Part shown: piece by piece, positions 1-64,000 of the stretch | Layout: each line of letters begins with the position of its first letter | Numbering within the stretch: the first letter of the stretch is position 1 | From: Botryllus schlosseri | Lineage: Eukaryota | DNA: 64,000 nucleotides | Assembly: GCA_051294905.1 (NCBI GenBank) | Contig: CM119372.1 | Coordinates: 15,750,001 to 15,814,000 of the forward strand | Direction of reading: 5' to 3' | Notes under the pieces: generated by a model | The model's input: the letters and a program-made list of their open reading frames with translations, nothing else | What the model was told of the DNA's origin: nothing | The model's database searches: none | Program-made: the position numbers and the translations under genes

Positions 1-283
1 CGTTTGCATTTCGAAATCAAGCTATCTACAGACATTTAATTAGCAAAGCCTCCGAACACGCTCCCCACCCTATTGGGGAATTTGGGGTGCAGCAGTTATG
101 GACCTGGCAAGAATGCAAATCATTGGGTGCGATAAATCGTCCTTTATAAAATGGGCAATATGTACATTATGACGTAACAAGCAAATGTCGCATCTGTTTT
201 GAAGAAATATGTTATCTCATGAGGCATTTTCAGCGCAATCCATGTATTGTCTTCCAATATAACTACTGAGATGCAAAATAAAT

Positions 284-442
284 GTAATCGTGAGTAATCG
301 TGATTACTTTTCCAATGTAATCGTAATCGTAATCGACTACTTCCTGATTTTGCTGTAATCGTAATCGTAATCGTAATCGCGTGATTCCGAAGTAATCGTA
401 ATCGCAATCGATTACATTCATGAAGTAATCACCCCATGTCTG
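284..442. repeat. (GTAATC)n array, probably the subterminal repeats of a TIR element end
   Basis: Many GTAATC/GATTAC units ending in ...accccatgtctg (reverse complement starts CAG like other TIRs here); matching end not found. Confidence 0.5.
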
Positions 443-2399
443 ATGGGTATACGCCCGAAGATGTTTAATTATTATTGAGTGGTCCTACCCTTTCAAACAC
501 ACCTCACTCAGCTCTACCGGCAAATCTGATTACGTGAGCAGAGAGAAGATAAAAATTGATAACAATGTATGCAATTCCCGATCATACTGACCGATGAAAT
601 CATGAATTCTAGAAATTTTGCGCGCTTCGCGCGCTTAGTCGACGAAAGCTGTGCTCATGCTCATGCGAGCTCATGCGAGCGACAAGTACGAATTGACCCG
701 ATAAACCGCGCAGTTTGCACGATCGTTCGTTTTTGATTAATTGATATTGTGCAGGACCGTAACTACAGGACCCCTAACCCCCTAATTGAAGGAGGCCCAA
801 AGTAATTTGGTGGACGAACATAAATTACATATTTTTTGAAACTTCATGCTAATGTTTTATTTTTTCGCGCGTTGCACGATTTAATGTCACTAAACGCATT
901 GATTGTTTGGTGTCATTCCCCCACGAAATGCGCATGATTTATAGCCATAGGAATAGCCGTTTTGGCGTCATCCAAGTCGGCGTCAGCCTTAACCGCGCCA
1001 AGACGCACCAACACATGATAAAATTTTGTCTAACATGGGACTTTGCAAAGTGTGCCAAAAAATTCAGCACCGAGTAAACCTTAGCCGAAAAACACTGCCC
1101 TCTGTTGACCGAAAACTTCGATGTATATACGTCAAATTGTCAAATGTCCATAGGCGCCTAAACGGCTGGCGTCGAATTTTGCTGTCCTGACAATCTATAT
1201 ACCACAAAACAAATGCTATCCCACAGTGAAAAGTTACTTGTCAGTTAAGAAATACAAATTTGGAATCGTATGTGTCTTTTAGTTTAGTACGCTTGGACAT
1301 TTCAATGTGTATTCACTATACAACAGACAGTAGGTCACTAAACAATGACACGCAGCAAAGTAATAATTCCAACTGGCCCGCCCGAATATCTTCATAATTA
1401 TTGATTCCGTGCCATAAATTTTCCATTACGACACCTCACTCAGTTTTACCACGAAATCTGATACTTCCGAGAGGTTAAATAAAGGATAGCAATATATTCG
1501 CAATTGCCAATATTAATAACCGATTCGGTCATTTCGGTCCTGATTTTGTGGATGGCCAGTAAGGCTGTTGTCAAGTGTTTTCATGCGGCGCATTGTATTC
1601 GTATATAGCTAGAGTAGCCTACATATGATGATAGTTGGCAATGGGCAAGGTGTCACGACAACGACAAGCTGCTTGGTACGACTACGAAACGCTTCACTCG
1701 ATATTGTCAAGGAGAATAATATTATCGGAGTTCGCGTGGTCGGGTAAATCCATGGCATTCGGCGCAAAGGACTGTACACGACTCTCGGCGGTAGCGCGTT
1801 GGGGGGTGCGAAGCCGCAGTTACCAAAAAAAAATTTCGCGCACGACCCGATTTACCTCCTGCTCGTGGTGTTTACTCTGTATATTGTCGATATCAGTGGT
1901 TCTCAACCTTTTTCACCTCGCGGACCGGTAAAATTTCAAAAAATATTTGACTTGAAACCAACCCAAAATGTAAAGTATGCAACCGATTTTTCGCAAATAT
2001 ATGGTGCTAGAACATTCGTTCTAAAACATTATTAGACACGCCCCTTTTTTGACAGTGAATAATTTGACGACGTCCGTATCGTGATATCTCAAAATATCGG
2101 AGAGAAATCATAATGCTAGCAATCCCAACGGATAGTTTGATGGCATTAAAGGTTATGGCCATAATTGTTGAGAGTTTTCTCGAATATGAAATATGGACCA
2201 GTATTTCTTAACCGACGGTCCGCGGACCGGTGCCGGTCCGCCAGGTAGATTACAATCTTATACTTAAATTTCAAGATGCAATATGTTGAAGGCTTGTCCA
2301 TTGATAAAATAAATGGAACATAAATTTTTAAACTGATTGAGAACTTCGTGCGGTAACACGAGGTTTGTAGTAGCGAGAGTAGGCCTAGCCTGTGTCTGG

Positions 2400-3459
2400 C
2401 AATGTTGGGATCAAGTCAAAACATTCGAGTCACGAGTCATTTCGAGTCATAGCTCATTCTTACTCGAGTCAAGTCGAGTCAATCGATTTTCGAAGGTGAC
2501 CCGAATCAAGTCAAGTCACTCGATTTTTGGAGGTGACTCGAGTCAAGTCGAGTCAAGTCAAGTCAAGTCAAGTCAAGTCAAGTCAAGTCAAGTCAAGTCA
2601 AGTCAAGTCAAGTCAAGTCAAGTCAAGTCAAGTCAAGTCAAGTCAAGTCAAGTCAAGTCAAGTCAAGTCAAGTCAAGTCAAGTCAAGTCAAGTCAAGTCA
2701 CGAATCAAGTCACAATTCAAGTCAAGTTGCCTTTTCGAAATATGAAGCATGATTACGTCATTACATTTGCTAGCTGTTTGAATTACAGATTGAGCGGTCA
2801 TTGATTCTGAACCGATGAACGAATATAGAGTCAAATATGCATGCAAGAAGGCGCTGTATCGCTCATATACACGTAGAACTGTTAAACTACGTAATTGCAT
2901 AGCCTTCATTTATAGTTAGCAGTCAAAATAGAGAAAGGATAAACTATTTGATAAGATGAAATACATTACACATTCACGCATATTGATATGATACAATTCG
3001 AGTCTGCGCCAATGGTTGAGGGGTAGGTATATTAACTATATTCGAATCCAATTACAATAAAACAATAGGTTTGTTTATGGTATGAACAGAGAACAGATAC
3101 ATTTAATTTGCTATTAAATTACTTTACTACTAGTTTACGACAACGTAAGCTTTAAGATTCGATCGCTCATTTGTGAGAGAACAATGGAGGCTTAGTAAAA
3201 CGCACGATCATTGAATGATTGGTCGCTCTCACGGATTACACCAGCGTTTCGCGAACAATCCGAACATACGAAAGATACAGTGATTTCTATCGAGACCGAT
3301 TACTTGATGCCTTTAAAGTGACTCGTGAATTTTGCTCCAAGTCACGAGTCAATCCACATTTCTGATGCGCCAAGTCAAGTTAAGTCAAGTCATTTTAGCA
3401 AAGTGACTCGAGTCAAGTCAAGTCATACGAAAAAGGTGACTCGAGTCATCCCAACACTG
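2400..3459. mobile_element. Non-autonomous hAT-type element with (AGTCA)n / GACTCGAGTC subterminal repeats, copy 1
   Basis: TIR caatgttgggat...atcccaacactg; perfect 8-bp TSD GTGTCTGG (2392-2399, 3460-3467). Confidence 0.88.
2551..2700. repeat. (AGTCA)30 pentanucleotide microsatellite
   Basis: Perfect tandem array inside the 2400-3459 element; unexpanded in the copy at 6682-7645. Confidence 0.95.
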
Positions 3460-6234
3460 GTGTCTGGTGATAGTGGGCAGTGAGTATGGTTGCACAAGGT
3501 GCTTGGTTCGACTTCGAAACACTTCTTCTCTCGCATTTGTCGAAGAGAAGAATATTATTCGAGTTAGTGTGGTCGGTTAAATCCACAGCCTTCGGTGCGA
3601 AAAATTGTAAACGACTCTCGGTGGTAGTACGTTTGTCAGCGCCAGGCAGTTTTACCTCGACTCAGCAGAATCACTACCGTAAAATCATATGAATGCCAGC
3701 ATCATGAACATAAATACGTGCGATCAAAATAAAAACCCTCAAATGTCACTCTCTAGCACAAGGCCGTTCACCAACACGCGGCCCTCGATGTCATATTTTG
3801 TAATTTAGGAAGAACGTTTCGTAAAGCATTTTGTAATGCTGAAATGAGTGCATAGATTAGTCCGGAGGTCATCGGCAATGGACATGGACAGTTTAACGTG
3901 GGTATTTGGCTTCCAGTTGGTCCATTGCGACTATGCACTGTAATGCGTCCATAGGCTACATAAGTAATCGAAATGCGGCCATGAATATCAAAAATGATGG
4001 CCACCCCTGCTTTAGTTGCTGAAGAGTGAATAGTGTTGACAGATATCGTGCGAAGCTCATAGTTAAAAATAGAAAAAAAGTGATGGTCGTGATATTTCTT
4101 CTGTATTTGTATTTCTTCAATAAAATATTATTTTGGGCAACAACTCTGCCCGTGCCCGTCGCCCATGTTAGAGAGGACGGCGTTGTACTGACGTAGAGTT
4201 ATCAAAACGTGGTAGTTAAACTGCGTTTTTATCTCGATATTGGTGTCATGCGGCCCGCGGCCTCAACGATTTTTGAAAAGTGGCCCGCGATCCGTTCTGA
4301 ATTGGCGGCCCCTGCTCTAGCACCATTAGCTTGCATAAACGATTGTATAGGCCTACGTGACATTTTGGGTTGATTTCGATTTTTGAAAGTCCACCAGTCC
4401 GCCAAATATTTTTTTAAACTTGAGAACCACCGATGTTTATGACATCTATTCTCGCAAGCGTGGATGTATTTGATCTCGCATTTACTGGGCAAATACTTCA
4501 GGTCGTTATGGCCGCGGTTTCGCTTGCATCGGATTCATCCAGTTGTGCTGAAACTCGGTCTGAGTACTCTGATTTCGAATATAAGTATCCTAGGCGCAAT
4601 CAATCAATAAAACAACGTTCAAAGGTGGACGTGTTTGAGGTGTTGATGCGCTTGATTCCATGCAAGTCAGATTTGTACAACGATGAGACATGCCAGCATA
4701 GCCTAGCTCAGTGTTTCTTGACTGATGTAGCTGTTATGTATTTGCCATCCATTGCGACGTTAAATCGTGGTATGTGATAGCTACTTAGTACTTACACATA
4801 GCCTGCGTCGTCGTTGTTTGTGGCCTTTATGGTCAATTGCAATATTTTTTATACCAGGTCGATATTCTATGTTTGATTCCATATATGCCAACTTGGTAGG
4901 ACGGTCCACTTCTAGGTTTTTGTAAGACACCGCTTACATGGAAAAATACCGAGGAGCAGCCTATAGATAGCATGTGAAGTACGGCGATTTTTTGACCTAA
5001 ATAAACGAAAGATTTTGACCTGAAAAATCAACATTTTGACTTTTTTGACCTAAAAACTGTCAAATTTTTACATGAAAAACTTTATTTTAACCAAATCTGG
5101 ACCTATGAAAAATTCCCGTAGTTACATCACGCATTATGGAAGAACTAATTAAAATTTGTTGTAGTACAACGAAAGATACTTTCCTACATTCTCGGGTAGA
5201 AAGGGTCTGTCCTTTATTGCGGAGTATGAACCGGAGCCGGATTGGTTATCCAGCTGTTTTTTTTTTAAATTAAGGCCGTGTCTGGATCGGAGCAGGATCG
5301 CGATACTTTTTTGATCCGGCTAGAATCTTTATTGATAAGCATGACTTTTGTACCTAAAAAACTATCTACCAACCAACCACACGCAAGTAACCGCCAAGCC
5401 AGTTCGAAAATAAACAGTACATATTTATAAATTCACGGAACCAAGGTGCCGTGCAGGCGAAGCATGGACCGGAGGCGGATTGGATATCCAGCCAGACTTT
5501 TTCATTTATAGCCGGAGCCGGATCGCGGCCGGATCAGTACTTTTCCTGATATGTTGCCATCATACTCTGAGGTGTCGTAGAATGCGTATCTCGTTAATGT
5601 TACATTCGCGTCCACCTATCTTTCATGAAATGGATTCTGGGCACTCGTTTATATCAGATCGACGCCGCGGATTTTCAAGAAAGGGCCGCGTTTTTCAAGA
5701 AACCTAGCTACAGAATTAAATTTGAAATAATATAAGTCTTTCAAATTTATACATAAATATAGTATATGTTATTTTCAAAAAATATCCAATTGTTCCTGCT
5801 TATCACTATAGCATTATCGAACCTTCGATACTAGCACACAGGTAATATTTGCAAAAGACAGATAGCGGTTGCATGATAATAGAGCTAAATTTGAAATGTG
5901 GAGGCATGCGGGTTGCGCGCGGGTCCGTGAAGTCAAAAAGGTTGAGAGCCACTGGGGTAGACACAGCCAAATCGCACGACTCATTGCGATAGGGATACGT
6001 CACAATTAACATTTGGCCAAAGGTATTTTACGGTAAATTTTGACCGGCTTGCCGAGCGCTAAATTCATCAAAATCGGTATGAATCGAAAGCTGCCGCTGT
6101 ACTGATTAGGAAAACATCAATGTTACTCCGCTCATGACCCCGGAACCTCCCACGAATAGCCTCTAATTTTGCATTGGGATGGTGTTTGGCATTGTAACGA
6201 TTCTATTTGGCGAAACGGGACCGCAGCTCAAGAG

Positions 6235-6239
<5 letters not shown>

Positions 6240-6321
<82 letters not shown>

Positions 6322-6338
6322 GTGAGTGAGAGTGAGAG
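6240..6338. repeat. (GA)n microsatellite followed by G-tracts
   Basis: Seen directly. Confidence 0.95.
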
Positions 6339-6534
6339 AAAACGGGGGGGTTGGGGGGGGGGAGAGAGGAGGGAGGAAGAATCCGTTGTAGTCGACGAAC
6401 ACCATGAATGCCCAAAACAAACAACAAACAATATATTACATAGTAGTCTGGGAAACACGATATAACCGAAGTCTTTAAGGCCGTAGTCACCCAAGCGCAT
6501 TGACAGTATTATTATTGATAATAATAATAATAAT

Positions 6535-8366
6535 TAGGGCAAGTTTTAGTTGCATTTGAATCGTGAGACAGTTGCACTTAATTGTAGCAAAAGTTGCAGT
6601 AAAATGTTGCATTTGTAATTTTTGTTGAATCATTAGGGTATGAGATACTCGAAAGGTTTCGTTGTATAACCTAATTCCTGCCAGTGTTGGGATCAAGTCC
6701 CTACCTTCGAGTCACGAGTCATTTCGAGTCATTTCACATTTTGACTCGAGTCAAGTCCAGTCAATCAATTTTCGAAGGTGAGCAGAGTCAAGTCAAGTAA
6801 CTCGATTTTTAGAGGTGACTCGAGTCAAGACAAGTCAAATCACGAGTCAAATCACAATTCAAGTCAAGTTGCCTTTTCGAAGTATGAGGCATGATTACGT
6901 CATTGCATTTTGCTAGTTGTCTGAAATAGAAATATAATGATCATTGATTTTGAGCCGATGAACGAATGTAGAGTTAAATATGCACGTAGGAAAGCGCTGC
7001 ATCGCTCAGATATACGTAGAATCGTTAAACTACGCAAGTAATTGCGTAGCCTCCGTTTAGTTACTTGCCAAAATGGACAATAGAGAAACGAATTGATAAG
7101 ACGCAATACAGTACCCATTTACATATTGATATGATACAATTTGAGCCTGCGCCAATGGTTGAGAACTATATAACCTACTTTTGAATTCAATTTCAATAAA
7201 ACAAGAGGTTAGGGTAAGATAAAAACAGAGAACAGAAATATACATTTTGCTGTTAAATCACTCTACTATACTAGTTTACGACAACGTAAGCGGTAAGCTT
7301 CAAATACTTCGTTAGCGGTCAATTTTATTTGTGAGAGATCAATGGAGGCTCAGTAAAACACATGATCATTGAATGATTGGTCGCTCTTGCGGGTTGCACC
7401 AGCGTTTCGCGTACAATCCGAACATATGCAAGACACAATGATTATTATCGTCACCGGTTACTTGATGACTTGAAATTGACTCGTGAATTTTGCTCTGAGT
7501 AACGATTCAATCCTCATTTCTGATACGTCGAGTCAAGTCAAGTCAAGTTATTTGAGCAAAGTCACTCGAGTCAAGTCAAGTCATACGAAAAAGGTGAATC
7601 GAGTCTGACTCGAGTCAAGTCATGACTCGAGTCATCCCAACACTGGCTCCTGCAGAGCTGTCCAATTTGTTACTTTGCCATTTAACGGCCGGTCCGCGGT
7701 GAAACCTCCGAAAATTACATTTTTTCCCAGCACAGAGCAAGAACATTACGAAATGCGGGAGTAATTTTCCCCCAAAAGCCAAACAGCGTAGCGATAACCC
7801 CTGTCCCTAAAACAAGTCAAATAACACACCCCTAACCGCTAGGTCTGCGACTTGACCCAAGGCATTACATAAAAACTCCCTCTCGGCGACTTTGACAGAA
7901 TCAATAGCCTAAAAAAGGTGACCCAATAAAAATGTTATTTTCGGCGCTCACGCCTGGGCGTTCGTAAACTGGGAAGCTATCTCAAATTTAAACTACAGGA
8001 ATAATAAAGCGATCTATTTACACATTTGTCGTGCTTGGCAGGGGTAGTTGAACTTCTTGCTAGCAAGTCATTTCGTCGTAGATAGATAACGGTGAGATGC
8101 AGCTCTTTGTTGTGCAGATCAAAGAGGTTAGAATGATACTAGAAATAGTTTGAAGAATTTTTTATATCACTCTTTTACATTTTTACGCTATCTATGTGAT
8201 AAAAGTTGCAGTGAAAATTGGCATCAAAAATAAAGAAAAGTTGCAAAAGGCTGCACTGCAAAATCTCTTCAAATAGCTTAAAGCAACATCGCACATAGAT
8301 TCTGGGTGTAAAAGAAGCTATCGGATGACGTAAAAACAGTTTCAAAAGTGACAAAAACTTGCCCTG
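6535..8366. mobile_element. TIR element (tagggcaagtttt family) interrupted by the 6682-7645 element
   Basis: TIR tagggcaagtttt...aaaacttgccctg; flanks ATAATAAT/ATATTAAT; uninterrupted copy at 56090-56937. Confidence 0.82.
6682..7645. mobile_element. AGTCA-family hAT-type element, copy 2
   Basis: TIR cagtgttgggat...atcccaacactg; flanks ATTCCTGC/GCTCCTGC versus empty site GTTCCTGC at 56231-56238. Confidence 0.88.
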
Positions 8367-9112
8367 ATATTAATCAATCGATCAAGCAAGTGAGAGAGTT
8401 TTTCAGATACTTTCTGTGGGTGCTTCAGTTAATTCGCTATGAACCATTATTGATAGTGCTGCGCGTAGTATCATCAGAGCATATTGCAAGTCAATTTCAT
8501 AGCGATATAAGGGAAGTCGATAGTCCTGACATATTGCGAAAAAAATCGTTTGTTATGTAACGCGAAATAAAATTCGGACTGAATGTGAAAATTTCAAGCC
8601 TCGAGGGGATTTACGTCCTCATGCGTTATTGCTTTCACATAATGAGATGAACACCGCCACCCAGATGCTGTGCTGTGGTTAGTAACAAATTAGTGAAGTT
8701 GATCTGATGATATACCAAAAATACTACGATAAGAAGGTAAAGAAACCTCGAAATGGAAACACAGCAATTATCGATTATGAAATGTAGATGCGAGACCGAA
8801 ATATAGAGAACAAAAACATCATGACGACGTGCCGCCAGTGCTTGAAACTAAAAAAATTATTCTACCACCGGCAGCGCTACACGGCAATAATTACGCTAAT
8901 GAGTTCCAGGTATCATGAAATCTCCTTCGAATTACACCACATGTGCGACAACCTGTCATTTCCATATTCCGTTTCGCTGGCAATGTCTTACCTTCAGGCG
9001 ATTTTTCATCGGGCCAGTCCATAAAGTCGCGACCTTGACGCAATATCTCTATCATAAAATTCTGACAGTGATCCAACTACCCCAAACGAGCGTGTGCCGT
9101 GTCGACGATATA

Positions 9113-9173
9113 ATGTTGCAGCGATTCATTGTCTTGGTGGTTCTGATATCCGTGTGCGGAGCGACATATTTCC
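9113..9173 (+). CDS. Gene A exon 1: signal peptide MLQRFIVLVVLISVCGATYF
   Basis: ATG at 9113, basic residue plus hydrophobic core plus small-residue cleavage region (CGA); donor C|GTAAG, phase 1. Confidence 0.85.
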
Positions 9174-12100
9174 GTAAGATTATTGCGTGGTTGCAGATAC
9201 ATATGTCAGTACATATGTATATGAGAGTTTATTCCCTAACATCCTCTCATCGTTTCGCAGCCGTCTGCAACATACTTCAGTGTGGACCGTACGGAAGATG
9301 TCGGGCCGGCAGATGCGTATGTAGGCCGAATTACACGTTAAAGAATGGACGTTGCGTCGGTGAGTGGTCACCGGGCATGTATCATATTTTGTGATAGCAT
9401 CCCTTGATATGAAATATAACCTAGGCCGATTACACATACACTTGCGAGTAGCACCTTTTCCCATCATTTTCGCCGGAGCTGGATCGGAACCAGCTTCCTA
9501 CTCATTCTGACACGCCCGACGTACTAGGAAGTAGTGTGCTTATCCGGAGTGGATATTGTCAGGAATTCATTTAACTGGCCGGAGCTGGATCCGTCTATTC
9601 ATGATACGACCGGAGTCGGATCGGTGCCGGATTCCATTTCAAAGAATTAGGATCGTAGTCGGAGCATAGGAAAGTTGTTGATCTGCTCCTCACCGAACTA
9701 GTGTGCTATAAGTAAGTAGTTCCCGACCTTTTTATGGTGGCGACCCCAAATTTAGAATCGAAAATGTTCCGTGATCCACCTCTCAATTTCGCGTGCTGAT
9801 TGCTAAAATGGTCAGCACTTTCCCCCCAACCTACTCACGGTCCATGTGGGAAGCAGTCCACGATGTGCGCAGTAATAGCAAATATGAACTTGTCACACCG
9901 CCTATAAAGACAGTAGTATATATGTCTTTTGAAACGATTTCTAATTATGTCCATTGTTCAATCGAAACAGTCAAATTTTCTAATTTCCTGTTCGTATAGC
10001 TTCGATAAAAATACTATAAATTATTATGGTCGGAGTTCATCTGACCGGATCAAGGTTATTTCTAGAATCCGGCCTAGGAGTCGGACTAGGACTAGGGAAT
10101 TAAAAAAGCAGGTTCGGAGTCGGAATCAGTGAATTTGTTGATCCGACTTGCACTAGTATGTATCCTGCTAACACATAACACTACGCTCAGTTCCAGTTTT
10201 TCTGCTGGTAGCCATACACCAACCTTACGTTACAGCAAGTGACGCTTTATATTGTCGTTTCGAATATTCTGATACCTTGTTTACCGGGTTCGCATTCCTA
10301 AAAAAAAAAGTTTTGTCTACTTTGAAAAATGAAATAACGTATTCAAAAGTGAGTCGCCCATAGCCTACAATTGACAATCTCGTAATAGTTATTGTTATTT
10401 AATTTTCGTCTCTGTGACCACGATAGAATAGATAAACAGCCTCAATGGGGTTGCGACCTCTAAGTTCATAATCTCTGCTCTATATTCATTAGATTGCTCC
10501 ATAAAAGTTGCCTGTCGGTTAGCAATACATATTTATTCACTATTGAAATGGTGAAGGGATTACCTAGCAGCAATAGTAATGTATCGATATATGGTTTCGT
10601 TGCGATAAATTGTTTGACTGGGTTCGCCGATCTCTATATCAGGACACAATGCAGAAAACATGCGCTTCAAATCTCGAAATTAATTCGATGTTTGATTTTT
10701 CTAGTTAATGGAAAAGCATCCAGCGTCTTGCATATTTTAATTGAGATATAACAGGCAAATTCATTTGGCGTCCGCAGGAAACTTTCCAGAGATCGGCACC
10801 GGCCCGGGGATCGGCGGTTGACAACACTGCGTCACAGAAAATTAGGAATTGATTATTTGAACGCTATATTACAGGTGGGTGTCGAGGTGGACCGTGTCAA
10901 GGAGGCAAGATTTGCAAATTTGGAAAATGTGTGTGTCCGGCAGGGGAAGTTGAAGTTGACGGAAAATGCGTTGGTATGTATTTAGCCAACCTCGCAAATT
11001 AGCGATGTATATTACAGGAAAACTGGTTTTCTCGATGGACATATCTGTTGTCGACGATAAATCTTGTATTTGCGTATAGCCAGAATTGAAAATTGAGAAG
11101 AGAAGAGATATTATTAACAGCTGGTGACATAACGATGAAATAAGTCCACTAGTGCAGTGCTGTTCAACCTTTTTCGTCGCGGCACACCCTTTTAACGTGT
11201 CCTCAAAACTCGTACACCCCTGGCAACCTAATTCACCGCTTCCGTAATGATCCGCGTTTCGATTACATATATAGCATAAAGCCGCATTCCATTGGAGAGT
11301 CGTCATGGCGCATGGACGACAAATGCCTCTGCGAAATTGGCTAGTGGGATGGGAACTTTGCACCGCAGAGAGCCTTTGCGGTATTCTGTGCCATCACTGA
11401 TTTCTGGAGATATACCTCGCGCATAAAAGATTATAATTGTAGTAACAGAGCATCCCCACAGGCTTACTATATATACTTCAAAATGGAGAGTATAAATGTC
11501 AGCAGAAATGATTAGAATTAGGTTTCTCTCTCGAATGAATTTCGTCCATAATGCTGGTAGTTTCATGTCATCGCTGTCAAAAGTTTATTCATTCTTTGCC
11601 CATCTGATCAAATTAACCCAGTAGTTCTCAACCTTTTTGACCTCGCAGCACCCTTTGAAAATTGAAACATAGTTCGCGGCACACTAGAACAGCGGTTTTT
11701 AACATATTTTTACATACGGTACCTGAGAACTACCGGCTTACTTGGCAGCACTCGCAGTCGAACAGGCGGGGTCTCCGACGAAGTACTTTTACCTTGTCGA
11801 ATCACTCAATAAGGATTTACTCTGCTTCAAAGAAGAAATTACGGTTTCTTTTACATCTGCGGACATGTCACAAATATGTCTACGAATGGTATCATTTGAC
11901 ACGGAAATCATTTTCAAATCTTCCGCAGCTTTGTTCTCAAAGATTATTTTACAATGCTAATACAAGCCGAATAACTTTCTCCGCTTCCGTGCGAGTATTT
12001 GAATTTTCTGCTATTAGCCTACCTCTGCGCCAACACAACTAGCCTGTTGCGATCTCGCTGAAACTTTGGTCTGCGCTTAGAAACCATATATCATAAGATG

Positions 12101-15100
12101 TGTTTGACAATAAACTCTGCCCACTACCGCATTGTCGATGTAATTAACCATCGCATCGAACAGGCCAAGCACGATCGCCACAAACGAATACGGATGCTTA
12201 GAGGGGAGATGCGTATACAAGGATGCCAGTCACAATTTCACGCAGATCGCATAGCACGCTGACGATAGCAGAGGCAGCCACCCGCAGTTCGATTAGATCA
12301 GTGGTTCCCTAACCTTTTTCGGCTTGTGGACCCCTTGGCCGATATTTGAGCCGAAATTCCCCCCCTAAGACAAAGTTGCCCGGTTACTAAGAAGGTGCAT
12401 TTTAACGCACAGCTATTTGTTGACTGAGCAATATATACCAAAACGTATTCAGATATGCCCTAACTGTGTTGAATGCGGACCGCATTACACTTTCGTAAAG
12501 TACCGCTGACAACTTCCATATCAATTATTTGACACTAGGTGTATTGTTATCAGTGGTGGCTTTTGGTGTGGGCTAGAGGTCGACCGATATTGATTTCTAC
12601 AAGCCAATATCGATACCGATATATCGGCTAACAAGGCCGATACCGATATCATAGGCCGATATTAATATGGAAGGAGCAGAGAACAATTTCACCAAAAATA
12701 TTATTTAATAGGCAAGATGGCACTTGTACATGCCACAGAAAGCTGAACAACAAACGAGAAAACTGAAATTAAAAATAATTATTGCTTAATTGTGCACATT
12801 CGATGAAATTTGGGATAACCCAAAAAGCAAAATATGATACAGAATTGCAGATCAGTCTAGAAAAGGTAGATTGTAATGCAGGAAGCATAGTTTCTCTGCA
12901 TGCTCATGCTCACACCCAGCTAAACTCGTCCTGCAAGTGTAAATCTGTCATATATCGCCCTTTGCGTCGTCGATTTCTTGAGATTGAGAACACGGACCAT
13001 TGAATTTCCGAAATTTTTGAATTTATTTCAAATATAAAATATCGGCTGCGATATCGGCCTTCATAGGCCGATATCGATAAAGCTCTAAATGTCGGCCTCG
13101 ATAATCGGCTATGTTGATAATCGGTCGACCTCTAGTGTGGGCGGTCGCCCAGGGGTCCTTGGTCGAAAAATCCCCCATCTTTGGTTTAAGTGCCTTTTCA
13201 AGGATTATAGCAAATAAACGTGGAAATCCGTGTACCAATCAAGAATATGGTTCCGTACAGATGGGTCAATCATCAAATCTCTGCATTTGTTAGAAAAGTT
13301 CCATAACCCGATAATAAAACCTTGACGTGGTGTGTTGGCTTACTACTAATAATGTCACCCGAGAGCTTGCCAAATAAATGTGGTCTATTTGCCTGCAGCA
13401 GTTGTATCACTGCTTTATTATTTCACGCTACATGCCATACATCTTCAACATGAAGACACGAGATATATTTAACTGGGACACTTATTTTATCATTTTACAG
13501 TATATAATGAAAGAAGGCTCAGGAGCTACAACAATTCAACATTGAGGCCTGCTTCAAAACCGTAGGCCTATTACAATGTCATACACGTCAGTGACGTAAT
13601 TCCGGTCCATATGACGCATTAATTTAAGTTGGTAATAATAGAAGCGAGGGGGGTCTGGGGGTTAAGTCCCACAAAAGCTGCGATTACATACTTATGGGGC
13701 CCCCTGGAAGTCTCGCACAGGACCCCCAATAGTAGGGCCACCACTGATTGTTATCAAAAATTTATCTAAATCAAAAGAAATTAGGTCATCACTTTCCGTT
13801 GTGGTAAAATTCCTCTAAATTTGGCCTGTTTTTACTGGTCGGGTAGGTCCTGACTACAAATAAATCACCAAATTCGCTTTTGCGATGGCCTTGAGTTGAA
13901 TCAATGAATTTCGTGTTTTTCACGTTAGCAGAGATGTTGGCTTTAAAAAGGTAAACATTTTCCCCCACGGCCTTTTTGTGCTGAATCCTCTCCGACTTTT
14001 TCCTGCTTGGTAGCAATTTGGTCGAGAGGCTGTCGCGGGCCCAACGACATCGTATCACGCGCCTCACATTTTCAGGGGGTGGAAGATTATAGAGGCATAT
14101 AAATATATATCTAGCTAAGAATCCGCCAAAAGAAACCTTCTAAAACCAGTTTCATACTTTTCAGTTCTAACATAAAAGTCGAAAAATGTTGCGAACCAAG
14201 TGTGTATGTTCCGTTACAACGCTAAGGCCAAATTCCCCCTAAAAGTTTCGAAATTCCCAACAAGGGGGGAATTCCCCCCCGGTTGGGAACCACTGGATTA
14301 GATAATTCCGACAAACCGAGATAATAACCCGTTTTACCAGGTGTTATTTGTTGAGCTTTACTTCTCAATTCTCAAATTCGTCGCCGGTAACATATCGTTG
14401 CTCTCCGAGCCTACATTTCAACAGTAGTGACGGCGCGCTGACAAAAAATCGCACTGTGGACGTCTGTTGTTTGTAATTCTAATTTGTATACGTGAACATC
14501 ACTTCCAAACGAATTCATTTCTCGATGGTGATTAGGAAGACGATGAGGATTTGAAAACTACATTGCCATACAGGTGCTGCCATGTCTGCTCCTATCCGCG
14601 TTCAATCAACGCAATGGGCAAAACTTAATACCACCTTCATGGCAGTCTATTATTCGGGTAAAGCGAATTTGCAGGGACTATTGATTGCAGGGATCACTGC
14701 AATTTTAATTTGTCAAGTTTACTGTACAAACTTCACATCGAGCCCGCTTTTTATTATTCATCGTTTGCTATGGACTAGAGCGCACAATTTCAAAATTTTC
14801 GAATACATCTCTCGCGGCACACTTGCGATACGTAAATGGCACACTGGTGTGCCGGGGCACCCAGGTTGAGAACCACTGAATTAACTGGTAGGGATGGTGG
14901 AGGGGTTTCTTCGAAATCTATGGGCACAAAATTAATGATGATGAATCTTCCGGTTAATATTCACTCAGTTGCATGTTGTTATTTTTCGACCTCGCATCTG
15001 GACTGTCGGTATAGCCAAAATATATTGGAATTAATCCAACGTACCAGAACAATACTTCATTCTTGACACACACACGATTCTAGCATTGTATTTATTTTAT

Positions 15101-18100
15101 GTGGCACACCATTTTCCTCCGTGGTTCGCATTTGTATGGTGGGGCTGAGATTGCAAAGACACCATTATATTAAGAACGAATAATCCAAGTCACCCTGAGA
15201 ATTTTTTTAGGTTAAATTATAATCTCTCTAAGATTTGGGAACTAATTCGTATATTCAAATTGCATATTGACGGCCGCCAACACACGTCAAATTAATTATG
15301 GTTTCATGGCTATATGCCAGTGATCTGGAACCTGTGACTCGCGAGCCATATATGTCTCTTTTGGGTACAAGATATGGCTCTTTGAGAAATTTTTCATTCT
15401 GTACTTGATTTATCATTATTACAGCAACTTGTTGGTAAATTTCCAAGACGGCGAGAATAAATATTATTCTTGTGACTGCATAAACATGTCTTTAAGGGGT
15501 CAAGACAGAGGGGTGTACATGGTTAGGAGCTCGTTAGCGCCCTCTTTCAAAATCCTCACATTAAAATTGCTTACCAATAAACATTGAAGGGTTCACAATT
15601 TTCCTTCACTGATCCCAGGCGACATGTGAGGCACTTCCTCATTTGCCTCCCCTAACACCAAGTCACTAATGTATCACACGGTGGGTATGTACTGCTGTAG
15701 TGACTATGTTTGGCTCAACCCACCCATGTGGACAGAAAAATATGACGCACACTACACGAATCCCATATATTAGACAATTAGAGCTATCAATATGTCACTG
15801 CTGTTCAATTGTGACGTAACAGTTGATTGACATGTATGACTCTTTGGGAGTTGCAATTGAAAATATTGGTCCAATATGGCTTTTCGGTCGAAAAAGGTTC
15901 CCGACCACTGCTATATGCGTACTGACCTCTGGCCTAATCGAAATCAGTATGTGCGTGTGCATAGTGCACCGAGCAAGGCTACAACGTATAGGAAATCCTA
16001 AGTACTAATCCGGACTCGAGGTTATCGGAACACCATCCAACACGGTCCTCATCAAACTTGACTCCCGAGAACCCCAAGACTACTCCCCTGCAATTATTTG
16101 CACTAGGCTATTTATAAGCATCTCGAAAACAGTACCAATTCAAAATGTGTGCGCTGTCGCGGCGGTGTCCTCGAGGTTCATTGCAGACGGATCGCAATCT
16201 GAACATTGAACACATGATAACTTTATCATGTTCTAGTACAAAAGGAACCAATAAGTGCATTACCAGCGGTTAAATGATGAGGAGAAACATTTGCTTATGA
16301 AATCACAAAAGCAATGTAGCCTATTTTACGGCTGGCTACAGCTGATATTGACATTCTACGATTTTGCACATCCGGACAAGCTGGTCCGAAGCATAAACCA
16401 ACCTATTTATTGCGATAGCTAGCCGTTGGTCCATTTTAATGTGGAAATGGTACAACCCAGTACATCCTATCCGAGTGGTACACCCTTTAAAATTATTGTA
16501 CACCCTAGGGCAGACCTGGGCAAAGTCCGGCCCGCGTGCCAAATGCGGCCCGCGGAGCTATTCTGAGCGGCGCGCGAAAAGTCGCTTGGAATTAAAAACA
16601 TAAAACATACTTTTAAATGTTGCCGACGGGAGTAAAACCACACGCTGTATAAACATAGTCTGAAATTCGTTTACTTTGAAGCCTGTTCAGTAATATGGCG
16701 CGTGCGTAATCCATATTCAAAATAAAGCCAATGTAGCGAAGCATTCCGCAAGAATTAAAGTCACAAGAAATCACTCGCATTCCATATAGTTTAGTTCAAA
16801 TCTTTTTGTTGCCATTGTTACCCATTACATAGTCTGTGCTTGAGATTGTTATGTGATACGTTTCCAAACTCCCCATAAATCCTAAAACATGTCAATCAGT
16901 GCTCACGATTGCCATATGAGTCATACTCACCCATTAAGGATGAACAAGCATGTCAACAAAAAGCCGAATGCTAAAATTCAAAGAAGGTTAGGAGCACTAA
17001 TCAATTGTTCGTCCTTTTAGTTAGTGCTGAGCAGGCCGCCGTATTTAAGGAGTATGTTTCAAGTCGATCCTATGACAAAACACAAATAAAAACACTCGGT
17101 CATGGGAGGTCGAATTTTAGAAGAGCTGCCAACTTCGCTCAACACAAAGACTAATTCACCAAGCTGCACAGTGCATACTGCACACTGCACACTGCTAGGA
17201 AGGCAGCGATCACGGCAATAAGCTTTGTAGTATCCCAAATACATTGTAACATCCTAATAGAAAAATGTTCACGGGTGTTTTAAGAGTGTTAAAAATGTAG
17301 CACGTTCAACATATTGTTTTATGACGGCAAATTATTATTGGTGATATTTATTACTTAACCGTCACTTTCTCATTACATAATATCAACACATCCACTGTGC
17401 AGCATTTATTAACGGCGTCTTCTTTTAAATTAGAAATAGAATTAGTACACTGAAGAATATAGCTAAAATTGTTAATTCGGCCCGCAAATGTATTTTTCTG
17501 CTTCTCATTTGGCCCGTGGGGAAAAATAATTTCCCACTCCTGCCCTATAGGGTGTATAATACACTCTGTTGACTGCTTTTCATTTCTTCTTACGCCATTA
17601 TTGACCGTGGTGCAAAGCGCCCAATTTTTCTTTTATTAAATAACAACAGTATCAACAAAACCAGGTTGGTTGAGGAGCCCTGCGATGGTGGTTATATATA
17701 TATCTTACTTTTCATAGTATGTTTAAATATACCAAACGCCGTTTCCGGGCGACCCGTGGAATATCCACATCGATATGTTTTGTTTTATTTCAAGAATTCC
17801 TATATTTGCTGTTTAAGCTTGATCGATTTCCAGATATATGACGCATGCCTATGATCAGGAGAGGATGGATGTTTGCCAAGCAACTTCAGGAGTTATGAGT
17901 TACATGCATACAACACCAGCGTGCTATTGCACTACATTTTAAAGTCGATTCGGAATATTCATAAATTTAAGCATCGTTACACTCATGAGCAGGCCGTGTT
18001 ATTTTTGGCATATGCCAAAACTGCCAAAAATAACTTATTTTTGGCATTTTTCGATTTTTATTTTTGGCAGTTTTGGCATCGTCCTCTAAATAGATAGTTT

Positions 18101-21100
18101 CAGCCTTGAATTAGTCACAAAAACGCTTTATTCGGGCTACTTTGTCAAAAGACACCACAAAATGTGCAGCATCCACGTATAATCAGTGCCAACAAACAAT
18201 AAGAAGAAAAAACCTAACGATTTTATAGGTTAATAATATCAAACGAAACCACAAAATGTGCAGTATCCATGGGAATCGGTGCCAATAAGCAAAAAAAAAA
18301 AGAAAGAAAAGCCTAACAAACACACTCAACAGCTGATTGTTACAGCTGTTGAGTAGACTTAAATCGTTTGCATTGTAACAGTGCTTCCAAACTCAGGTCA
18401 GCTAAGTTTCTCCTAAATTCATTTCTCGCCCAGCGAATCTGGGAAATATCGGCTTCAACAGTAGCCGTTTAGGGAAAGAATGTTGCCAGTCATCCACAAA
18501 AGGTTTTCAGAGCTTCAAAATCTTTGGAGGGCCGAACCGCCTTCCATGCATCATGAAAAGAGATCACTTCGCCAGTGCCATCGATCTCATCGCGGAAAGA
18601 ATTTTCTTCCCGATCCTTTTCTAGGAGTTTCCTGTGTTGTCTCTCAACACATTCTATTTAGTAGCCCGACTATCATTTCTCCTTCAGTCTACCGATATAT
18701 TTTCGGAGGACTTTTGGCACTTCAGGAGGCTTTAATATTACCAACTCGCATGGAAGAGTCCTGGGAAGGTTAGCTTGTTTAAGAACATTGACGCAACAAG
18801 ACTGTCTGGCAAAACGAGACTATGCAGCTCAGAAATAGCCAGACAGTTTGTTGCGTCACAATGTTCCATTCGATCACAATGCAAAAATCGTGGTTGATTT
18901 TGGGGGTTCCAGTTCCATGAGCAGAATATAATTTATATTTTAATAATCAGTACTGCGGCAGCTTCTCATTGATACCCGTTTTATCAAATTTACGCTCGAC
19001 AAGCCGGTCAAAAATGGTCGTAAAATTGCATTTGGACAAATGGAAAGTATGACGCAAACCAAATGCAGTCAGCCGGTCAATCTCGCTGTGCCCACACCAT
19101 TTAGGACACCATGCTTTCACCCCTAATGGGTGGGTTGGACCCAGATTAAGAAACCTGCCTTTCACAAACGCTCTTCTCGCTTGTAACGCGGTCCTGTTAA
19201 CACAATACCATGAACGAAATACACTATTTGGCAGGCCGTGTTATTTTTGGCATATGCCAAAAATTGCTTATTTTTGGCATTTTCAAATTTTTATTTTTGG
19301 CAGTTTTGGCATCTGGCTCTTGAAATGCCAAAAATAACACGGTCTGCTCATGAGTGAGGCTGTATGAGATGCCCTATTTCGTACTTCGTAATTTTTGCCG
19401 AGAGATTACTCCAAAAGGTTGTCTATTATTATTGAAAGTCGTAACAGCTTAGTCGGATAAATATACAGTATACAGATAAGTAAGTCAGCATTAAAACATA
19501 GCATATGCTTTTGGTTGAAAGTCGCCCAGTCATAGTCTTTATTTTAAGATATGATGAAAGCAACTATATGATTCACAATTCAAAATTCAGATGGTGATTC
19601 CCAGAGGTGGTCAAAGTAGTCAAGAAAGCTACTCAAGTAGAAGTAGAAGTAGCGAAGAAAAAAAATCTACTCAAGTACAAGTAGAAGTACTTCTTTCATA
19701 AGCAACCTAAAACTACTTGAAGTAGAAGTAGAATTGACTGACTTTAAATCTACTCAAGTAAGTAAGTAAGTAAGTAAGTAGTTGTGAAAACGATCGTAAT
19801 TCGTTGACATGGATTATCAAAAGGTGCAAACTGAGCTATGCGAAAGGTGTAGAGCTTCATTCTTATGGATGCATAGATTGCATACCAGGAGGTATCCAAT
19901 TTTCGAAAGCATAAGCATTCGTCCGCATCATGGGATGGAAACGATAGTATTGATATGGAAATGCGATACTAATCCTCTTTTTAACCGAACATGGGGCACC
20001 CTCTCCCATGTTATTAGGCCTGTAGTTTAGACGAAGAGCAATACGGAGAAGGTGTATGGGATACGGTGTAAACACTTTGCGCGATAAGTAAACATTAATA
20101 AGAAGTATGGTGGATCGTAAAATGCCATATGTGTAGTTTTATTTCCGAAAATTAAAGGCATTACCACACTTGCTTTTATACTTCAACCTCTACGTTATCC
20201 AAAAAAAGAACTGATATTAATTAGAACTCAAAGTATATGATACTAGGTATAGTAAGTGAAATATAAATACTACTTCTAAAAGCGGAACATTCATTTCGTG
20301 TCTTCAGTCCAGAAAGTTTCGAAGGTTGGTGAGCTGAAACAGCTCTTAAACTAAAAAAAAGTCAGAGTCCACTTTTCCAGATTAGGGCACGACATGGACT
20401 GCTAGATAACGATATGATAAGTAAATGCTAGATTGCGTAACATCACTTTCAGACGTTATGATGAAGTGGCGAGATTGCGCAGTGGTATAATCCGCGGCTG
20501 TAACACCAATGGGTTGCGGGTTCGAATCCGACCGAGGTCGACTTCAGAAATCCTATACCTAAGTCATGGTGGTTTATCTAGGCTCCTCTTCATCCCCTCA
20601 TCCGCGTAAGCGGTATCTTACAAAAAGCCTATAAGTGGGCCGTGCTATAAGTCGGCAGTTATGGAATAAAGAGAGAGTCTTTAGAGTCTTTAGAGAGAGA
20701 GAGTCTTTATTTTCATCGAACCAAAATACATAACAAACGGCAGTGATGGTGGTACAGAAAATATGCGTGCACAGTATTCGGTATTAGATATGAATGATCG
20801 AGAAGACCGTGAAGGTCATCTAGTCTGATCACACCAGCATCAAACAGGTACACTTGACTCTGAACAGTCTGGATGTAAAGAAATGTTTAGTTAAAGGAAA
20901 ATAGAAAAAAATTAAACAATGGTGGCAAATGATCAATGAAGCAATGTCTGGGCGAGGTAGGGCAACAGTGTTAGTGTAACGACAAGAGGTGATCAAGTAG
21001 GGCTTTTTTGAATCTATTATAAGGCAATTCACGAATATGTGGTGGTAATGCATTCCAGATGATAGGTCCCGAGTAGTCGATAGATCTCTTAGTTAGGTTG

Positions 21101-24100
21101 CTATTGGGTGGGGGTAAGTAGATGTTTCCTTCCTTAAAAAATTAATAATATCGACCTGGTATAAATGACCATAGTAGTCGACAAACACCACGAATAATAC
21201 AAAAAAGAACGTTATGATGAGCCATAATATTATATACTGTGATGAAATATTCGACATCGCAACGGGCGACAATGCTGTGTGAACGGAACCACGCCAACCA
21301 GCTACCTAAATTATATTCACCGATACTATAGTGATATCATACGGGTTACCCCGTACCCACTGCGCGCGAAGCGAGACGAAATATCTGGGCTTTAAACAAA
21401 TTTTATGAAAATTAAATGTTGATGCTCCGTGAAAACAGCCCCGAAACTCCTCAGGCTATCTTCCCGTTTGGAGGATTAAACTACTTCTACTTGACAAACT
21501 GAAAATAGCGAAAAGTAAGTAAGTAGATCACAAAATATTATGAAGTAGAAGTGGAAGTAGCGAAAATCAGATCTACTTGAGTAAGTACCAGAAGTAGAGG
21601 AAAACTACTTGAGTACTTCGAAAAAGTAGAAGTACTTCGTTACTGACCACCTCTGGTGATTCCATTAGACATAAGACGGCGTTTGTGAAGAAGCAGTTCT
21701 GCCCTGCATCAACGGCGTCCTATTCAATTTTTCTGGACAATCGCTCGTGACAAACTATCAATTCATGCATGGTTCATTCTTTATGTCTGACAGATCGATG
21801 TACCCTGTGTGGCGACAACGGCTCCTGCAAAAGGGGGAGATGCATCTGCGACGATGGATATGTCCTCCGAAACTATGTCTGTATAGGTATGTCTTTTACC
21901 AAAATAATTTGTGACACGATAGTTTATATTGCACGCACCAATGATGTATTCGATATGTGAAACTAATACTGGTATTTTGAACATAACATTTGTACACGGT
22001 ATGACAGATCCTTGCATATTCACGACGTGTCTCCAAGGCAGGATCTGCAAATTTGGAAAATGTTTGTGCCCGAAAGGAGAGATTGAAGTTGATAACAAAT
22101 GTGTGGGTGCGTATTCATCACGAATTCATAGCAGTATATATAAGTTTCCAATATTTGAGTAGATTTACGTGTTGAGTAGATATGTCCTGTGATATATGAT
22201 ATGATATATCATGTCATAGACACGAATACAGGTGGGCAAATTGGAAAATGGAAAGTAGAACACTACTATGTATTTGGACATGCAAGTTATGACATGAACA
22301 TGGGCCTACTATATTGCTACATGAAATACTAACAGTTTTGGGATTCACTGAAACCAAAATTCGAAAGCTGCAAGTGTAAACTTATATTTGGAACCTTAAC
22401 TGCTTTTCATGGTAGTGTTCATTGTAGCCATTTCCGAAACCATGGCCTTGGGGAGAGACACTGTATTTTAATTGCCCATTTAAGCTGTGTAAGTGTCTTT
22501 AATCACATCAAATTGATTAATGTATGGACTCTCGAAATACATATGTTTCCGCTTTTCAAATCAACGACGTTGTTTCGGTCATAATTAATCTAATTCTCCT
22601 TGTACGAATTTGAGGGGATAAAAGGTGGTGGACTAAATTATATAAAATCCACCTAATAATAAAGCTTGGACCAATTAAAATTAGCAACAATTTAAATGGT
22701 TGAAAAAATTATTTTTCATTATAATCCGACCGAATATCTAAAATTACCTATTCTCCGTGTTCGTATGATATACAAGGCTGCCATGTTCGTGTTGTTATCC
22801 TCGCTAGCAAAACTATACTATATCCCCGGTAACTTTGTGACCGTAAGGGCCCTGTATTGGCACCAAGTATTGCAGGGATGCCCCAAGAATCTTCGGAGCG
22901 CAGGAACTATTTTGCACCACAGGCCTGTAAACATGGAAATATATCGACTGAAGCCAGTGACGGAAGCCAGCCATTTTATTTAAAAACTGAAATAGCGTGA
23001 TTTGTTAAGCGGCACTCTCTAACCTCAGCATATTTTATCACGTCATAAGGTTCGTCTCAGTTTTGTGTTGGATTTTAAGTTGATTGACGCTAAGATTAAC
23101 CGGTAATTCACAAACATGCTCACAGCGTATAATACACCAAGGATCGTTTGGGAACAAGAACCTACGAATTATCGAGGTTCGCATACCGGCCATGAACATT
23201 CGCACCATCCCTAGTGTCGTTAGTACATGCGTTGTTCAAAACATGCGGTTTTTTCACACTAACACACTTATGATATTTATATGCGTGTAACAACTCTGGG
23301 ACGATTGACGCTCTATCGCGCGGCGGCATGGCTAATTGAATGATAATATGTTGCTTCGCGCCGTTCAGACAATACCAGGTGCGGTATATTGATTAGGTTC
23401 AACGCGTAAAGAATTTACCGATTACGATCTGGTGACTCACTAAAAATATATTAATTCGACTCGTTCTATCTTGACAATTGGAAGCAAGAATTCACAGTCT
23501 GCACGAAGACATATGTGCTTCAATTATCGGTTGCCACATAACGTCAGCAATTTACATTGCCATTGTTTATCATTTCAAAACAATGTCCGGCCAGAAAGGA
23601 ATTCAAGCGCTGATCAACTGCGTGTCCTATCAACTGCGAAAACCCACCCCAAAAGTGCGCGAGGAATTGCCGTCCAGGCGTAAAATGTATTTGCAAGGAA
23701 GGATATATCGAATTGAGTCCCACTGATTTCCGATGCGTCGGGCCTTCGCGGTGCCCGGGTGTAGCTGTTAGCCTCTCGTACAGTCTTTAAATGACTTTAG
23801 TTGCGTCTAATCAGCATTTGAATTGACTCGAAGTGACTTGATCCCACCACTGCATGACCCTACGACCTGCACGATGACAAATGTGCAGTAAATTTCCATT
23901 TACGTTGTCCTCTTCTTTAATTTTAGAAAAATGCCCACCCAGAAAGGAATTCAAGAGCTGCTCGACTGCATGTCCTATCAACTGCGAAAACTACAAAAAT
24001 CCACCCCAACAGTGTACGAAGAATTGCCGCCCCGACGTAAAATGTGTTTGCAAGGAAGGATACATCGAATTAAGTTCCACAGATTTCAGATGCGTCAGGC

Positions 24101-25238
24101 CTTCGAAGTGTCCAGGTACTGCAACGCTCTCGGTAGTTCAGCTACCAGCTCGCGTCTACGACCGATTGGACTATATTATCTTACATTAAGATCCTTGCTC
24201 TGGTGTCGACTGCGGGAGAAACGGGAAGTGTAAGAATGGAAAGTGTGTGTGTAGACAAGGGTATCAATACAAAGGGAAATGCGTCAGTAAGTATCCTCTA
24301 TCCATGCCTACTTTGAACCGTCCTTGTAACGAATGATTCGAGATAATGACTAGGGCTGGGCACAATGATTCGAGTACTCGATTCTGAATCGAGTAATTAT
24401 TTTAATGATTCGAGTCGAGCAGCAAAATACGATTTTTTCGAGTACTGAAATTACACGTTCCTCGCTACTGAAAGTTATTTTATCAACAAGAATTATTGTT
24501 TCGATACTATTTTCCACTGTGGAAGCCTTGAAACCTCGATTGGGCGTATCGCAGCATACGAAACACATAGTACAAAGCTACGACCGTAACTGGAAAAACA
24601 TTTCCCAAGTCATGATCCTCCCACAACATTGTAACAAAGTGCAATGAAATCGGTAGGGTCGAAGAAATACCAAAGTATCTTTAATGCGATGGATAACAGG
24701 CATTATATATTCTTTATGGTGGCACAAAAGGTACATATTCAAACTTCGGCACCTTGCAATTAGTTGTGACGTCATAATGTGTGATAATCGAATACTCGAC
24801 TCGAAGCATTATACGTGATTCAGAATCGAATCACTCAGGTACTCGATTTTGCCCAGCCCTAATAATGACCCACTGATTATATCATCACAAATACGACAAA
24901 ACTTACAAAACTTTACATTTTAAAAAATATAGGCAAAATGCCCTTTGTGCTCGCATACGTTACTTCTTCATCAAGGTGGTGTGACGGCAGATGTCTTCCT
25001 CACTACCGGGAAACTAAACTATACTATATTTCCAGGAATTTGTCCGTTTCCAAAAGTATTCAACCCGTGCCCCACCGCGTGCCCACTTACCTGCCTGAAC
25101 TATCTGAACCCGCCAGACATATGCACCGCCAACTGCAGACCTGGTGTGCAATGTGTCTGTCCCAGAGGACTGGTTGAGAGGAGTGACTCTGACTCTACTT
25201 GCGTCCCCAAGCGATCTTGTCCGAGAATATACTATTGA
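9113..25238 (+). CDS. Gene A: secreted Cys-rich modular protein (SP, 4x EGF-like, TIL, EGF-like, TIL), 312 aa; exons 9113-9173, 9261-9359, 10875-10973, 21794-21886, 22008-22106, 23927-24115, 24191-24286, 25036-25238
   Basis: All exons are bounded by AG/GT and all introns are phase 1. The joined CDS is 939 nt with no internal stop, from the hydrophobic N-terminus MLQRFIVLVVLISVCGA to ...CPRIYY*. AATAAA lies downstream. Confidence 0.8.
9261..9359 (+). CDS. Gene A exon 2: 6-Cys EGF-like module PVCNILQCGPYGRCRAGRCVCRPNYTLKNGRCV
   Basis: Acceptor tttcgcag, donor G|GTGAG, 99 nt, C-x4-C-x5-C-x4-C-x-C-x10-C spacing; NYT sequon. Confidence 0.85.
10875..10973 (+). CDS. Gene A exon 3: EGF-like module GGCRGGPCQGGKICKFGKCVCPAGEVEVDGKCV
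   Basis: Acceptor attacag, donor G|GTATG, 99 nt; not in the ORF track. Confidence 0.85.
12551..13746. mobile_element. TIR element nested in 12299-14295
   Basis: TIR cagtggtggc...gccaccactg; TSD ATTGTTAT; absent from the paralog near 37900. Confidence 0.82.
12574..13134. mobile_element. MITE with CCGATA repeats, innermost of the nest
   Basis: TIR tagaggtcgaccgat...atcggtcgacctcta; TSD GTGTGGGC. Confidence 0.88.
16511..17542. mobile_element. hAT-type element with GGCCCGCG subterminal motifs
   Basis: Ends cagacctgggcaaa...ttcccactcctg; flanks CCCTAGGG/CCCTATAG; related left end at about 44629. Confidence 0.6.
17990..19346. mobile_element. hAT element with TTTTGGCA repeats and a decayed transposase remnant
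   Basis: TIR caggccgtgttattttt...aaaataacacggtctg; TSD CTCATGAG; second left end at 19232. Confidence 0.85.
18358..18520 (-). pseudogene. hAT transposase C-terminal dimerization-domain remnant
   Basis: Minus strand reads FEALKTFCG*LATFFP*TATVEADISQIRWARNEFRRNLADLSLEALLQCKRF, with stops. Confidence 0.6.
19602..21655. mobile_element. hAT-type element with AAGTAG/CTACTC repeats, copy A (contains a SINE)
   Basis: TIR cagaggtggtca...tgaccacctctg; TSD GTGATTCC. Confidence 0.9.
20465..21208 (+). mobile_element. tRNA-derived SINE, itself interrupted by a minus-strand retroelement 3' fragment (about 20670-21145)
   Basis: A-box-like TGCGCAGTGG, B box GGTTCGAATCC; 12-bp TSD ACGTTATGATGA; empty site seen in host copies B and C; uninterrupted relative at 63586-63859. 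Confidence 0.8.
21794..21886 (+). CDS. Gene A exon 4: EGF-like module DRCTLCGDNGSCKRGRCICDDGYVLRNYVCI
   Basis: Acceptor gacag, donor G|GTATG, 93 nt, 6 Cys. Confidence 0.85.
   Translation: MDVPCVATTAPAKGGDASATMDMSSETMSV
22008..22106 (+). CDS. Gene A exon 5: EGF-like module DPCIFTTCLQGRICKFGKCLCPKGEIEVDNKCV
   Basis: Acceptor gacag, donor G|GTGCG, 99 nt; paralog of exon 3. Confidence 0.85.
23579..23758 (+). pseudogene. Dead duplicate TIL exon (pseudo-exon)
   Basis: QCPARKEFKR*STACPINCENPPQKCARNCRPGVKCICKEGYIELSPTDFRCVGPSRCP is a close copy of 23927-24115, but Cys2 TGC->TGA (23611-23613), a 9-nt deletion, and the acceptor reads tttcAA instead of ttttAG. Confidence 0.8.
23927..24115 (+). CDS. 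Gene A exon 6: TIL (trypsin inhibitor-like, 10 Cys) domain, reactive loop CTKNC
   Basis: Polypyrimidine ttttag acceptor, donor G|GTACT, 189 nt; KCPPRKEFKSCSTACPINCENYKNPPQQCTKNCRPDVKCVCKEGYIELSSTDFRCVRPSKCP. Confidence 0.9.
24191..24286 (+). CDS. Gene A exon 7: EGF-like module DPCSGVDCGRNGKCKNGKCVCRQGYQYKGKCV
   Basis: Acceptor ttaag, donor A|GTAAG, 96 nt, 6 Cys. Confidence 0.85.
24351..24861. mobile_element. MITE with TCGA/GATTC repeats in gene A intron 7
   Basis: TIR tagggctgggca...tgcccagcccta; TSD ATAATGAC. Confidence 0.88.
25036..25238 (+). CDS. Gene A terminal exon: TIL domain (loop CTANC) ending CPRIYY*
   Basis: Acceptor tttccag, 10-Cys TIL pattern, TGA at 25236-25238. Confidence 0.88.
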
Positions 25239-25364
25239 AAAGGCTTGGTATGTGACGTTAATAGCAATGTTAAACATAACGCATTGCAAAAGAAATTTGT
25301 TTTTCGGATATCTCGATGAACTGATTCCTGACTACGACATTGCCTGTTTTTCGTTGAAATACCT

Positions 25365-25370
25365 AATAAA
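25365..25370 (+). promoter_or_regulatory. Candidate polyadenylation signal of gene A
   Basis: First AATAAA, about 130 nt after the stop codon. Confidence 0.55.
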
Positions 25371-25438
25371 TTGATTCATGTCGCATACGCGGTCACATCT
25401 GTATGTATTTTTGAGATAGTGATTGTGCTTGACTACGG

Positions 25439-25831
25439 TAGGGTTACCATATTTAGGGCATCTGAAAAGAGGACACTTTTTCAAAATTTTCATGCTTACA
25501 ATACTGGAGTAAAATCCTGAAAAAAATGGTGAATGTAATGGTCGGTTAACTAAAAAGAAAAATGGTCAACTTTCTGGCTCAACTCCCGAATTACCCATTT
25601 CTACGAGATTTTCCGTTGGTTGACTAAAAAAGGGTCATTTTTTCTGGCTCAATTCCCGAAAAGCAGGTCGGACCGTTACTTGGCCGCAGATTTCGTGTAT
25701 CTCAGTCCAATTTCCACGAAGATTTACCCAAAATTCTTAAAAATGAGGACAAGTTTTCGAAAAACAGGACATTTAGGCGTCCTCCGAGGACACTTTAAAA
25801 AAGTCAATAAAGAGGACGTATGGTAATCCGA
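25439..25831. mobile_element. MITE with GAGGAC repeats, copy 1
   Basis: TIR tagggttaccata...tatggtaatccga; TSD GACTACGG. Confidence 0.85.
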
Positions 25832-27341
25832 GACTACGGTATATTCATAGGCATCAGGCGTCCTACAATCGCATTAGATTTAATATCTTTCGTTAGGCAT
25901 TTTTTCGATGCTGTCGATTTTATTTTTTCGATGCTGTCGAAGAGAAAAATATCATTCGATTTGACGTAGTCTGTTAATCCGCAGCCTTCGGAGACGGAAC
26001 TATGTGCTGTAACAGGCAATTACACCCCGACTATTCAGACACACTATCCCGATATTACACGAATGCCACCATGGACAGATTTATTAGAAACATAACCATC
26101 AATATATCACTCTCTAGTATACCATACTTGTAAAAAGTGGAAGCATATTTTTGTCGTAATTACATTTTGGGTTGATTTCAATTTTTGAATGTCCACCGGT
26201 CCACCAAATATATTGTGAAATTTTACCGGTCCGTCAGCTGAGAAAGGTTGAGAACCACTGGTTTATACCACACCCGCAATACAGACAGTGAATTCCGTGG
26301 GTACATGAAACACGCCTATTCAGTTCAATTCAGTTTAAGTAATGTTTACAACAGATGATTACGATACAATCAAAACATAAAGAAAGGACGTAATTGGACG
26401 TGGAAAAATCTATCAATCAGACATCTAATGTGTCCTACTTTATAGGGTGTCATATAGAAAAGAGCGTTTTTGTACACCAGTTGTTCTTAACCTTGGCTCC
26501 AGCACCCACACAGGTGGCGATATGGAGGGCACCGGCACGCTATGTCAAATGCTTTAGTTCTCCTGTGGACATATTGTTCTGGTAGAACCAAAGTTCTCTG
26601 TATCCTTTGAGCTCTCGTTGCAAATTTACTTTCGACAAAAGCTTTGTGAAGTGAAAGCCCGAGGACACGATCCAGAGTACCGTTTCAAATACAGGCAAGT
26701 GCTCATTTATAAGATGCGATTTTTCTTAAATAATATTTCGCAGTGATCAATCAGTCTTATCGAGTGTGACGTATGATCCGGAAAATATCAAAGGTAGCAG
26801 GAGTCGTAGGGTGTATTTGAGAATCCGAAAGGAATGTTTGTCGCCTATAGATTTGACACCTGCGTCAGAATTATCCTCTTATGAAGGACATGTTTCGGCG
26901 TGTTCTTAATCCTTTATGTAATCCGGAATTCAATCCACTGACCGGCTCTGTAGTATAACGAACCGCTGAACGTGAGTTTTGACTGCTTCAACATCCTTAC
27001 GTGGGATTAGGTTTGGAGGGTGACATTCATAAGTGTTGCATGGCTATATTATCATTCTCGATCAAACATGGAACTATTCTTGAGCATGTCTGCTAAGGTT
27101 TAAATTCAGAATATTAGAAGTATTACCTATTTGGAGGATTGCTTAATCTTCAGTTTTTTTACATCAATGAATAGTCTGGATTATTATCTCAATATGTAGC
27201 AGTCCAGACATCCATTATAAGTCGTGCGTATACTTCTCAGCCATATCCCGCGCATCACGTGTTGTCGATGTTATATATTTCGTGTGGATTAATTCCGAGG
27301 TACCCACATTTTATGTCCGAGTACAATGCATTTGCCTAGTT

Positions 27342-27888
27342 CAGTTGTTTTTAAGCTTTTTTGACACGCCCCGGTTGATGATGGTGAAAGATGTTGCGCG
27401 CGCCCTATCGCCATATCAATAAATATTAAAAATAGCAATTAGAATGTTTGCTATCTCAGTGCATTGTTTGATGTCATGGAAGGTGACACGTAGAACATAC
27501 ATATTTTAGCTATTTTGGTGCCTAAAACGTGTTATTGCCCTACTTCAGCCTATAGGAGCCTATGGCTCAAACGTACCTGACCATAAACTAAATCAAAAAC
27601 CAATGGCACAGCTACACGCATTCGCCAGTTACACTTCATTGATTCATTGATTCATTGATTAGTCCTAGGTTTGGTATCGCGAAACATCTAGCATCAGAGT
27701 ATGGAGTGTGGCGTGTATGACGCAGATATGACATTTAAAATCGAAATATAATTAGGATTATTGCCATCGTTGAAAGTTGGAAATTTCGACACTAATTTAA
27801 CTCATTCCTTGTCCAAGAAACACCATTTCTTTCAGGTGGCGTCACGCTCCCTCTCAAGGGGTCGCGCTCCTCAGATTAAAAACCAGCG
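27342..27888. mobile_element. Degenerate hAT-type MITE
   Basis: Ends cagttgtttttaa...ttaaaaaccagcg; flanks GCCTAGTT/GTCTAGTT. Confidence 0.5.
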
Positions 27889-29821
27889 GTCTAGTTAGTT
27901 TCCCACTGGAGTGCCCTCTGAATTCTTGTTGTTGCTATATCATGCAAAAGCAATGAAATTGTAGCATCGGCATATGTTATTAATATCGCTGTGGTTTATG
28001 ATAAAATTTCAGTGAAAGACAGCGCCATGTTGAGTTTAGAAACAATTTAACACATTACGGAGCCACCACCGTGTATATTGTACCCCTCTGCAGTATATGC
28101 AACGTTTCTAAACGTGGGTACAGAACATCACAATATATTCCCTAACTTCAGGATGGACTTGCGTTCCGCTGTTTCACAATGTATTCAAACATAATATATC
28201 TGTCATTTTTCAAATATACTGTACATCTCCAAAAATTTCCCAATTCGTATCTGATAATCGTATGTAAATGATTGTTGTGGTTGTGGAATTTTACTCAGTC
28301 ATATTTCGCTACATATTTCATCATCGGCTCTCAATGGTGTTGGGATTTCGGACGAGAATAACTATATACAATGAAAGTCATGCGCCGTTGAATTAGTTTC
28401 ACAATGTAGGACATTTGTAGGACTGCACGAGTGGTCAAAACGGGATTTCCGAAACGAATCACATGCTTGAGTAGAACATTGACCTGAGAAATCGACGTTT
28501 AAGTATTAGTTACTGATCCACAGGTCACATTGAAACGAAAGCGGTCACTTATAGGATGGTAACAAATCAGAATATAGTTTTCACCCTTGGCGTCGGATTG
28601 CTATTTCAAATTGGTCATCGTGACGACCCCGCGAGCGATGTCATCCGATTGGTAGGACATGGACATTCAAATGTCATATGCTCATTTATCCGAGCAAGGT
28701 CCTTAGTTCGTACCCAGAGCTGGACAAATGTAATCAAGCATATAGGAACAATTAATTCTGCGCCGTAAAGTGCTAATGAATTTCCATTTAAACTAACCAT
28801 TTAAAAAAATACCCCACTGCTTACAAGATTGAATATGACATTCAAGAACGCAAGGTACTCATGTAATTCGATTGCAGAAGTATATCTAAACGAAGCATGG
28901 CAGAGGTTTTTGGTCTATCGTTGGGGACAGTTGTTGAAATGGCAAGTTTTAAAATGTGTGAATGCATATTCGCGACAAATGCTGAATGACCAACGGCGAT
29001 GAAAGTGCAGATAGATGTCATTTACGATGATATAATCTGTTAATATCAATCAGGATCTGCACCACCTATCGATATATTTTATCATTCGCTCTCACAAAAG
29101 ACATGTAAATCAATCAAACGAATCCCAATACTACATGTTGATTGATAAAATCGAAAATGGGAAATGTAAATAGTTTGGTTTCAAAAATTGAAAGAGTTGG
29201 AGTATGATAAAAGTGGACTTGAATACTTCGAATATTCTTATAAGAATACTTCGTAAAATGTGTTGGCCACCTCTGATGTATACCGGAACAAATCTTTCAA
29301 AATAATTATCTAGAGCGCAATCGCAGGTCAGTGCCATCGCCATATACGGCGTTTATGAATATACAATAACATGTTACAAAGAAAGAAAGATTTTTCCTGC
29401 TTTCACATATGACGTATCGAAGTTTCCAAGGCCTCGAGCGTTGACGAAACAAAATGCTCAGCAGATTAATTACATTCAGGTATCACATCAACAATGACAA
29501 AGCACTGGTAGCAGCGGTATATATATACTTTATACAGTTATAGATGCAGATAGATAGATAGATAAATAGATGTCCTACGCCAAATAGCATGACCGGCATT
29601 CAAATGTAATAAATACAATATCTTGACGCATGTCTGTTGTTAAGCTGCTGTCAGTGTACTTATTAATTACCGAAAATTGCAAATGTATTATTTAAGCAGC
29701 GACATTTGACGAAGTGCAATCGAGATCGGTCATTTCAACTTTTGTTGCATTCGTTTTATCTTACCATACAGTTACCGTCAAACATATACATTGGCATCTG
29801 ACTGACGCATTAGCAATCACT

Positions 29822-29894
29822 ATGATTATATTGAAATCCGTATTGGCTGTCTGGCTTTGCAGTGTATTTGTAAACGCAGGCTGGGACGCGCCGG
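29822..29894 (+). CDS. Gene B exon 1: signal peptide MIILKSVLAVWLCSVFVNAGWDAP
   Basis: ATG at 29822, hydrophobic core, V-N-A cleavage motif, strong donor G|GTAAGT, phase 1. Confidence 0.8.
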
Positions 29895-32800
29895 GTAAGT
29901 TCACAATACTATTCATAGCTATCGCATGCTCTGTAGATAAAGCAATTATTATTAGACCTTGTCGTAAATACGACGAAAATTCGTATACATTCACCGCGCG
30001 AAAATGGGCACGCGTGTATTGAAATACAACGCTTTTTTCAGTGGCAATATTCGTAAGTAATATTTATCGCTTATATCATAGTATTCGTTTGCAATTAACA
30101 TTTTCGAACGGTATTCACTTATAGTCTACCTGCCATATTTAATGTTCACTGGGCATCGACACATTAGCCACTAGTACATACACTACATCGATACACTAAC
30201 AGGTCAGTAATATAAGAGATAATGTGGTGCGTGCGTTATTTTCAGTACCATGCGAATAATAAGGAACACTGTAGCCGGATTATTTTGATCAAGTTGAGCA
30301 GTGATTCTCAACCGGGGGTCCGTGAAGCATTATCCGGGGCCCCGCGAAACCTCCACACTTGTAAAATGGTTGATACTTTAATTTCTATTTTTTTAATTTG
30401 AGAAACACGACGCACTTTCGCTTCATGAATGTAAAAACTTCAGGACTAACATGAACAAAATGGACATCTGAGATGAAATATTCTATTGTGCAAACCTACA
30501 ATAATACCTAAATTGCCAATAGCGTACTGATGCAAGCATATTGCTGACTATAGATGTTTTGTTGAAGATTGGAAAAATTGTTTGCAAATATCCATTTTCT
30601 CCTGTGATACACATATTCGCCATTTCAGAATAACTTTAAGATGAGCTGTTAGCTATAAAATACTAGACTGGGCGGTATGTTGGTGCAATATATGGTGCTA
30701 TCATACTCAGAGAAAGGGTTGATGTGAACCTCTCATCCTTTCTGGAAGGCTTGGTGTAGCGTACAGGACCGCGAGAGGACTTGACCCCGCCTTTTTCACG
30801 AAACTTTGCTTCCTATCTTTTCTATCCAACATTTTTGTGTTTTTCTTCCTGCGCCGTGCTTGGTGCGCACATGTGCTCTCTCTTTCTCCTTCTTGTCACT
30901 CACTCTGAGTGCCTGTGTGTTTTTGTCCTTGGAATGAATTACCACCAGCCATCATGGGGTTCGACTGCAGGCACATGGAAACCGGCTTGACTCACGGACT
31001 CCTCCCCATATTAACAAGAAAGCGTCATTTTAGTATGGTTTTGTTTAATTAGGTTAATTTGCAGTATGGTTCCCAATTGCTAGGGAGAGGAGTGCCCAAA
31101 CTTTCTGAGTAACAGAAGACTTTGATTTTTACCACAATAGGTATACTTTTTAATGCCTGCAGTCAGATCTCGCCAGTTCGCCCCTTATTTTTGTTGTTTG
31201 TAGGCCCCCACCCCCATGTATTGCAGGGGTCGGCAACCTTTTGCTAGTCGCGGGCCAAATTTCGGGTGTACAACTTCTTGGCGGGCCGGAATTTTTCTTA
31301 GTTCTATATTTTACGCTCACTTCGGTATATTATCCTACATTGCTGCAATCTCAATCATACCAATCAGAAGACACATGTATTTACACTTCAACAACACAGA
31401 ATAAATGTGACAATTGACGCAGCTTGCTTTGTGAAAGGTTTTCAACTTCTGGTAACAAGTCAGATGAAACAAGAATCAGACCCTATTCAAAATGGACGTC
31501 CGAAATACGTGATCTTAGCTTGCTCTTCGTGAATTTCATTGTTCAAAACTATTGTTCACATGCGTACGTGCTTCCAAAAATTTTCTTTTGCATTGTTGGT
31601 CAAGCTGGGATAAAGGCCAATTTCAAGAACGTACTCTTTGTCAAAGTCATGCAGCGATATGCTCTTTGTATGAGATTTGTCATTCAATTCAACTGCGTCG
31701 CATTTCAGAAAGGCCCATTTGAAATTTTCAGTCAATGGTATTGGCGTCCACATTAAACAGAGTACTGAATAGTCAGAATTCATTCTGTAGAGAAGGAATG
31801 TCGGAAAAGCGGGTGAATATTCAGTAGTTAAATTTCGTATCACAGTTACAAATGTAGTGTTGGTACTAGGTTTTCTCTCCTCCAGTATAGGAAAGTGAGC
31901 ATAATTTTCTTTGTACTGTTGACATTTCCAGAGTCACAGATTTGTTTTGAATGCGCCTCAACATCTCATGTATTTAGTAGTTTTCCCCCTGAAGTTGCAA
32001 ATTCAATTTGTTCAGATGTGACGTTAAATGTACCAGGAAAGCAAGATGAGATACCCATTTTCGATTTCAAGATTATGAGTCGGCGATATTTGTGTTTTCG
32101 AGGAAAGTTGCTATTTCATTTCTCAGTTCATACACTCGTTAAAGTATAGCTGCTCGACTTAATGCGCGAACATGACATATATAGGCCTACATGACATCGC
32201 CATATTGATTCCCTGCTTGTAGTAATATCTGGCGTAACTGATTCAGTTAATGAGACAAAAATCATATTAACAGTTTTCATCATTGTGGCCAAAACACTAT
32301 TCAGGTTTGTTGTCTTGGCACACAATGCCTTCTGGAAAATTAAACTATAGATAGGCTAACTAACATACGGAGGCTAGTTATCTATAGTTGAACAGTTTGA
32401 TATTCCGTCATTGCGTCTGAGATGTTCCAAGCGGTTTTGAAGCAAAGGAAGGACACCTTTATTGTCACACCCCATTAGAGTGGCAAACCCTTTAAAAAAG
32501 TATGGAACACCTTCGGTTGCGAGATACACCCGATTGATAAGCACTGATCCAGTCTAGTCTATCTCCATCTCCTACTTCAACCACCTTCGTTTTATGGCGT
32601 AACAATAGACTAATACGATGTTGGCTACTATTATATCGTAGCAATGCCGCATTTTTCTCATGCAGTGCTCTACTGCAGATTGAAACTCATTATGAAACGG
32701 CGGGCCGTATTCTTGTGATAACTAATTATTATGTCGCGGGCCGGACGATTTCGCTTGGCGGGCCGGATCCGGCCCGCGGGCCGTAGGTTGCCGACCCTTG

Positions 32801-35800
32801 ATGTATTGTGTTGTTTGTGGTGGGGGTGTCTTTATCTATGTTTCATGTTCTTCTGGCGAACTGGCCCCGTCCTCTTTTGTCCTTTGTATTGAAATAATAT
32901 TGAATTTCATGTATGTGATTCGCCTTTTTATTTATATGTTCAAGTAAATCCGTTTTCCCGACACCGTAAATGGCGGGTATTGTTCCAAATATATACAATG
33001 TATATATTTCAGGTGACCTTAGCCACGACTGTATTTATTCTTTGCGCATGTTTTCCTTTTATGAACCATGCCGAATAAAATATTGAGACACAAAAAACTG
33101 GGCAATCTAATGATATAATAATCCGAAAAAAATCTTCCGGCGCTTTGCCAACAAATTTTACGAGGTTTTCCACGGGGATATAAGCTAGGGTTACCATATT
33201 TTCGTGAAGCAAATTCCGGACACTCTTTAGCGCCAACTAGCGGATTTTAAAATTAGATATAACACATCATTTGTCAATATGACGTCACACTAGCAAAACA
33301 TTGCCTATCGACTGTATACAGAAATGGGGTGGAACATAGGCATGAATTGGGCCATCTGTAATGTGATGGTGATTGATACTTGCTAGGGTCTGCAATAGAT
33401 TTCTCCATTGGCCGGATGAAATCGTCTGGTGGGCCGTGTCTAGCCTGTCGGGATTGTGTTTGACAGCGCTGCTATACTGTTAGGTCGGGTCGGCTATTTG
33501 ACTGTGTGTTTTTTTTAATCAGGTCCGAAACAACATTTTTTCTGCCTCCTTCCGCCTAAAAAAATGCACTGATCTTTGGCCAACCATAGGGTAATCGATG
33601 TAGCTGCTCGGGGAATTATTATATGCATTTGGCTGTTAAATATTTTGCTTGAATTCTGTCCTGATTCTTCCATTAGGCTACTATGAAATGAGCCAGCAGG
33701 TTGTACATCCGGTGATTTTCAACCTTTTATGGTCGCGATCTCATTTCAAACTTGAAAATGTCTCGTGGCCTAGCCGAAAACTTGATGAGCTGATTTCTTA
33801 AAAATTCAGCTTGCCCAAACTTACTCCCGGCCTAGGAAGGTGATTACGTCCAACCTCATCGCGATCCCCCGATAAAGGCAAACGACCCCAAGATTTGGAA
33901 CCACTATCTGTGACTGAAGCCTCCAATCGACCTTAACCAACTCTAGGAATAAACCGATAGCTTATAATTGCGATTACCATTAGACTTTTTCAGTAAATGA
34001 TAGTTATTCATATTTATTTTTGATTGTATTTTGGCGAGGGTGGTGCTTGGTGCTCATACTGATAATAATATAAGTTGCAATACCTCGCGCGCAGCGCGAA
34101 GAAGAATTTCGAATTGCATAAATCTGCTTGAAAATAATATTGTTTATGTTGATTTACGAAAAACTTTCCAGCCTACTTCAAGCCTTCAAAATTCCGGACA
34201 TTTAGGCATATTCTAGAAATTCCTCCCGGACGCAGATTGTTCAGTGAAATTCCGGACATGTCCGGGAAATTCCGGACGTATGGCAACCCTAATATAAGCC
34301 TACGCCTTAACGGTCTAGGCCGGACCGGACAATGTACTCGGCGTCCGAGTATTGCTACGTTGATATTGATCATAGTGTAAAACAGGTTTCTATAATTGCT
34401 ACCGATATCACCCCATCAACAAGTTATACTGCAGTAGCCAACACCTCAATCGCACGGATTTGAGTTTTATGATACAACAAACATATGAAATCAAGATGGT
34501 CCCAGTCCACCTGCTTCATTTTTACTTACATCAAACAACGCTATCAACTTCATTGATTGGTTGAATAAGCATCATACGGTGACTACTTACCTCTGGTGTA
34601 TTTCGCTCTTGAAGTTGTGTGATTGTGGGTCAAGGTCACAGCAGAGAGTCACTAAATATTAGAGCAGTGGTTCCCAACCTTTTCCGACTCATCGCCCCCT
34701 TTTCAAGCTCTGGGCCGATCAACCCCCCCCCCCCAGATTTTGTGAACCGAAAAATCGGTATACAATCTGTAGTCATCGGCGGGTTGACTAAACAAAAAAA
34801 ATAAAAAAAAAAAGGTCAACTTTTCGGATCGTTGTCAAATTTTTCCGTGGGTTGACCAAAAAAAAAAAAAGGTCATTTCTCCGAATTGACTCCAAAATAC
34901 CCGTTCTAGCGCGTCATCGCCCCCCTATCGCCCCCTTCGCTATTTTCGCCCCCTGTCGCCCCCTTTGTCCATTTTCGCCCCCCTATCGCCCCCTTCGTCA
35001 TTTTCGCCCCCCTAGGCGATATCGCCCACGTTGGGAACCACTGTATTAGAGCAAACTCGTTTAGTGTTGATTTTCTATGCTGCCAGTGCCATGCATAGAA
35101 TGACCCACAATCGAAATGTAATAAATGTCCACCAAAGGTGTTGTAATGAAGTGAAAATTGTAATATATGGAGAAGGTTCAAAGTGCAGAACCTACCAAAG
35201 TTCGGTTGTGAACGTGAACCTCTAAATTTCTGAGGCTCACACACAGAACGCGAACGTGAATCCCACGTTCACACCATTCGCACTCAGAGGCATCGTCGCG
35301 TTTTTCACGAAATGCAGCCACAGAATTTGCATTGAAATAATAAAAGTCTTACCAATATCTATAAAAATAGCATATGATATTTTAACGAAGAGTCCAATTG
35401 TTGCTGATTATCACTAGCATACATTTAATATTTGCAAAAGACAGATAACGGTTGCATGATAACAGAGATAAATTTGAAATAAACTTGGTGGGGGGTAGTG
35501 GGGTCCGCGGGGGTCCGTAACGGTTCAAAGAGAGTCCCTGAGGACAAAAAGGTTGAGAACCACTGAAGTAGAGTAATAGACCAATACATCAACGCTTCTA
35601 TTCCTCAACCCAAATACGTCCTTTCTCAACTTATTCGTACCAAATATTCCTCGCGTCCCGCGGTATATCTGAAAGACCGCGGTAATATTTATGCCACATT
35701 CGATGTGATGACTCACTTGGAAATTGTCCAGCATGATAATATATGCTACTTCATTTGATTGCGCGTGTCACTCGAAATTATCGAGAGATATAGTGTGTAA

Positions 35801-38800
35801 AAGGTCAATTCCCATGCCGAAACTTCTGTAGTGATGCATTTTATTGGTAAAAGGTTGTATGTTGATACTGCATCGTAAAGACAGTATTGATTGCCCTCTA
35901 TTGCTTATTTAGACCTATGCGGAGGAATAGTCTGCCCCCTGGGACAACTGTGCAGAGATGATAGATGCGTTTGCTTTGGTGTCGTCGATGACTACGGCAA
36001 TTGTGGTTTGTACACACAGAATAAAAGTTACGAATTGGTGAGATAGTAAAATGATCGATTGCTTCGCTTTTTAGTTTTGCCCACCATTGGGCCACCAATT
36101 ACGGTCACCATTTTTCCCCCACCGTGCTACCCAAAATGTTCACGCGACAGGATCTGCAAGAATGGCGAATGCGTGTGCAATTCTGGACGAGAGGTTTACG
36201 GGAAATGCGGTAAGAACATTTTATATAATTTGATCTTAAAGCTCTGTTTCCGGTATGTAATGACTGGATTTTTTCTGTCATTCCCAAACCTATATAGCAC
36301 TAGGCCTATAATAATACATTAATTCTTAATTTGATTCGGCGAAACGCAGATCAACTATCGCGGCGGCTTTGTTTTACGAACTTCATTCATATCATCTACC
36401 ACCAAACTCCAATATGGCATATATTTAGTATTATCTTGTTGAGGAGTAGATCGCTACGGAAAGTTCTCGATTTCCCCCCTCGGACGTTTTGAGAGACGGC
36501 GAATATAGAAGTGAGATGTATAGACTAGGCGACACCATGTTTATGGGAGAGAAACAAATATAGCTGTAAATGTCTATACATGTACGATGCATATTTTCCT
36601 CGCTATGGTCACGTGAATTAAACTATTGGTGATCGTATTTTATATCTAGTTTCAGTTCCAACCTGCCCAATATATTGTCCACCCGGTCAATATTGTAAGA
36701 ACGGAAAATGTGTGTGCAGGAAAGGCAATCTTCATAATGGAAAATGTGTTGGTAATATATGTCATTACCGTGAACGCGCATTAAGTGATAATAAATACCA
36801 TGTCGCCCCACAGTGTGCACATTTCCCGAAGTCTTCAAAGCCTGTCCCAGCAATTGTCCTCCAACCTGTGAAGATGATCCCGACAACCCAATTCTGTGTA
36901 CCAAAGAATGCAAACTGTCAAATTTCTGCGTATGTGCGAAAGGGTATATACGGAAAAGCAAATCGGACAGTACATGCGTGAGAAAAGAAGAATGTAGTAA
37001 GTATACCCATGTAGGCTATTTTTGGCTATAGAAGTATTAAAGAAAAAATAACGGAATACTTTTTACTTGTGATTGAAATTAGCAATAAAGATTTAATGTA
37101 AATTTCATATAATATTCCCGGTTTCCTCTATTGTACGTCAATGCAATCTAGATTTATGCCTTGTAATATTGTTTTCAACAAATCAAGACAATTTCGAGTT
37201 ATTTCTGGTAGTTTCAAATATAAAAATATCTAATCGTACCGCTTTTCTCACTTTATGCTCGTCGGTTTGACGTATTATTGCTAGAATTGATATAGGTTAA
37301 AATGGACAATCGCGTGCGCTACATGTTAATTCTTTTTTCCATATAATGAAATGCCTATTATATCCATATTTCGACAATATGAACACAATATTTCGATGTA
37401 CTTTGTCTTATAATTTTGTACTACATACCTTCAATGTAATGGACAATTTTTTACAGTAATTATCGTTGTTTTTCTAAATTTGGTGATCATCTTCACAGCC
37501 CGCGGCTATATACTAAAGGTCATTAGATTCCCTCATGGCGTCCTAATCATGTTTTCATGACTAATTACATCAAATGCTCAAAAAAACAACTGATTTGAGG
37601 CGCGGGAGATGATATAAGTAGTGTATTGACCAAACAACCATACTACTAACCACAATAATAAAATGCTGACTATGTAGTTCAGTGGCTCTCAACCGTTTGT
37701 GCCTCGTGGACCCATTTGGCCGATATTTCAGCTACAATTGCTCCCCCCTATAAAAAAAATTGCCCGGTGACTAAGAATGGTGATTTTTAAGGCCCGACCA
37801 TATCTTGACTGAACAATATATGCCCAAACTGTGTCAAATGCGGACTGAGTTACTTTTTAGTAGGCTAGTTTCTTATCAACTATTTACCACTTGGCGTACT
37901 GTTATTTAGAAGAAAACTGAATCAGCAGAAATTAGGTCGTCCCTTTCCGTTGTGGCAACATTGCGCTAAATTTGGCCTGTTTTTTACAGGTCGGGTATCT
38001 TCAGAGGAAAAATAAATCACCAATTTCGCTTGCGATAGCCTTGAGTTGAATCGAAAAATTTCGTATGCTTTTCACGGTCGCTCATATGTTGGCGTAAAAA
38101 ACGTAAACATGTTCACCAGCGGTCTTATACTGAATTCGGCATAACTTTTACCTCCTCAGTTGCAATTAGGGTTGGATTATCCGGATAACGGTTAACGGCA
38201 GGTTTTTTTATTATCCGATATCCGGATATAAATCTGCCGGTTAACCGGATAAAATAATATCGGTAATAATGCGTTTTACACTTTTAGGAAGCTTCAATAA
38301 GTCGTATTATCAGTGTTGCGCGCGGCGAATTAGCGAGAACCGTGTCGCAAATTAGCGAGGTACGTCAATGCAGTGTGTAACGCGACGCAATCTTCCGCTG
38401 TGAAGATCGCCAAATTAGGTCATTGATTGCCGCGAACTCGGCTATCGTTGCTGGCCTGATTTTTCGAGTCTTCAACAAGCCTATAGTTTTGGGTTGCCAT
38501 ACGTCCGGAATTTCCCGGACATGTCCGGAATTTCACTGTTAAAACTGTGTCCGGGAGGAATTTCTAAAATATGCCTAAATGTCCGGAATTTTGGAGTAAG
38601 CTCATAATTTTTTCCTAAATCAACATAAACAATATTATTTTTGGGCAGATTAATGCTACATGAACTTTTTCTTCGCGCTGCGCGCGATTTAGTAACACAT
38701 ATATTGATTTTAATATGGGGGCTACCACCCTCGCAAAAACTGCGATCAAAAATAACATTAAGTTACAGAAATAAGTTTAATTGTAATCGCAATTACAAGA

Positions 38801-41800
38801 TAACGGTATATTCATGGAGTCGGTTTAGGCTGTTTGGAAATATATGACTTTACGATGTACAAGATAGCGTAAACCGACAAGATAGCGTAATGGTGAAGCG
38901 TCCGGCTTCTTGTTCTTGGTCGGTAAGTCGTGGGTTCGATTCCCGGCCGGGTCAGGCCAAAGACCTGATTAGTAACGCTGGTATCCATGACTTCCCCGCT
39001 TGGCGCATTGTGATAGTATGGAGGGGTGGTGCAAGACTTAGAAAGCCGTAGAAGGCTATATCTGCACCTTCCTTGCCCAGCGGCATATGCTTAATTGCTT
39101 ATTGACATAATTCATTCAAATCATTTAACGACCAGATGCATATAGTAAGCCCTCAGATTTTGCATCGCTTACCCTACGATCGGCTCAAGATCAGTGTTTA
39201 TTTGGGCGGGAGTGGGCTGGAAAATGTGGCTTCGGCCCTGGTTACAACTTACAACACACAACCACACACTCTTGAAGCTGAACCGGATCGTGACCACTTC
39301 TAGTCGATAGACAAAGCTTTGCTAGTGTGACGTCATATTGACCCACAATGTGCTAATATCTCATTTTGAAATCCGCTAGTGGGCGATAAAGAGCGTCCGG
39401 AATTTGTGTTCCGAAAATATGGTAACCCTACTATAGTTCCGCTGGCAGAATCACATCTGCAGGAGGCTCTGTGGACTTTATACCATCACTGGCCTACATA
39501 ACACATCTGCATTGGCTGGGTGCTCACGATATTATCGCTGGCCTACACAATCGCATTTGCAACAGGCATGGTACGAACGATATAATTATCATCGCTGGCG
39601 TAACCATCGAGTCTCGGGCCTGGCATGCGTTGGCTCCTATCTCTTGGTGGCTCGGAGACAATATGCCGGTAAGACTATTATGATCAGCGATTGTGATTAA
39701 TGAGTGAAATCGCGAAACTGAATGACATCGAATGTTCGCATTTCGCAAACATGTTCGTGCGTGCAAGCGTAATTGATTTCCACTGATACTAAATTCGAAA
39801 AAAATCGAAACCCCTTCGTTTTATTTAAAACAACTCCCCCCCCCCTTATTTTTTGGCTGGCTACGGGCCTGATCATGTGAATTTCCCATGGATGAATTAA
39901 AGTGAGCTATCATTTCGGCCTCAATTCCAGTATCAACTACTCGTCCTTCCAGTACTGGACAGTGGACACCTAAACAGAAGAATGGGCAAAAAGGAAGCGC
40001 TGCTTACTATATTCAGCCCATTTTGTGGAAGCAGAAAGGGCATTTAATACGTGTGGACTCATTGTTACAAAACTCCAGTCCCGGCTACAGGATGCCACTA
40101 TTGATGCAGTGTACTTTATAAGGAGGGAGTTGAAGAAGTAGTGAACATTAAGCTTGCGTGATTTTTCTGGTATTCGCTCGTACTGCGCGTGTACGTATAA
40201 ATCTACAATAACACTGCGTAATGATTTTGCGATCCATTTTTCATGCAAACCTCGTGAAATCGATTATCTCTCTTAGCATTCATTATCCGGTTAACCGGTT
40301 AGTTAAATTCCAAATATCCGGATATATCCGTTATCCGGATAGTGAAAATTATTGATATCCGAACTAACCCTAGTTGCAATTTGGTCGAGAAGGTGTCGAG
40401 GGGCCTTAAAAATCATCTCGCGAGCTTCACATTATCAGGGGCAGGAATTTCTACAGAAAATATTTAAACGTATATCTAGCTAAAATTCGCCCAAAGAAAC
40501 ATACATTTGTAAAGTACCAGTTTCATACTTAACAGTTCTACCATAAAAATATAAAAACCTTCTAAACCCAGGGTATCTTCCGATAAAACTCTAAGGCCAG
40601 ATACTCCCCTAAAATTTCAAAATTTCTCTCAACGGGGGAATTTCTCCGGTTGGAAACCACTGATGTAGTTTATAGTTAGTAATGATATCCGTACCCCCTA
40701 GATTCGTAAAATAATCACAGAGGTGATCAAAGTAGTTAAGAAAGCTACTCAAATAGAAGTAAAAGTAGCGACGAAAAAATAAAATCGAATACGAGTAGAA
40801 GTACTTCTTTCATAAGCAACCTAAAACAACTTGAAGTAGAATAGAATTGACCGATTTTGAATCTACTCAAATAAGAAAGTAGTCGTGAAAACGATTGTAG
40901 TTCGATCGCATGGATTGTCAAAAGCTGCAAACTGAGCTATGCAAAAGGTGCAGAGCTAGATTCATATTCATACATACCAGGAGGCATCCAATTTTCGACA
41001 GCATAAGCATCCGTCCGCATCGTGGAATGAAAATGATTGTATTAATATGGAAATGTGATACTAATCCTCTGTTAAATCGAACAGCACGTTTTAGAAAATA
41101 TCATGGTATGGCACCCTCCCCCATATTATAAAACCCGCAGTTTAGTCAACGAGCAATACGGGGAAGTTGTATCGGATACGGTGTAATTACTCTGCGCGAT
41201 TGGTAAACGTTGATAAAAATATTATGGATCGTAAAAATGGTATATTAAGTAGCTTTATTTCCGTAAATTAAAGGCGTTACTACACTTGCTTTTATACTTC
41301 AACATGTAATTCTCGAGACAAAAAAAAACTGATACTAATTAGAACTTAAAGTATGATACTGGGAAGTGGAAGTGAAATATAAATACTACTTCCGAAAGCG
41401 GAAAATGTATTTCATGTCTTTAGTCCAGAAAGTTTCGAAGGGGGTATGCTAAAACGTGTCTAAAGTTAAAACAAAGTCAAAGTCCACTTTTCCAGATTAC
41501 GACACGCCATGGACTGCCAGATTACGATATGATAAGTTAATGCTAAATTGCGAAACATCAGTTTAAAACGTTATGATAGGCCATATATTCTAGGGATGGT
41601 GTGAACCTCTGAAAGGTTGATGTGAACGCGAACCTTTTTGTAACGTGAACATATGACGTCACGTGATGTCATATTGCTAATTCCGACCCTACATCTCAGC
41701 GAATAGATATATTGATGTCCACGATAGGCTACCTATATCGACATCTCACGCCACATTATGCCAAATTGCCGAAGTGCATGCTGAGTGCTGACTTTTTAAA

Positions 41801-44800
41801 CGTCATCAAATGAATCAACTGGAGCAATCAAATGATACTACAATTCCATTAAATCAACATCTACCGTCGCATTGCCTACAATTTCTACGAGGACTCGGCT
41901 ACACCGGACATATGTTTCTTAAGAGTGAGACACCGGTTTCTATACTTGCGCCAGATATTATCTCGAAAACAAGTTATACAGTAGCCAACACCCCAATCGG
42001 ACGGATGTGTTTTTCATGATACAATAAGGTTAAAAAATCAAGATAGATCCCGTACGCTGATAGATTTTTTACATTAGACATCGATGCATTATTTATATCA
42101 ATTTTGTTGATGCAAATAATTGATTGGTTGACGAAGCACAATTCACTGACTTCCTACATGTGTAGTGTGTTTCATTCTCGCTGTTGTGTGATTGCGGGCA
42201 AAGCTCACAGCAGAGAGTCACCAAAGATTCATAAACGGAAAGCTGAATATTGCGAGCAAACTTTCGAGCAAATCATTTTTGAAATTAGCAAGGTGCATGC
42301 TCGTTTAGTGCTGAAGGTTTTTTCATGCTGCCTGGCACCATGCAGAGAGTGGTCCGAAGTTGAAATTCAAAGAGAAGAATTGCGACCAAAGACGATATAA
42401 TGAAAAATTGTAATACATGAAAAAGTGTCACAGTGCAGAACCAACCAAGGTTCGTTTGTGAACGAGAACCGCCAAATCTCAGAGGTTCACTCACAGAGCA
42501 CGAATGTGAACCTCACTTTTACACCATCCCTACCATATATTCTTTGATGAAATATTTCATATGGGCGACAATGAGGTGTGAACGGAGCCACGCAACCCGC
42601 TACCTAAATTATATTCACCGATACTTTCGTGAAGTCATATTGATGACTTCATTTCTACTGCGCGCGAAGTGCGACGAAAATTCTGGGCTTTACGCAACAT
42701 TTATGAAAATTAAATGTTGATGCTCAGTGAAAACAGCTCCGAAATTCCACAGGCTATCTTCCTGATTGGAGGATTAAACTAATTCTACTTCACAACTGAA
42801 AATAGCGAAAAGTAAGTAAGTAGATGACAAAATCTTACAGAGTAGAAATAGAAGTAGCGGGAAATTAGATAAACTTGAGTAAGTATTCAAGTAGTGGAAA
42901 ACTACTTGAGTACTTCAACAAAGTAGAAGTACTTCGTTACTGACCAAATCTGAAAATAATAATTGGATATGGAGAAAAACACCACATGCGTTATAATCGC
43001 TGAACAAATCAACAGCAACAAACAAAAATTTCACAAAATGGTAATCAAAATGTTCCCAATCCATTTAATCGGTTTTCGGTTTCATTCCAATTCATTAATC
43101 GGTTACGAAATGAAATAATTGAAAATCTGACATTTGCATTGTAATAACGAGATATGAGAGACAGATATAAATCACATTTCAATTTTGGGGGGCTGTTTTA
43201 CATTGGCATTTCAGTGATTCAAACATTCCGCGGTATCAGTATCGAAAGCTCTAAAACTGATCTTCTATCTTATCAACGAGTTTTTGGTTCAGATATGAGG
43301 AAGAAGTTTTTTTGAATTGCATGAAAGTTATTAATTAGTTCACACCGTTCTTCCAAACCTATGCTTAGTGATAATCCTACAATAAAAGGTCTCCAATTTC
43401 CAGGGAGATGCCCCAAACCGAAAGTATACAATTCTTGTCCAACAAACTGCCCTATAACCTGCGACAATATCAACAATCCGCCTCGAATATGTGCAACCGT
43501 ATGCCGACCCGGCGTAACTTGCGTTTGTCCACGAGGATACGTAGAGAAAAGCAGCACCGACTCCACCTGCGTCAAACCGTCTCAATGTCGAAAAGGTGGG
43601 CAAGACAAACAACAATAAAAGTGCCGTGAGAGATGGATACTTCGTATGTAATATCCTTCGTTTGAATATTGCGAGACTTTTGTAACCACGTAATATATGC
43701 CCTGTCCGTGAACGACGTGATATTTTACACTTTCTACAGTCACAAACCGCTGAATATTGTTGTGTTTCACTGGACGAGCTCATTGATTTCGGTAGGTCGG
43801 AGTGTTGCTTTGCCACAGAGGCGAGCGCGATCTCGGCCTTTGTTATTACAATGCAATATGGCTTTGGTGAAAACCTTGTGACATTTATTGCTGCATATTT
43901 GAGACTTTCATATCCCCCATCTGCCGATTAGGATCAGCTGATCGATTCACGAATCGGTGGGACAGTACATTATATATTATTATTACAAGTAGGCCGATAT
44001 TTTGAAACGAAGTAACAGCGACATATAATAAAATGATCAATAGATCAGACTTTGATTGATTGCTTATAATAAGATCAGCAAGTCATGATTACGGACACCA
44101 CAATCGCCATAACCAATATGTCATCTGAATCTCATTATCGCAGTGTCGATATGTGAACTACCGAAAGATTCTGGACCTTGTGAGGCCCTCATGCCAAAAT
44201 TTTTCTTCAATGCCAAGACCGGAAGATGCCAAAGGTTCAATTACGGTGGTTGCCTGGGAAATCGGAATCGTTTCGACACACGCAGAGAATGCGAAGCACG
44301 ATGTAAATATTACTACATATGTGAACTCGGGTTACATAAATAGAACTTCATGTTTATGCATTTATTTCAATTCTTCAAAGGCATCACGAGCTGTAACTCT
44401 AAGAAATACTAAATGATTCCCTGTAGGTTCGATCTGCAAACTCGACAAAGATCCAGGTCCATGTGAGGCCGCTATTCCAAGTTACTACTACAACAGATAC
44501 ACAAAACGCTGTGATAAGTTCTATTACGGTGGTTGCGAAGGAAATGCAAACAGATTCTCGAGACTTTCTGCGTGCAGGGATCAGTGCGAAGAACCTAGAG
44601 GTATGTCAATGTACACAGTGCACTATACCAGACCTGGACAATGTGCGGCCCGCGTGACAAATGCGGCCTGCGACGCAATTTTGAGTGGTCCGGGAAAAGT
44701 TTACTGCAATCCGGAACATCAAACCTACTTTTGAATGGTAATCTAGGGACTAAAAGCATCGACAGTATAAACTGAACCGGACATTCGTTCACATGACGCC

Positions 44801-47800
44801 TGTTCTTGTATATTCAGCAGTTACGTATGGATTAGGTAGGCTACGTCATATGAATATTCCAGATTCAAAATAAAGCCTAAGTAGGAAGGTGTGAATTGAC
44901 AAATAAAGTCACAAAAGTCAATGATTCCTTATAGCTTCGTTCAAACCTTCTTTGTTGCTGTTGTCAAATGACGCGTTACCCTGTCTTTTCTTCAAGTTGT
45001 TACGCGATCCGTTTCCAAGTCCCTAGTTCGTAAAACAAGTCAACCACTGCTCGTGATAGAGTCATCATCACTTATAAATGATGAACGGGCCTGTCACAAA
45101 AAAGATGAAGGTGGATGGCCCAAATTCTGATTATATTTGGAGCTTTATATATTAGTTTACTGAAGTCAGAGGTTAATCCGTCTATTTGAGAAGATTTTGG
45201 GATGAACTGCTAGTTTCGCTGAACAAACAAGGCTTTTTCACCAAGCTGCCCACAGCTCGGGAAGCCGCCACCAAGACCAAGCTTTGCAGTGCCATAAATA
45301 CATTTCAATTTCCTTGTACAAAAAAGTGTCTGGGGGTTGAAAATAGCTTGAAACATAATGTTTAACATATCTTTCAGTTATGATGGCAAATAAATATTGT
45401 TTTGAAAATTCTATAATCGTCACTTTCTCATTACCATTATACAACGGAATAGTATAGTCATTTTGAAATGATCCCTGATATTTTCGGTTGACACTCGTTA
45501 AGAGTTAACGTCAGCACCTAGTAGAGAATTCAAAAGAACATCGTATATCAACAACCATATCACCCAATATGACGTCACCATCATGAAATGTCGAATACGA
45601 GAACGTTCAATTGAATGTACTATTGTGAGATGGTACACGAACTCTTTTTGTTGACAAAGCCTTGGCTGGTGTATTTTGATAAAAGTCGACTCCAAGGCAC
45701 ACAAATGAAAGTGTGAACGGCCTCTCCCAACGACACGAAATCTGTCTTCTCGGTACTTTTTCGCACGTGCGGGATTATCCAACAAGTGTTTGCTAATTGC
45801 AGAATTTATGGCCTTTGATCGTTTCGCATCAATCTTGAGGGGATGAGCCGAGGGTGAGCTGTTAACCGAGCGTTTGGCAAACACTTGTTGAATAATCCCG
45901 CATGCGCGAAACATTATATAAGCTTAAATGTACGGCGATTTTTTTGACACGTCAGAAATAGACAAAATTTTGTCAAAATTGCAGCGTTAGGTCCAAAATT
46001 GTCAAATTTGTTTATAAAGTCAATGTTTTTTGCAGCCTGCATTTCGTTTGTGTCGTAGATTTTGCACTGTCGGTGAACTTATCATTTGACATTTTACGAC
46101 TTGTAGCGTACTTTATAGGCCTACCGTTGTAGAGGCCCATTGTCTGCTCATTGCGAATCATAAACATTCGAATGAGACAAACAGTTTAACATGGTGTTTT
46201 GCTCAACGTACCACAATACCTTAACTGAAGCATGACTGCGTGGGCATAGCATGGATCTTATATCAAGAAGCGCATGATGAAATATTGTGCTGTAGACACC
46301 ATTGTCAGAATGAGGCAGCTCGGTGTGTCACCAGCAGTGCATGCGCAACTTCAGTGTTGTCAGCCAACAACTGCTGCTGTTGAACGTTCTTTCACCGTTA
46401 TTGGCAACCTACTTAGTAAGGACAAAAACGTTTTACCCGAGAATGTAGGAAAGTATCTTTCGTTGAACTACAACAAAATCTTCCGTTTTTAGGTAAAAAG
46501 ATCGCCCTACTTAAGAGCTACACTACAAATAGTTTTAATATTTTCAAGTTGGAAAGAGCGTTTGGTTATATTTAAATCAATTTTACAAAACCAGACGATG
46601 GACGATGTATTTACTCTGTCACAGTATCATGGTATAATTCCGAAAATTGCATCAATTTGTCACTGCCTCACAAAGATGCATATTGCGATTTTCTTCCTCT
46701 ATGCATCTGAATTTTAATTTGCAAATAACGTCCAATTTTATCTGTATCGTTACTAACAACAGTGATTGATGGTACATAAAAATCCTATTTGATTGATTAT
46801 TAGTAATTTAAAGATACCTTTGAAAGCAATTGGTTTCATATTGAAAAAGTTGGAGTCGGAGTAAAGGTCATTTTCACAAATCCCGACTTCGACTCCAGTC
46901 AGTATGTTTTCCACGACTCCGACTCCGACTCCAGTCACTATAGTTTTCACAACTCCGACTCAAAGGCGTAATCAAAAGAGACTCCAGCTCCATTAATGCT
47001 AAAGTTAGCTAAACTCTGACTCCTACTCCACAGCCCTGTTTGAAACTCCAGACTTGACACATCTTCTGATTTTTAAGTATCATCGGACATCTATTACGCA
47101 TGTACAGTGCACATACACACAAGCACAAGAACATGTTTGAGGGCATTCGATGTCATTCAGTTTCGCGATGTCACTCTTCAATCACAAGCGCTAATCAGCA
47201 TACGCTAGGGCAGGGGTTCTCAAAGGGTGGGCCATGGCCCACTGGTGGGCCACAGGAGCATTTGAGGTGGGCCACAGAGCTATTTAGAAATTTTTTGAAT
47301 TAATGTAAGTTTAGCGATATTTGTTATGTTAAATGCCTAAAATATATTCATAAACCTTTTCATCCGATTCTGATGAGACACAGTGGCACATATGGAGTCA
47401 GAATGTACAACTAGAAAGCGGAATGGACAAACGGTGTCTTTTTCCACTGGTTATGAAAACCAAAGACTAACCCCAACTAAAATTATTTGGGATATATAAT
47501 AACTGGACGGTAATGCTGAAGTAACCTAGCACTCCGGCAGGGTCATATGTCATATGCCGTTGAAAGAGGTGCGTGCAGTAAACTCGGAATGAAATGCAAT
47601 TGATGTATAGATTCATTGTACTTCGGCAGCTCGTATTATTGTAAGATAAAAATAGCAATAATTGCAAATTATTAGCAACTTCTGAAGAAGATATACTGCA
47701 CCACCGCAACGAATCGTAATGGATTGAGGATTTGGCGGAGCGCAATAATCTTTGAAGTCAGTTTAAAATGTCCGACCTGGAAATCATTGTACATGATATA

Positions 47801-50800
47801 AGAGTCACATGAATTATTTGTATCACTGCATTGGATATTCTGACATCGCAACTTCAGTTGGTTTGGGACAGGACATACAATGTAGCCTACATTGTACAGC
47901 ATGCATAATAAAAAAAAACTACTTCCCCACTTCTCTGTAGTAGGCTACCCCATTCATTAATGAATTGTTTGAAGCTGGCCCAGAATGATTATATTATTCC
48001 CCACAATAGTGGAACTAAAATCCCAATCACACATTGTGTTTCGCGACGCGAATGGAGCAGCGGACGATCATAATATACACAGGGGATTTAGCCTGTGATC
48101 TACCAGGGCCATAACTGCCGCACCCAAACCCCTAATTGGGGGAGATCGAGGGGGCCCAAGATTATTTCGTTGGTCGTTTGTTGGAGGATATTTATTCAAC
48201 TTCAAAATTTTCGTCGCGCTTTGCGCGATTTCATGTCCCGAGAGACCTACATTTAAATATCATCGGTATATTAGGAGTAAAATGCGCATATTTTAGAGAA
48301 ATAGGCATATCGGCGCCATCGATTAACACACATCGAACGGGATTATGATTCTAAGATAAGAGGTGGGCCACAACACATTTTCAAACCGGAAAATGGGCCA
48401 CGGCCAAGAAAGGGCTGAGAACCCATGCGCTAGGGTAACCATATTTTGAAAATCTAAAAAGAGGACACTTTTTCAGAATTTTCAGTCTTGCAAAACCGGA
48501 GGAGAATTCTCAAAAAATGGTAAATTTTACCTACTTGGTTGACTAAAAAAAGGTCAGCTTTCCACTCAGCTCCCGAAATACCCGCCGGAGCGTCACTTCG
48601 GTGCTGATTTACGGCATCTCAGTCGGATTTGACCAAAATTCTCAAAATATGACAAAATCTCAAAAAAGAGGACAAAAGGGCGTGATTCGAGGACTCTTTC
48701 AAAAAAGTCAAAAAGAGAACGAATCCTCGTAAGAGAGGACGTATGGTAACCTTAGCATGCACGTAAAGGTAAGGTCTCCAAGCCATCGAGAGATATAAGT
48801 CAAAGGATGCTAGGCCGCAGACGCGATAGTTAGGCTATCGTTGATATCTATCGTACCAGGCCTAGTGCAGAAGGAATTGTGTATGTCAGGGGTCGGCAAA
48901 CCCCGGTACGCGTGCCATTCGTGGCACGTGAGATGATTTTTCATGGCAAGCCAAATGATTTGCCGTAAACGACATATTATAACCATGTTTTAGCAAAAAG
49001 TAAAACAGATGTTTTTAAAATGTATAAAACTTGTAGACGACACAAACGTATTTCGTAAATCAGTATCAAATAGTGTCTTTTGCGCAGATTTTAATAATCT
49101 TGAATTTTTTTGCCGCGCTTTATGTGATTTATTGGAACCTGATTTCTTGATCATAATGTGGGAACCCCACAAATATGCATAATGTACAGAAGTGAGTCCA
49201 ACAGTATCAGCAATTATGAAAGAACGACAACTTAATATAGTATGAAACTGTTTGGATGCTTTAGTCTAAGAGTGTGCACTGTGCAGCCTGAGGGAACACG
49301 ACTATTTAATGAATCGGCATTTCGGCACTGGACATTTTCACGCTGTAGAAGACACGGCATAGACCAGTGGTCGGGAACCTTTTTCGTCTGAAGAGCCATG
49401 TTAGCCCTATATTTTACATTCAACTCCAAAAGAGCCATTCATGTCCAATCAATTGTTACGTCACAATTTAAAATTCGTGACGTCATGTTAGTATAAATTC
49501 CAACTCCCTACATGGGATTAATCGTTGGCGCCATATTTTCTCTGTAAAAACTGGTAGGCTACTATAATCATCCCGTGGTAGCGCAATTCATCGTAAATAG
49601 ATGAGAATTTATCATAATTGATATTAATCTAATATAACTGTAGCATTGATTCCAAAAATCTAAATATTAATCGACTTCTCAATTCGGCGGTAACGTAAAC
49701 GTTGCACTACACGTCTGTATTTTAACGGCAGTACTAAGAAGCTACTTACTTATCAATGAGGAACTCGGGTGGCAAAGCGTTGTTTGTAATTTGGCTTTGT
49801 AATTGGAATGTCACTTCCAAGGCAGTTCGTTTCTCGGCGTAAATCAGGAAGACAACGAGTATTTGAAATTTAGATCGTCATATAACCGTCCCCACGTCAT
49901 GCTATTCTCTTTGATCAACCGACGTGTGGTGCCATCCAAGATTACGCAGCGCGCGATGCCGGGTACGTCGAATTCGCAAGGGATATTAGTCGCTGGTGCT
50001 ACAGCAACTTAAATTTGAGAATTTTGTGAAGGGGTCCAAGCCCTTAACCGTGGATACGCCACTGTCTTGACCTCTCAAATACATGTTTATGGTGCCACGA
50101 GTATAATTATTCTTGCCGTTAGGAATATTTACTAACAAGTCGCTGCAATATCGATAAAATAAAGTACAAAATTGAAAATATGTCAAAGAGCCATATCTTA
50201 TACCCAAAAGAGCCATATATGGCTCGCGAGCCATAGGTTCCCGACCACTGGCATAAACGTTCTGTATCGGGCAACATGCGACCATGCGACTGCATGCGCT
50301 ATGTGCGCTGTCAGAATGATTGGCGGCGATAAAACCCTGAAAAAGGAATAACAGCCGCATGTTAGCTAAAACGTTCGACATCGGTATGTCCACTGCCCGA
50401 AATAACCAGCGCCAGTAACTTGAGCGTCACGTATCAAATCAAACCCACCGAAGAAAATAACGAGCCACCCGTGTTCAATTCCAACATATTTGGAGCAACA
50501 AGCTTTACCGCTTTACCGTAGGGGCGAGCAACTTCTCCAGTCGGCGGGCCGGATATGGGAAAATTAAGTACTTGGCGGGCTGGATTGCTGAATCGATACA
50601 TTATTCGCCCATTTATCCACATATACAGGGAATAAATCGTATTTAATGAAAGTGTTATAACGACAGCAATGTCCCTTCAAATCCATTTCTCGCCGATAGT
50701 GACGAATACAATGTGTATTTGAGAATAGCATTATCATACAGGCGCCGCCATGTCTGCTTCTCTCTGATCAATCAACACACGGTGCAATCCCTAATTAAGA

Positions 50801-53800
50801 TTTCAAGGCGTTCGATAAGCCCGGTAACCCTAATTTATCAAGATATCAATTCATTAGGGTTGAGTAGGTGACGAGATAGCGTCGTTGTTCAACTGTGTGG
50901 CCTAATTAATCTCGATATTGAATTCATGCGGTCCGCGTCCTCTAAGAAATTTGAAAAGTTGCCCGCGATCCGTTTTGAGTTGGCGACCCCTGGTACCAGC
51001 TGTGTCTTACTAGGCTTACCATACGTCCTCTTTTAAGAGGATTTGTCCACTTTTTATACATTTTTGAGAGTGTCCTCGGATGACGCCCAAATGTCCTCCT
51101 TTTTGAGATTTTGTCCTCTTTTTTGAGAATTTTGATTTAATATATGGTAAAATCGACTGAGATACAGTATATTAACACTGAAGTAACGCTCCAGCGGCTA
51201 TTTCGGGAGACGAGCCGGAAAGTGGACTTATTTTTTTAGTCAACCAACTGATAATGTGAAAAGAAAAAATGTATTTTGTGCGCTGAGCGAGAAACTTGAC
51301 CATTCTTTTTTTAGTCAACCGACCACGAAGTGGGAAAAATTTAACATTCTTTAAGGATTTTCCTCCAGTTTTGCAAGTCTGAAAATTTTGAAAAAGTGTC
51401 CTCTTTTCAGATTTCCAAAATATGGTAACCCTACGTCTTACAAAAGCCGGTTAGTGTGCCGTGCTACAAGTCGGCGGTTACGGGATGAAAAATAAGAAAT
51501 ATCAGCTTGGTGTAAATGACCATTGTAGTCGACAAACACCATGATTAGGCCTACCACCAACGACATTAGGGTTGAGTAGGCCTACATCGTAAATGCCGAT
51601 AATGCAAGTCATCTCGCTTCGACGAACTTACGCGTAAGCTTCACTCTCGCACGCTGCGCATTAGGGCTCTTCAAAAATGACTTTTTTCTCAAATCGTACT
51701 GGCTACTTGATAAAATTGTTAGGTTACCTAATTTAAGCCTACACACAAAATTTGGTTCAATTCCAGCCAGTAACCGCTTTGCTACAAGAGAAGAAAGTTT
51801 CTAATTATTATATAAAAATAAATAATAAAAAATTTGAAAATTTTCTGTTCACCCCATGAAAGTGTTAGGCTGTCTATAGAAACGATCCTCACCAAATTTG
51901 GTTCAATTCCAACCAGTGGATGCGGAGTTATTGCCGTCGAAAAATTTGGATTTGAATAAAATAGTATTTACGGTGAGCACAACTATGATAAATAAACAAA
52001 GAATCGGTCACCGTAAATACTATTTTATTCAAATCCAAATTTTTCGATGGCAATATCTCCGCTTCCACTGGTTGGAATTGAACCAAATGTGGTGAGCATC
52101 GTTTCTATAGGCAGCCTAACACTTTCATGGGGTGAACAGAAAATTTTCAAATTTTTTATTGTTTATTTTTATATAATAAATATAAACTTTCTTCTCCTGT
52201 AGCAAAGCGGTTACTGGCTGGAATTGATCCAAATTTTGTGTGTAGGCTTAAATTAGGTAACCTAACAAATTTATCAAGTAGCTTGTACGATTTGAGAAAA
52301 AAAGTCATTTTTGAAGAGCCCTACTGCGCATACACGTAAATTATAACATACAGTCACTAATTTTGGACGTAGTAAGCAAGTAGTGGGAAATCTCGGCAGA
52401 CTGGGATCGCGGGCCACATTATCATGTAAGACGGAAAATTCTCCGCGGGCCAGACAAAATCCCTTCCCGGGCCGGATCCGGACCGCGGGCCGTATGTTGC
52501 CCGCCCCTGGCTTTACCGCGACCTTAGGAGTTTAGCAGAAAAATCTAGTACCAGACCAACCTTAATGTGATATGCATGGTACACTGCTACAGGGGCGGGC
52601 ACATTTTTCATCAATAGGACATAGCATCGTAACAACATTGATTGGCCTGTCACTGATTGGACATGACAGCGAACACAGCTCGCTTGGAAACGTCCGAAGC
52701 CACCACAGAATATTCATCATTGCGCGATTAAAAATGGTGCAGACACAGCGATATGTCTAGTGCGGTAGCGACCTATAGTTTTCGAATCACCGCCGTAACC
52801 GTCGGCGTTGCCAGCTGCAGATTACCGGTTGGTGGGATTCCTTGCTTGAAACGCTAAGTATGACAAAATTAAAAATGTTTGGCGCGCCAGTTGGTAACAG
52901 TTTCACATTGCATTACATTTTGGCACGCTCATTATAAAAGGTTGTCGGCCGCTGGTCTATGCCAACGATGATATCGTGCGCACCAGGCTAAGCAGATGCG
53001 ATTGTGCACTGTACAGGCCCGCGATGGTATAGTGCGCATCAGGCCTATTGGAGATGCGATTCTTCAACCCAGCGGATCTAGGCTTGTTGGAGACGCGATA
53101 AGTATGGTCAGCGAAGATTTTCTAGTGCGCGGCAATAAATGACTTAATTTCGCATTAAGATCGCACTGCGTTATATCACGCTAATTGGCTACACGCTTCT
53201 CGCTAAGTGGCCGCTGCTAAGCGCCACACTGATAGTATGACTTATTGAATGGCAACTGAAAATTAGTGTAAAAATGGCCATTTCAAAACAACGGGCTTGT
53301 GCATTTCAAAAGGAGAGGGTTTCGCCCCCCGAATAACCCCTGGCTACGCGCCTGGTGCCGTTCGTCCCCATCTACGGCTCATTTACATAAGAGTCCGACT
53401 AGCGGTAGCTATAGTAAAATAACATAGTGTAAATTAATAGATACGTCTCGAGGTCATACCGGCTGTGAATCGCACAATATCCTATACAGGACTGAGTTCG
53501 CTAAGGAGAGGGTGTCGGATTTTATCCGAATCGTTTGCATGGGGGTAAATGGTGAAATGATCCGCAGATACGAATCTCTAATCGTGACGCCACAGTTGAT
53601 TGGCATTGGTATATGACTCTTTGGGAAGTTTCATTTCAAATGTATGGGCAATATGGATCATGGATGTTTTGACGATTAAGGTTCCCGATTCTGCATTAGA
53701 CTACACACAGCGATTAATGTACGAAAATATAAATGGAAGGATAGAAAGCTATCACTTCTCGATAGTTGGTGACATCCCCATACCAACCATGCCTGATCTG

Positions 53801-56800
53801 ACCACCCGGAACGCGAGCGCTCAATAATTAAGCTGAATTGCCAATCACATAGAACAACACAAATTCTTGAATTACAGATCCATGCGCTCTGATACTCTGC
53901 CCCGAAGGAACTATTTGCAAGAATGGAGAATGTGTTGGTAAGTGCTTTATGGCATATATTACATTTATGGATGATAAGGAAATGTCTGCACTATGCATAG
54001 AGTATAGAACAATAGACTATAGTAGTGTGCATCATATTCATGTGACTGCATACAAGCAGAATGATACCGATGTCTGATATGGAGCTGATAAAGTATCGAA
54101 AAAGGAGAGTTGGAGAGAGAGAAAGAAAATGAGAGAGACTTTATTTTTGTCTGCACCATCGAGGTGTGTTGGCGATAGAGAGGAACCAACAGAGAAGATG
54201 AGAGAGTTGAATCAAAACAAGGATGCCATGCTCAGCATATTCTGATCTTGTAGCTTTGCACGATCTATGAGCACGAGCAGTAAACCCTTGGCAGATTTTT
54301 TAGTAGCCTACTGCAACGTCCATTCGTCGTGTAAAGTACAGAATAGTCCGTTGATGATCTACAAGTTATAATATAATAATATAATATTATAGCATGATCA
54401 ATACAGGAAGGAAATTACATACGGTACACGCACTCTTTTCAGGCATATGTCCAGAACCCAAAGTATTCAAAGGCTGCTCAACAAGCTGCCCCAAAACTTG
54501 TGAAAATAGATTCGACCCACCGCGACCGTGCCCGGCTGTCTGTAGACCCGGAGTGAAATGCGTCTGCCCAGATGGATACGTGGAGAGGAGCAGCACGGAT
54601 TCAACTTGTGTGAAAGAATCCAGATGCCCAGGTATAAACTCTCACCAGCGATCATAGTGACACGCAAAGGGGAGTTCTGCTATTACTGACATAACATGCG
54701 TTGGTAAGACTATTATATATATATTGATTCATGCATTTAAGTATGAACAGAATGAAAAAAAGACTTCTCGATTGTCTGGTGACATCACCTTATACATCAA
54801 AGATGGAATTACCAAAATGTATTTTTCGCGGGAAATGTCCATCTGATATCAGTTTTGCGGGAAGAGATCCTTCGAGAGCGTCTATTATTAAACTAATGTG
54901 ATGCTCGCATGGCACAAAACTACTAAACTTTTGATTGTTATATGATAAAGTGTTACTGGTTGGAGTTTTTATTATTTTTTCTTCACTTATTAATTCACTC
55001 ACTCTAATTTTCAGAAAGATGCCCCAAACCTAAAGTTTACGATTCCTGTCCCACAAACTGCCCTGCCACCTGCGAAAATATAAACGATCCACCTCGTATA
55101 TGTGCAACTGTTTGTCGACCGGGCGTAACATGCGTTTGTCCAAGAGGATATGTAGAGAAAAGTAGCACCGATTCCACATGCGTCAAACGCTCTAAATGCC
55201 GAAAAGGTGGGCAATTTATAGAACAATAATTCCAGTGCTTTTAGATAGAGCGCAGAAGTTAAATCTACAGTCATACGGCCGCATGCAGCCAGAGAATGCA
55301 TTCTACGTCTCTCTATGCCAGTGGTTCTCAAAATTGGGGCGTGAAAGCATCTTGAGGGGGTGCGAAGCCGACGAAGAGGAGTCACGTTTCTTGAACTCGG
55401 AATGAGAAAAAATTGGGCTGAAACCTCCATATTTCAACAGCGGCAATAACCCAAATTATATTACGATATAAATGTCATAGTGGCATCATAGCCATCCATA
55501 CTGCGATGCTAGATTTTTACTGATACCGGACCTTGCACCGACTAGAAGATATCTCTGAATCAAGAGTAGTTGGTCAACGTGTGTAGCTGTTAACTGACTC
55601 TTGTGTCTGTCTCCGCGTAGTGCGTAGAACGACACAAAGCTATATAGGGAGAAATAATATATTTCCTTGTAAGGTCATATCAAACGCCATTTGAAATATG
55701 ACTTTTGCATCCAAGAACAAGGATTTCAATCGAAGTGGCTTAAAAGGTCGAAGTAACCCATGCGAGTATATTCAATTGGAAATTTTTTATAGAATGCCAC
55801 TCTATAATAGAGTCGCATCTTATGGCAGCCCAAAAGTACTCAATTGAATTATTCTCTGGCCGAACACCTGCGACATGGATTTGTCCCGCGTAGAATTTCC
55901 AAGTCTAAATGGCGTCCGACACGGGCCATCAGTTTTCGATTCAGCTTATAATCAGGTACATTTGAACATTTGACAAAATATTAAACTGAAAAAATTTTTC
56001 GCGCTTGGGGCTAGTTACCTCCATCTCTTAGATATTGCTCTGTTTATAGTCAGAATTTCACATATGAAAAGTCTCTCAACAGTCATAACTAGGGCAAGTT
56101 TTTGTTGCACTAAAATCGGGTGGAAGTTGCATTTAATTTAGAAAAAAGTTGCAGTAAAAAGTTGCATTCATAATTTTTGTTGAATAGGTAGGATGTGAGA
56201 TACTCGAAAGGTTCTGTTGCATAACTTACTGTTCCTGCAGAGCTGTCAAATTCGTTTCTTTGTCATTTCACTGAAATTATATTTTTCCCGGCACACATCA
56301 GCAGGAAAATTACGCAATGCAGGAATAATTTCAACCCAAAAAGTCAAACAGCTTATCGATAACCCATCCTCCTAAAACAAATCAAGTAACTCATCCCAAA
56401 CCTCCTAAGTCTGCAAACCTGACCCAAGGAGATCAAGGAGAAATCATTCTTGGCGACTTTAACAAATCAATACCCCGAATAGGGGACCCAGTGAAAATGC
56501 AATTTTCAGCGGTCTCGCCTGGGCATCCGTGAAATGGGGATCTCAAATTTAGACGACAGAATTAGTAAAGTGATCTATTTACATATTGATCGGACACGGA
56601 CGTGCTTTGGCAGGAGTAATTGAACTTCTTGCTTGCAAGCCATTGTGTCATAGATAACACAGTGAGATGCAGCTAACCCATCATAGCTCTTTGTTGTGCA
56701 AATCAAAGAGAATAGAACCATGTTAGAACTAGTTTATAGCATTTTTAAATCACTCCTTTTAATTTTGGCGCAATATTCGATGAAAGTTGCAGTAAAAGTG

Positions 56801-59800
56801 GGTTTGAAAAATAGAGAAAACTTGCACTATTACATCCCTTGAAACATCTAAAAACATAATTCTACATAGATTCTGAGTATCTAGGAAGCTGTTGGAAGCT
56901 GTATAAACAGTTGTAAGAGTTGCAAAAACATGTCCTAGTCATAACTTTCCATGCCCTTAAACTATGCGCTGGGATTGCAAACTTTCTAGTCGCTCCTTAG
57001 TTATGATATGACGATGGGGGGGGGGGGGCGGGCGAATCATTTTAGTATTATCAAGGGGAGCGTATTTGACAAAAAGTTTGAGAACAACTGCTCTATGCGA
57101 TTCAAAATTAGTTTAGTTCACAATCAAGCCTATACATATTCACGACATAGTAAATATTTGTGAGTCAAGCGTCCGTCGTCTTCAGTAATTTTGTTTTTCT
57201 GTTGATGGAAAGATGGAATGTACGATATACATAATTTCCAATAAAAATATTTTATCTGGTATCAGTATTGCGAAAAAATATGTTGTGATGTGCGGATGCC
57301 CCAAATCTACGAAACGTGACATTGTTATGGAATGATTTTCACGGATTCATTGTTTTATATATATTTTTATCTATTTCTTCATTTATTTATTTATTCATTT
57401 ATTTTCACAGAGCTAAGTAACAATATTCCTTATTTCAGTTCCAGTTTGCCAACAACCAAAGGTTACGGGACCGTGCAAGGCCCGCATACCGAAATTCTTT
57501 TTCAACGCACGGACCGGGAAGTGCGAAAAATTCTATTACGGTGGCTGCCAAGGAAATGAAAATAAATTTGACAGTCGCAGAGAATGCGAAGCGGCATGTA
57601 TGTGATAATGTAGTATTAAAGAGCTAGTGGAGTATAATGTATTCATTGAATGTACGCCTCTAGCACCCATCATCCATTGCAGGGACGGGCAGCATGCGGC
57701 CCGCGGGATTTTAAGCTGCCCGCACAGAGTCTCCGGTCTTCCATGATAATGTGGCCCGTGGCCGAAGAAAGGTGGCCACGAAACTGCTTATTTTGTTAGG
57801 GTTTTCATTAGGGTTGTTCAGATTTGAAAAATGTAAGGAAACTACGATGCTTGTGACCCAAATGATGGTTTAGTACATAAAAGCACTTTAATTAGCACTT
57901 TTGGTCATCTTCATCGCGATCTTCTATATCAGAAAAGCCCCCAAAGATCCACGGGGCGATTCTCCTTACTATTGGATCTGTAATGTTGACCATGTCACCG
58001 GTTTATAGCTTTTGTGAAGTTCGCATTTCCTATCGTTAGGTTATGATACAATATACATTACTTCGTTCGTTTTACCATATGTTAAGTTATTATGGCGACA
58101 CAATGACGACCCATTCAGTAACAACCGACAATAAACTCACTTCAGGCCGGCCCAGCTTCCTATAGTTGTCTTTACATCGGTAAAATATCATCCATCTTGT
58201 CGCCTTCTGTTAGCGGTGCGAGTCCTTCCACAAATTATTTGCTGCCCGACTAAAAGGTTTTTTGCTTTCATTTTCTATTGTTTTGCGGTGTACCTTTATG
58301 AAGTGTGTTACACAGTAATGCAGTATATGAGCAGTATTTGTTGAATCGTTCGGTATCGAAATACCGTACAATACAGCTAACATACGGGTAACTTCTATGC
58401 GTATTATGCGATGAGTGTGACTTACTGCAGAATATCGTCATTGAAATTCATATATTACGCATCCGAACGGTATTTTTATTGCGCTGTCGGCCTTTAAGTA
58501 TGATCATGAAACAAATATTAAACGATTATCTGCTTAATTCGGACAATGCGGATACTCCGCTCAATTCGGTCAAAATCCTGAGCGAAGTCGAAGTGTCAGA
58601 AATATGCGGCTCGACTGTACTGTATACTGACTCCGTGTCAATGAAATTAGTAGGAATACAGAATTCAAAGTCAACGCTGCCTATGGGAAAATTTCGAGTT
58701 CAATCCATTGTTATTGATTGCCATTTTAATACGCGTATAAAAATATGGCGTTTGACATATATAGCTTAAAAGTCACTCGCAAAAGTGACAATTTTGGGAA
58801 AGTTACTACCTCGATAATATATCTCCTTATATTCATTTGCGATTGTATTTCGACATCCATTGCGATCTTTCTACTTGCATCAAAATCCATCAAACTTTCC
58901 ATAAACACTGCTACTAATACTTATATATAGGCAATCTCTGCAAGCTTGACAAGGATGCTGGCCCGTGTGACGGCGATTATCGACGATATTACTACAACGC
59001 GGAAACCGGTGACTGCGAGGAATTTTCGTACGGAGGTTGTCCGGGTAACGCAAACCGATTCACCACCCTCAGAGAATGCAGAAAAGAATGTGCAGGTGTG
59101 AATTCTTATCAGTGTTTTCTCATTTTATGATAAATCATCGCGGTGATTTTGATAATTTGCTAGAACTGGGGGTGGATGGGAGTTTCCCCACATATACAGC
59201 ATTATGTGCATCAACATTGACATTATACCTAACAAATCATCAATATCCCTTTTCGTATATTAGTTTTATTTAAACCTGCACCTTGCAATCGCAGATCCTT
59301 GCATTCTGAAGTTTTGTCCGATCGGAAGGATCTGCAAAATGGGACAATGCGTCAGTAAGTGAAAGAGTTTATTATTAATATTATTATTATGGACAGATGC
59401 CTGAGAAATATCATTCCGAAAACTCACCCACTGATATCGTCCGTAATCCAACCAGCATGGTCCAGTTTTACCGTAATGTGAAAATACCATCCGATAATGT
59501 TTGGTATTTCCATCACCTAAAATGATTATTTTTACGAACGCACCGACTAGTCACAATTCACGACAGTCAAGACACTTATCATTTGCCGACATCAAGCTAT
59601 TATCGAAGGTCGGTGGCATATAAAGAGAATACCTATATTTTAATTGGCCACAATTTAAATTATATAAGAGCGTGTGGCTACTGAGGTATCAAATGCATGA
59701 TTGCACAATGCACATATTTTCCGACCCCACGAAATTGATGCTTTTGGGCTTTAGGACCACGGTTTCTGATGGATGGTAATCATATAGATCACAAGACAGG

Positions 59801-61557
59801 TGAAGTTGAACTTCAAACAGGTCAATGCAGATTATGTTGAGTGCGGTAGATACAGAGGTGGTTAAAGTAGTCAAGAAAGCTACTCAAGTAGAAGTAAAAG
59901 TAGCGACGAAAAAAAGCGACTCAAGTACGATTAGAAGTACTTCATTCATAAGCAACCTAAAACTACGTGAAGTATAGGTATAATTGACTAACTTCAAATC
60001 TACTCAAGTAAGTAAATAGTTGGGAAAGCGATCGTAATTCGTTCGCATGGACTATCAAAAGCTGCAGAGCTTGATTCATATTGATGTATACCAGGAGGTA
60101 TCCAATTTTCGACAACATAAGCATTCGTCCGCATCATCGGATGAAAATGATGGTATGGTGTTGTGAAAACGATCGTAATTCGTTCGCAGGGATTGTCAAA
60201 AGGTGCAAATTGAGCTATTCGAAAGGTGCCGAGCTTGATTCATATTGATGCATACCAGGAGGTATTCAATCTTCGACAACCTAAGCATTCGTCCGCATCA
60301 TGGGATAAAAATGATTGTATTGATATGGAAATGCGATACTAATCCTCTGTTTACTTGAACAGCCCGTTTTAAACAATGTCATGGTATGATGCCGTCCCCC
60401 GTATTATGAGAATACAGTAGTCTGTCAAAGAGCAATACGAAGAAGTTGTATCGGATACGGTGTAAACACTTTGCGCGATTAGTAAACGTAAATATAAAAT
60501 ATAGTGGATCGTGAAAATGCTATGTTGTGTAACTTCATTTCCGGAAATTCATGGCACTACATTCGCTTTTATACTTCAACATGTAGGCTATATTCTCCAG
60601 ACAAAAGAACTGATACTATTCAGAACTCAAAGTATGATACTGAGAATTGAAAGAGAACTATATACTTCTCAAAGTGGAAAATGTATTTTATGTTTTAGTC
60701 TAGAAAGTTTCGACGGTGATCTGCTAAAACAGGTCTAAATCTAAGGAAAAGTCAGAGTCCACTTTTACAGATTAGTACACGCCATGGACTGCTAGCTTAC
60801 GATATGATAAATAAATGCCAGATTGCGAAACATCAGTTTCAAAGGTCATGATGAGCCATATATACTGTGATGAAATAATTCCTATGGGCGACAATGCGGC
60901 GTGAACGCGCAACCCGCTATCCAAATTATATTCACCAATACTTGAAATCATATTGATCACTCCATATCCACTGTGCGCGAAGCGTGATGAAAATTCTGGG
61001 CTTTACTCAATATTTATGAAAATTAAATGTTGATACTCCTTGAAAACAGCCCCGAAATACCTCAGGCTGTCTTACGGATTTGAGAATTTAACTACTTCTA
61101 CTTGACAAACTGAAAATAGCGAAAATTAAGTAAGTAGATCACAAAATATTATGTAGTAGAAATAGAATTAGCGTGAAATTACATCTACTGGAGTAAGTAC
61201 CCATGTAGCGGAAAACTACTTGAGTAGGCTACTTCAAAAAAGAAGAAGTACTTCGTTGCTGACTACCTCTAGGTAGATAAGAAACAATGCGATACAATTG
61301 ACAGTAGGGTGGTTCTCGACAATCTATTGCTCGATCACCCTCTTTGGCTCATAGTTATAGATATAGGATTATACCATGAATACTGATATGTAAAATGAGA
61401 CAATTTACTGAAATCAGGGATGCTCTCACCTGAACAAAACTTACTTTCAGAACGGTGCGGTGGCGGATACTGTGGAGATGACGGCGTATGTGTCCATAAC
61501 AAATGTATTTGCTTGCGACGACCTGGATATTCTGAGGATTGTACCCTGTACTATTGA
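29822..61557 (+). CDS. Gene B: secreted multidomain protease-inhibitor-like protein (SP, 3x EGF-like, [TIL-TIL-Kunitz-Kunitz-4Cys] x2, EGF-like), 678 aa, 15 exons
   Basis: Exons 29822-29894, 35913-36005, 36075-36209, 36656-36751, 36814-36996, 43404-43595, 44144-44302, 44427-44600, 53878-53937, 54443-54631, 55015-55206, 57439-57597, 58931-59095, 59295-59354, 61451-61557. Joined length 2037 nt, open frame, all GT-AG phase 1. Confidence 0.78.
31224..32800. mobile_element. Internally deleted Buster/Charlie-type hAT transposon
   Basis: TIR caggggtcggcaacc...ggttgccgacccttg; TSD ATGTATTG; carries a transposase pseudogene. Confidence 0.9.
31480..32335 (-). pseudogene. Buster/Charlie-family hAT transposase pseudogene
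   Basis: Minus-strand pieces ALCAKTTNLNSVLATMMKTVNMI, ELRNEIATFL, WVSHLAFLVHLTSHLNKLNLQLQGK, FGSTYACEQ*F*TMKFTKSKLRSRISDVH, with stops and frameshifts. Confidence 0.85.
33186..34291. mobile_element. MITE with TCCGGA repeats, copy 1
   Basis: TIR tagggttaccata...tatggcaacccta; TSD ATATAAGC. Confidence 0.88.
34665..35043. mobile_element. MITE with TCGCCCCC tandem motifs, inserted in a partial copy of the 41591-42532 family
   Basis: TIR cagtggttcccaac...gttgggaaccactg; TSD TATTAGAG. Confidence 0.88.
35913..36005 (+). CDS. Gene B exon 2: EGF-like DLCGGIVCPLGQLCRDDRCVCFGVVDDYGNC
   Basis: Acceptor ttatttag, donor G|GTTTG, 93 nt, 6 Cys; not in the ORF track. Confidence 0.75.
36075..36209 (+). CDS. 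Gene B exon 3: Pro/Thr linker plus EGF-like (VLPTIGPPITVTIFPPPCYPKCSRDRICKNGECVCNSGREVYGKC)
   Basis: Acceptor tttttag, donor G|GTAAG, 135 nt. Confidence 0.82.
36656..36751 (+). CDS. Gene B exon 4: EGF-like VPTCPIYCPPGQYCKNGKCVCRKGNLHNGKCV
   Basis: Acceptor tttcag (in-frame alternative AG 6 nt upstream), donor G|GTAAT, 96 nt. Confidence 0.85.
36814..36996 (+). CDS. Gene B exon 5: TIL domain, loop CTKEC
   Basis: Acceptor cccacag, donor A|GTAAGT, 183 nt, 10 Cys. Confidence 0.88.
38489..39430. mobile_element. TCCGGA-family MITE, copy 2 (inverted relative to 33186-34291)
   Basis: TSD CTATAGTT; reverse-complement homology. Confidence 0.87.
38872..39110 (+). mobile_element. Second tRNA-derived SINE family (boundaries approximate)
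   Basis: A box TAGCGTAATGG, B box GGTTCGATTCC; absent from the paralogous host 33186-34291. Confidence 0.65.
40716..42952. mobile_element. AAGTAG-family element, copy B (contains 41591-42532)
   Basis: Homology to 19602-21655; AAAATAAT flanks both ends. Confidence 0.85.
41591..42532. mobile_element. TIR element with GTGAAC repeats
   Basis: TIR tagggatggtgt...acaccatcccta; direct repeat CCATATATTC on both sides. Confidence 0.85.
43404..43595 (+). CDS. Gene B exon 6: TIL domain, loop CATVC
   Basis: Acceptor tttccag, donor G|GTGGG, 192 nt, 10 Cys. Confidence 0.88.
44144..44302 (+). CDS. Gene B exon 7: Kunitz/BPTI domain 1 (P1 = Glu, GPCEALM)
   Basis: ICELPKDSGPCEALMPKFFFNAKTGRCQRFNYGGCLGNRNRFDTRRECEAR; Kunitz F-x-YGGC-x-GN-x-N-x-F signature; last Cys split T|GT. 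Confidence 0.92.
44427..44600 (+). CDS. Gene B exon 8: Kunitz domain 2 (P1 = Glu, GPCEAAI)
   Basis: CSICKLDKDPGPCEAAIPSYYYNRYTKRCDKFYYGGCEGNANRFSRLSACRDQCEEPR; acceptor ctgtag, donor G|GTATG. Confidence 0.92.
45600..45911 (-). mobile_element. Penelope-like retroelement 3' remnant (C-terminal part of a GIY-YIG endonuclease)
   Basis: SAISKHLLDNP...FRVVGRGRSHFHLCALESTFIKIHQPRLCQQKEF matches the SAI-x-HL...LE-x2-I-x4-P-x-L pattern of Penelope endonucleases. Confidence 0.7.
46330..46492 (+). pseudogene. hAT-like transposase C-terminal remnant
   Basis: AQLQCCQPTTAAVERSFTVIGNLLSKDKNVLPENVGKYL carries the P-x-T/S-A-x-VERSF motif; (GACTCC)n end region at 46850-47038. Confidence 0.6.
47211..48427. 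mobile_element. hAT-type element with GTGGGCCA repeats
   Basis: Ends caggggttctca...tgagaacccatg; TSD CGCTAGGG. Confidence 0.83.
48431..48754. mobile_element. GAGGAC-family MITE, copy 2
   Basis: tagggtaaccata...tatggtaacctta; homology to 25439-25831. Confidence 0.82.
49365..50250. mobile_element. hAT-type element with GAGCCA repeats
   Basis: TIR cagtggtcgggaacc...ggttcccgaccactg; flanks GCATAGAC/GCATAAAC; partial inverted copy near 15318-15590. Confidence 0.82.
51011..51433. mobile_element. GAGGAC-family MITE, copy 3 (inverted), inserted in a SINE 3' fragment (to about 51545)
   Basis: Flanks TGTCTTAC/CGTCTTAC; downstream sequence matches the SINE tail (ggtgtaaatgacca...gtcgacaaacacca). Confidence 0.82.
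51662..52323. mobile_element. Foldback (palindromic) element with about 315-bp inverted arms
   Basis: Arms 51662-51976 and 52008-52323 around a 31-nt spacer; TSD CTGCGCAT. Confidence 0.9.
53878..53937 (+). CDS. Gene B exon 9: 4-Cys mini-module DPCALILCPEGTICKNGECV
   Basis: Acceptor ttacag, donor G|GTAAG, 60 nt. Confidence 0.8.
54443..54631 (+). CDS. Gene B exon 10: TIL domain, loop CPAVC
   Basis: Acceptor cttttcag, donor G|GTATA, 189 nt, 10 Cys. Confidence 0.88.
55015..55206 (+). CDS. Gene B exon 11: TIL domain, loop CATVC (near copy of exon 6)
   Basis: Acceptor ttttcag, donor G|GTGGG, 192 nt; RCPKPKVYDSCPTNCPATCENINDPPRICATVCRPGVTCVCPRGYVEKSSTDSTCVKRSKCRK. Confidence 0.88.
55319..57090. 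mobile_element. hAT-type element containing 56090-56937
   Basis: TIR cagtggttctcaaa...tttgagaacaactg; TSD CTCTATGC. Confidence 0.85.
56090..56937. mobile_element. tagggcaagtttt-family element, uninterrupted copy
   Basis: TSD GTCATAAC; homology to 6535-8366. Confidence 0.87.
57439..57597 (+). CDS. Gene B exon 12: Kunitz domain 3 (P1 = Lys, TGPCKARIP)
   Basis: VPVCQQPKVTGPCKARIPKFFFNARTGKCEKFYYGGCQGNENKFDSRRECEAA; acceptor tttcag; last Cys split T|GC; not in the ORF track. Confidence 0.92.
58931..59095 (+). CDS. Gene B exon 13: Kunitz domain 4 (P1 = Asp, GPCDGDY)
   Basis: CNLCKLDKDAGPCDGDYRRYYYNAETGDCEEFSYGGCPGNANRFTTLRECRKECA; acceptor tatag, donor G|GTGTG. Confidence 0.9.
59295..59354 (+). 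CDS. Gene B exon 14: 4-Cys mini-module DPCILKFCPIGRICKMGQCV
   Basis: Acceptor cgcag, donor A|GTAAGT, 60 nt; paralog of exon 9. Confidence 0.82.
59853..61271. mobile_element. AAGTAG-family element, copy C (internal tandem duplication at about 60020-60320)
   Basis: TSD GGTAGATA; homology to copies A and B. Confidence 0.88.
61451..61557 (+). CDS. Gene B terminal exon: EGF-like KRCGGGYCGDDGVCVHNKCICLRRPGYSEDCTLYY*
   Basis: Acceptor ctttcag, 6 Cys, TGA at 61555-61557. Confidence 0.82.
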
Positions 61558-61666
61558 AATCGAATTCAATCATCACGATTCGATTATGTTTAAGCATCTA
61601 ACGATGAAATGCTTTAGTTTATTCACTCTAACTCTTTGTCTGGCTCATATTGTTGTGAGTACCATG

Positions 61667-61672
61667 AATAAA
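61667..61672 (+). promoter_or_regulatory. Candidate polyadenylation signal of gene B
   Basis: First AATAAA, about 110 nt after the stop codon. Confidence 0.55.
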
Positions 61673-63184
61673 TGTCATGACAAGAGGTGACATTGCAAGT
61701 CTGTCTGTTTTCCAAGGGATACCGTATAGCTTCCGTTTGGTTTTGCCTCAAGAAAGTGTTGGATTCTCATAACCCCCTTCAATTTTAAAGTGATATCTTA
61801 CCCCAACTATGATATGAGATATATGAAATGCTTTGTACCATTATAAAAAGGGATTTAGAGTTGATTAGGCTTCGTGAATAAGTACATACTATTCAGAAAA
61901 TAATTATACTTGAAAGCAACAAATCAAGTAAAGCGGCAATCAGGTTTGTGGCGCTACTAGATTTGTAATAATTATGAAAGCGTGGGAATCGTCAGGGTTG
62001 ACCGGTTTCGTCCGCTTATAAGCGAAAGACAACGTGGACCTACGTAATATAAAACTGAAATTTATAGCATAGCGACATATGCAGTGCATTTAATCCATTG
62101 AATTATAATATACTCTATACTGCACGGCTGGACAAGGGCGGGCGTAGAACAGAAATAATGCAGTCGTCCATACACAAAATTAATTTAGCTAGTGCTGGTG
62201 GCGTCAAAATGCAATTTCAATCAAAGAATTGGATTCCGAATTTTGGAGAAAATTTTTAATGCAACCTTAAATCTATCTTGGCGCTTCGCGCGATTGACGT
62301 GGGGGAGGGGGTTCGACGTTTCGTTTTTAATATAGTAGTGTCGTTGAAATCTGAGACCCACCGTAAAAATGAGAACAGCAGAGGAAAAGTACGTGCCCCA
62401 GAACCAATGTGGTATCGCGTGTGCCTCACGAATGAATATTTTTCTGTTATGTTTGGACTATTACAATAAATGTTCTGACTACACCGAAAATACTTACGGA
62501 AGTTCAAGAAATAGCGACGTGCAGCAAAGTGATTAACAGTAACCCGAAGATGCATCACCATTAATTGTGTACTCACAATTTCAACTCTACCGGTAAATTT
62601 AATACCAATTACGTAGGCTGCGAAAGGATAAATAAATGATAGTAATATGCGCAACTAACAATATTATCGATAAAATTAATTCCCAGAGTTGTTGAATTGA
62701 AGGGCTATCGAGGTACAAATTCCTTCAGCAGCCAATTTAACATGAATATTTGGTGTGGGCTGTTATGACTGTCCGCTGGAATGCGGCAGTGCGCAATATA
62801 TGCAATCGAAATGCGGCAATGAATTCTTGGCTAATGGTAGGCTACACTGCAAAATCCATAAATAAATTTATGAACTCGTCGTTCGTGTTCGTTCGAGGTT
62901 GTTGTTGTTGTTACTACTGTTATTGCTTAAACGGAAAAATGCGGCGATCAGTGGCGAATGTTTACCAAGGCATTGCGGCCCCTCGTCGTCATCCTGGTCC
63001 GTACCGGATTTCTACACGTGTGACAAATAAATGAATCTGAGTAAAAACGATCAAATAACAGAATAGCCTATAACACTGAAGTTACAAATAGCGGTTATAC
63101 GATAAAACAAATTCAAATACATACGAAACTATGCGAGAATCAATGAGTAAATCAGCACTACAGAAATTCACTTTCAATTAGGCA

Positions 63185-63474
63185 TATTTATCGATAAGAT
63201 ATTTTCGATGATAATCATATCTCGGACGACTAATTATAAAATGGTCTAGGGTTTCTGGTTAGCGACTGTAGCTACAAAAAGGAGAGTCAGTCATTTCAAT
63301 TTTAAACAAATTCATATTCAGACGACAGTGGCCGGACTGCAGACGAAAAACAATACTTACATCTAGGCAATTTCTACGTACAGGAGGTTTATTCGAACTG
63401 GAAGAATTGAAATTTTCATAATCATGACCGTTGTCGGACGTTCGGAATTCTTGGTCCCAAGCAGTGTTATACAA
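63185..63474 (-). mobile_element. Non-LTR retrotransposon ORF2 C-terminal (CCHC-region) remnant
   Basis: FRLQSGHCRLNMNLFKIEMTDSPFC...PETLDHFII matches the RL-x-x-GH...DSP-x-C...ET-x-x-H motif of LINE ORF2 ends. Confidence 0.7.
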
Positions 63475-63585
63475 GGTGCATTCAATAGAAAATCGTCACC
63501 AACGTTCACCGCCTATTTTCACTGCAACGCAAAATTTAGTTTTCGGAATGATCGAACAATCAATTAAACAACGAATAGATTACTT

Positions 63586-63859
63586 GTGTGGTAAGATTGG
63601 AATGGTGATATATCCACAGCTGCAACACCAATGCGTTGCTAGTTCGAGTACGAACGAGGTTGACTCCAGAATTCCTACCTAAGTGTTGGTGGTTGATCTA
63701 GACTTCTCCCAATCAAAAGATCCTTGTAAGCGCTGTCTCATAAAATCTTGGAAGTGTGTCGCGCTACAAGTCGACAGCTGCGAAATAAGAATGAAACAGA
63801 TTGGCCTGGTGTAAATGACCACAGTGCAGTCTACAAACACTGCGAATACCGCAAACAAC
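63586..63859 (+). mobile_element. tRNA-derived SINE, uninterrupted diverged copy of the 20465 family
   Basis: Colinear homology with 20465-21208 minus its insert; (AAC)n tail; flanking near-repeat AACAACGAATAGA(T/C)TA. Confidence 0.72.
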
Positions 63860-64000
63860 AACAACGAATAGACTAATTATTCAGTGACAGTGATTGTAAG
63901 ATTGTTTTCACACATTGTGTCTGTCCGGTAATTCGTACAAATGTGACTCTGGCATAGCGTATAGTTATCATATACATTAATATATTACTTTACGGAAATG

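Follow-up and report, generated by a model that had tools for sequence, protein, structure and literature searches.

Two neighbouring genes assembled from phase-1 exons

The locus holds two neighbouring plus-strand genes of 8 and 15 exons, rebuilt from a 64,000-nucleotide stretch of the Botryllus schlosseri genome (contig CM119372.1, positions 15,750,001 to 15,814,000; hereafter the window). Modules were detected by scanning the window for cysteine-rich open segments and for the EGF pattern, followed by inspection of splice sites and assembly; all modules detected lie on the plus strand. Gene 1 (9113-25238) encodes 312 residues with 51 cysteines, and gene 2 (29822-61557) encodes 676 residues with 97 cysteines, or 678 residues if the upstream AG of a tandem NAGNAG acceptor is used (57439 instead of 57445). 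A sequence-only reading of this DNA had proposed two complete open reading frames of 312 and 678 residues spliced from 23 short exons; the rebuilt gene 1 product has exactly the proposed length, and that of gene 2 agrees with it when the 57439 acceptor is used. None of the 23 exons contains a stop or a frameshift, and both reading frames are intact. The same reading had described phase-1 cassette exons with one cysteine module each. All predicted junctions of both models (21/21 introns) are GT-AG and in phase 1, and each internal exon of either gene carries a single module.

Gene 1 has the architecture SP-EGFlike4-TIL-EGFlike-TIL. Its first exon (9113..9173) contains the ATG, a hydrophobic leader and a phase-1 donor, gtaaga. 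Four EGF-like exons follow: exon 2 (9261..9359, six cysteines, found by the pattern scan), exon 3 (10875..10973), exon 4 (21794..21886), preceded by a 10.8-kb intron, and exon 5 (22008..22106), which shares 62% amino-acid identity with exon 3. Exon 6 (23927..24115) is a TIL module, exon 7 (24191..24286) is EGF-like, and exon 8 (25036..25238), again TIL, ends in two tyrosines and TGA, with AATAAA at 25365, 127 nt past the stop.

Gene 2 reads SP-EGFlike3-TIL2-KU2-mini-TIL2-KU2-mini-EGFlike. A 73-nt exon 1 (29822..29894) with ATG, leader and phase-1 donor precedes the EGF-like exons 2 (35913..36005), 3 (36075..36209), which begins with a proline-rich 'TIGPP' linker, and 4 (36656..36751). Next come TIL exons 5 (36814..36996) and 6 (43404..43595), Kunitz exons 7 (44144..44302) and 8 (44427..44600) and, after a 9.3-kb intron (44600 to 53878), the 'mini' exon 9 (53878..53937), whose 60 nt encode four cysteines, the first two-thirds of the EGF-like pattern. 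The series resumes with TIL exons 10 (54443..54631) and 11 (55015..55206), Kunitz exons 12 (57445..57597, with the alternative acceptor) and 13 (58931..59095), and a second 60-nt, four-cysteine mini, exon 14 (59295..59354). Exon 15 (61451..61557) is EGF-like and also ends in two tyrosines before the stop, 110 nt upstream of an AATAAA at 61667. The leaders of both genes, judged by eye, resemble signal peptides, in line with the secretion proposed earlier.

Module identity and reactive sites

The TIL and Kunitz assignments of the sequence-only reading are borne out by Pfam. All six complete TIL exons (PF01826, MEROPS I8) score 34.1-40.4 bits against a curated cut-off of 24.5: 35.3 and 34.1 bits for exons 6 and 8 of gene 1, and 34.6, 38.4, 36.4 and 40.4 bits for exons 5, 6, 10 and 11 of gene 2. 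The ten cysteines are invariant in the TIL alignment. Their reactive loop, Cys5-x-P1-P1'-Cys6, has the same three-residue length as in BSTI, AMCI and LL-TIL. We take the P1 position to be that of the Met30-Gln31 site of AMCI, a numbering that fits the loop comparison; on this assumption the P1 residues are, in order, Lys and Ala in gene 1 and Lys, Thr, Ala and Thr in gene 2. At E<=0.01 the TIL profile finds four PDB entries, all stand-alone inhibitors (BSTI, AMCI, LL-TIL and an LL-TIL mutant), and reaches no vWF or mucin chain.

The four Kunitz/BPTI exons (PF00014, MEROPS I2) all exceed the cut-off of 21, at 77.1, 68.2, 75.8 and 71.7 bits for exons 7, 8, 12 and 13. Six cysteines are present in each module; the codon for the sixth is divided by an intron in exons 7 and 12 and becomes whole only when the next exon is spliced on. 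Their P1 residues are Glu, Glu, Lys and Asp. A basic, trypsin-type P1 after the second cysteine occurs in exon 12 only (GPCKA), whose sequence matches in the PDB are SmCI, boophilin, TFPI, bikunin and BPTI. The acidic P1 of exons 7, 8 and 13 makes these three heads non-canonical, and trypsin inhibition is therefore not expected of them, although they are still Kunitz folds. The two genes thus carry ten TIL and Kunitz modules, as the sequence-only reading had counted, but its phrase of ten potential inhibitory heads is overstated, given the three acidic Kunitz sites; basic P1 residues are found in three of the ten.

The EGF label stands as a cysteine pattern and falls short as a profile assignment. 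The spacing C-x4-C-x5-C-x4-C-x-C-x8-10-C is present in nine modules, and the two minis correspond to its first four cysteines. None of the eight EGF-like or mini segments scanned reaches the cut-off of an EGF-family Pfam profile (9261-9359, 36075-36209 and 59295-59354 lay outside the scan). Sub-threshold matches to EB, EGF_2 or EGF_Teneurin occur in four of the eight, with E from 7e-5 to 1e-3, and exon 2 of gene 2 has none at all. The matches in gene 1 include EB for exon 3 (21.2 bits, cut-off 24.3) and EGF_2 for exon 4 (19.8 bits, cut-off 22.1); the best scores, just under cut-off, belong to exon 7 (EGF_Teneurin 23.2 bits, cut-off 24.3; EGF_2 21.8 bits). An AlphaFold model of an EGF-like module, listed under gene 1 exon 7, shows two hairpins at a pLDDT of 83.6. 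Foldseek returned 13 rows for it, mostly EGF modules and none at E<=0.001, with a best TM of 0.64 over 29 columns; hirustasin came 11th. The best PDB match of the EGF-like modules by sequence is the N-subdomain of hirustasin, at a weak E of 0.007.

Duplication history, selection and ascidian relatives

Within gene 2, TIL exons 6 and 11 share 90% amino-acid identity with pN 0.048 and pS 0.455, corresponding to a dN/dS of 0.07; for Kunitz exons 7 and 12 the ratio is 0.13. In all ten pairs tested pN is well under pS (dN/dS 0.07-0.26). Similarity of the duplicated units at the DNA level is limited to the exons and about 20 nt on either side, the introns having diverged. Purifying selection on the duplicated exons is strong. 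Altogether, the exon models are far beyond chance, because Pfam E-values go down to 1e-21, the sixth Kunitz cysteine of exons 7 and 12 is made by splicing, and the duplicates are constrained. Both loci are real, well-conserved genes, as predicted from sequence.

Gene 1 also contains a decayed tandem duplicate of its exon 6, at 23550..23760 on the plus strand. The copy retains 79.5% identity over 220 nt and a TIL score of 22.4 bits, below the cut-off; its acceptor AG has become AA, its second cysteine codon is TGA and 9 nt are deleted. Exon birth and death are therefore ongoing.

A shorter paralog lies 7 Mb away in the same genome (C2:22.78 Mb), with the order SP-EGF3-TIL-KU-mini. Leader, EGF-like modules, TIL, Kunitz and mini follow each other as in gene 2 and with the same phase-1 boundaries; the leader exon has the same length as exon 1 of gene 2 and 63% identity to it, and exon 3 of gene 2 finds the paralog, at 63%, as its single other match in the genome. 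The TIL of gene 2 exon 5 shares 80% identity with that of the paralog, against only 43-47% with the remaining TILs of gene 2; these three are closer to the TILs of gene 1 (53-63%) than to exon 5. Kunitz exon 8 shares 75% identity with the Kunitz module of the paralog, where P1 is also Glu. The module order EGF3-(TIL2-KU2-mini)2-EGF given by the sequence-only reading agrees with the rebuilt gene, but its repeat notation masks the history of the gene, exon 5 being nearer to the paralog.

Genes 1 and 2 are members of an ascidian family, so far unnamed in the literature, of mosaic proteins with EGF-like and TIL modules, and represent a lineage-specific variation on a well-known type of protein. 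This family comprises at least five Styela clava loci with generic names, including LOC120347030, LOC120341751 and LOC120343085. Its traits recur here: TIL preceded by a signal peptide and three or four EGF-like modules, and 20-residue minis with four cysteines. Both genes are more similar to the S. clava members (E 1e-44 for gene 2, 1e-52 for gene 1) than to other TIL proteins. At 29-38% identity, uncharacterised S. clava predictions are their nearest kin, and none of these has a Kunitz domain.

The predicted 'zonadhesin-like' product of LOC120347030 (XP_077974245/XP_077974246; P0172/P0030) can be aligned with gene 2 starting at the signal peptide, with 28.9% identity over 689 columns at E 1e-44. 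Common to both are a TIGPP-type linker, the motif ACPSNCPPTCE in the first TIL, mini and EGF-like modules and a cysteine-rich C-terminus. Unlike gene 2, it carries five consecutive TILs, extra C-terminal EGF-like modules and no Kunitz domain by Kunitz HMM or Pfam, where TIL is the sole match above cut-off. The best match of gene 1 is LOC120341751 (XP_077966975/XP_039266246, 'cell death abnormality protein 1-like'; P0169/P0011), also a prediction, at 38% over 363 columns and E ~1e-52. In both, EGF-like modules alternate with TILs and the start is SP-EGFlike4-TIL, but the S. clava protein is three times longer (944-958 residues) and has six TILs; the identity is too low for orthology to be called.

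The architecture had been put forward as unrecognised from any named family. That much holds: the combination of EGF-like, TIL and Kunitz modules is absent from the 150 best of 728 TIL-profile matches, and the order of TIL, Kunitz and EGF-like modules was not found described in the literature searched. The protein collections searched contain no identical or near-identical protein, and none of 188 proteins compared exceeds 46% identity to either product. The genes are not orphans, however, having the S. clava family and one paralog as kin.

Proposed function and comparison with known systems

The interpretation that we favour, and consider rather probable, is that two separately started genes of an ascidian-specific family encode secreted, compound mixed-type canonical serine-protease inhibitors made from phase-1 cassettes. 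Symmetric cassette exons would have given rise to disulfide-rich secreted proteins. Kunitz exons would have been a further gain, limited to gene 2 and its single paralog, and gene 2 would then have grown by exon and block duplication. The products may act outside the cell as substrate-like, tight-binding inhibitors whose heads differ in specificity. The three Lys-P1 heads would be directed at trypsin-like enzymes and the Ala- and Thr-P1 TIL heads at elastase- or subtilisin-like ones; according to PMC10004685, subtilisin and elastase are the targets of TIL inhibitors whose P1 is Thr, Ala or Gly. The three acidic Kunitz heads would have some other target, or none. EGF-like and mini modules could serve as spacers or matrix-binding parts. 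Weighing against this interpretation are the three acidic Kunitz sites, the sub-threshold scores of the EGF-like modules and the 46% ceiling on identity among the proteins compared.

A distinctly less probable reading, to which we still give some weight, takes the proteins for mainly structural components of matrix, egg coat, tunic or adhesive, in which disulfide-knotted modules build or bind and inhibition is absent or incidental. TIL and Kunitz folds do serve as non-inhibitory structural or binding modules in vWF, mucins and collagen VI. EGF-like and mini modules make up five of the seven non-leader exons of gene 1 and six of the 14 of gene 2, the acidic P1 residues fit such a role, and the automatic names of the S. 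clava relatives are of matrix type (zonadhesin-like, tenascin-like, SCO-spondin-like). TIL and EGF domains also appear among sea-star adhesive footprint proteins in passages of PMC9382459. Against it, neither model contains VWD, C8, TSP1, Ig or ZP modules, the PDB matches of the TIL profile are stand-alone inhibitors in four cases out of four, one Kunitz and two TIL heads present Lys at P1 in canonical loops, and products of 312 and 676 residues are small beside typical matrix TIL proteins.

It is improbable that the loci are silent or decaying, or that the true transcripts use other exon sets, split for instance at the 10.8-kb intron of gene 1 or the 9.3-kb intron of gene 2. The lack of a near-identical protein in the collections searched and the decayed exon copy would suit this explanation. 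Symmetric exons also permit skipping, and the predicted isoforms of S. clava LOC120343085 differ by whole mini modules of 20-21 residues. However, all 23 exons are open, their duplicates are constrained, the exon structure is kept in the paralog down to the leader, and four of the five S. clava loci begin with SP-EGFlike4-TIL as gene 1 does; a pattern scan of 25239-36000 showed no further leader-like exon with a phase-1 donor. That the Kunitz heads are channel blockers or toxins, as are some venom Kunitz peptides, is very hard to credit: names alone suggest it (a spider TIL2-KU2 protein labelled 'Kunitz-type U19-barytoxin', sea-anemone Kunitz entries among the PDB matches), whereas the Kunitz modules here are parts of long proteins with many modules, and sea squirts are not known to be venomous.

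Returning to secreted mixed-type inhibitors, two known architectures were set aside, as the sequence-only reading had done. The TSP1 repeats, papilin cassette and Ig/PLAC modules of papilin were undetected in the scanned exon segments and in the cysteine-rich scans of the window. For the VWD-C8-TIL type of zonadhesin, vWF and gel-forming mucins, Pfam detected neither VWD nor C8, and the PDB matches of the TIL profile held no vWF or mucin at the threshold given above. The C. elegans matrix proteins MEC-1 and MEC-9 combine EGF and Kunitz domains without TIL and have a structural role in the touch-receptor matrix; Pfam notes that nematode Kunitz domains occur together with EB modules. By description, these proteins resemble gene 2 in joining small EGF/EB-type cysteine modules with Kunitz domains outside the cell.

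Kunitz exon 12 has its best PDB matches in SmCI (4bd9), boophilin (2ody), TFPI and bikunin (E 1e-39 to 2e-22, summed over domains). Like gene 2, these carry tandem Kunitz heads with differing P1 residues, but they consist of Kunitz alone, without TIL or EGF-like modules. Compound or mixed-type inhibitors are an established category in MEROPS usage; the silkworm BmSPI56, described in passages of PMC3278429, joins Kunitz, antistasin, WAP and TSR, a combination of families different from that of gene 2. TIL and Kunitz are themselves mixed in predicted, uncharacterised spider proteins, nine among the 150 best of the 728 TIL-profile matches, such as Caerostris extrusa GIY77807.1 (257 residues), Oedothorax gibbosus KAG8181902.1 and the Parasteatoda tepidariorum 'papilin' XP_042897680.1. 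They are secreted like the predicted gene 2 product and 33-42% identical to it over shared modules, and one, that of C. extrusa, is the exact TIL2-KU2 unit, confirmed by Pfam. Since they come from a distant phylum and have no EGF-like or mini modules, unlike gene 2, the spider mosaics were probably assembled independently.

A tandem pair of genes built from phase-1 cysteine modules

The window has a G+C content of 41% and no long open reading frames, as expected for an animal genome; it corresponds to positions 15,750,001–15,814,000 of contig C2 in an assembly of 495.5 Mb in 219 contigs. A scan for Cys-rich open segments, together with a pattern scan, revealed about 20 small Cys modules; every one lies on the + strand and is flanked by AG and GT in the same relative frame, as seen on inspection of the splice sites. 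Scripted joining of the exons yields two gene models. Gene 1 (9113–25238, + strand) has 8 exons and a product of 312 aa that contains 51 Cys, in the order leader, four EGF-like modules, a trypsin-inhibitor-like (TIL) module, EGF-like, TIL and stop. Gene 2 (29822–61557, + strand), spaced 4.6 kb from gene 1, has 15 exons and a product of 676 aa that contains 97 Cys: a leader and three EGF-like modules are followed by two rounds of two TIL, two Kunitz and a four-Cys mini, then by a last EGF-like module and the stop. Each mini is 20 codons long. All 21 introns of the two genes are GT-AG and in phase 1, and AATAAA lies 127 nt (gene 1) and 110 nt (gene 2) past the stop codons. From their leaders, read by eye, both proteins look secreted.

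The exon models of an earlier sequence-only reading were thus rebuilt almost to the residue, as two complete frames, and its phase-1 rule holds at every intron. Its length of 678 aa for gene 2 is obtained with the upstream AG (57439) of a tandem NAGNAG-type acceptor (tttcag/ttccag, 57439/57445) before Kunitz exon 12, where the choice amounts to two residues. Pfam bears out its TIL and Kunitz assignments, scoring above cut-off in the six complete TIL exons (34.1–40.4 bits; cut-off 24.5) and in the four Kunitz exons (68.2–77.1 bits; cut-off 21). Its ‘EGF’ label is upheld by the Cys spacing, which is that of EGF, and fails at the curated Pfam cut-offs, reached by none of the eight segments scanned among the 11 EGF-like and mini exons. 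Four of these eight give sub-threshold matches to EB, EGF_2 or EGF_Teneurin (E 7e-5 to 1e-3). The AlphaFold model of one module, made from an 11-row alignment, has two hairpins and a pLDDT of 83.6; Foldseek returned 13 rows for it, mostly EGF modules and none significant, with hirustasin 11th. The best PDB sequence match of the EGF-like profile is the hirustasin N-subdomain (E 0.007). Because the Pfam matches are sub-threshold, the Foldseek rows non-significant and the PDB match weak, we call the modules EGF-like, short of proven EGF. An antistasin identity was rejected, since it has only that hirustasin match in its favour and the structure comparison gave an rmsd of 5.3. The minis, located by their Cys pattern, comprise the first four Cys of the EGF-like pattern; a tblastn search for conserved minis, comparing intron 8 with introns 13/14, gave noise only. 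Papilin, zonadhesin and WFIKKN lack a claim to these genes, as their defining modules are absent.

Several other features accompany the two genes. Both proteins carry Tyr-Tyr directly before the stop codon (25224–25238 and 61543–61557); the products of LOC120343085 of the ascidian Styela clava end in CEY, and a C-terminal Tyr may be a family feature common to them and the window proteins. Open frames of 195, 140 and 130 aa lie antisense to TIL exons on the − strand (43340–43927, 55011–55433 and 36623–37015, respectively), have no Pfam match and are most likely a by-product of Cys-rich codon composition. Nested genes were discarded, as 13 chosen long antisense or intronic ORFs gave no Pfam match above cut-off. 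A dispersed repeat of about 1.4–2 kb occurs at 40717–42944 (intron 5) and 59852–61263 (intron 14) of gene 2, with 79–83% identity; it is probably a mobile element, since, relative to the duplicated block, its two sites do not correspond. Upstream of gene 1 there are repeats at 2465–2727, 3378–3448, 6748–6842 and 7536–7605: an (AGTCA)n microsatellite with some 37 copies, and four short arrays, with units of 33 and 37 bp, in which AGTCAAGTCA also occurs; this suggests a single repeat family present in several copies. Positions 6240–6339 are a (GA)n array.

Predicted inhibitor heads and their possible role

All four PDB matches of the TIL profile at E ≤ 0.01 are stand-alone inhibitors (BSTI, AMCI, LL-TIL and its mutant), and the Cys5–Cys6 loop of the window TILs has the same length as in BSTI, AMCI and LL-TIL. 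The reactive-site residue P1 of each TIL was taken as the second residue past Cys5, after the Met30-Gln31 bond of AMCI, which we take to be its reactive site and whose numbering fits the PDB alignment. The residues so identified are K and A in gene 1, and K, T, A and T in gene 2. According to PMC10004685, silkworm TIL inhibitors with Thr, Ala or Gly at P1 inhibit subtilisin and elastase, and those with Lys or Arg inhibit trypsin. The four Kunitz exons of gene 2 (7, 8, 12 and 13) have E, E, K and D at P1; the exon 12 loop, GPCKA, is as in TFPI and other inhibitors, and Glu at P1 recurs in the Kunitz module of a shorter gene-2 paralog in the same genome. Sorted by P1, the predicted heads are three of trypsin type, four of elastase/subtilisin type and three Kunitz heads that are non-canonical yet conserved.

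The two proteins consist largely of canonical inhibitor folds, and with some confidence we place them among the compound, mixed-type inhibitors, an established class (PMC3278429). A mainly structural role of both proteins, in a matrix, a coat or an adhesive, is an unlikely alternative that still carries some weight. More doubtful is an extension of the inhibitor reading, in which the family would be a tunicate-specific humoral anti-protease system, with splicing mixing the heads and the acidic-P1 Kunitz heads directed against Glu/Asp-specific proteases. All cassette exons are symmetric (phase 1-1), so alternative splicing could combine differing heads into a repertoire of multi-headed inhibitors; the acidic heads could act on glutamyl endopeptidases of microbes or on host enzymes resembling granzyme B. 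To our knowledge, specificity for Glu/Asp proteases is hardly known among natural Kunitz domains.

Exon duplication, selection and a shorter paralog

None of the 23 exons contains a stop or a frameshift. In Kunitz exons 7 and 12 the codon for the sixth Cys is split and forms only on joining to the next exon. Within gene 2, exons pair as 6/11, 7/12, 8/13 and 9/14. TIL exons 6 and 11 are 90% identical in amino acids, with pS 0.455, pN 0.048 and dN/dS 0.07; for Kunitz exons 7 and 12 dN/dS is 0.13. Since pN is far below pS in all ten duplicated-exon pairs, the duplicated exons are, by this measure, under purifying selection, and the DNA likeness of the duplicated units ends about 20 nt beyond the exon edges. 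Four of five predicted S. clava loci begin in the same way as gene 1 (leader, four EGF-like, TIL), which supports linking its exons over the 10.8-kb intron. The case for real genes is one of sequence evidence; that the models are not expressed as drawn is regarded as quite improbable.

The paralog lies 7 Mb away on the − strand (C2:22,779,696–22,786,528; loci L001–L003) and reads leader-EGF3-TIL-KU-mini, EGF3 being three EGF-like modules and KU a Kunitz module. Its module order and phase-1 boundaries are those of gene 2; its 73-nt leader exon is 63% identical to that of gene 2, its TIL 80% to exon 5 and its Kunitz 75% to exon 8. A counterpart of the terminal EGF-like exon of gene 2 was found neither in the 13.7 kb past the paralog mini nor elsewhere in the genome. 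Among at least 65 TIL and at least 32 Kunitz matches in the genome, only gene 2 and the paralog have TIL and Kunitz exons within a few kb. One match to a TIL exon and two to Kunitz exons share a strand within 50 kb at C8:8,814,249–8,864,136 (− strand), and could be a further mixed gene or merely neighbouring genes.

We reconstructed the history of the two copies solely from identity matrices. Their shared core would be leader-EGF3-TIL-KU-mini, as in the paralog; a second TIL type and a second Kunitz type would have been added in gene 2, and the TIL-KU-KU-mini block duplicated there. TIL exons 6, 10 and 11 of gene 2 are 53–63% identical to the gene 1 TILs and only 43–47% to exon 5. A decayed tandem copy of gene 1 TIL exon 6 (23550–23760, + strand; 79.5% identity over 220 nt) sits 313 nt upstream of that exon, with its acceptor AG changed to AA, TGA at the second Cys codon, a 9-nt deletion and an intact donor; as a duplication relic, it shows that exon birth and death continue.

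If the models are expressed, the locus records the assembly of mixed-type protease inhibitors by exon shuffling in a chordate relative: within a single gene lineage, an EGF-like/TIL scaffold would have acquired Kunitz exons, after which individual exons and an entire block were duplicated and a decaying exon copy was left behind. It would also supply specificity studies with ten natural putative inhibitor heads that differ in P1, among them three Kunitz heads with an unusual acidic P1 that are under purifying selection. Animal genomes commonly encode secreted, Cys-rich multi-domain proteins of this sort, and the tandem genes open no long-standing question.

Relatives and comparison with known mosaics

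Literature searches found no publication joining ascidian, Kunitz, EGF-like and trypsin inhibitor-like, and none on an ascidian EGF-like/TIL mosaic family (Styela, tunicate or ascidian with TIL, Kunitz, tunic or zonadhesin). Botryllus allorejection ESTs listed in PMC2527998 include one Kunitz (TFPI-2-like) and one I8 EST.

Word-index searches, which are weak evidence of absence, gave for TIL exon 11 one longer protein among two candidates, P0002, and no near-identical protein; for Kunitz exon 8 the search for longer proteins gave only two fish TFPI-2 (58% identity) and one other protein. P0189, a 265-aa protein from a JGI source, has a Kunitz module 49% identical to exon 8; the P1 of this module is likewise Glu (GPCEA), and a Cys-rich tail comes after it. 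No protein fetched exceeds 46% identity to either window product.

A TIL profile from six window exons gave 728 matches (E ≤ 0.001) among 1.84 billion representatives, and the best 150 of these 728 were classified with HMMs from the window's own modules: 135 have TIL alone, nine TIL and Kunitz, and six EGF-like and TIL. Five of the latter six are S. clava predictions, with source names such as zonadhesin-like, tenascin-like, SCO-spondin-like, cell death abnormality protein 1-like and uncharacterized. The sixth, P0002, is a 620-aa protein from a transcript-like contig of another species; its identity of at most 59% excludes the genome of the window as its source. The closest protein to gene 1 is S. 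clava LOC120341751 (38% identity, E 1e-52). S. clava LOC120347030 aligns with gene 2 from the signal peptide onward (E 1e-44) and has a TIGPP linker and part of the first TIL in common with it; unlike gene 2, it has five TILs and no Kunitz. Whole four-Cys minis of 20–21 aa make the difference between the predicted isoforms of S. clava LOC120343085 (P0173–P0186; 454, 475, 495, 516 and 537 aa), so the mini cassette recurs in the ascidian EGF-like/TIL family and its inclusion is apparently alternative.

All nine TIL and Kunitz proteins among these 150 are from spiders and bear automatic names such as papilin, zonadhesin-like and Kunitz-type inhibitor; Pfam confirmed both domains in the three checked, and one of the nine is exactly TIL2-KU2. 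The architecture that had struck the sequence-only reading as unfamiliar keeps that standing as a combination, EGF-like, TIL and Kunitz being joined in none of the best 150 of 728 relatives, and loses it in its parts: each ingredient is already known, from the ascidian EGF-like/TIL family, the spider TIL and Kunitz mosaics, and mixed-type inhibitors generally.
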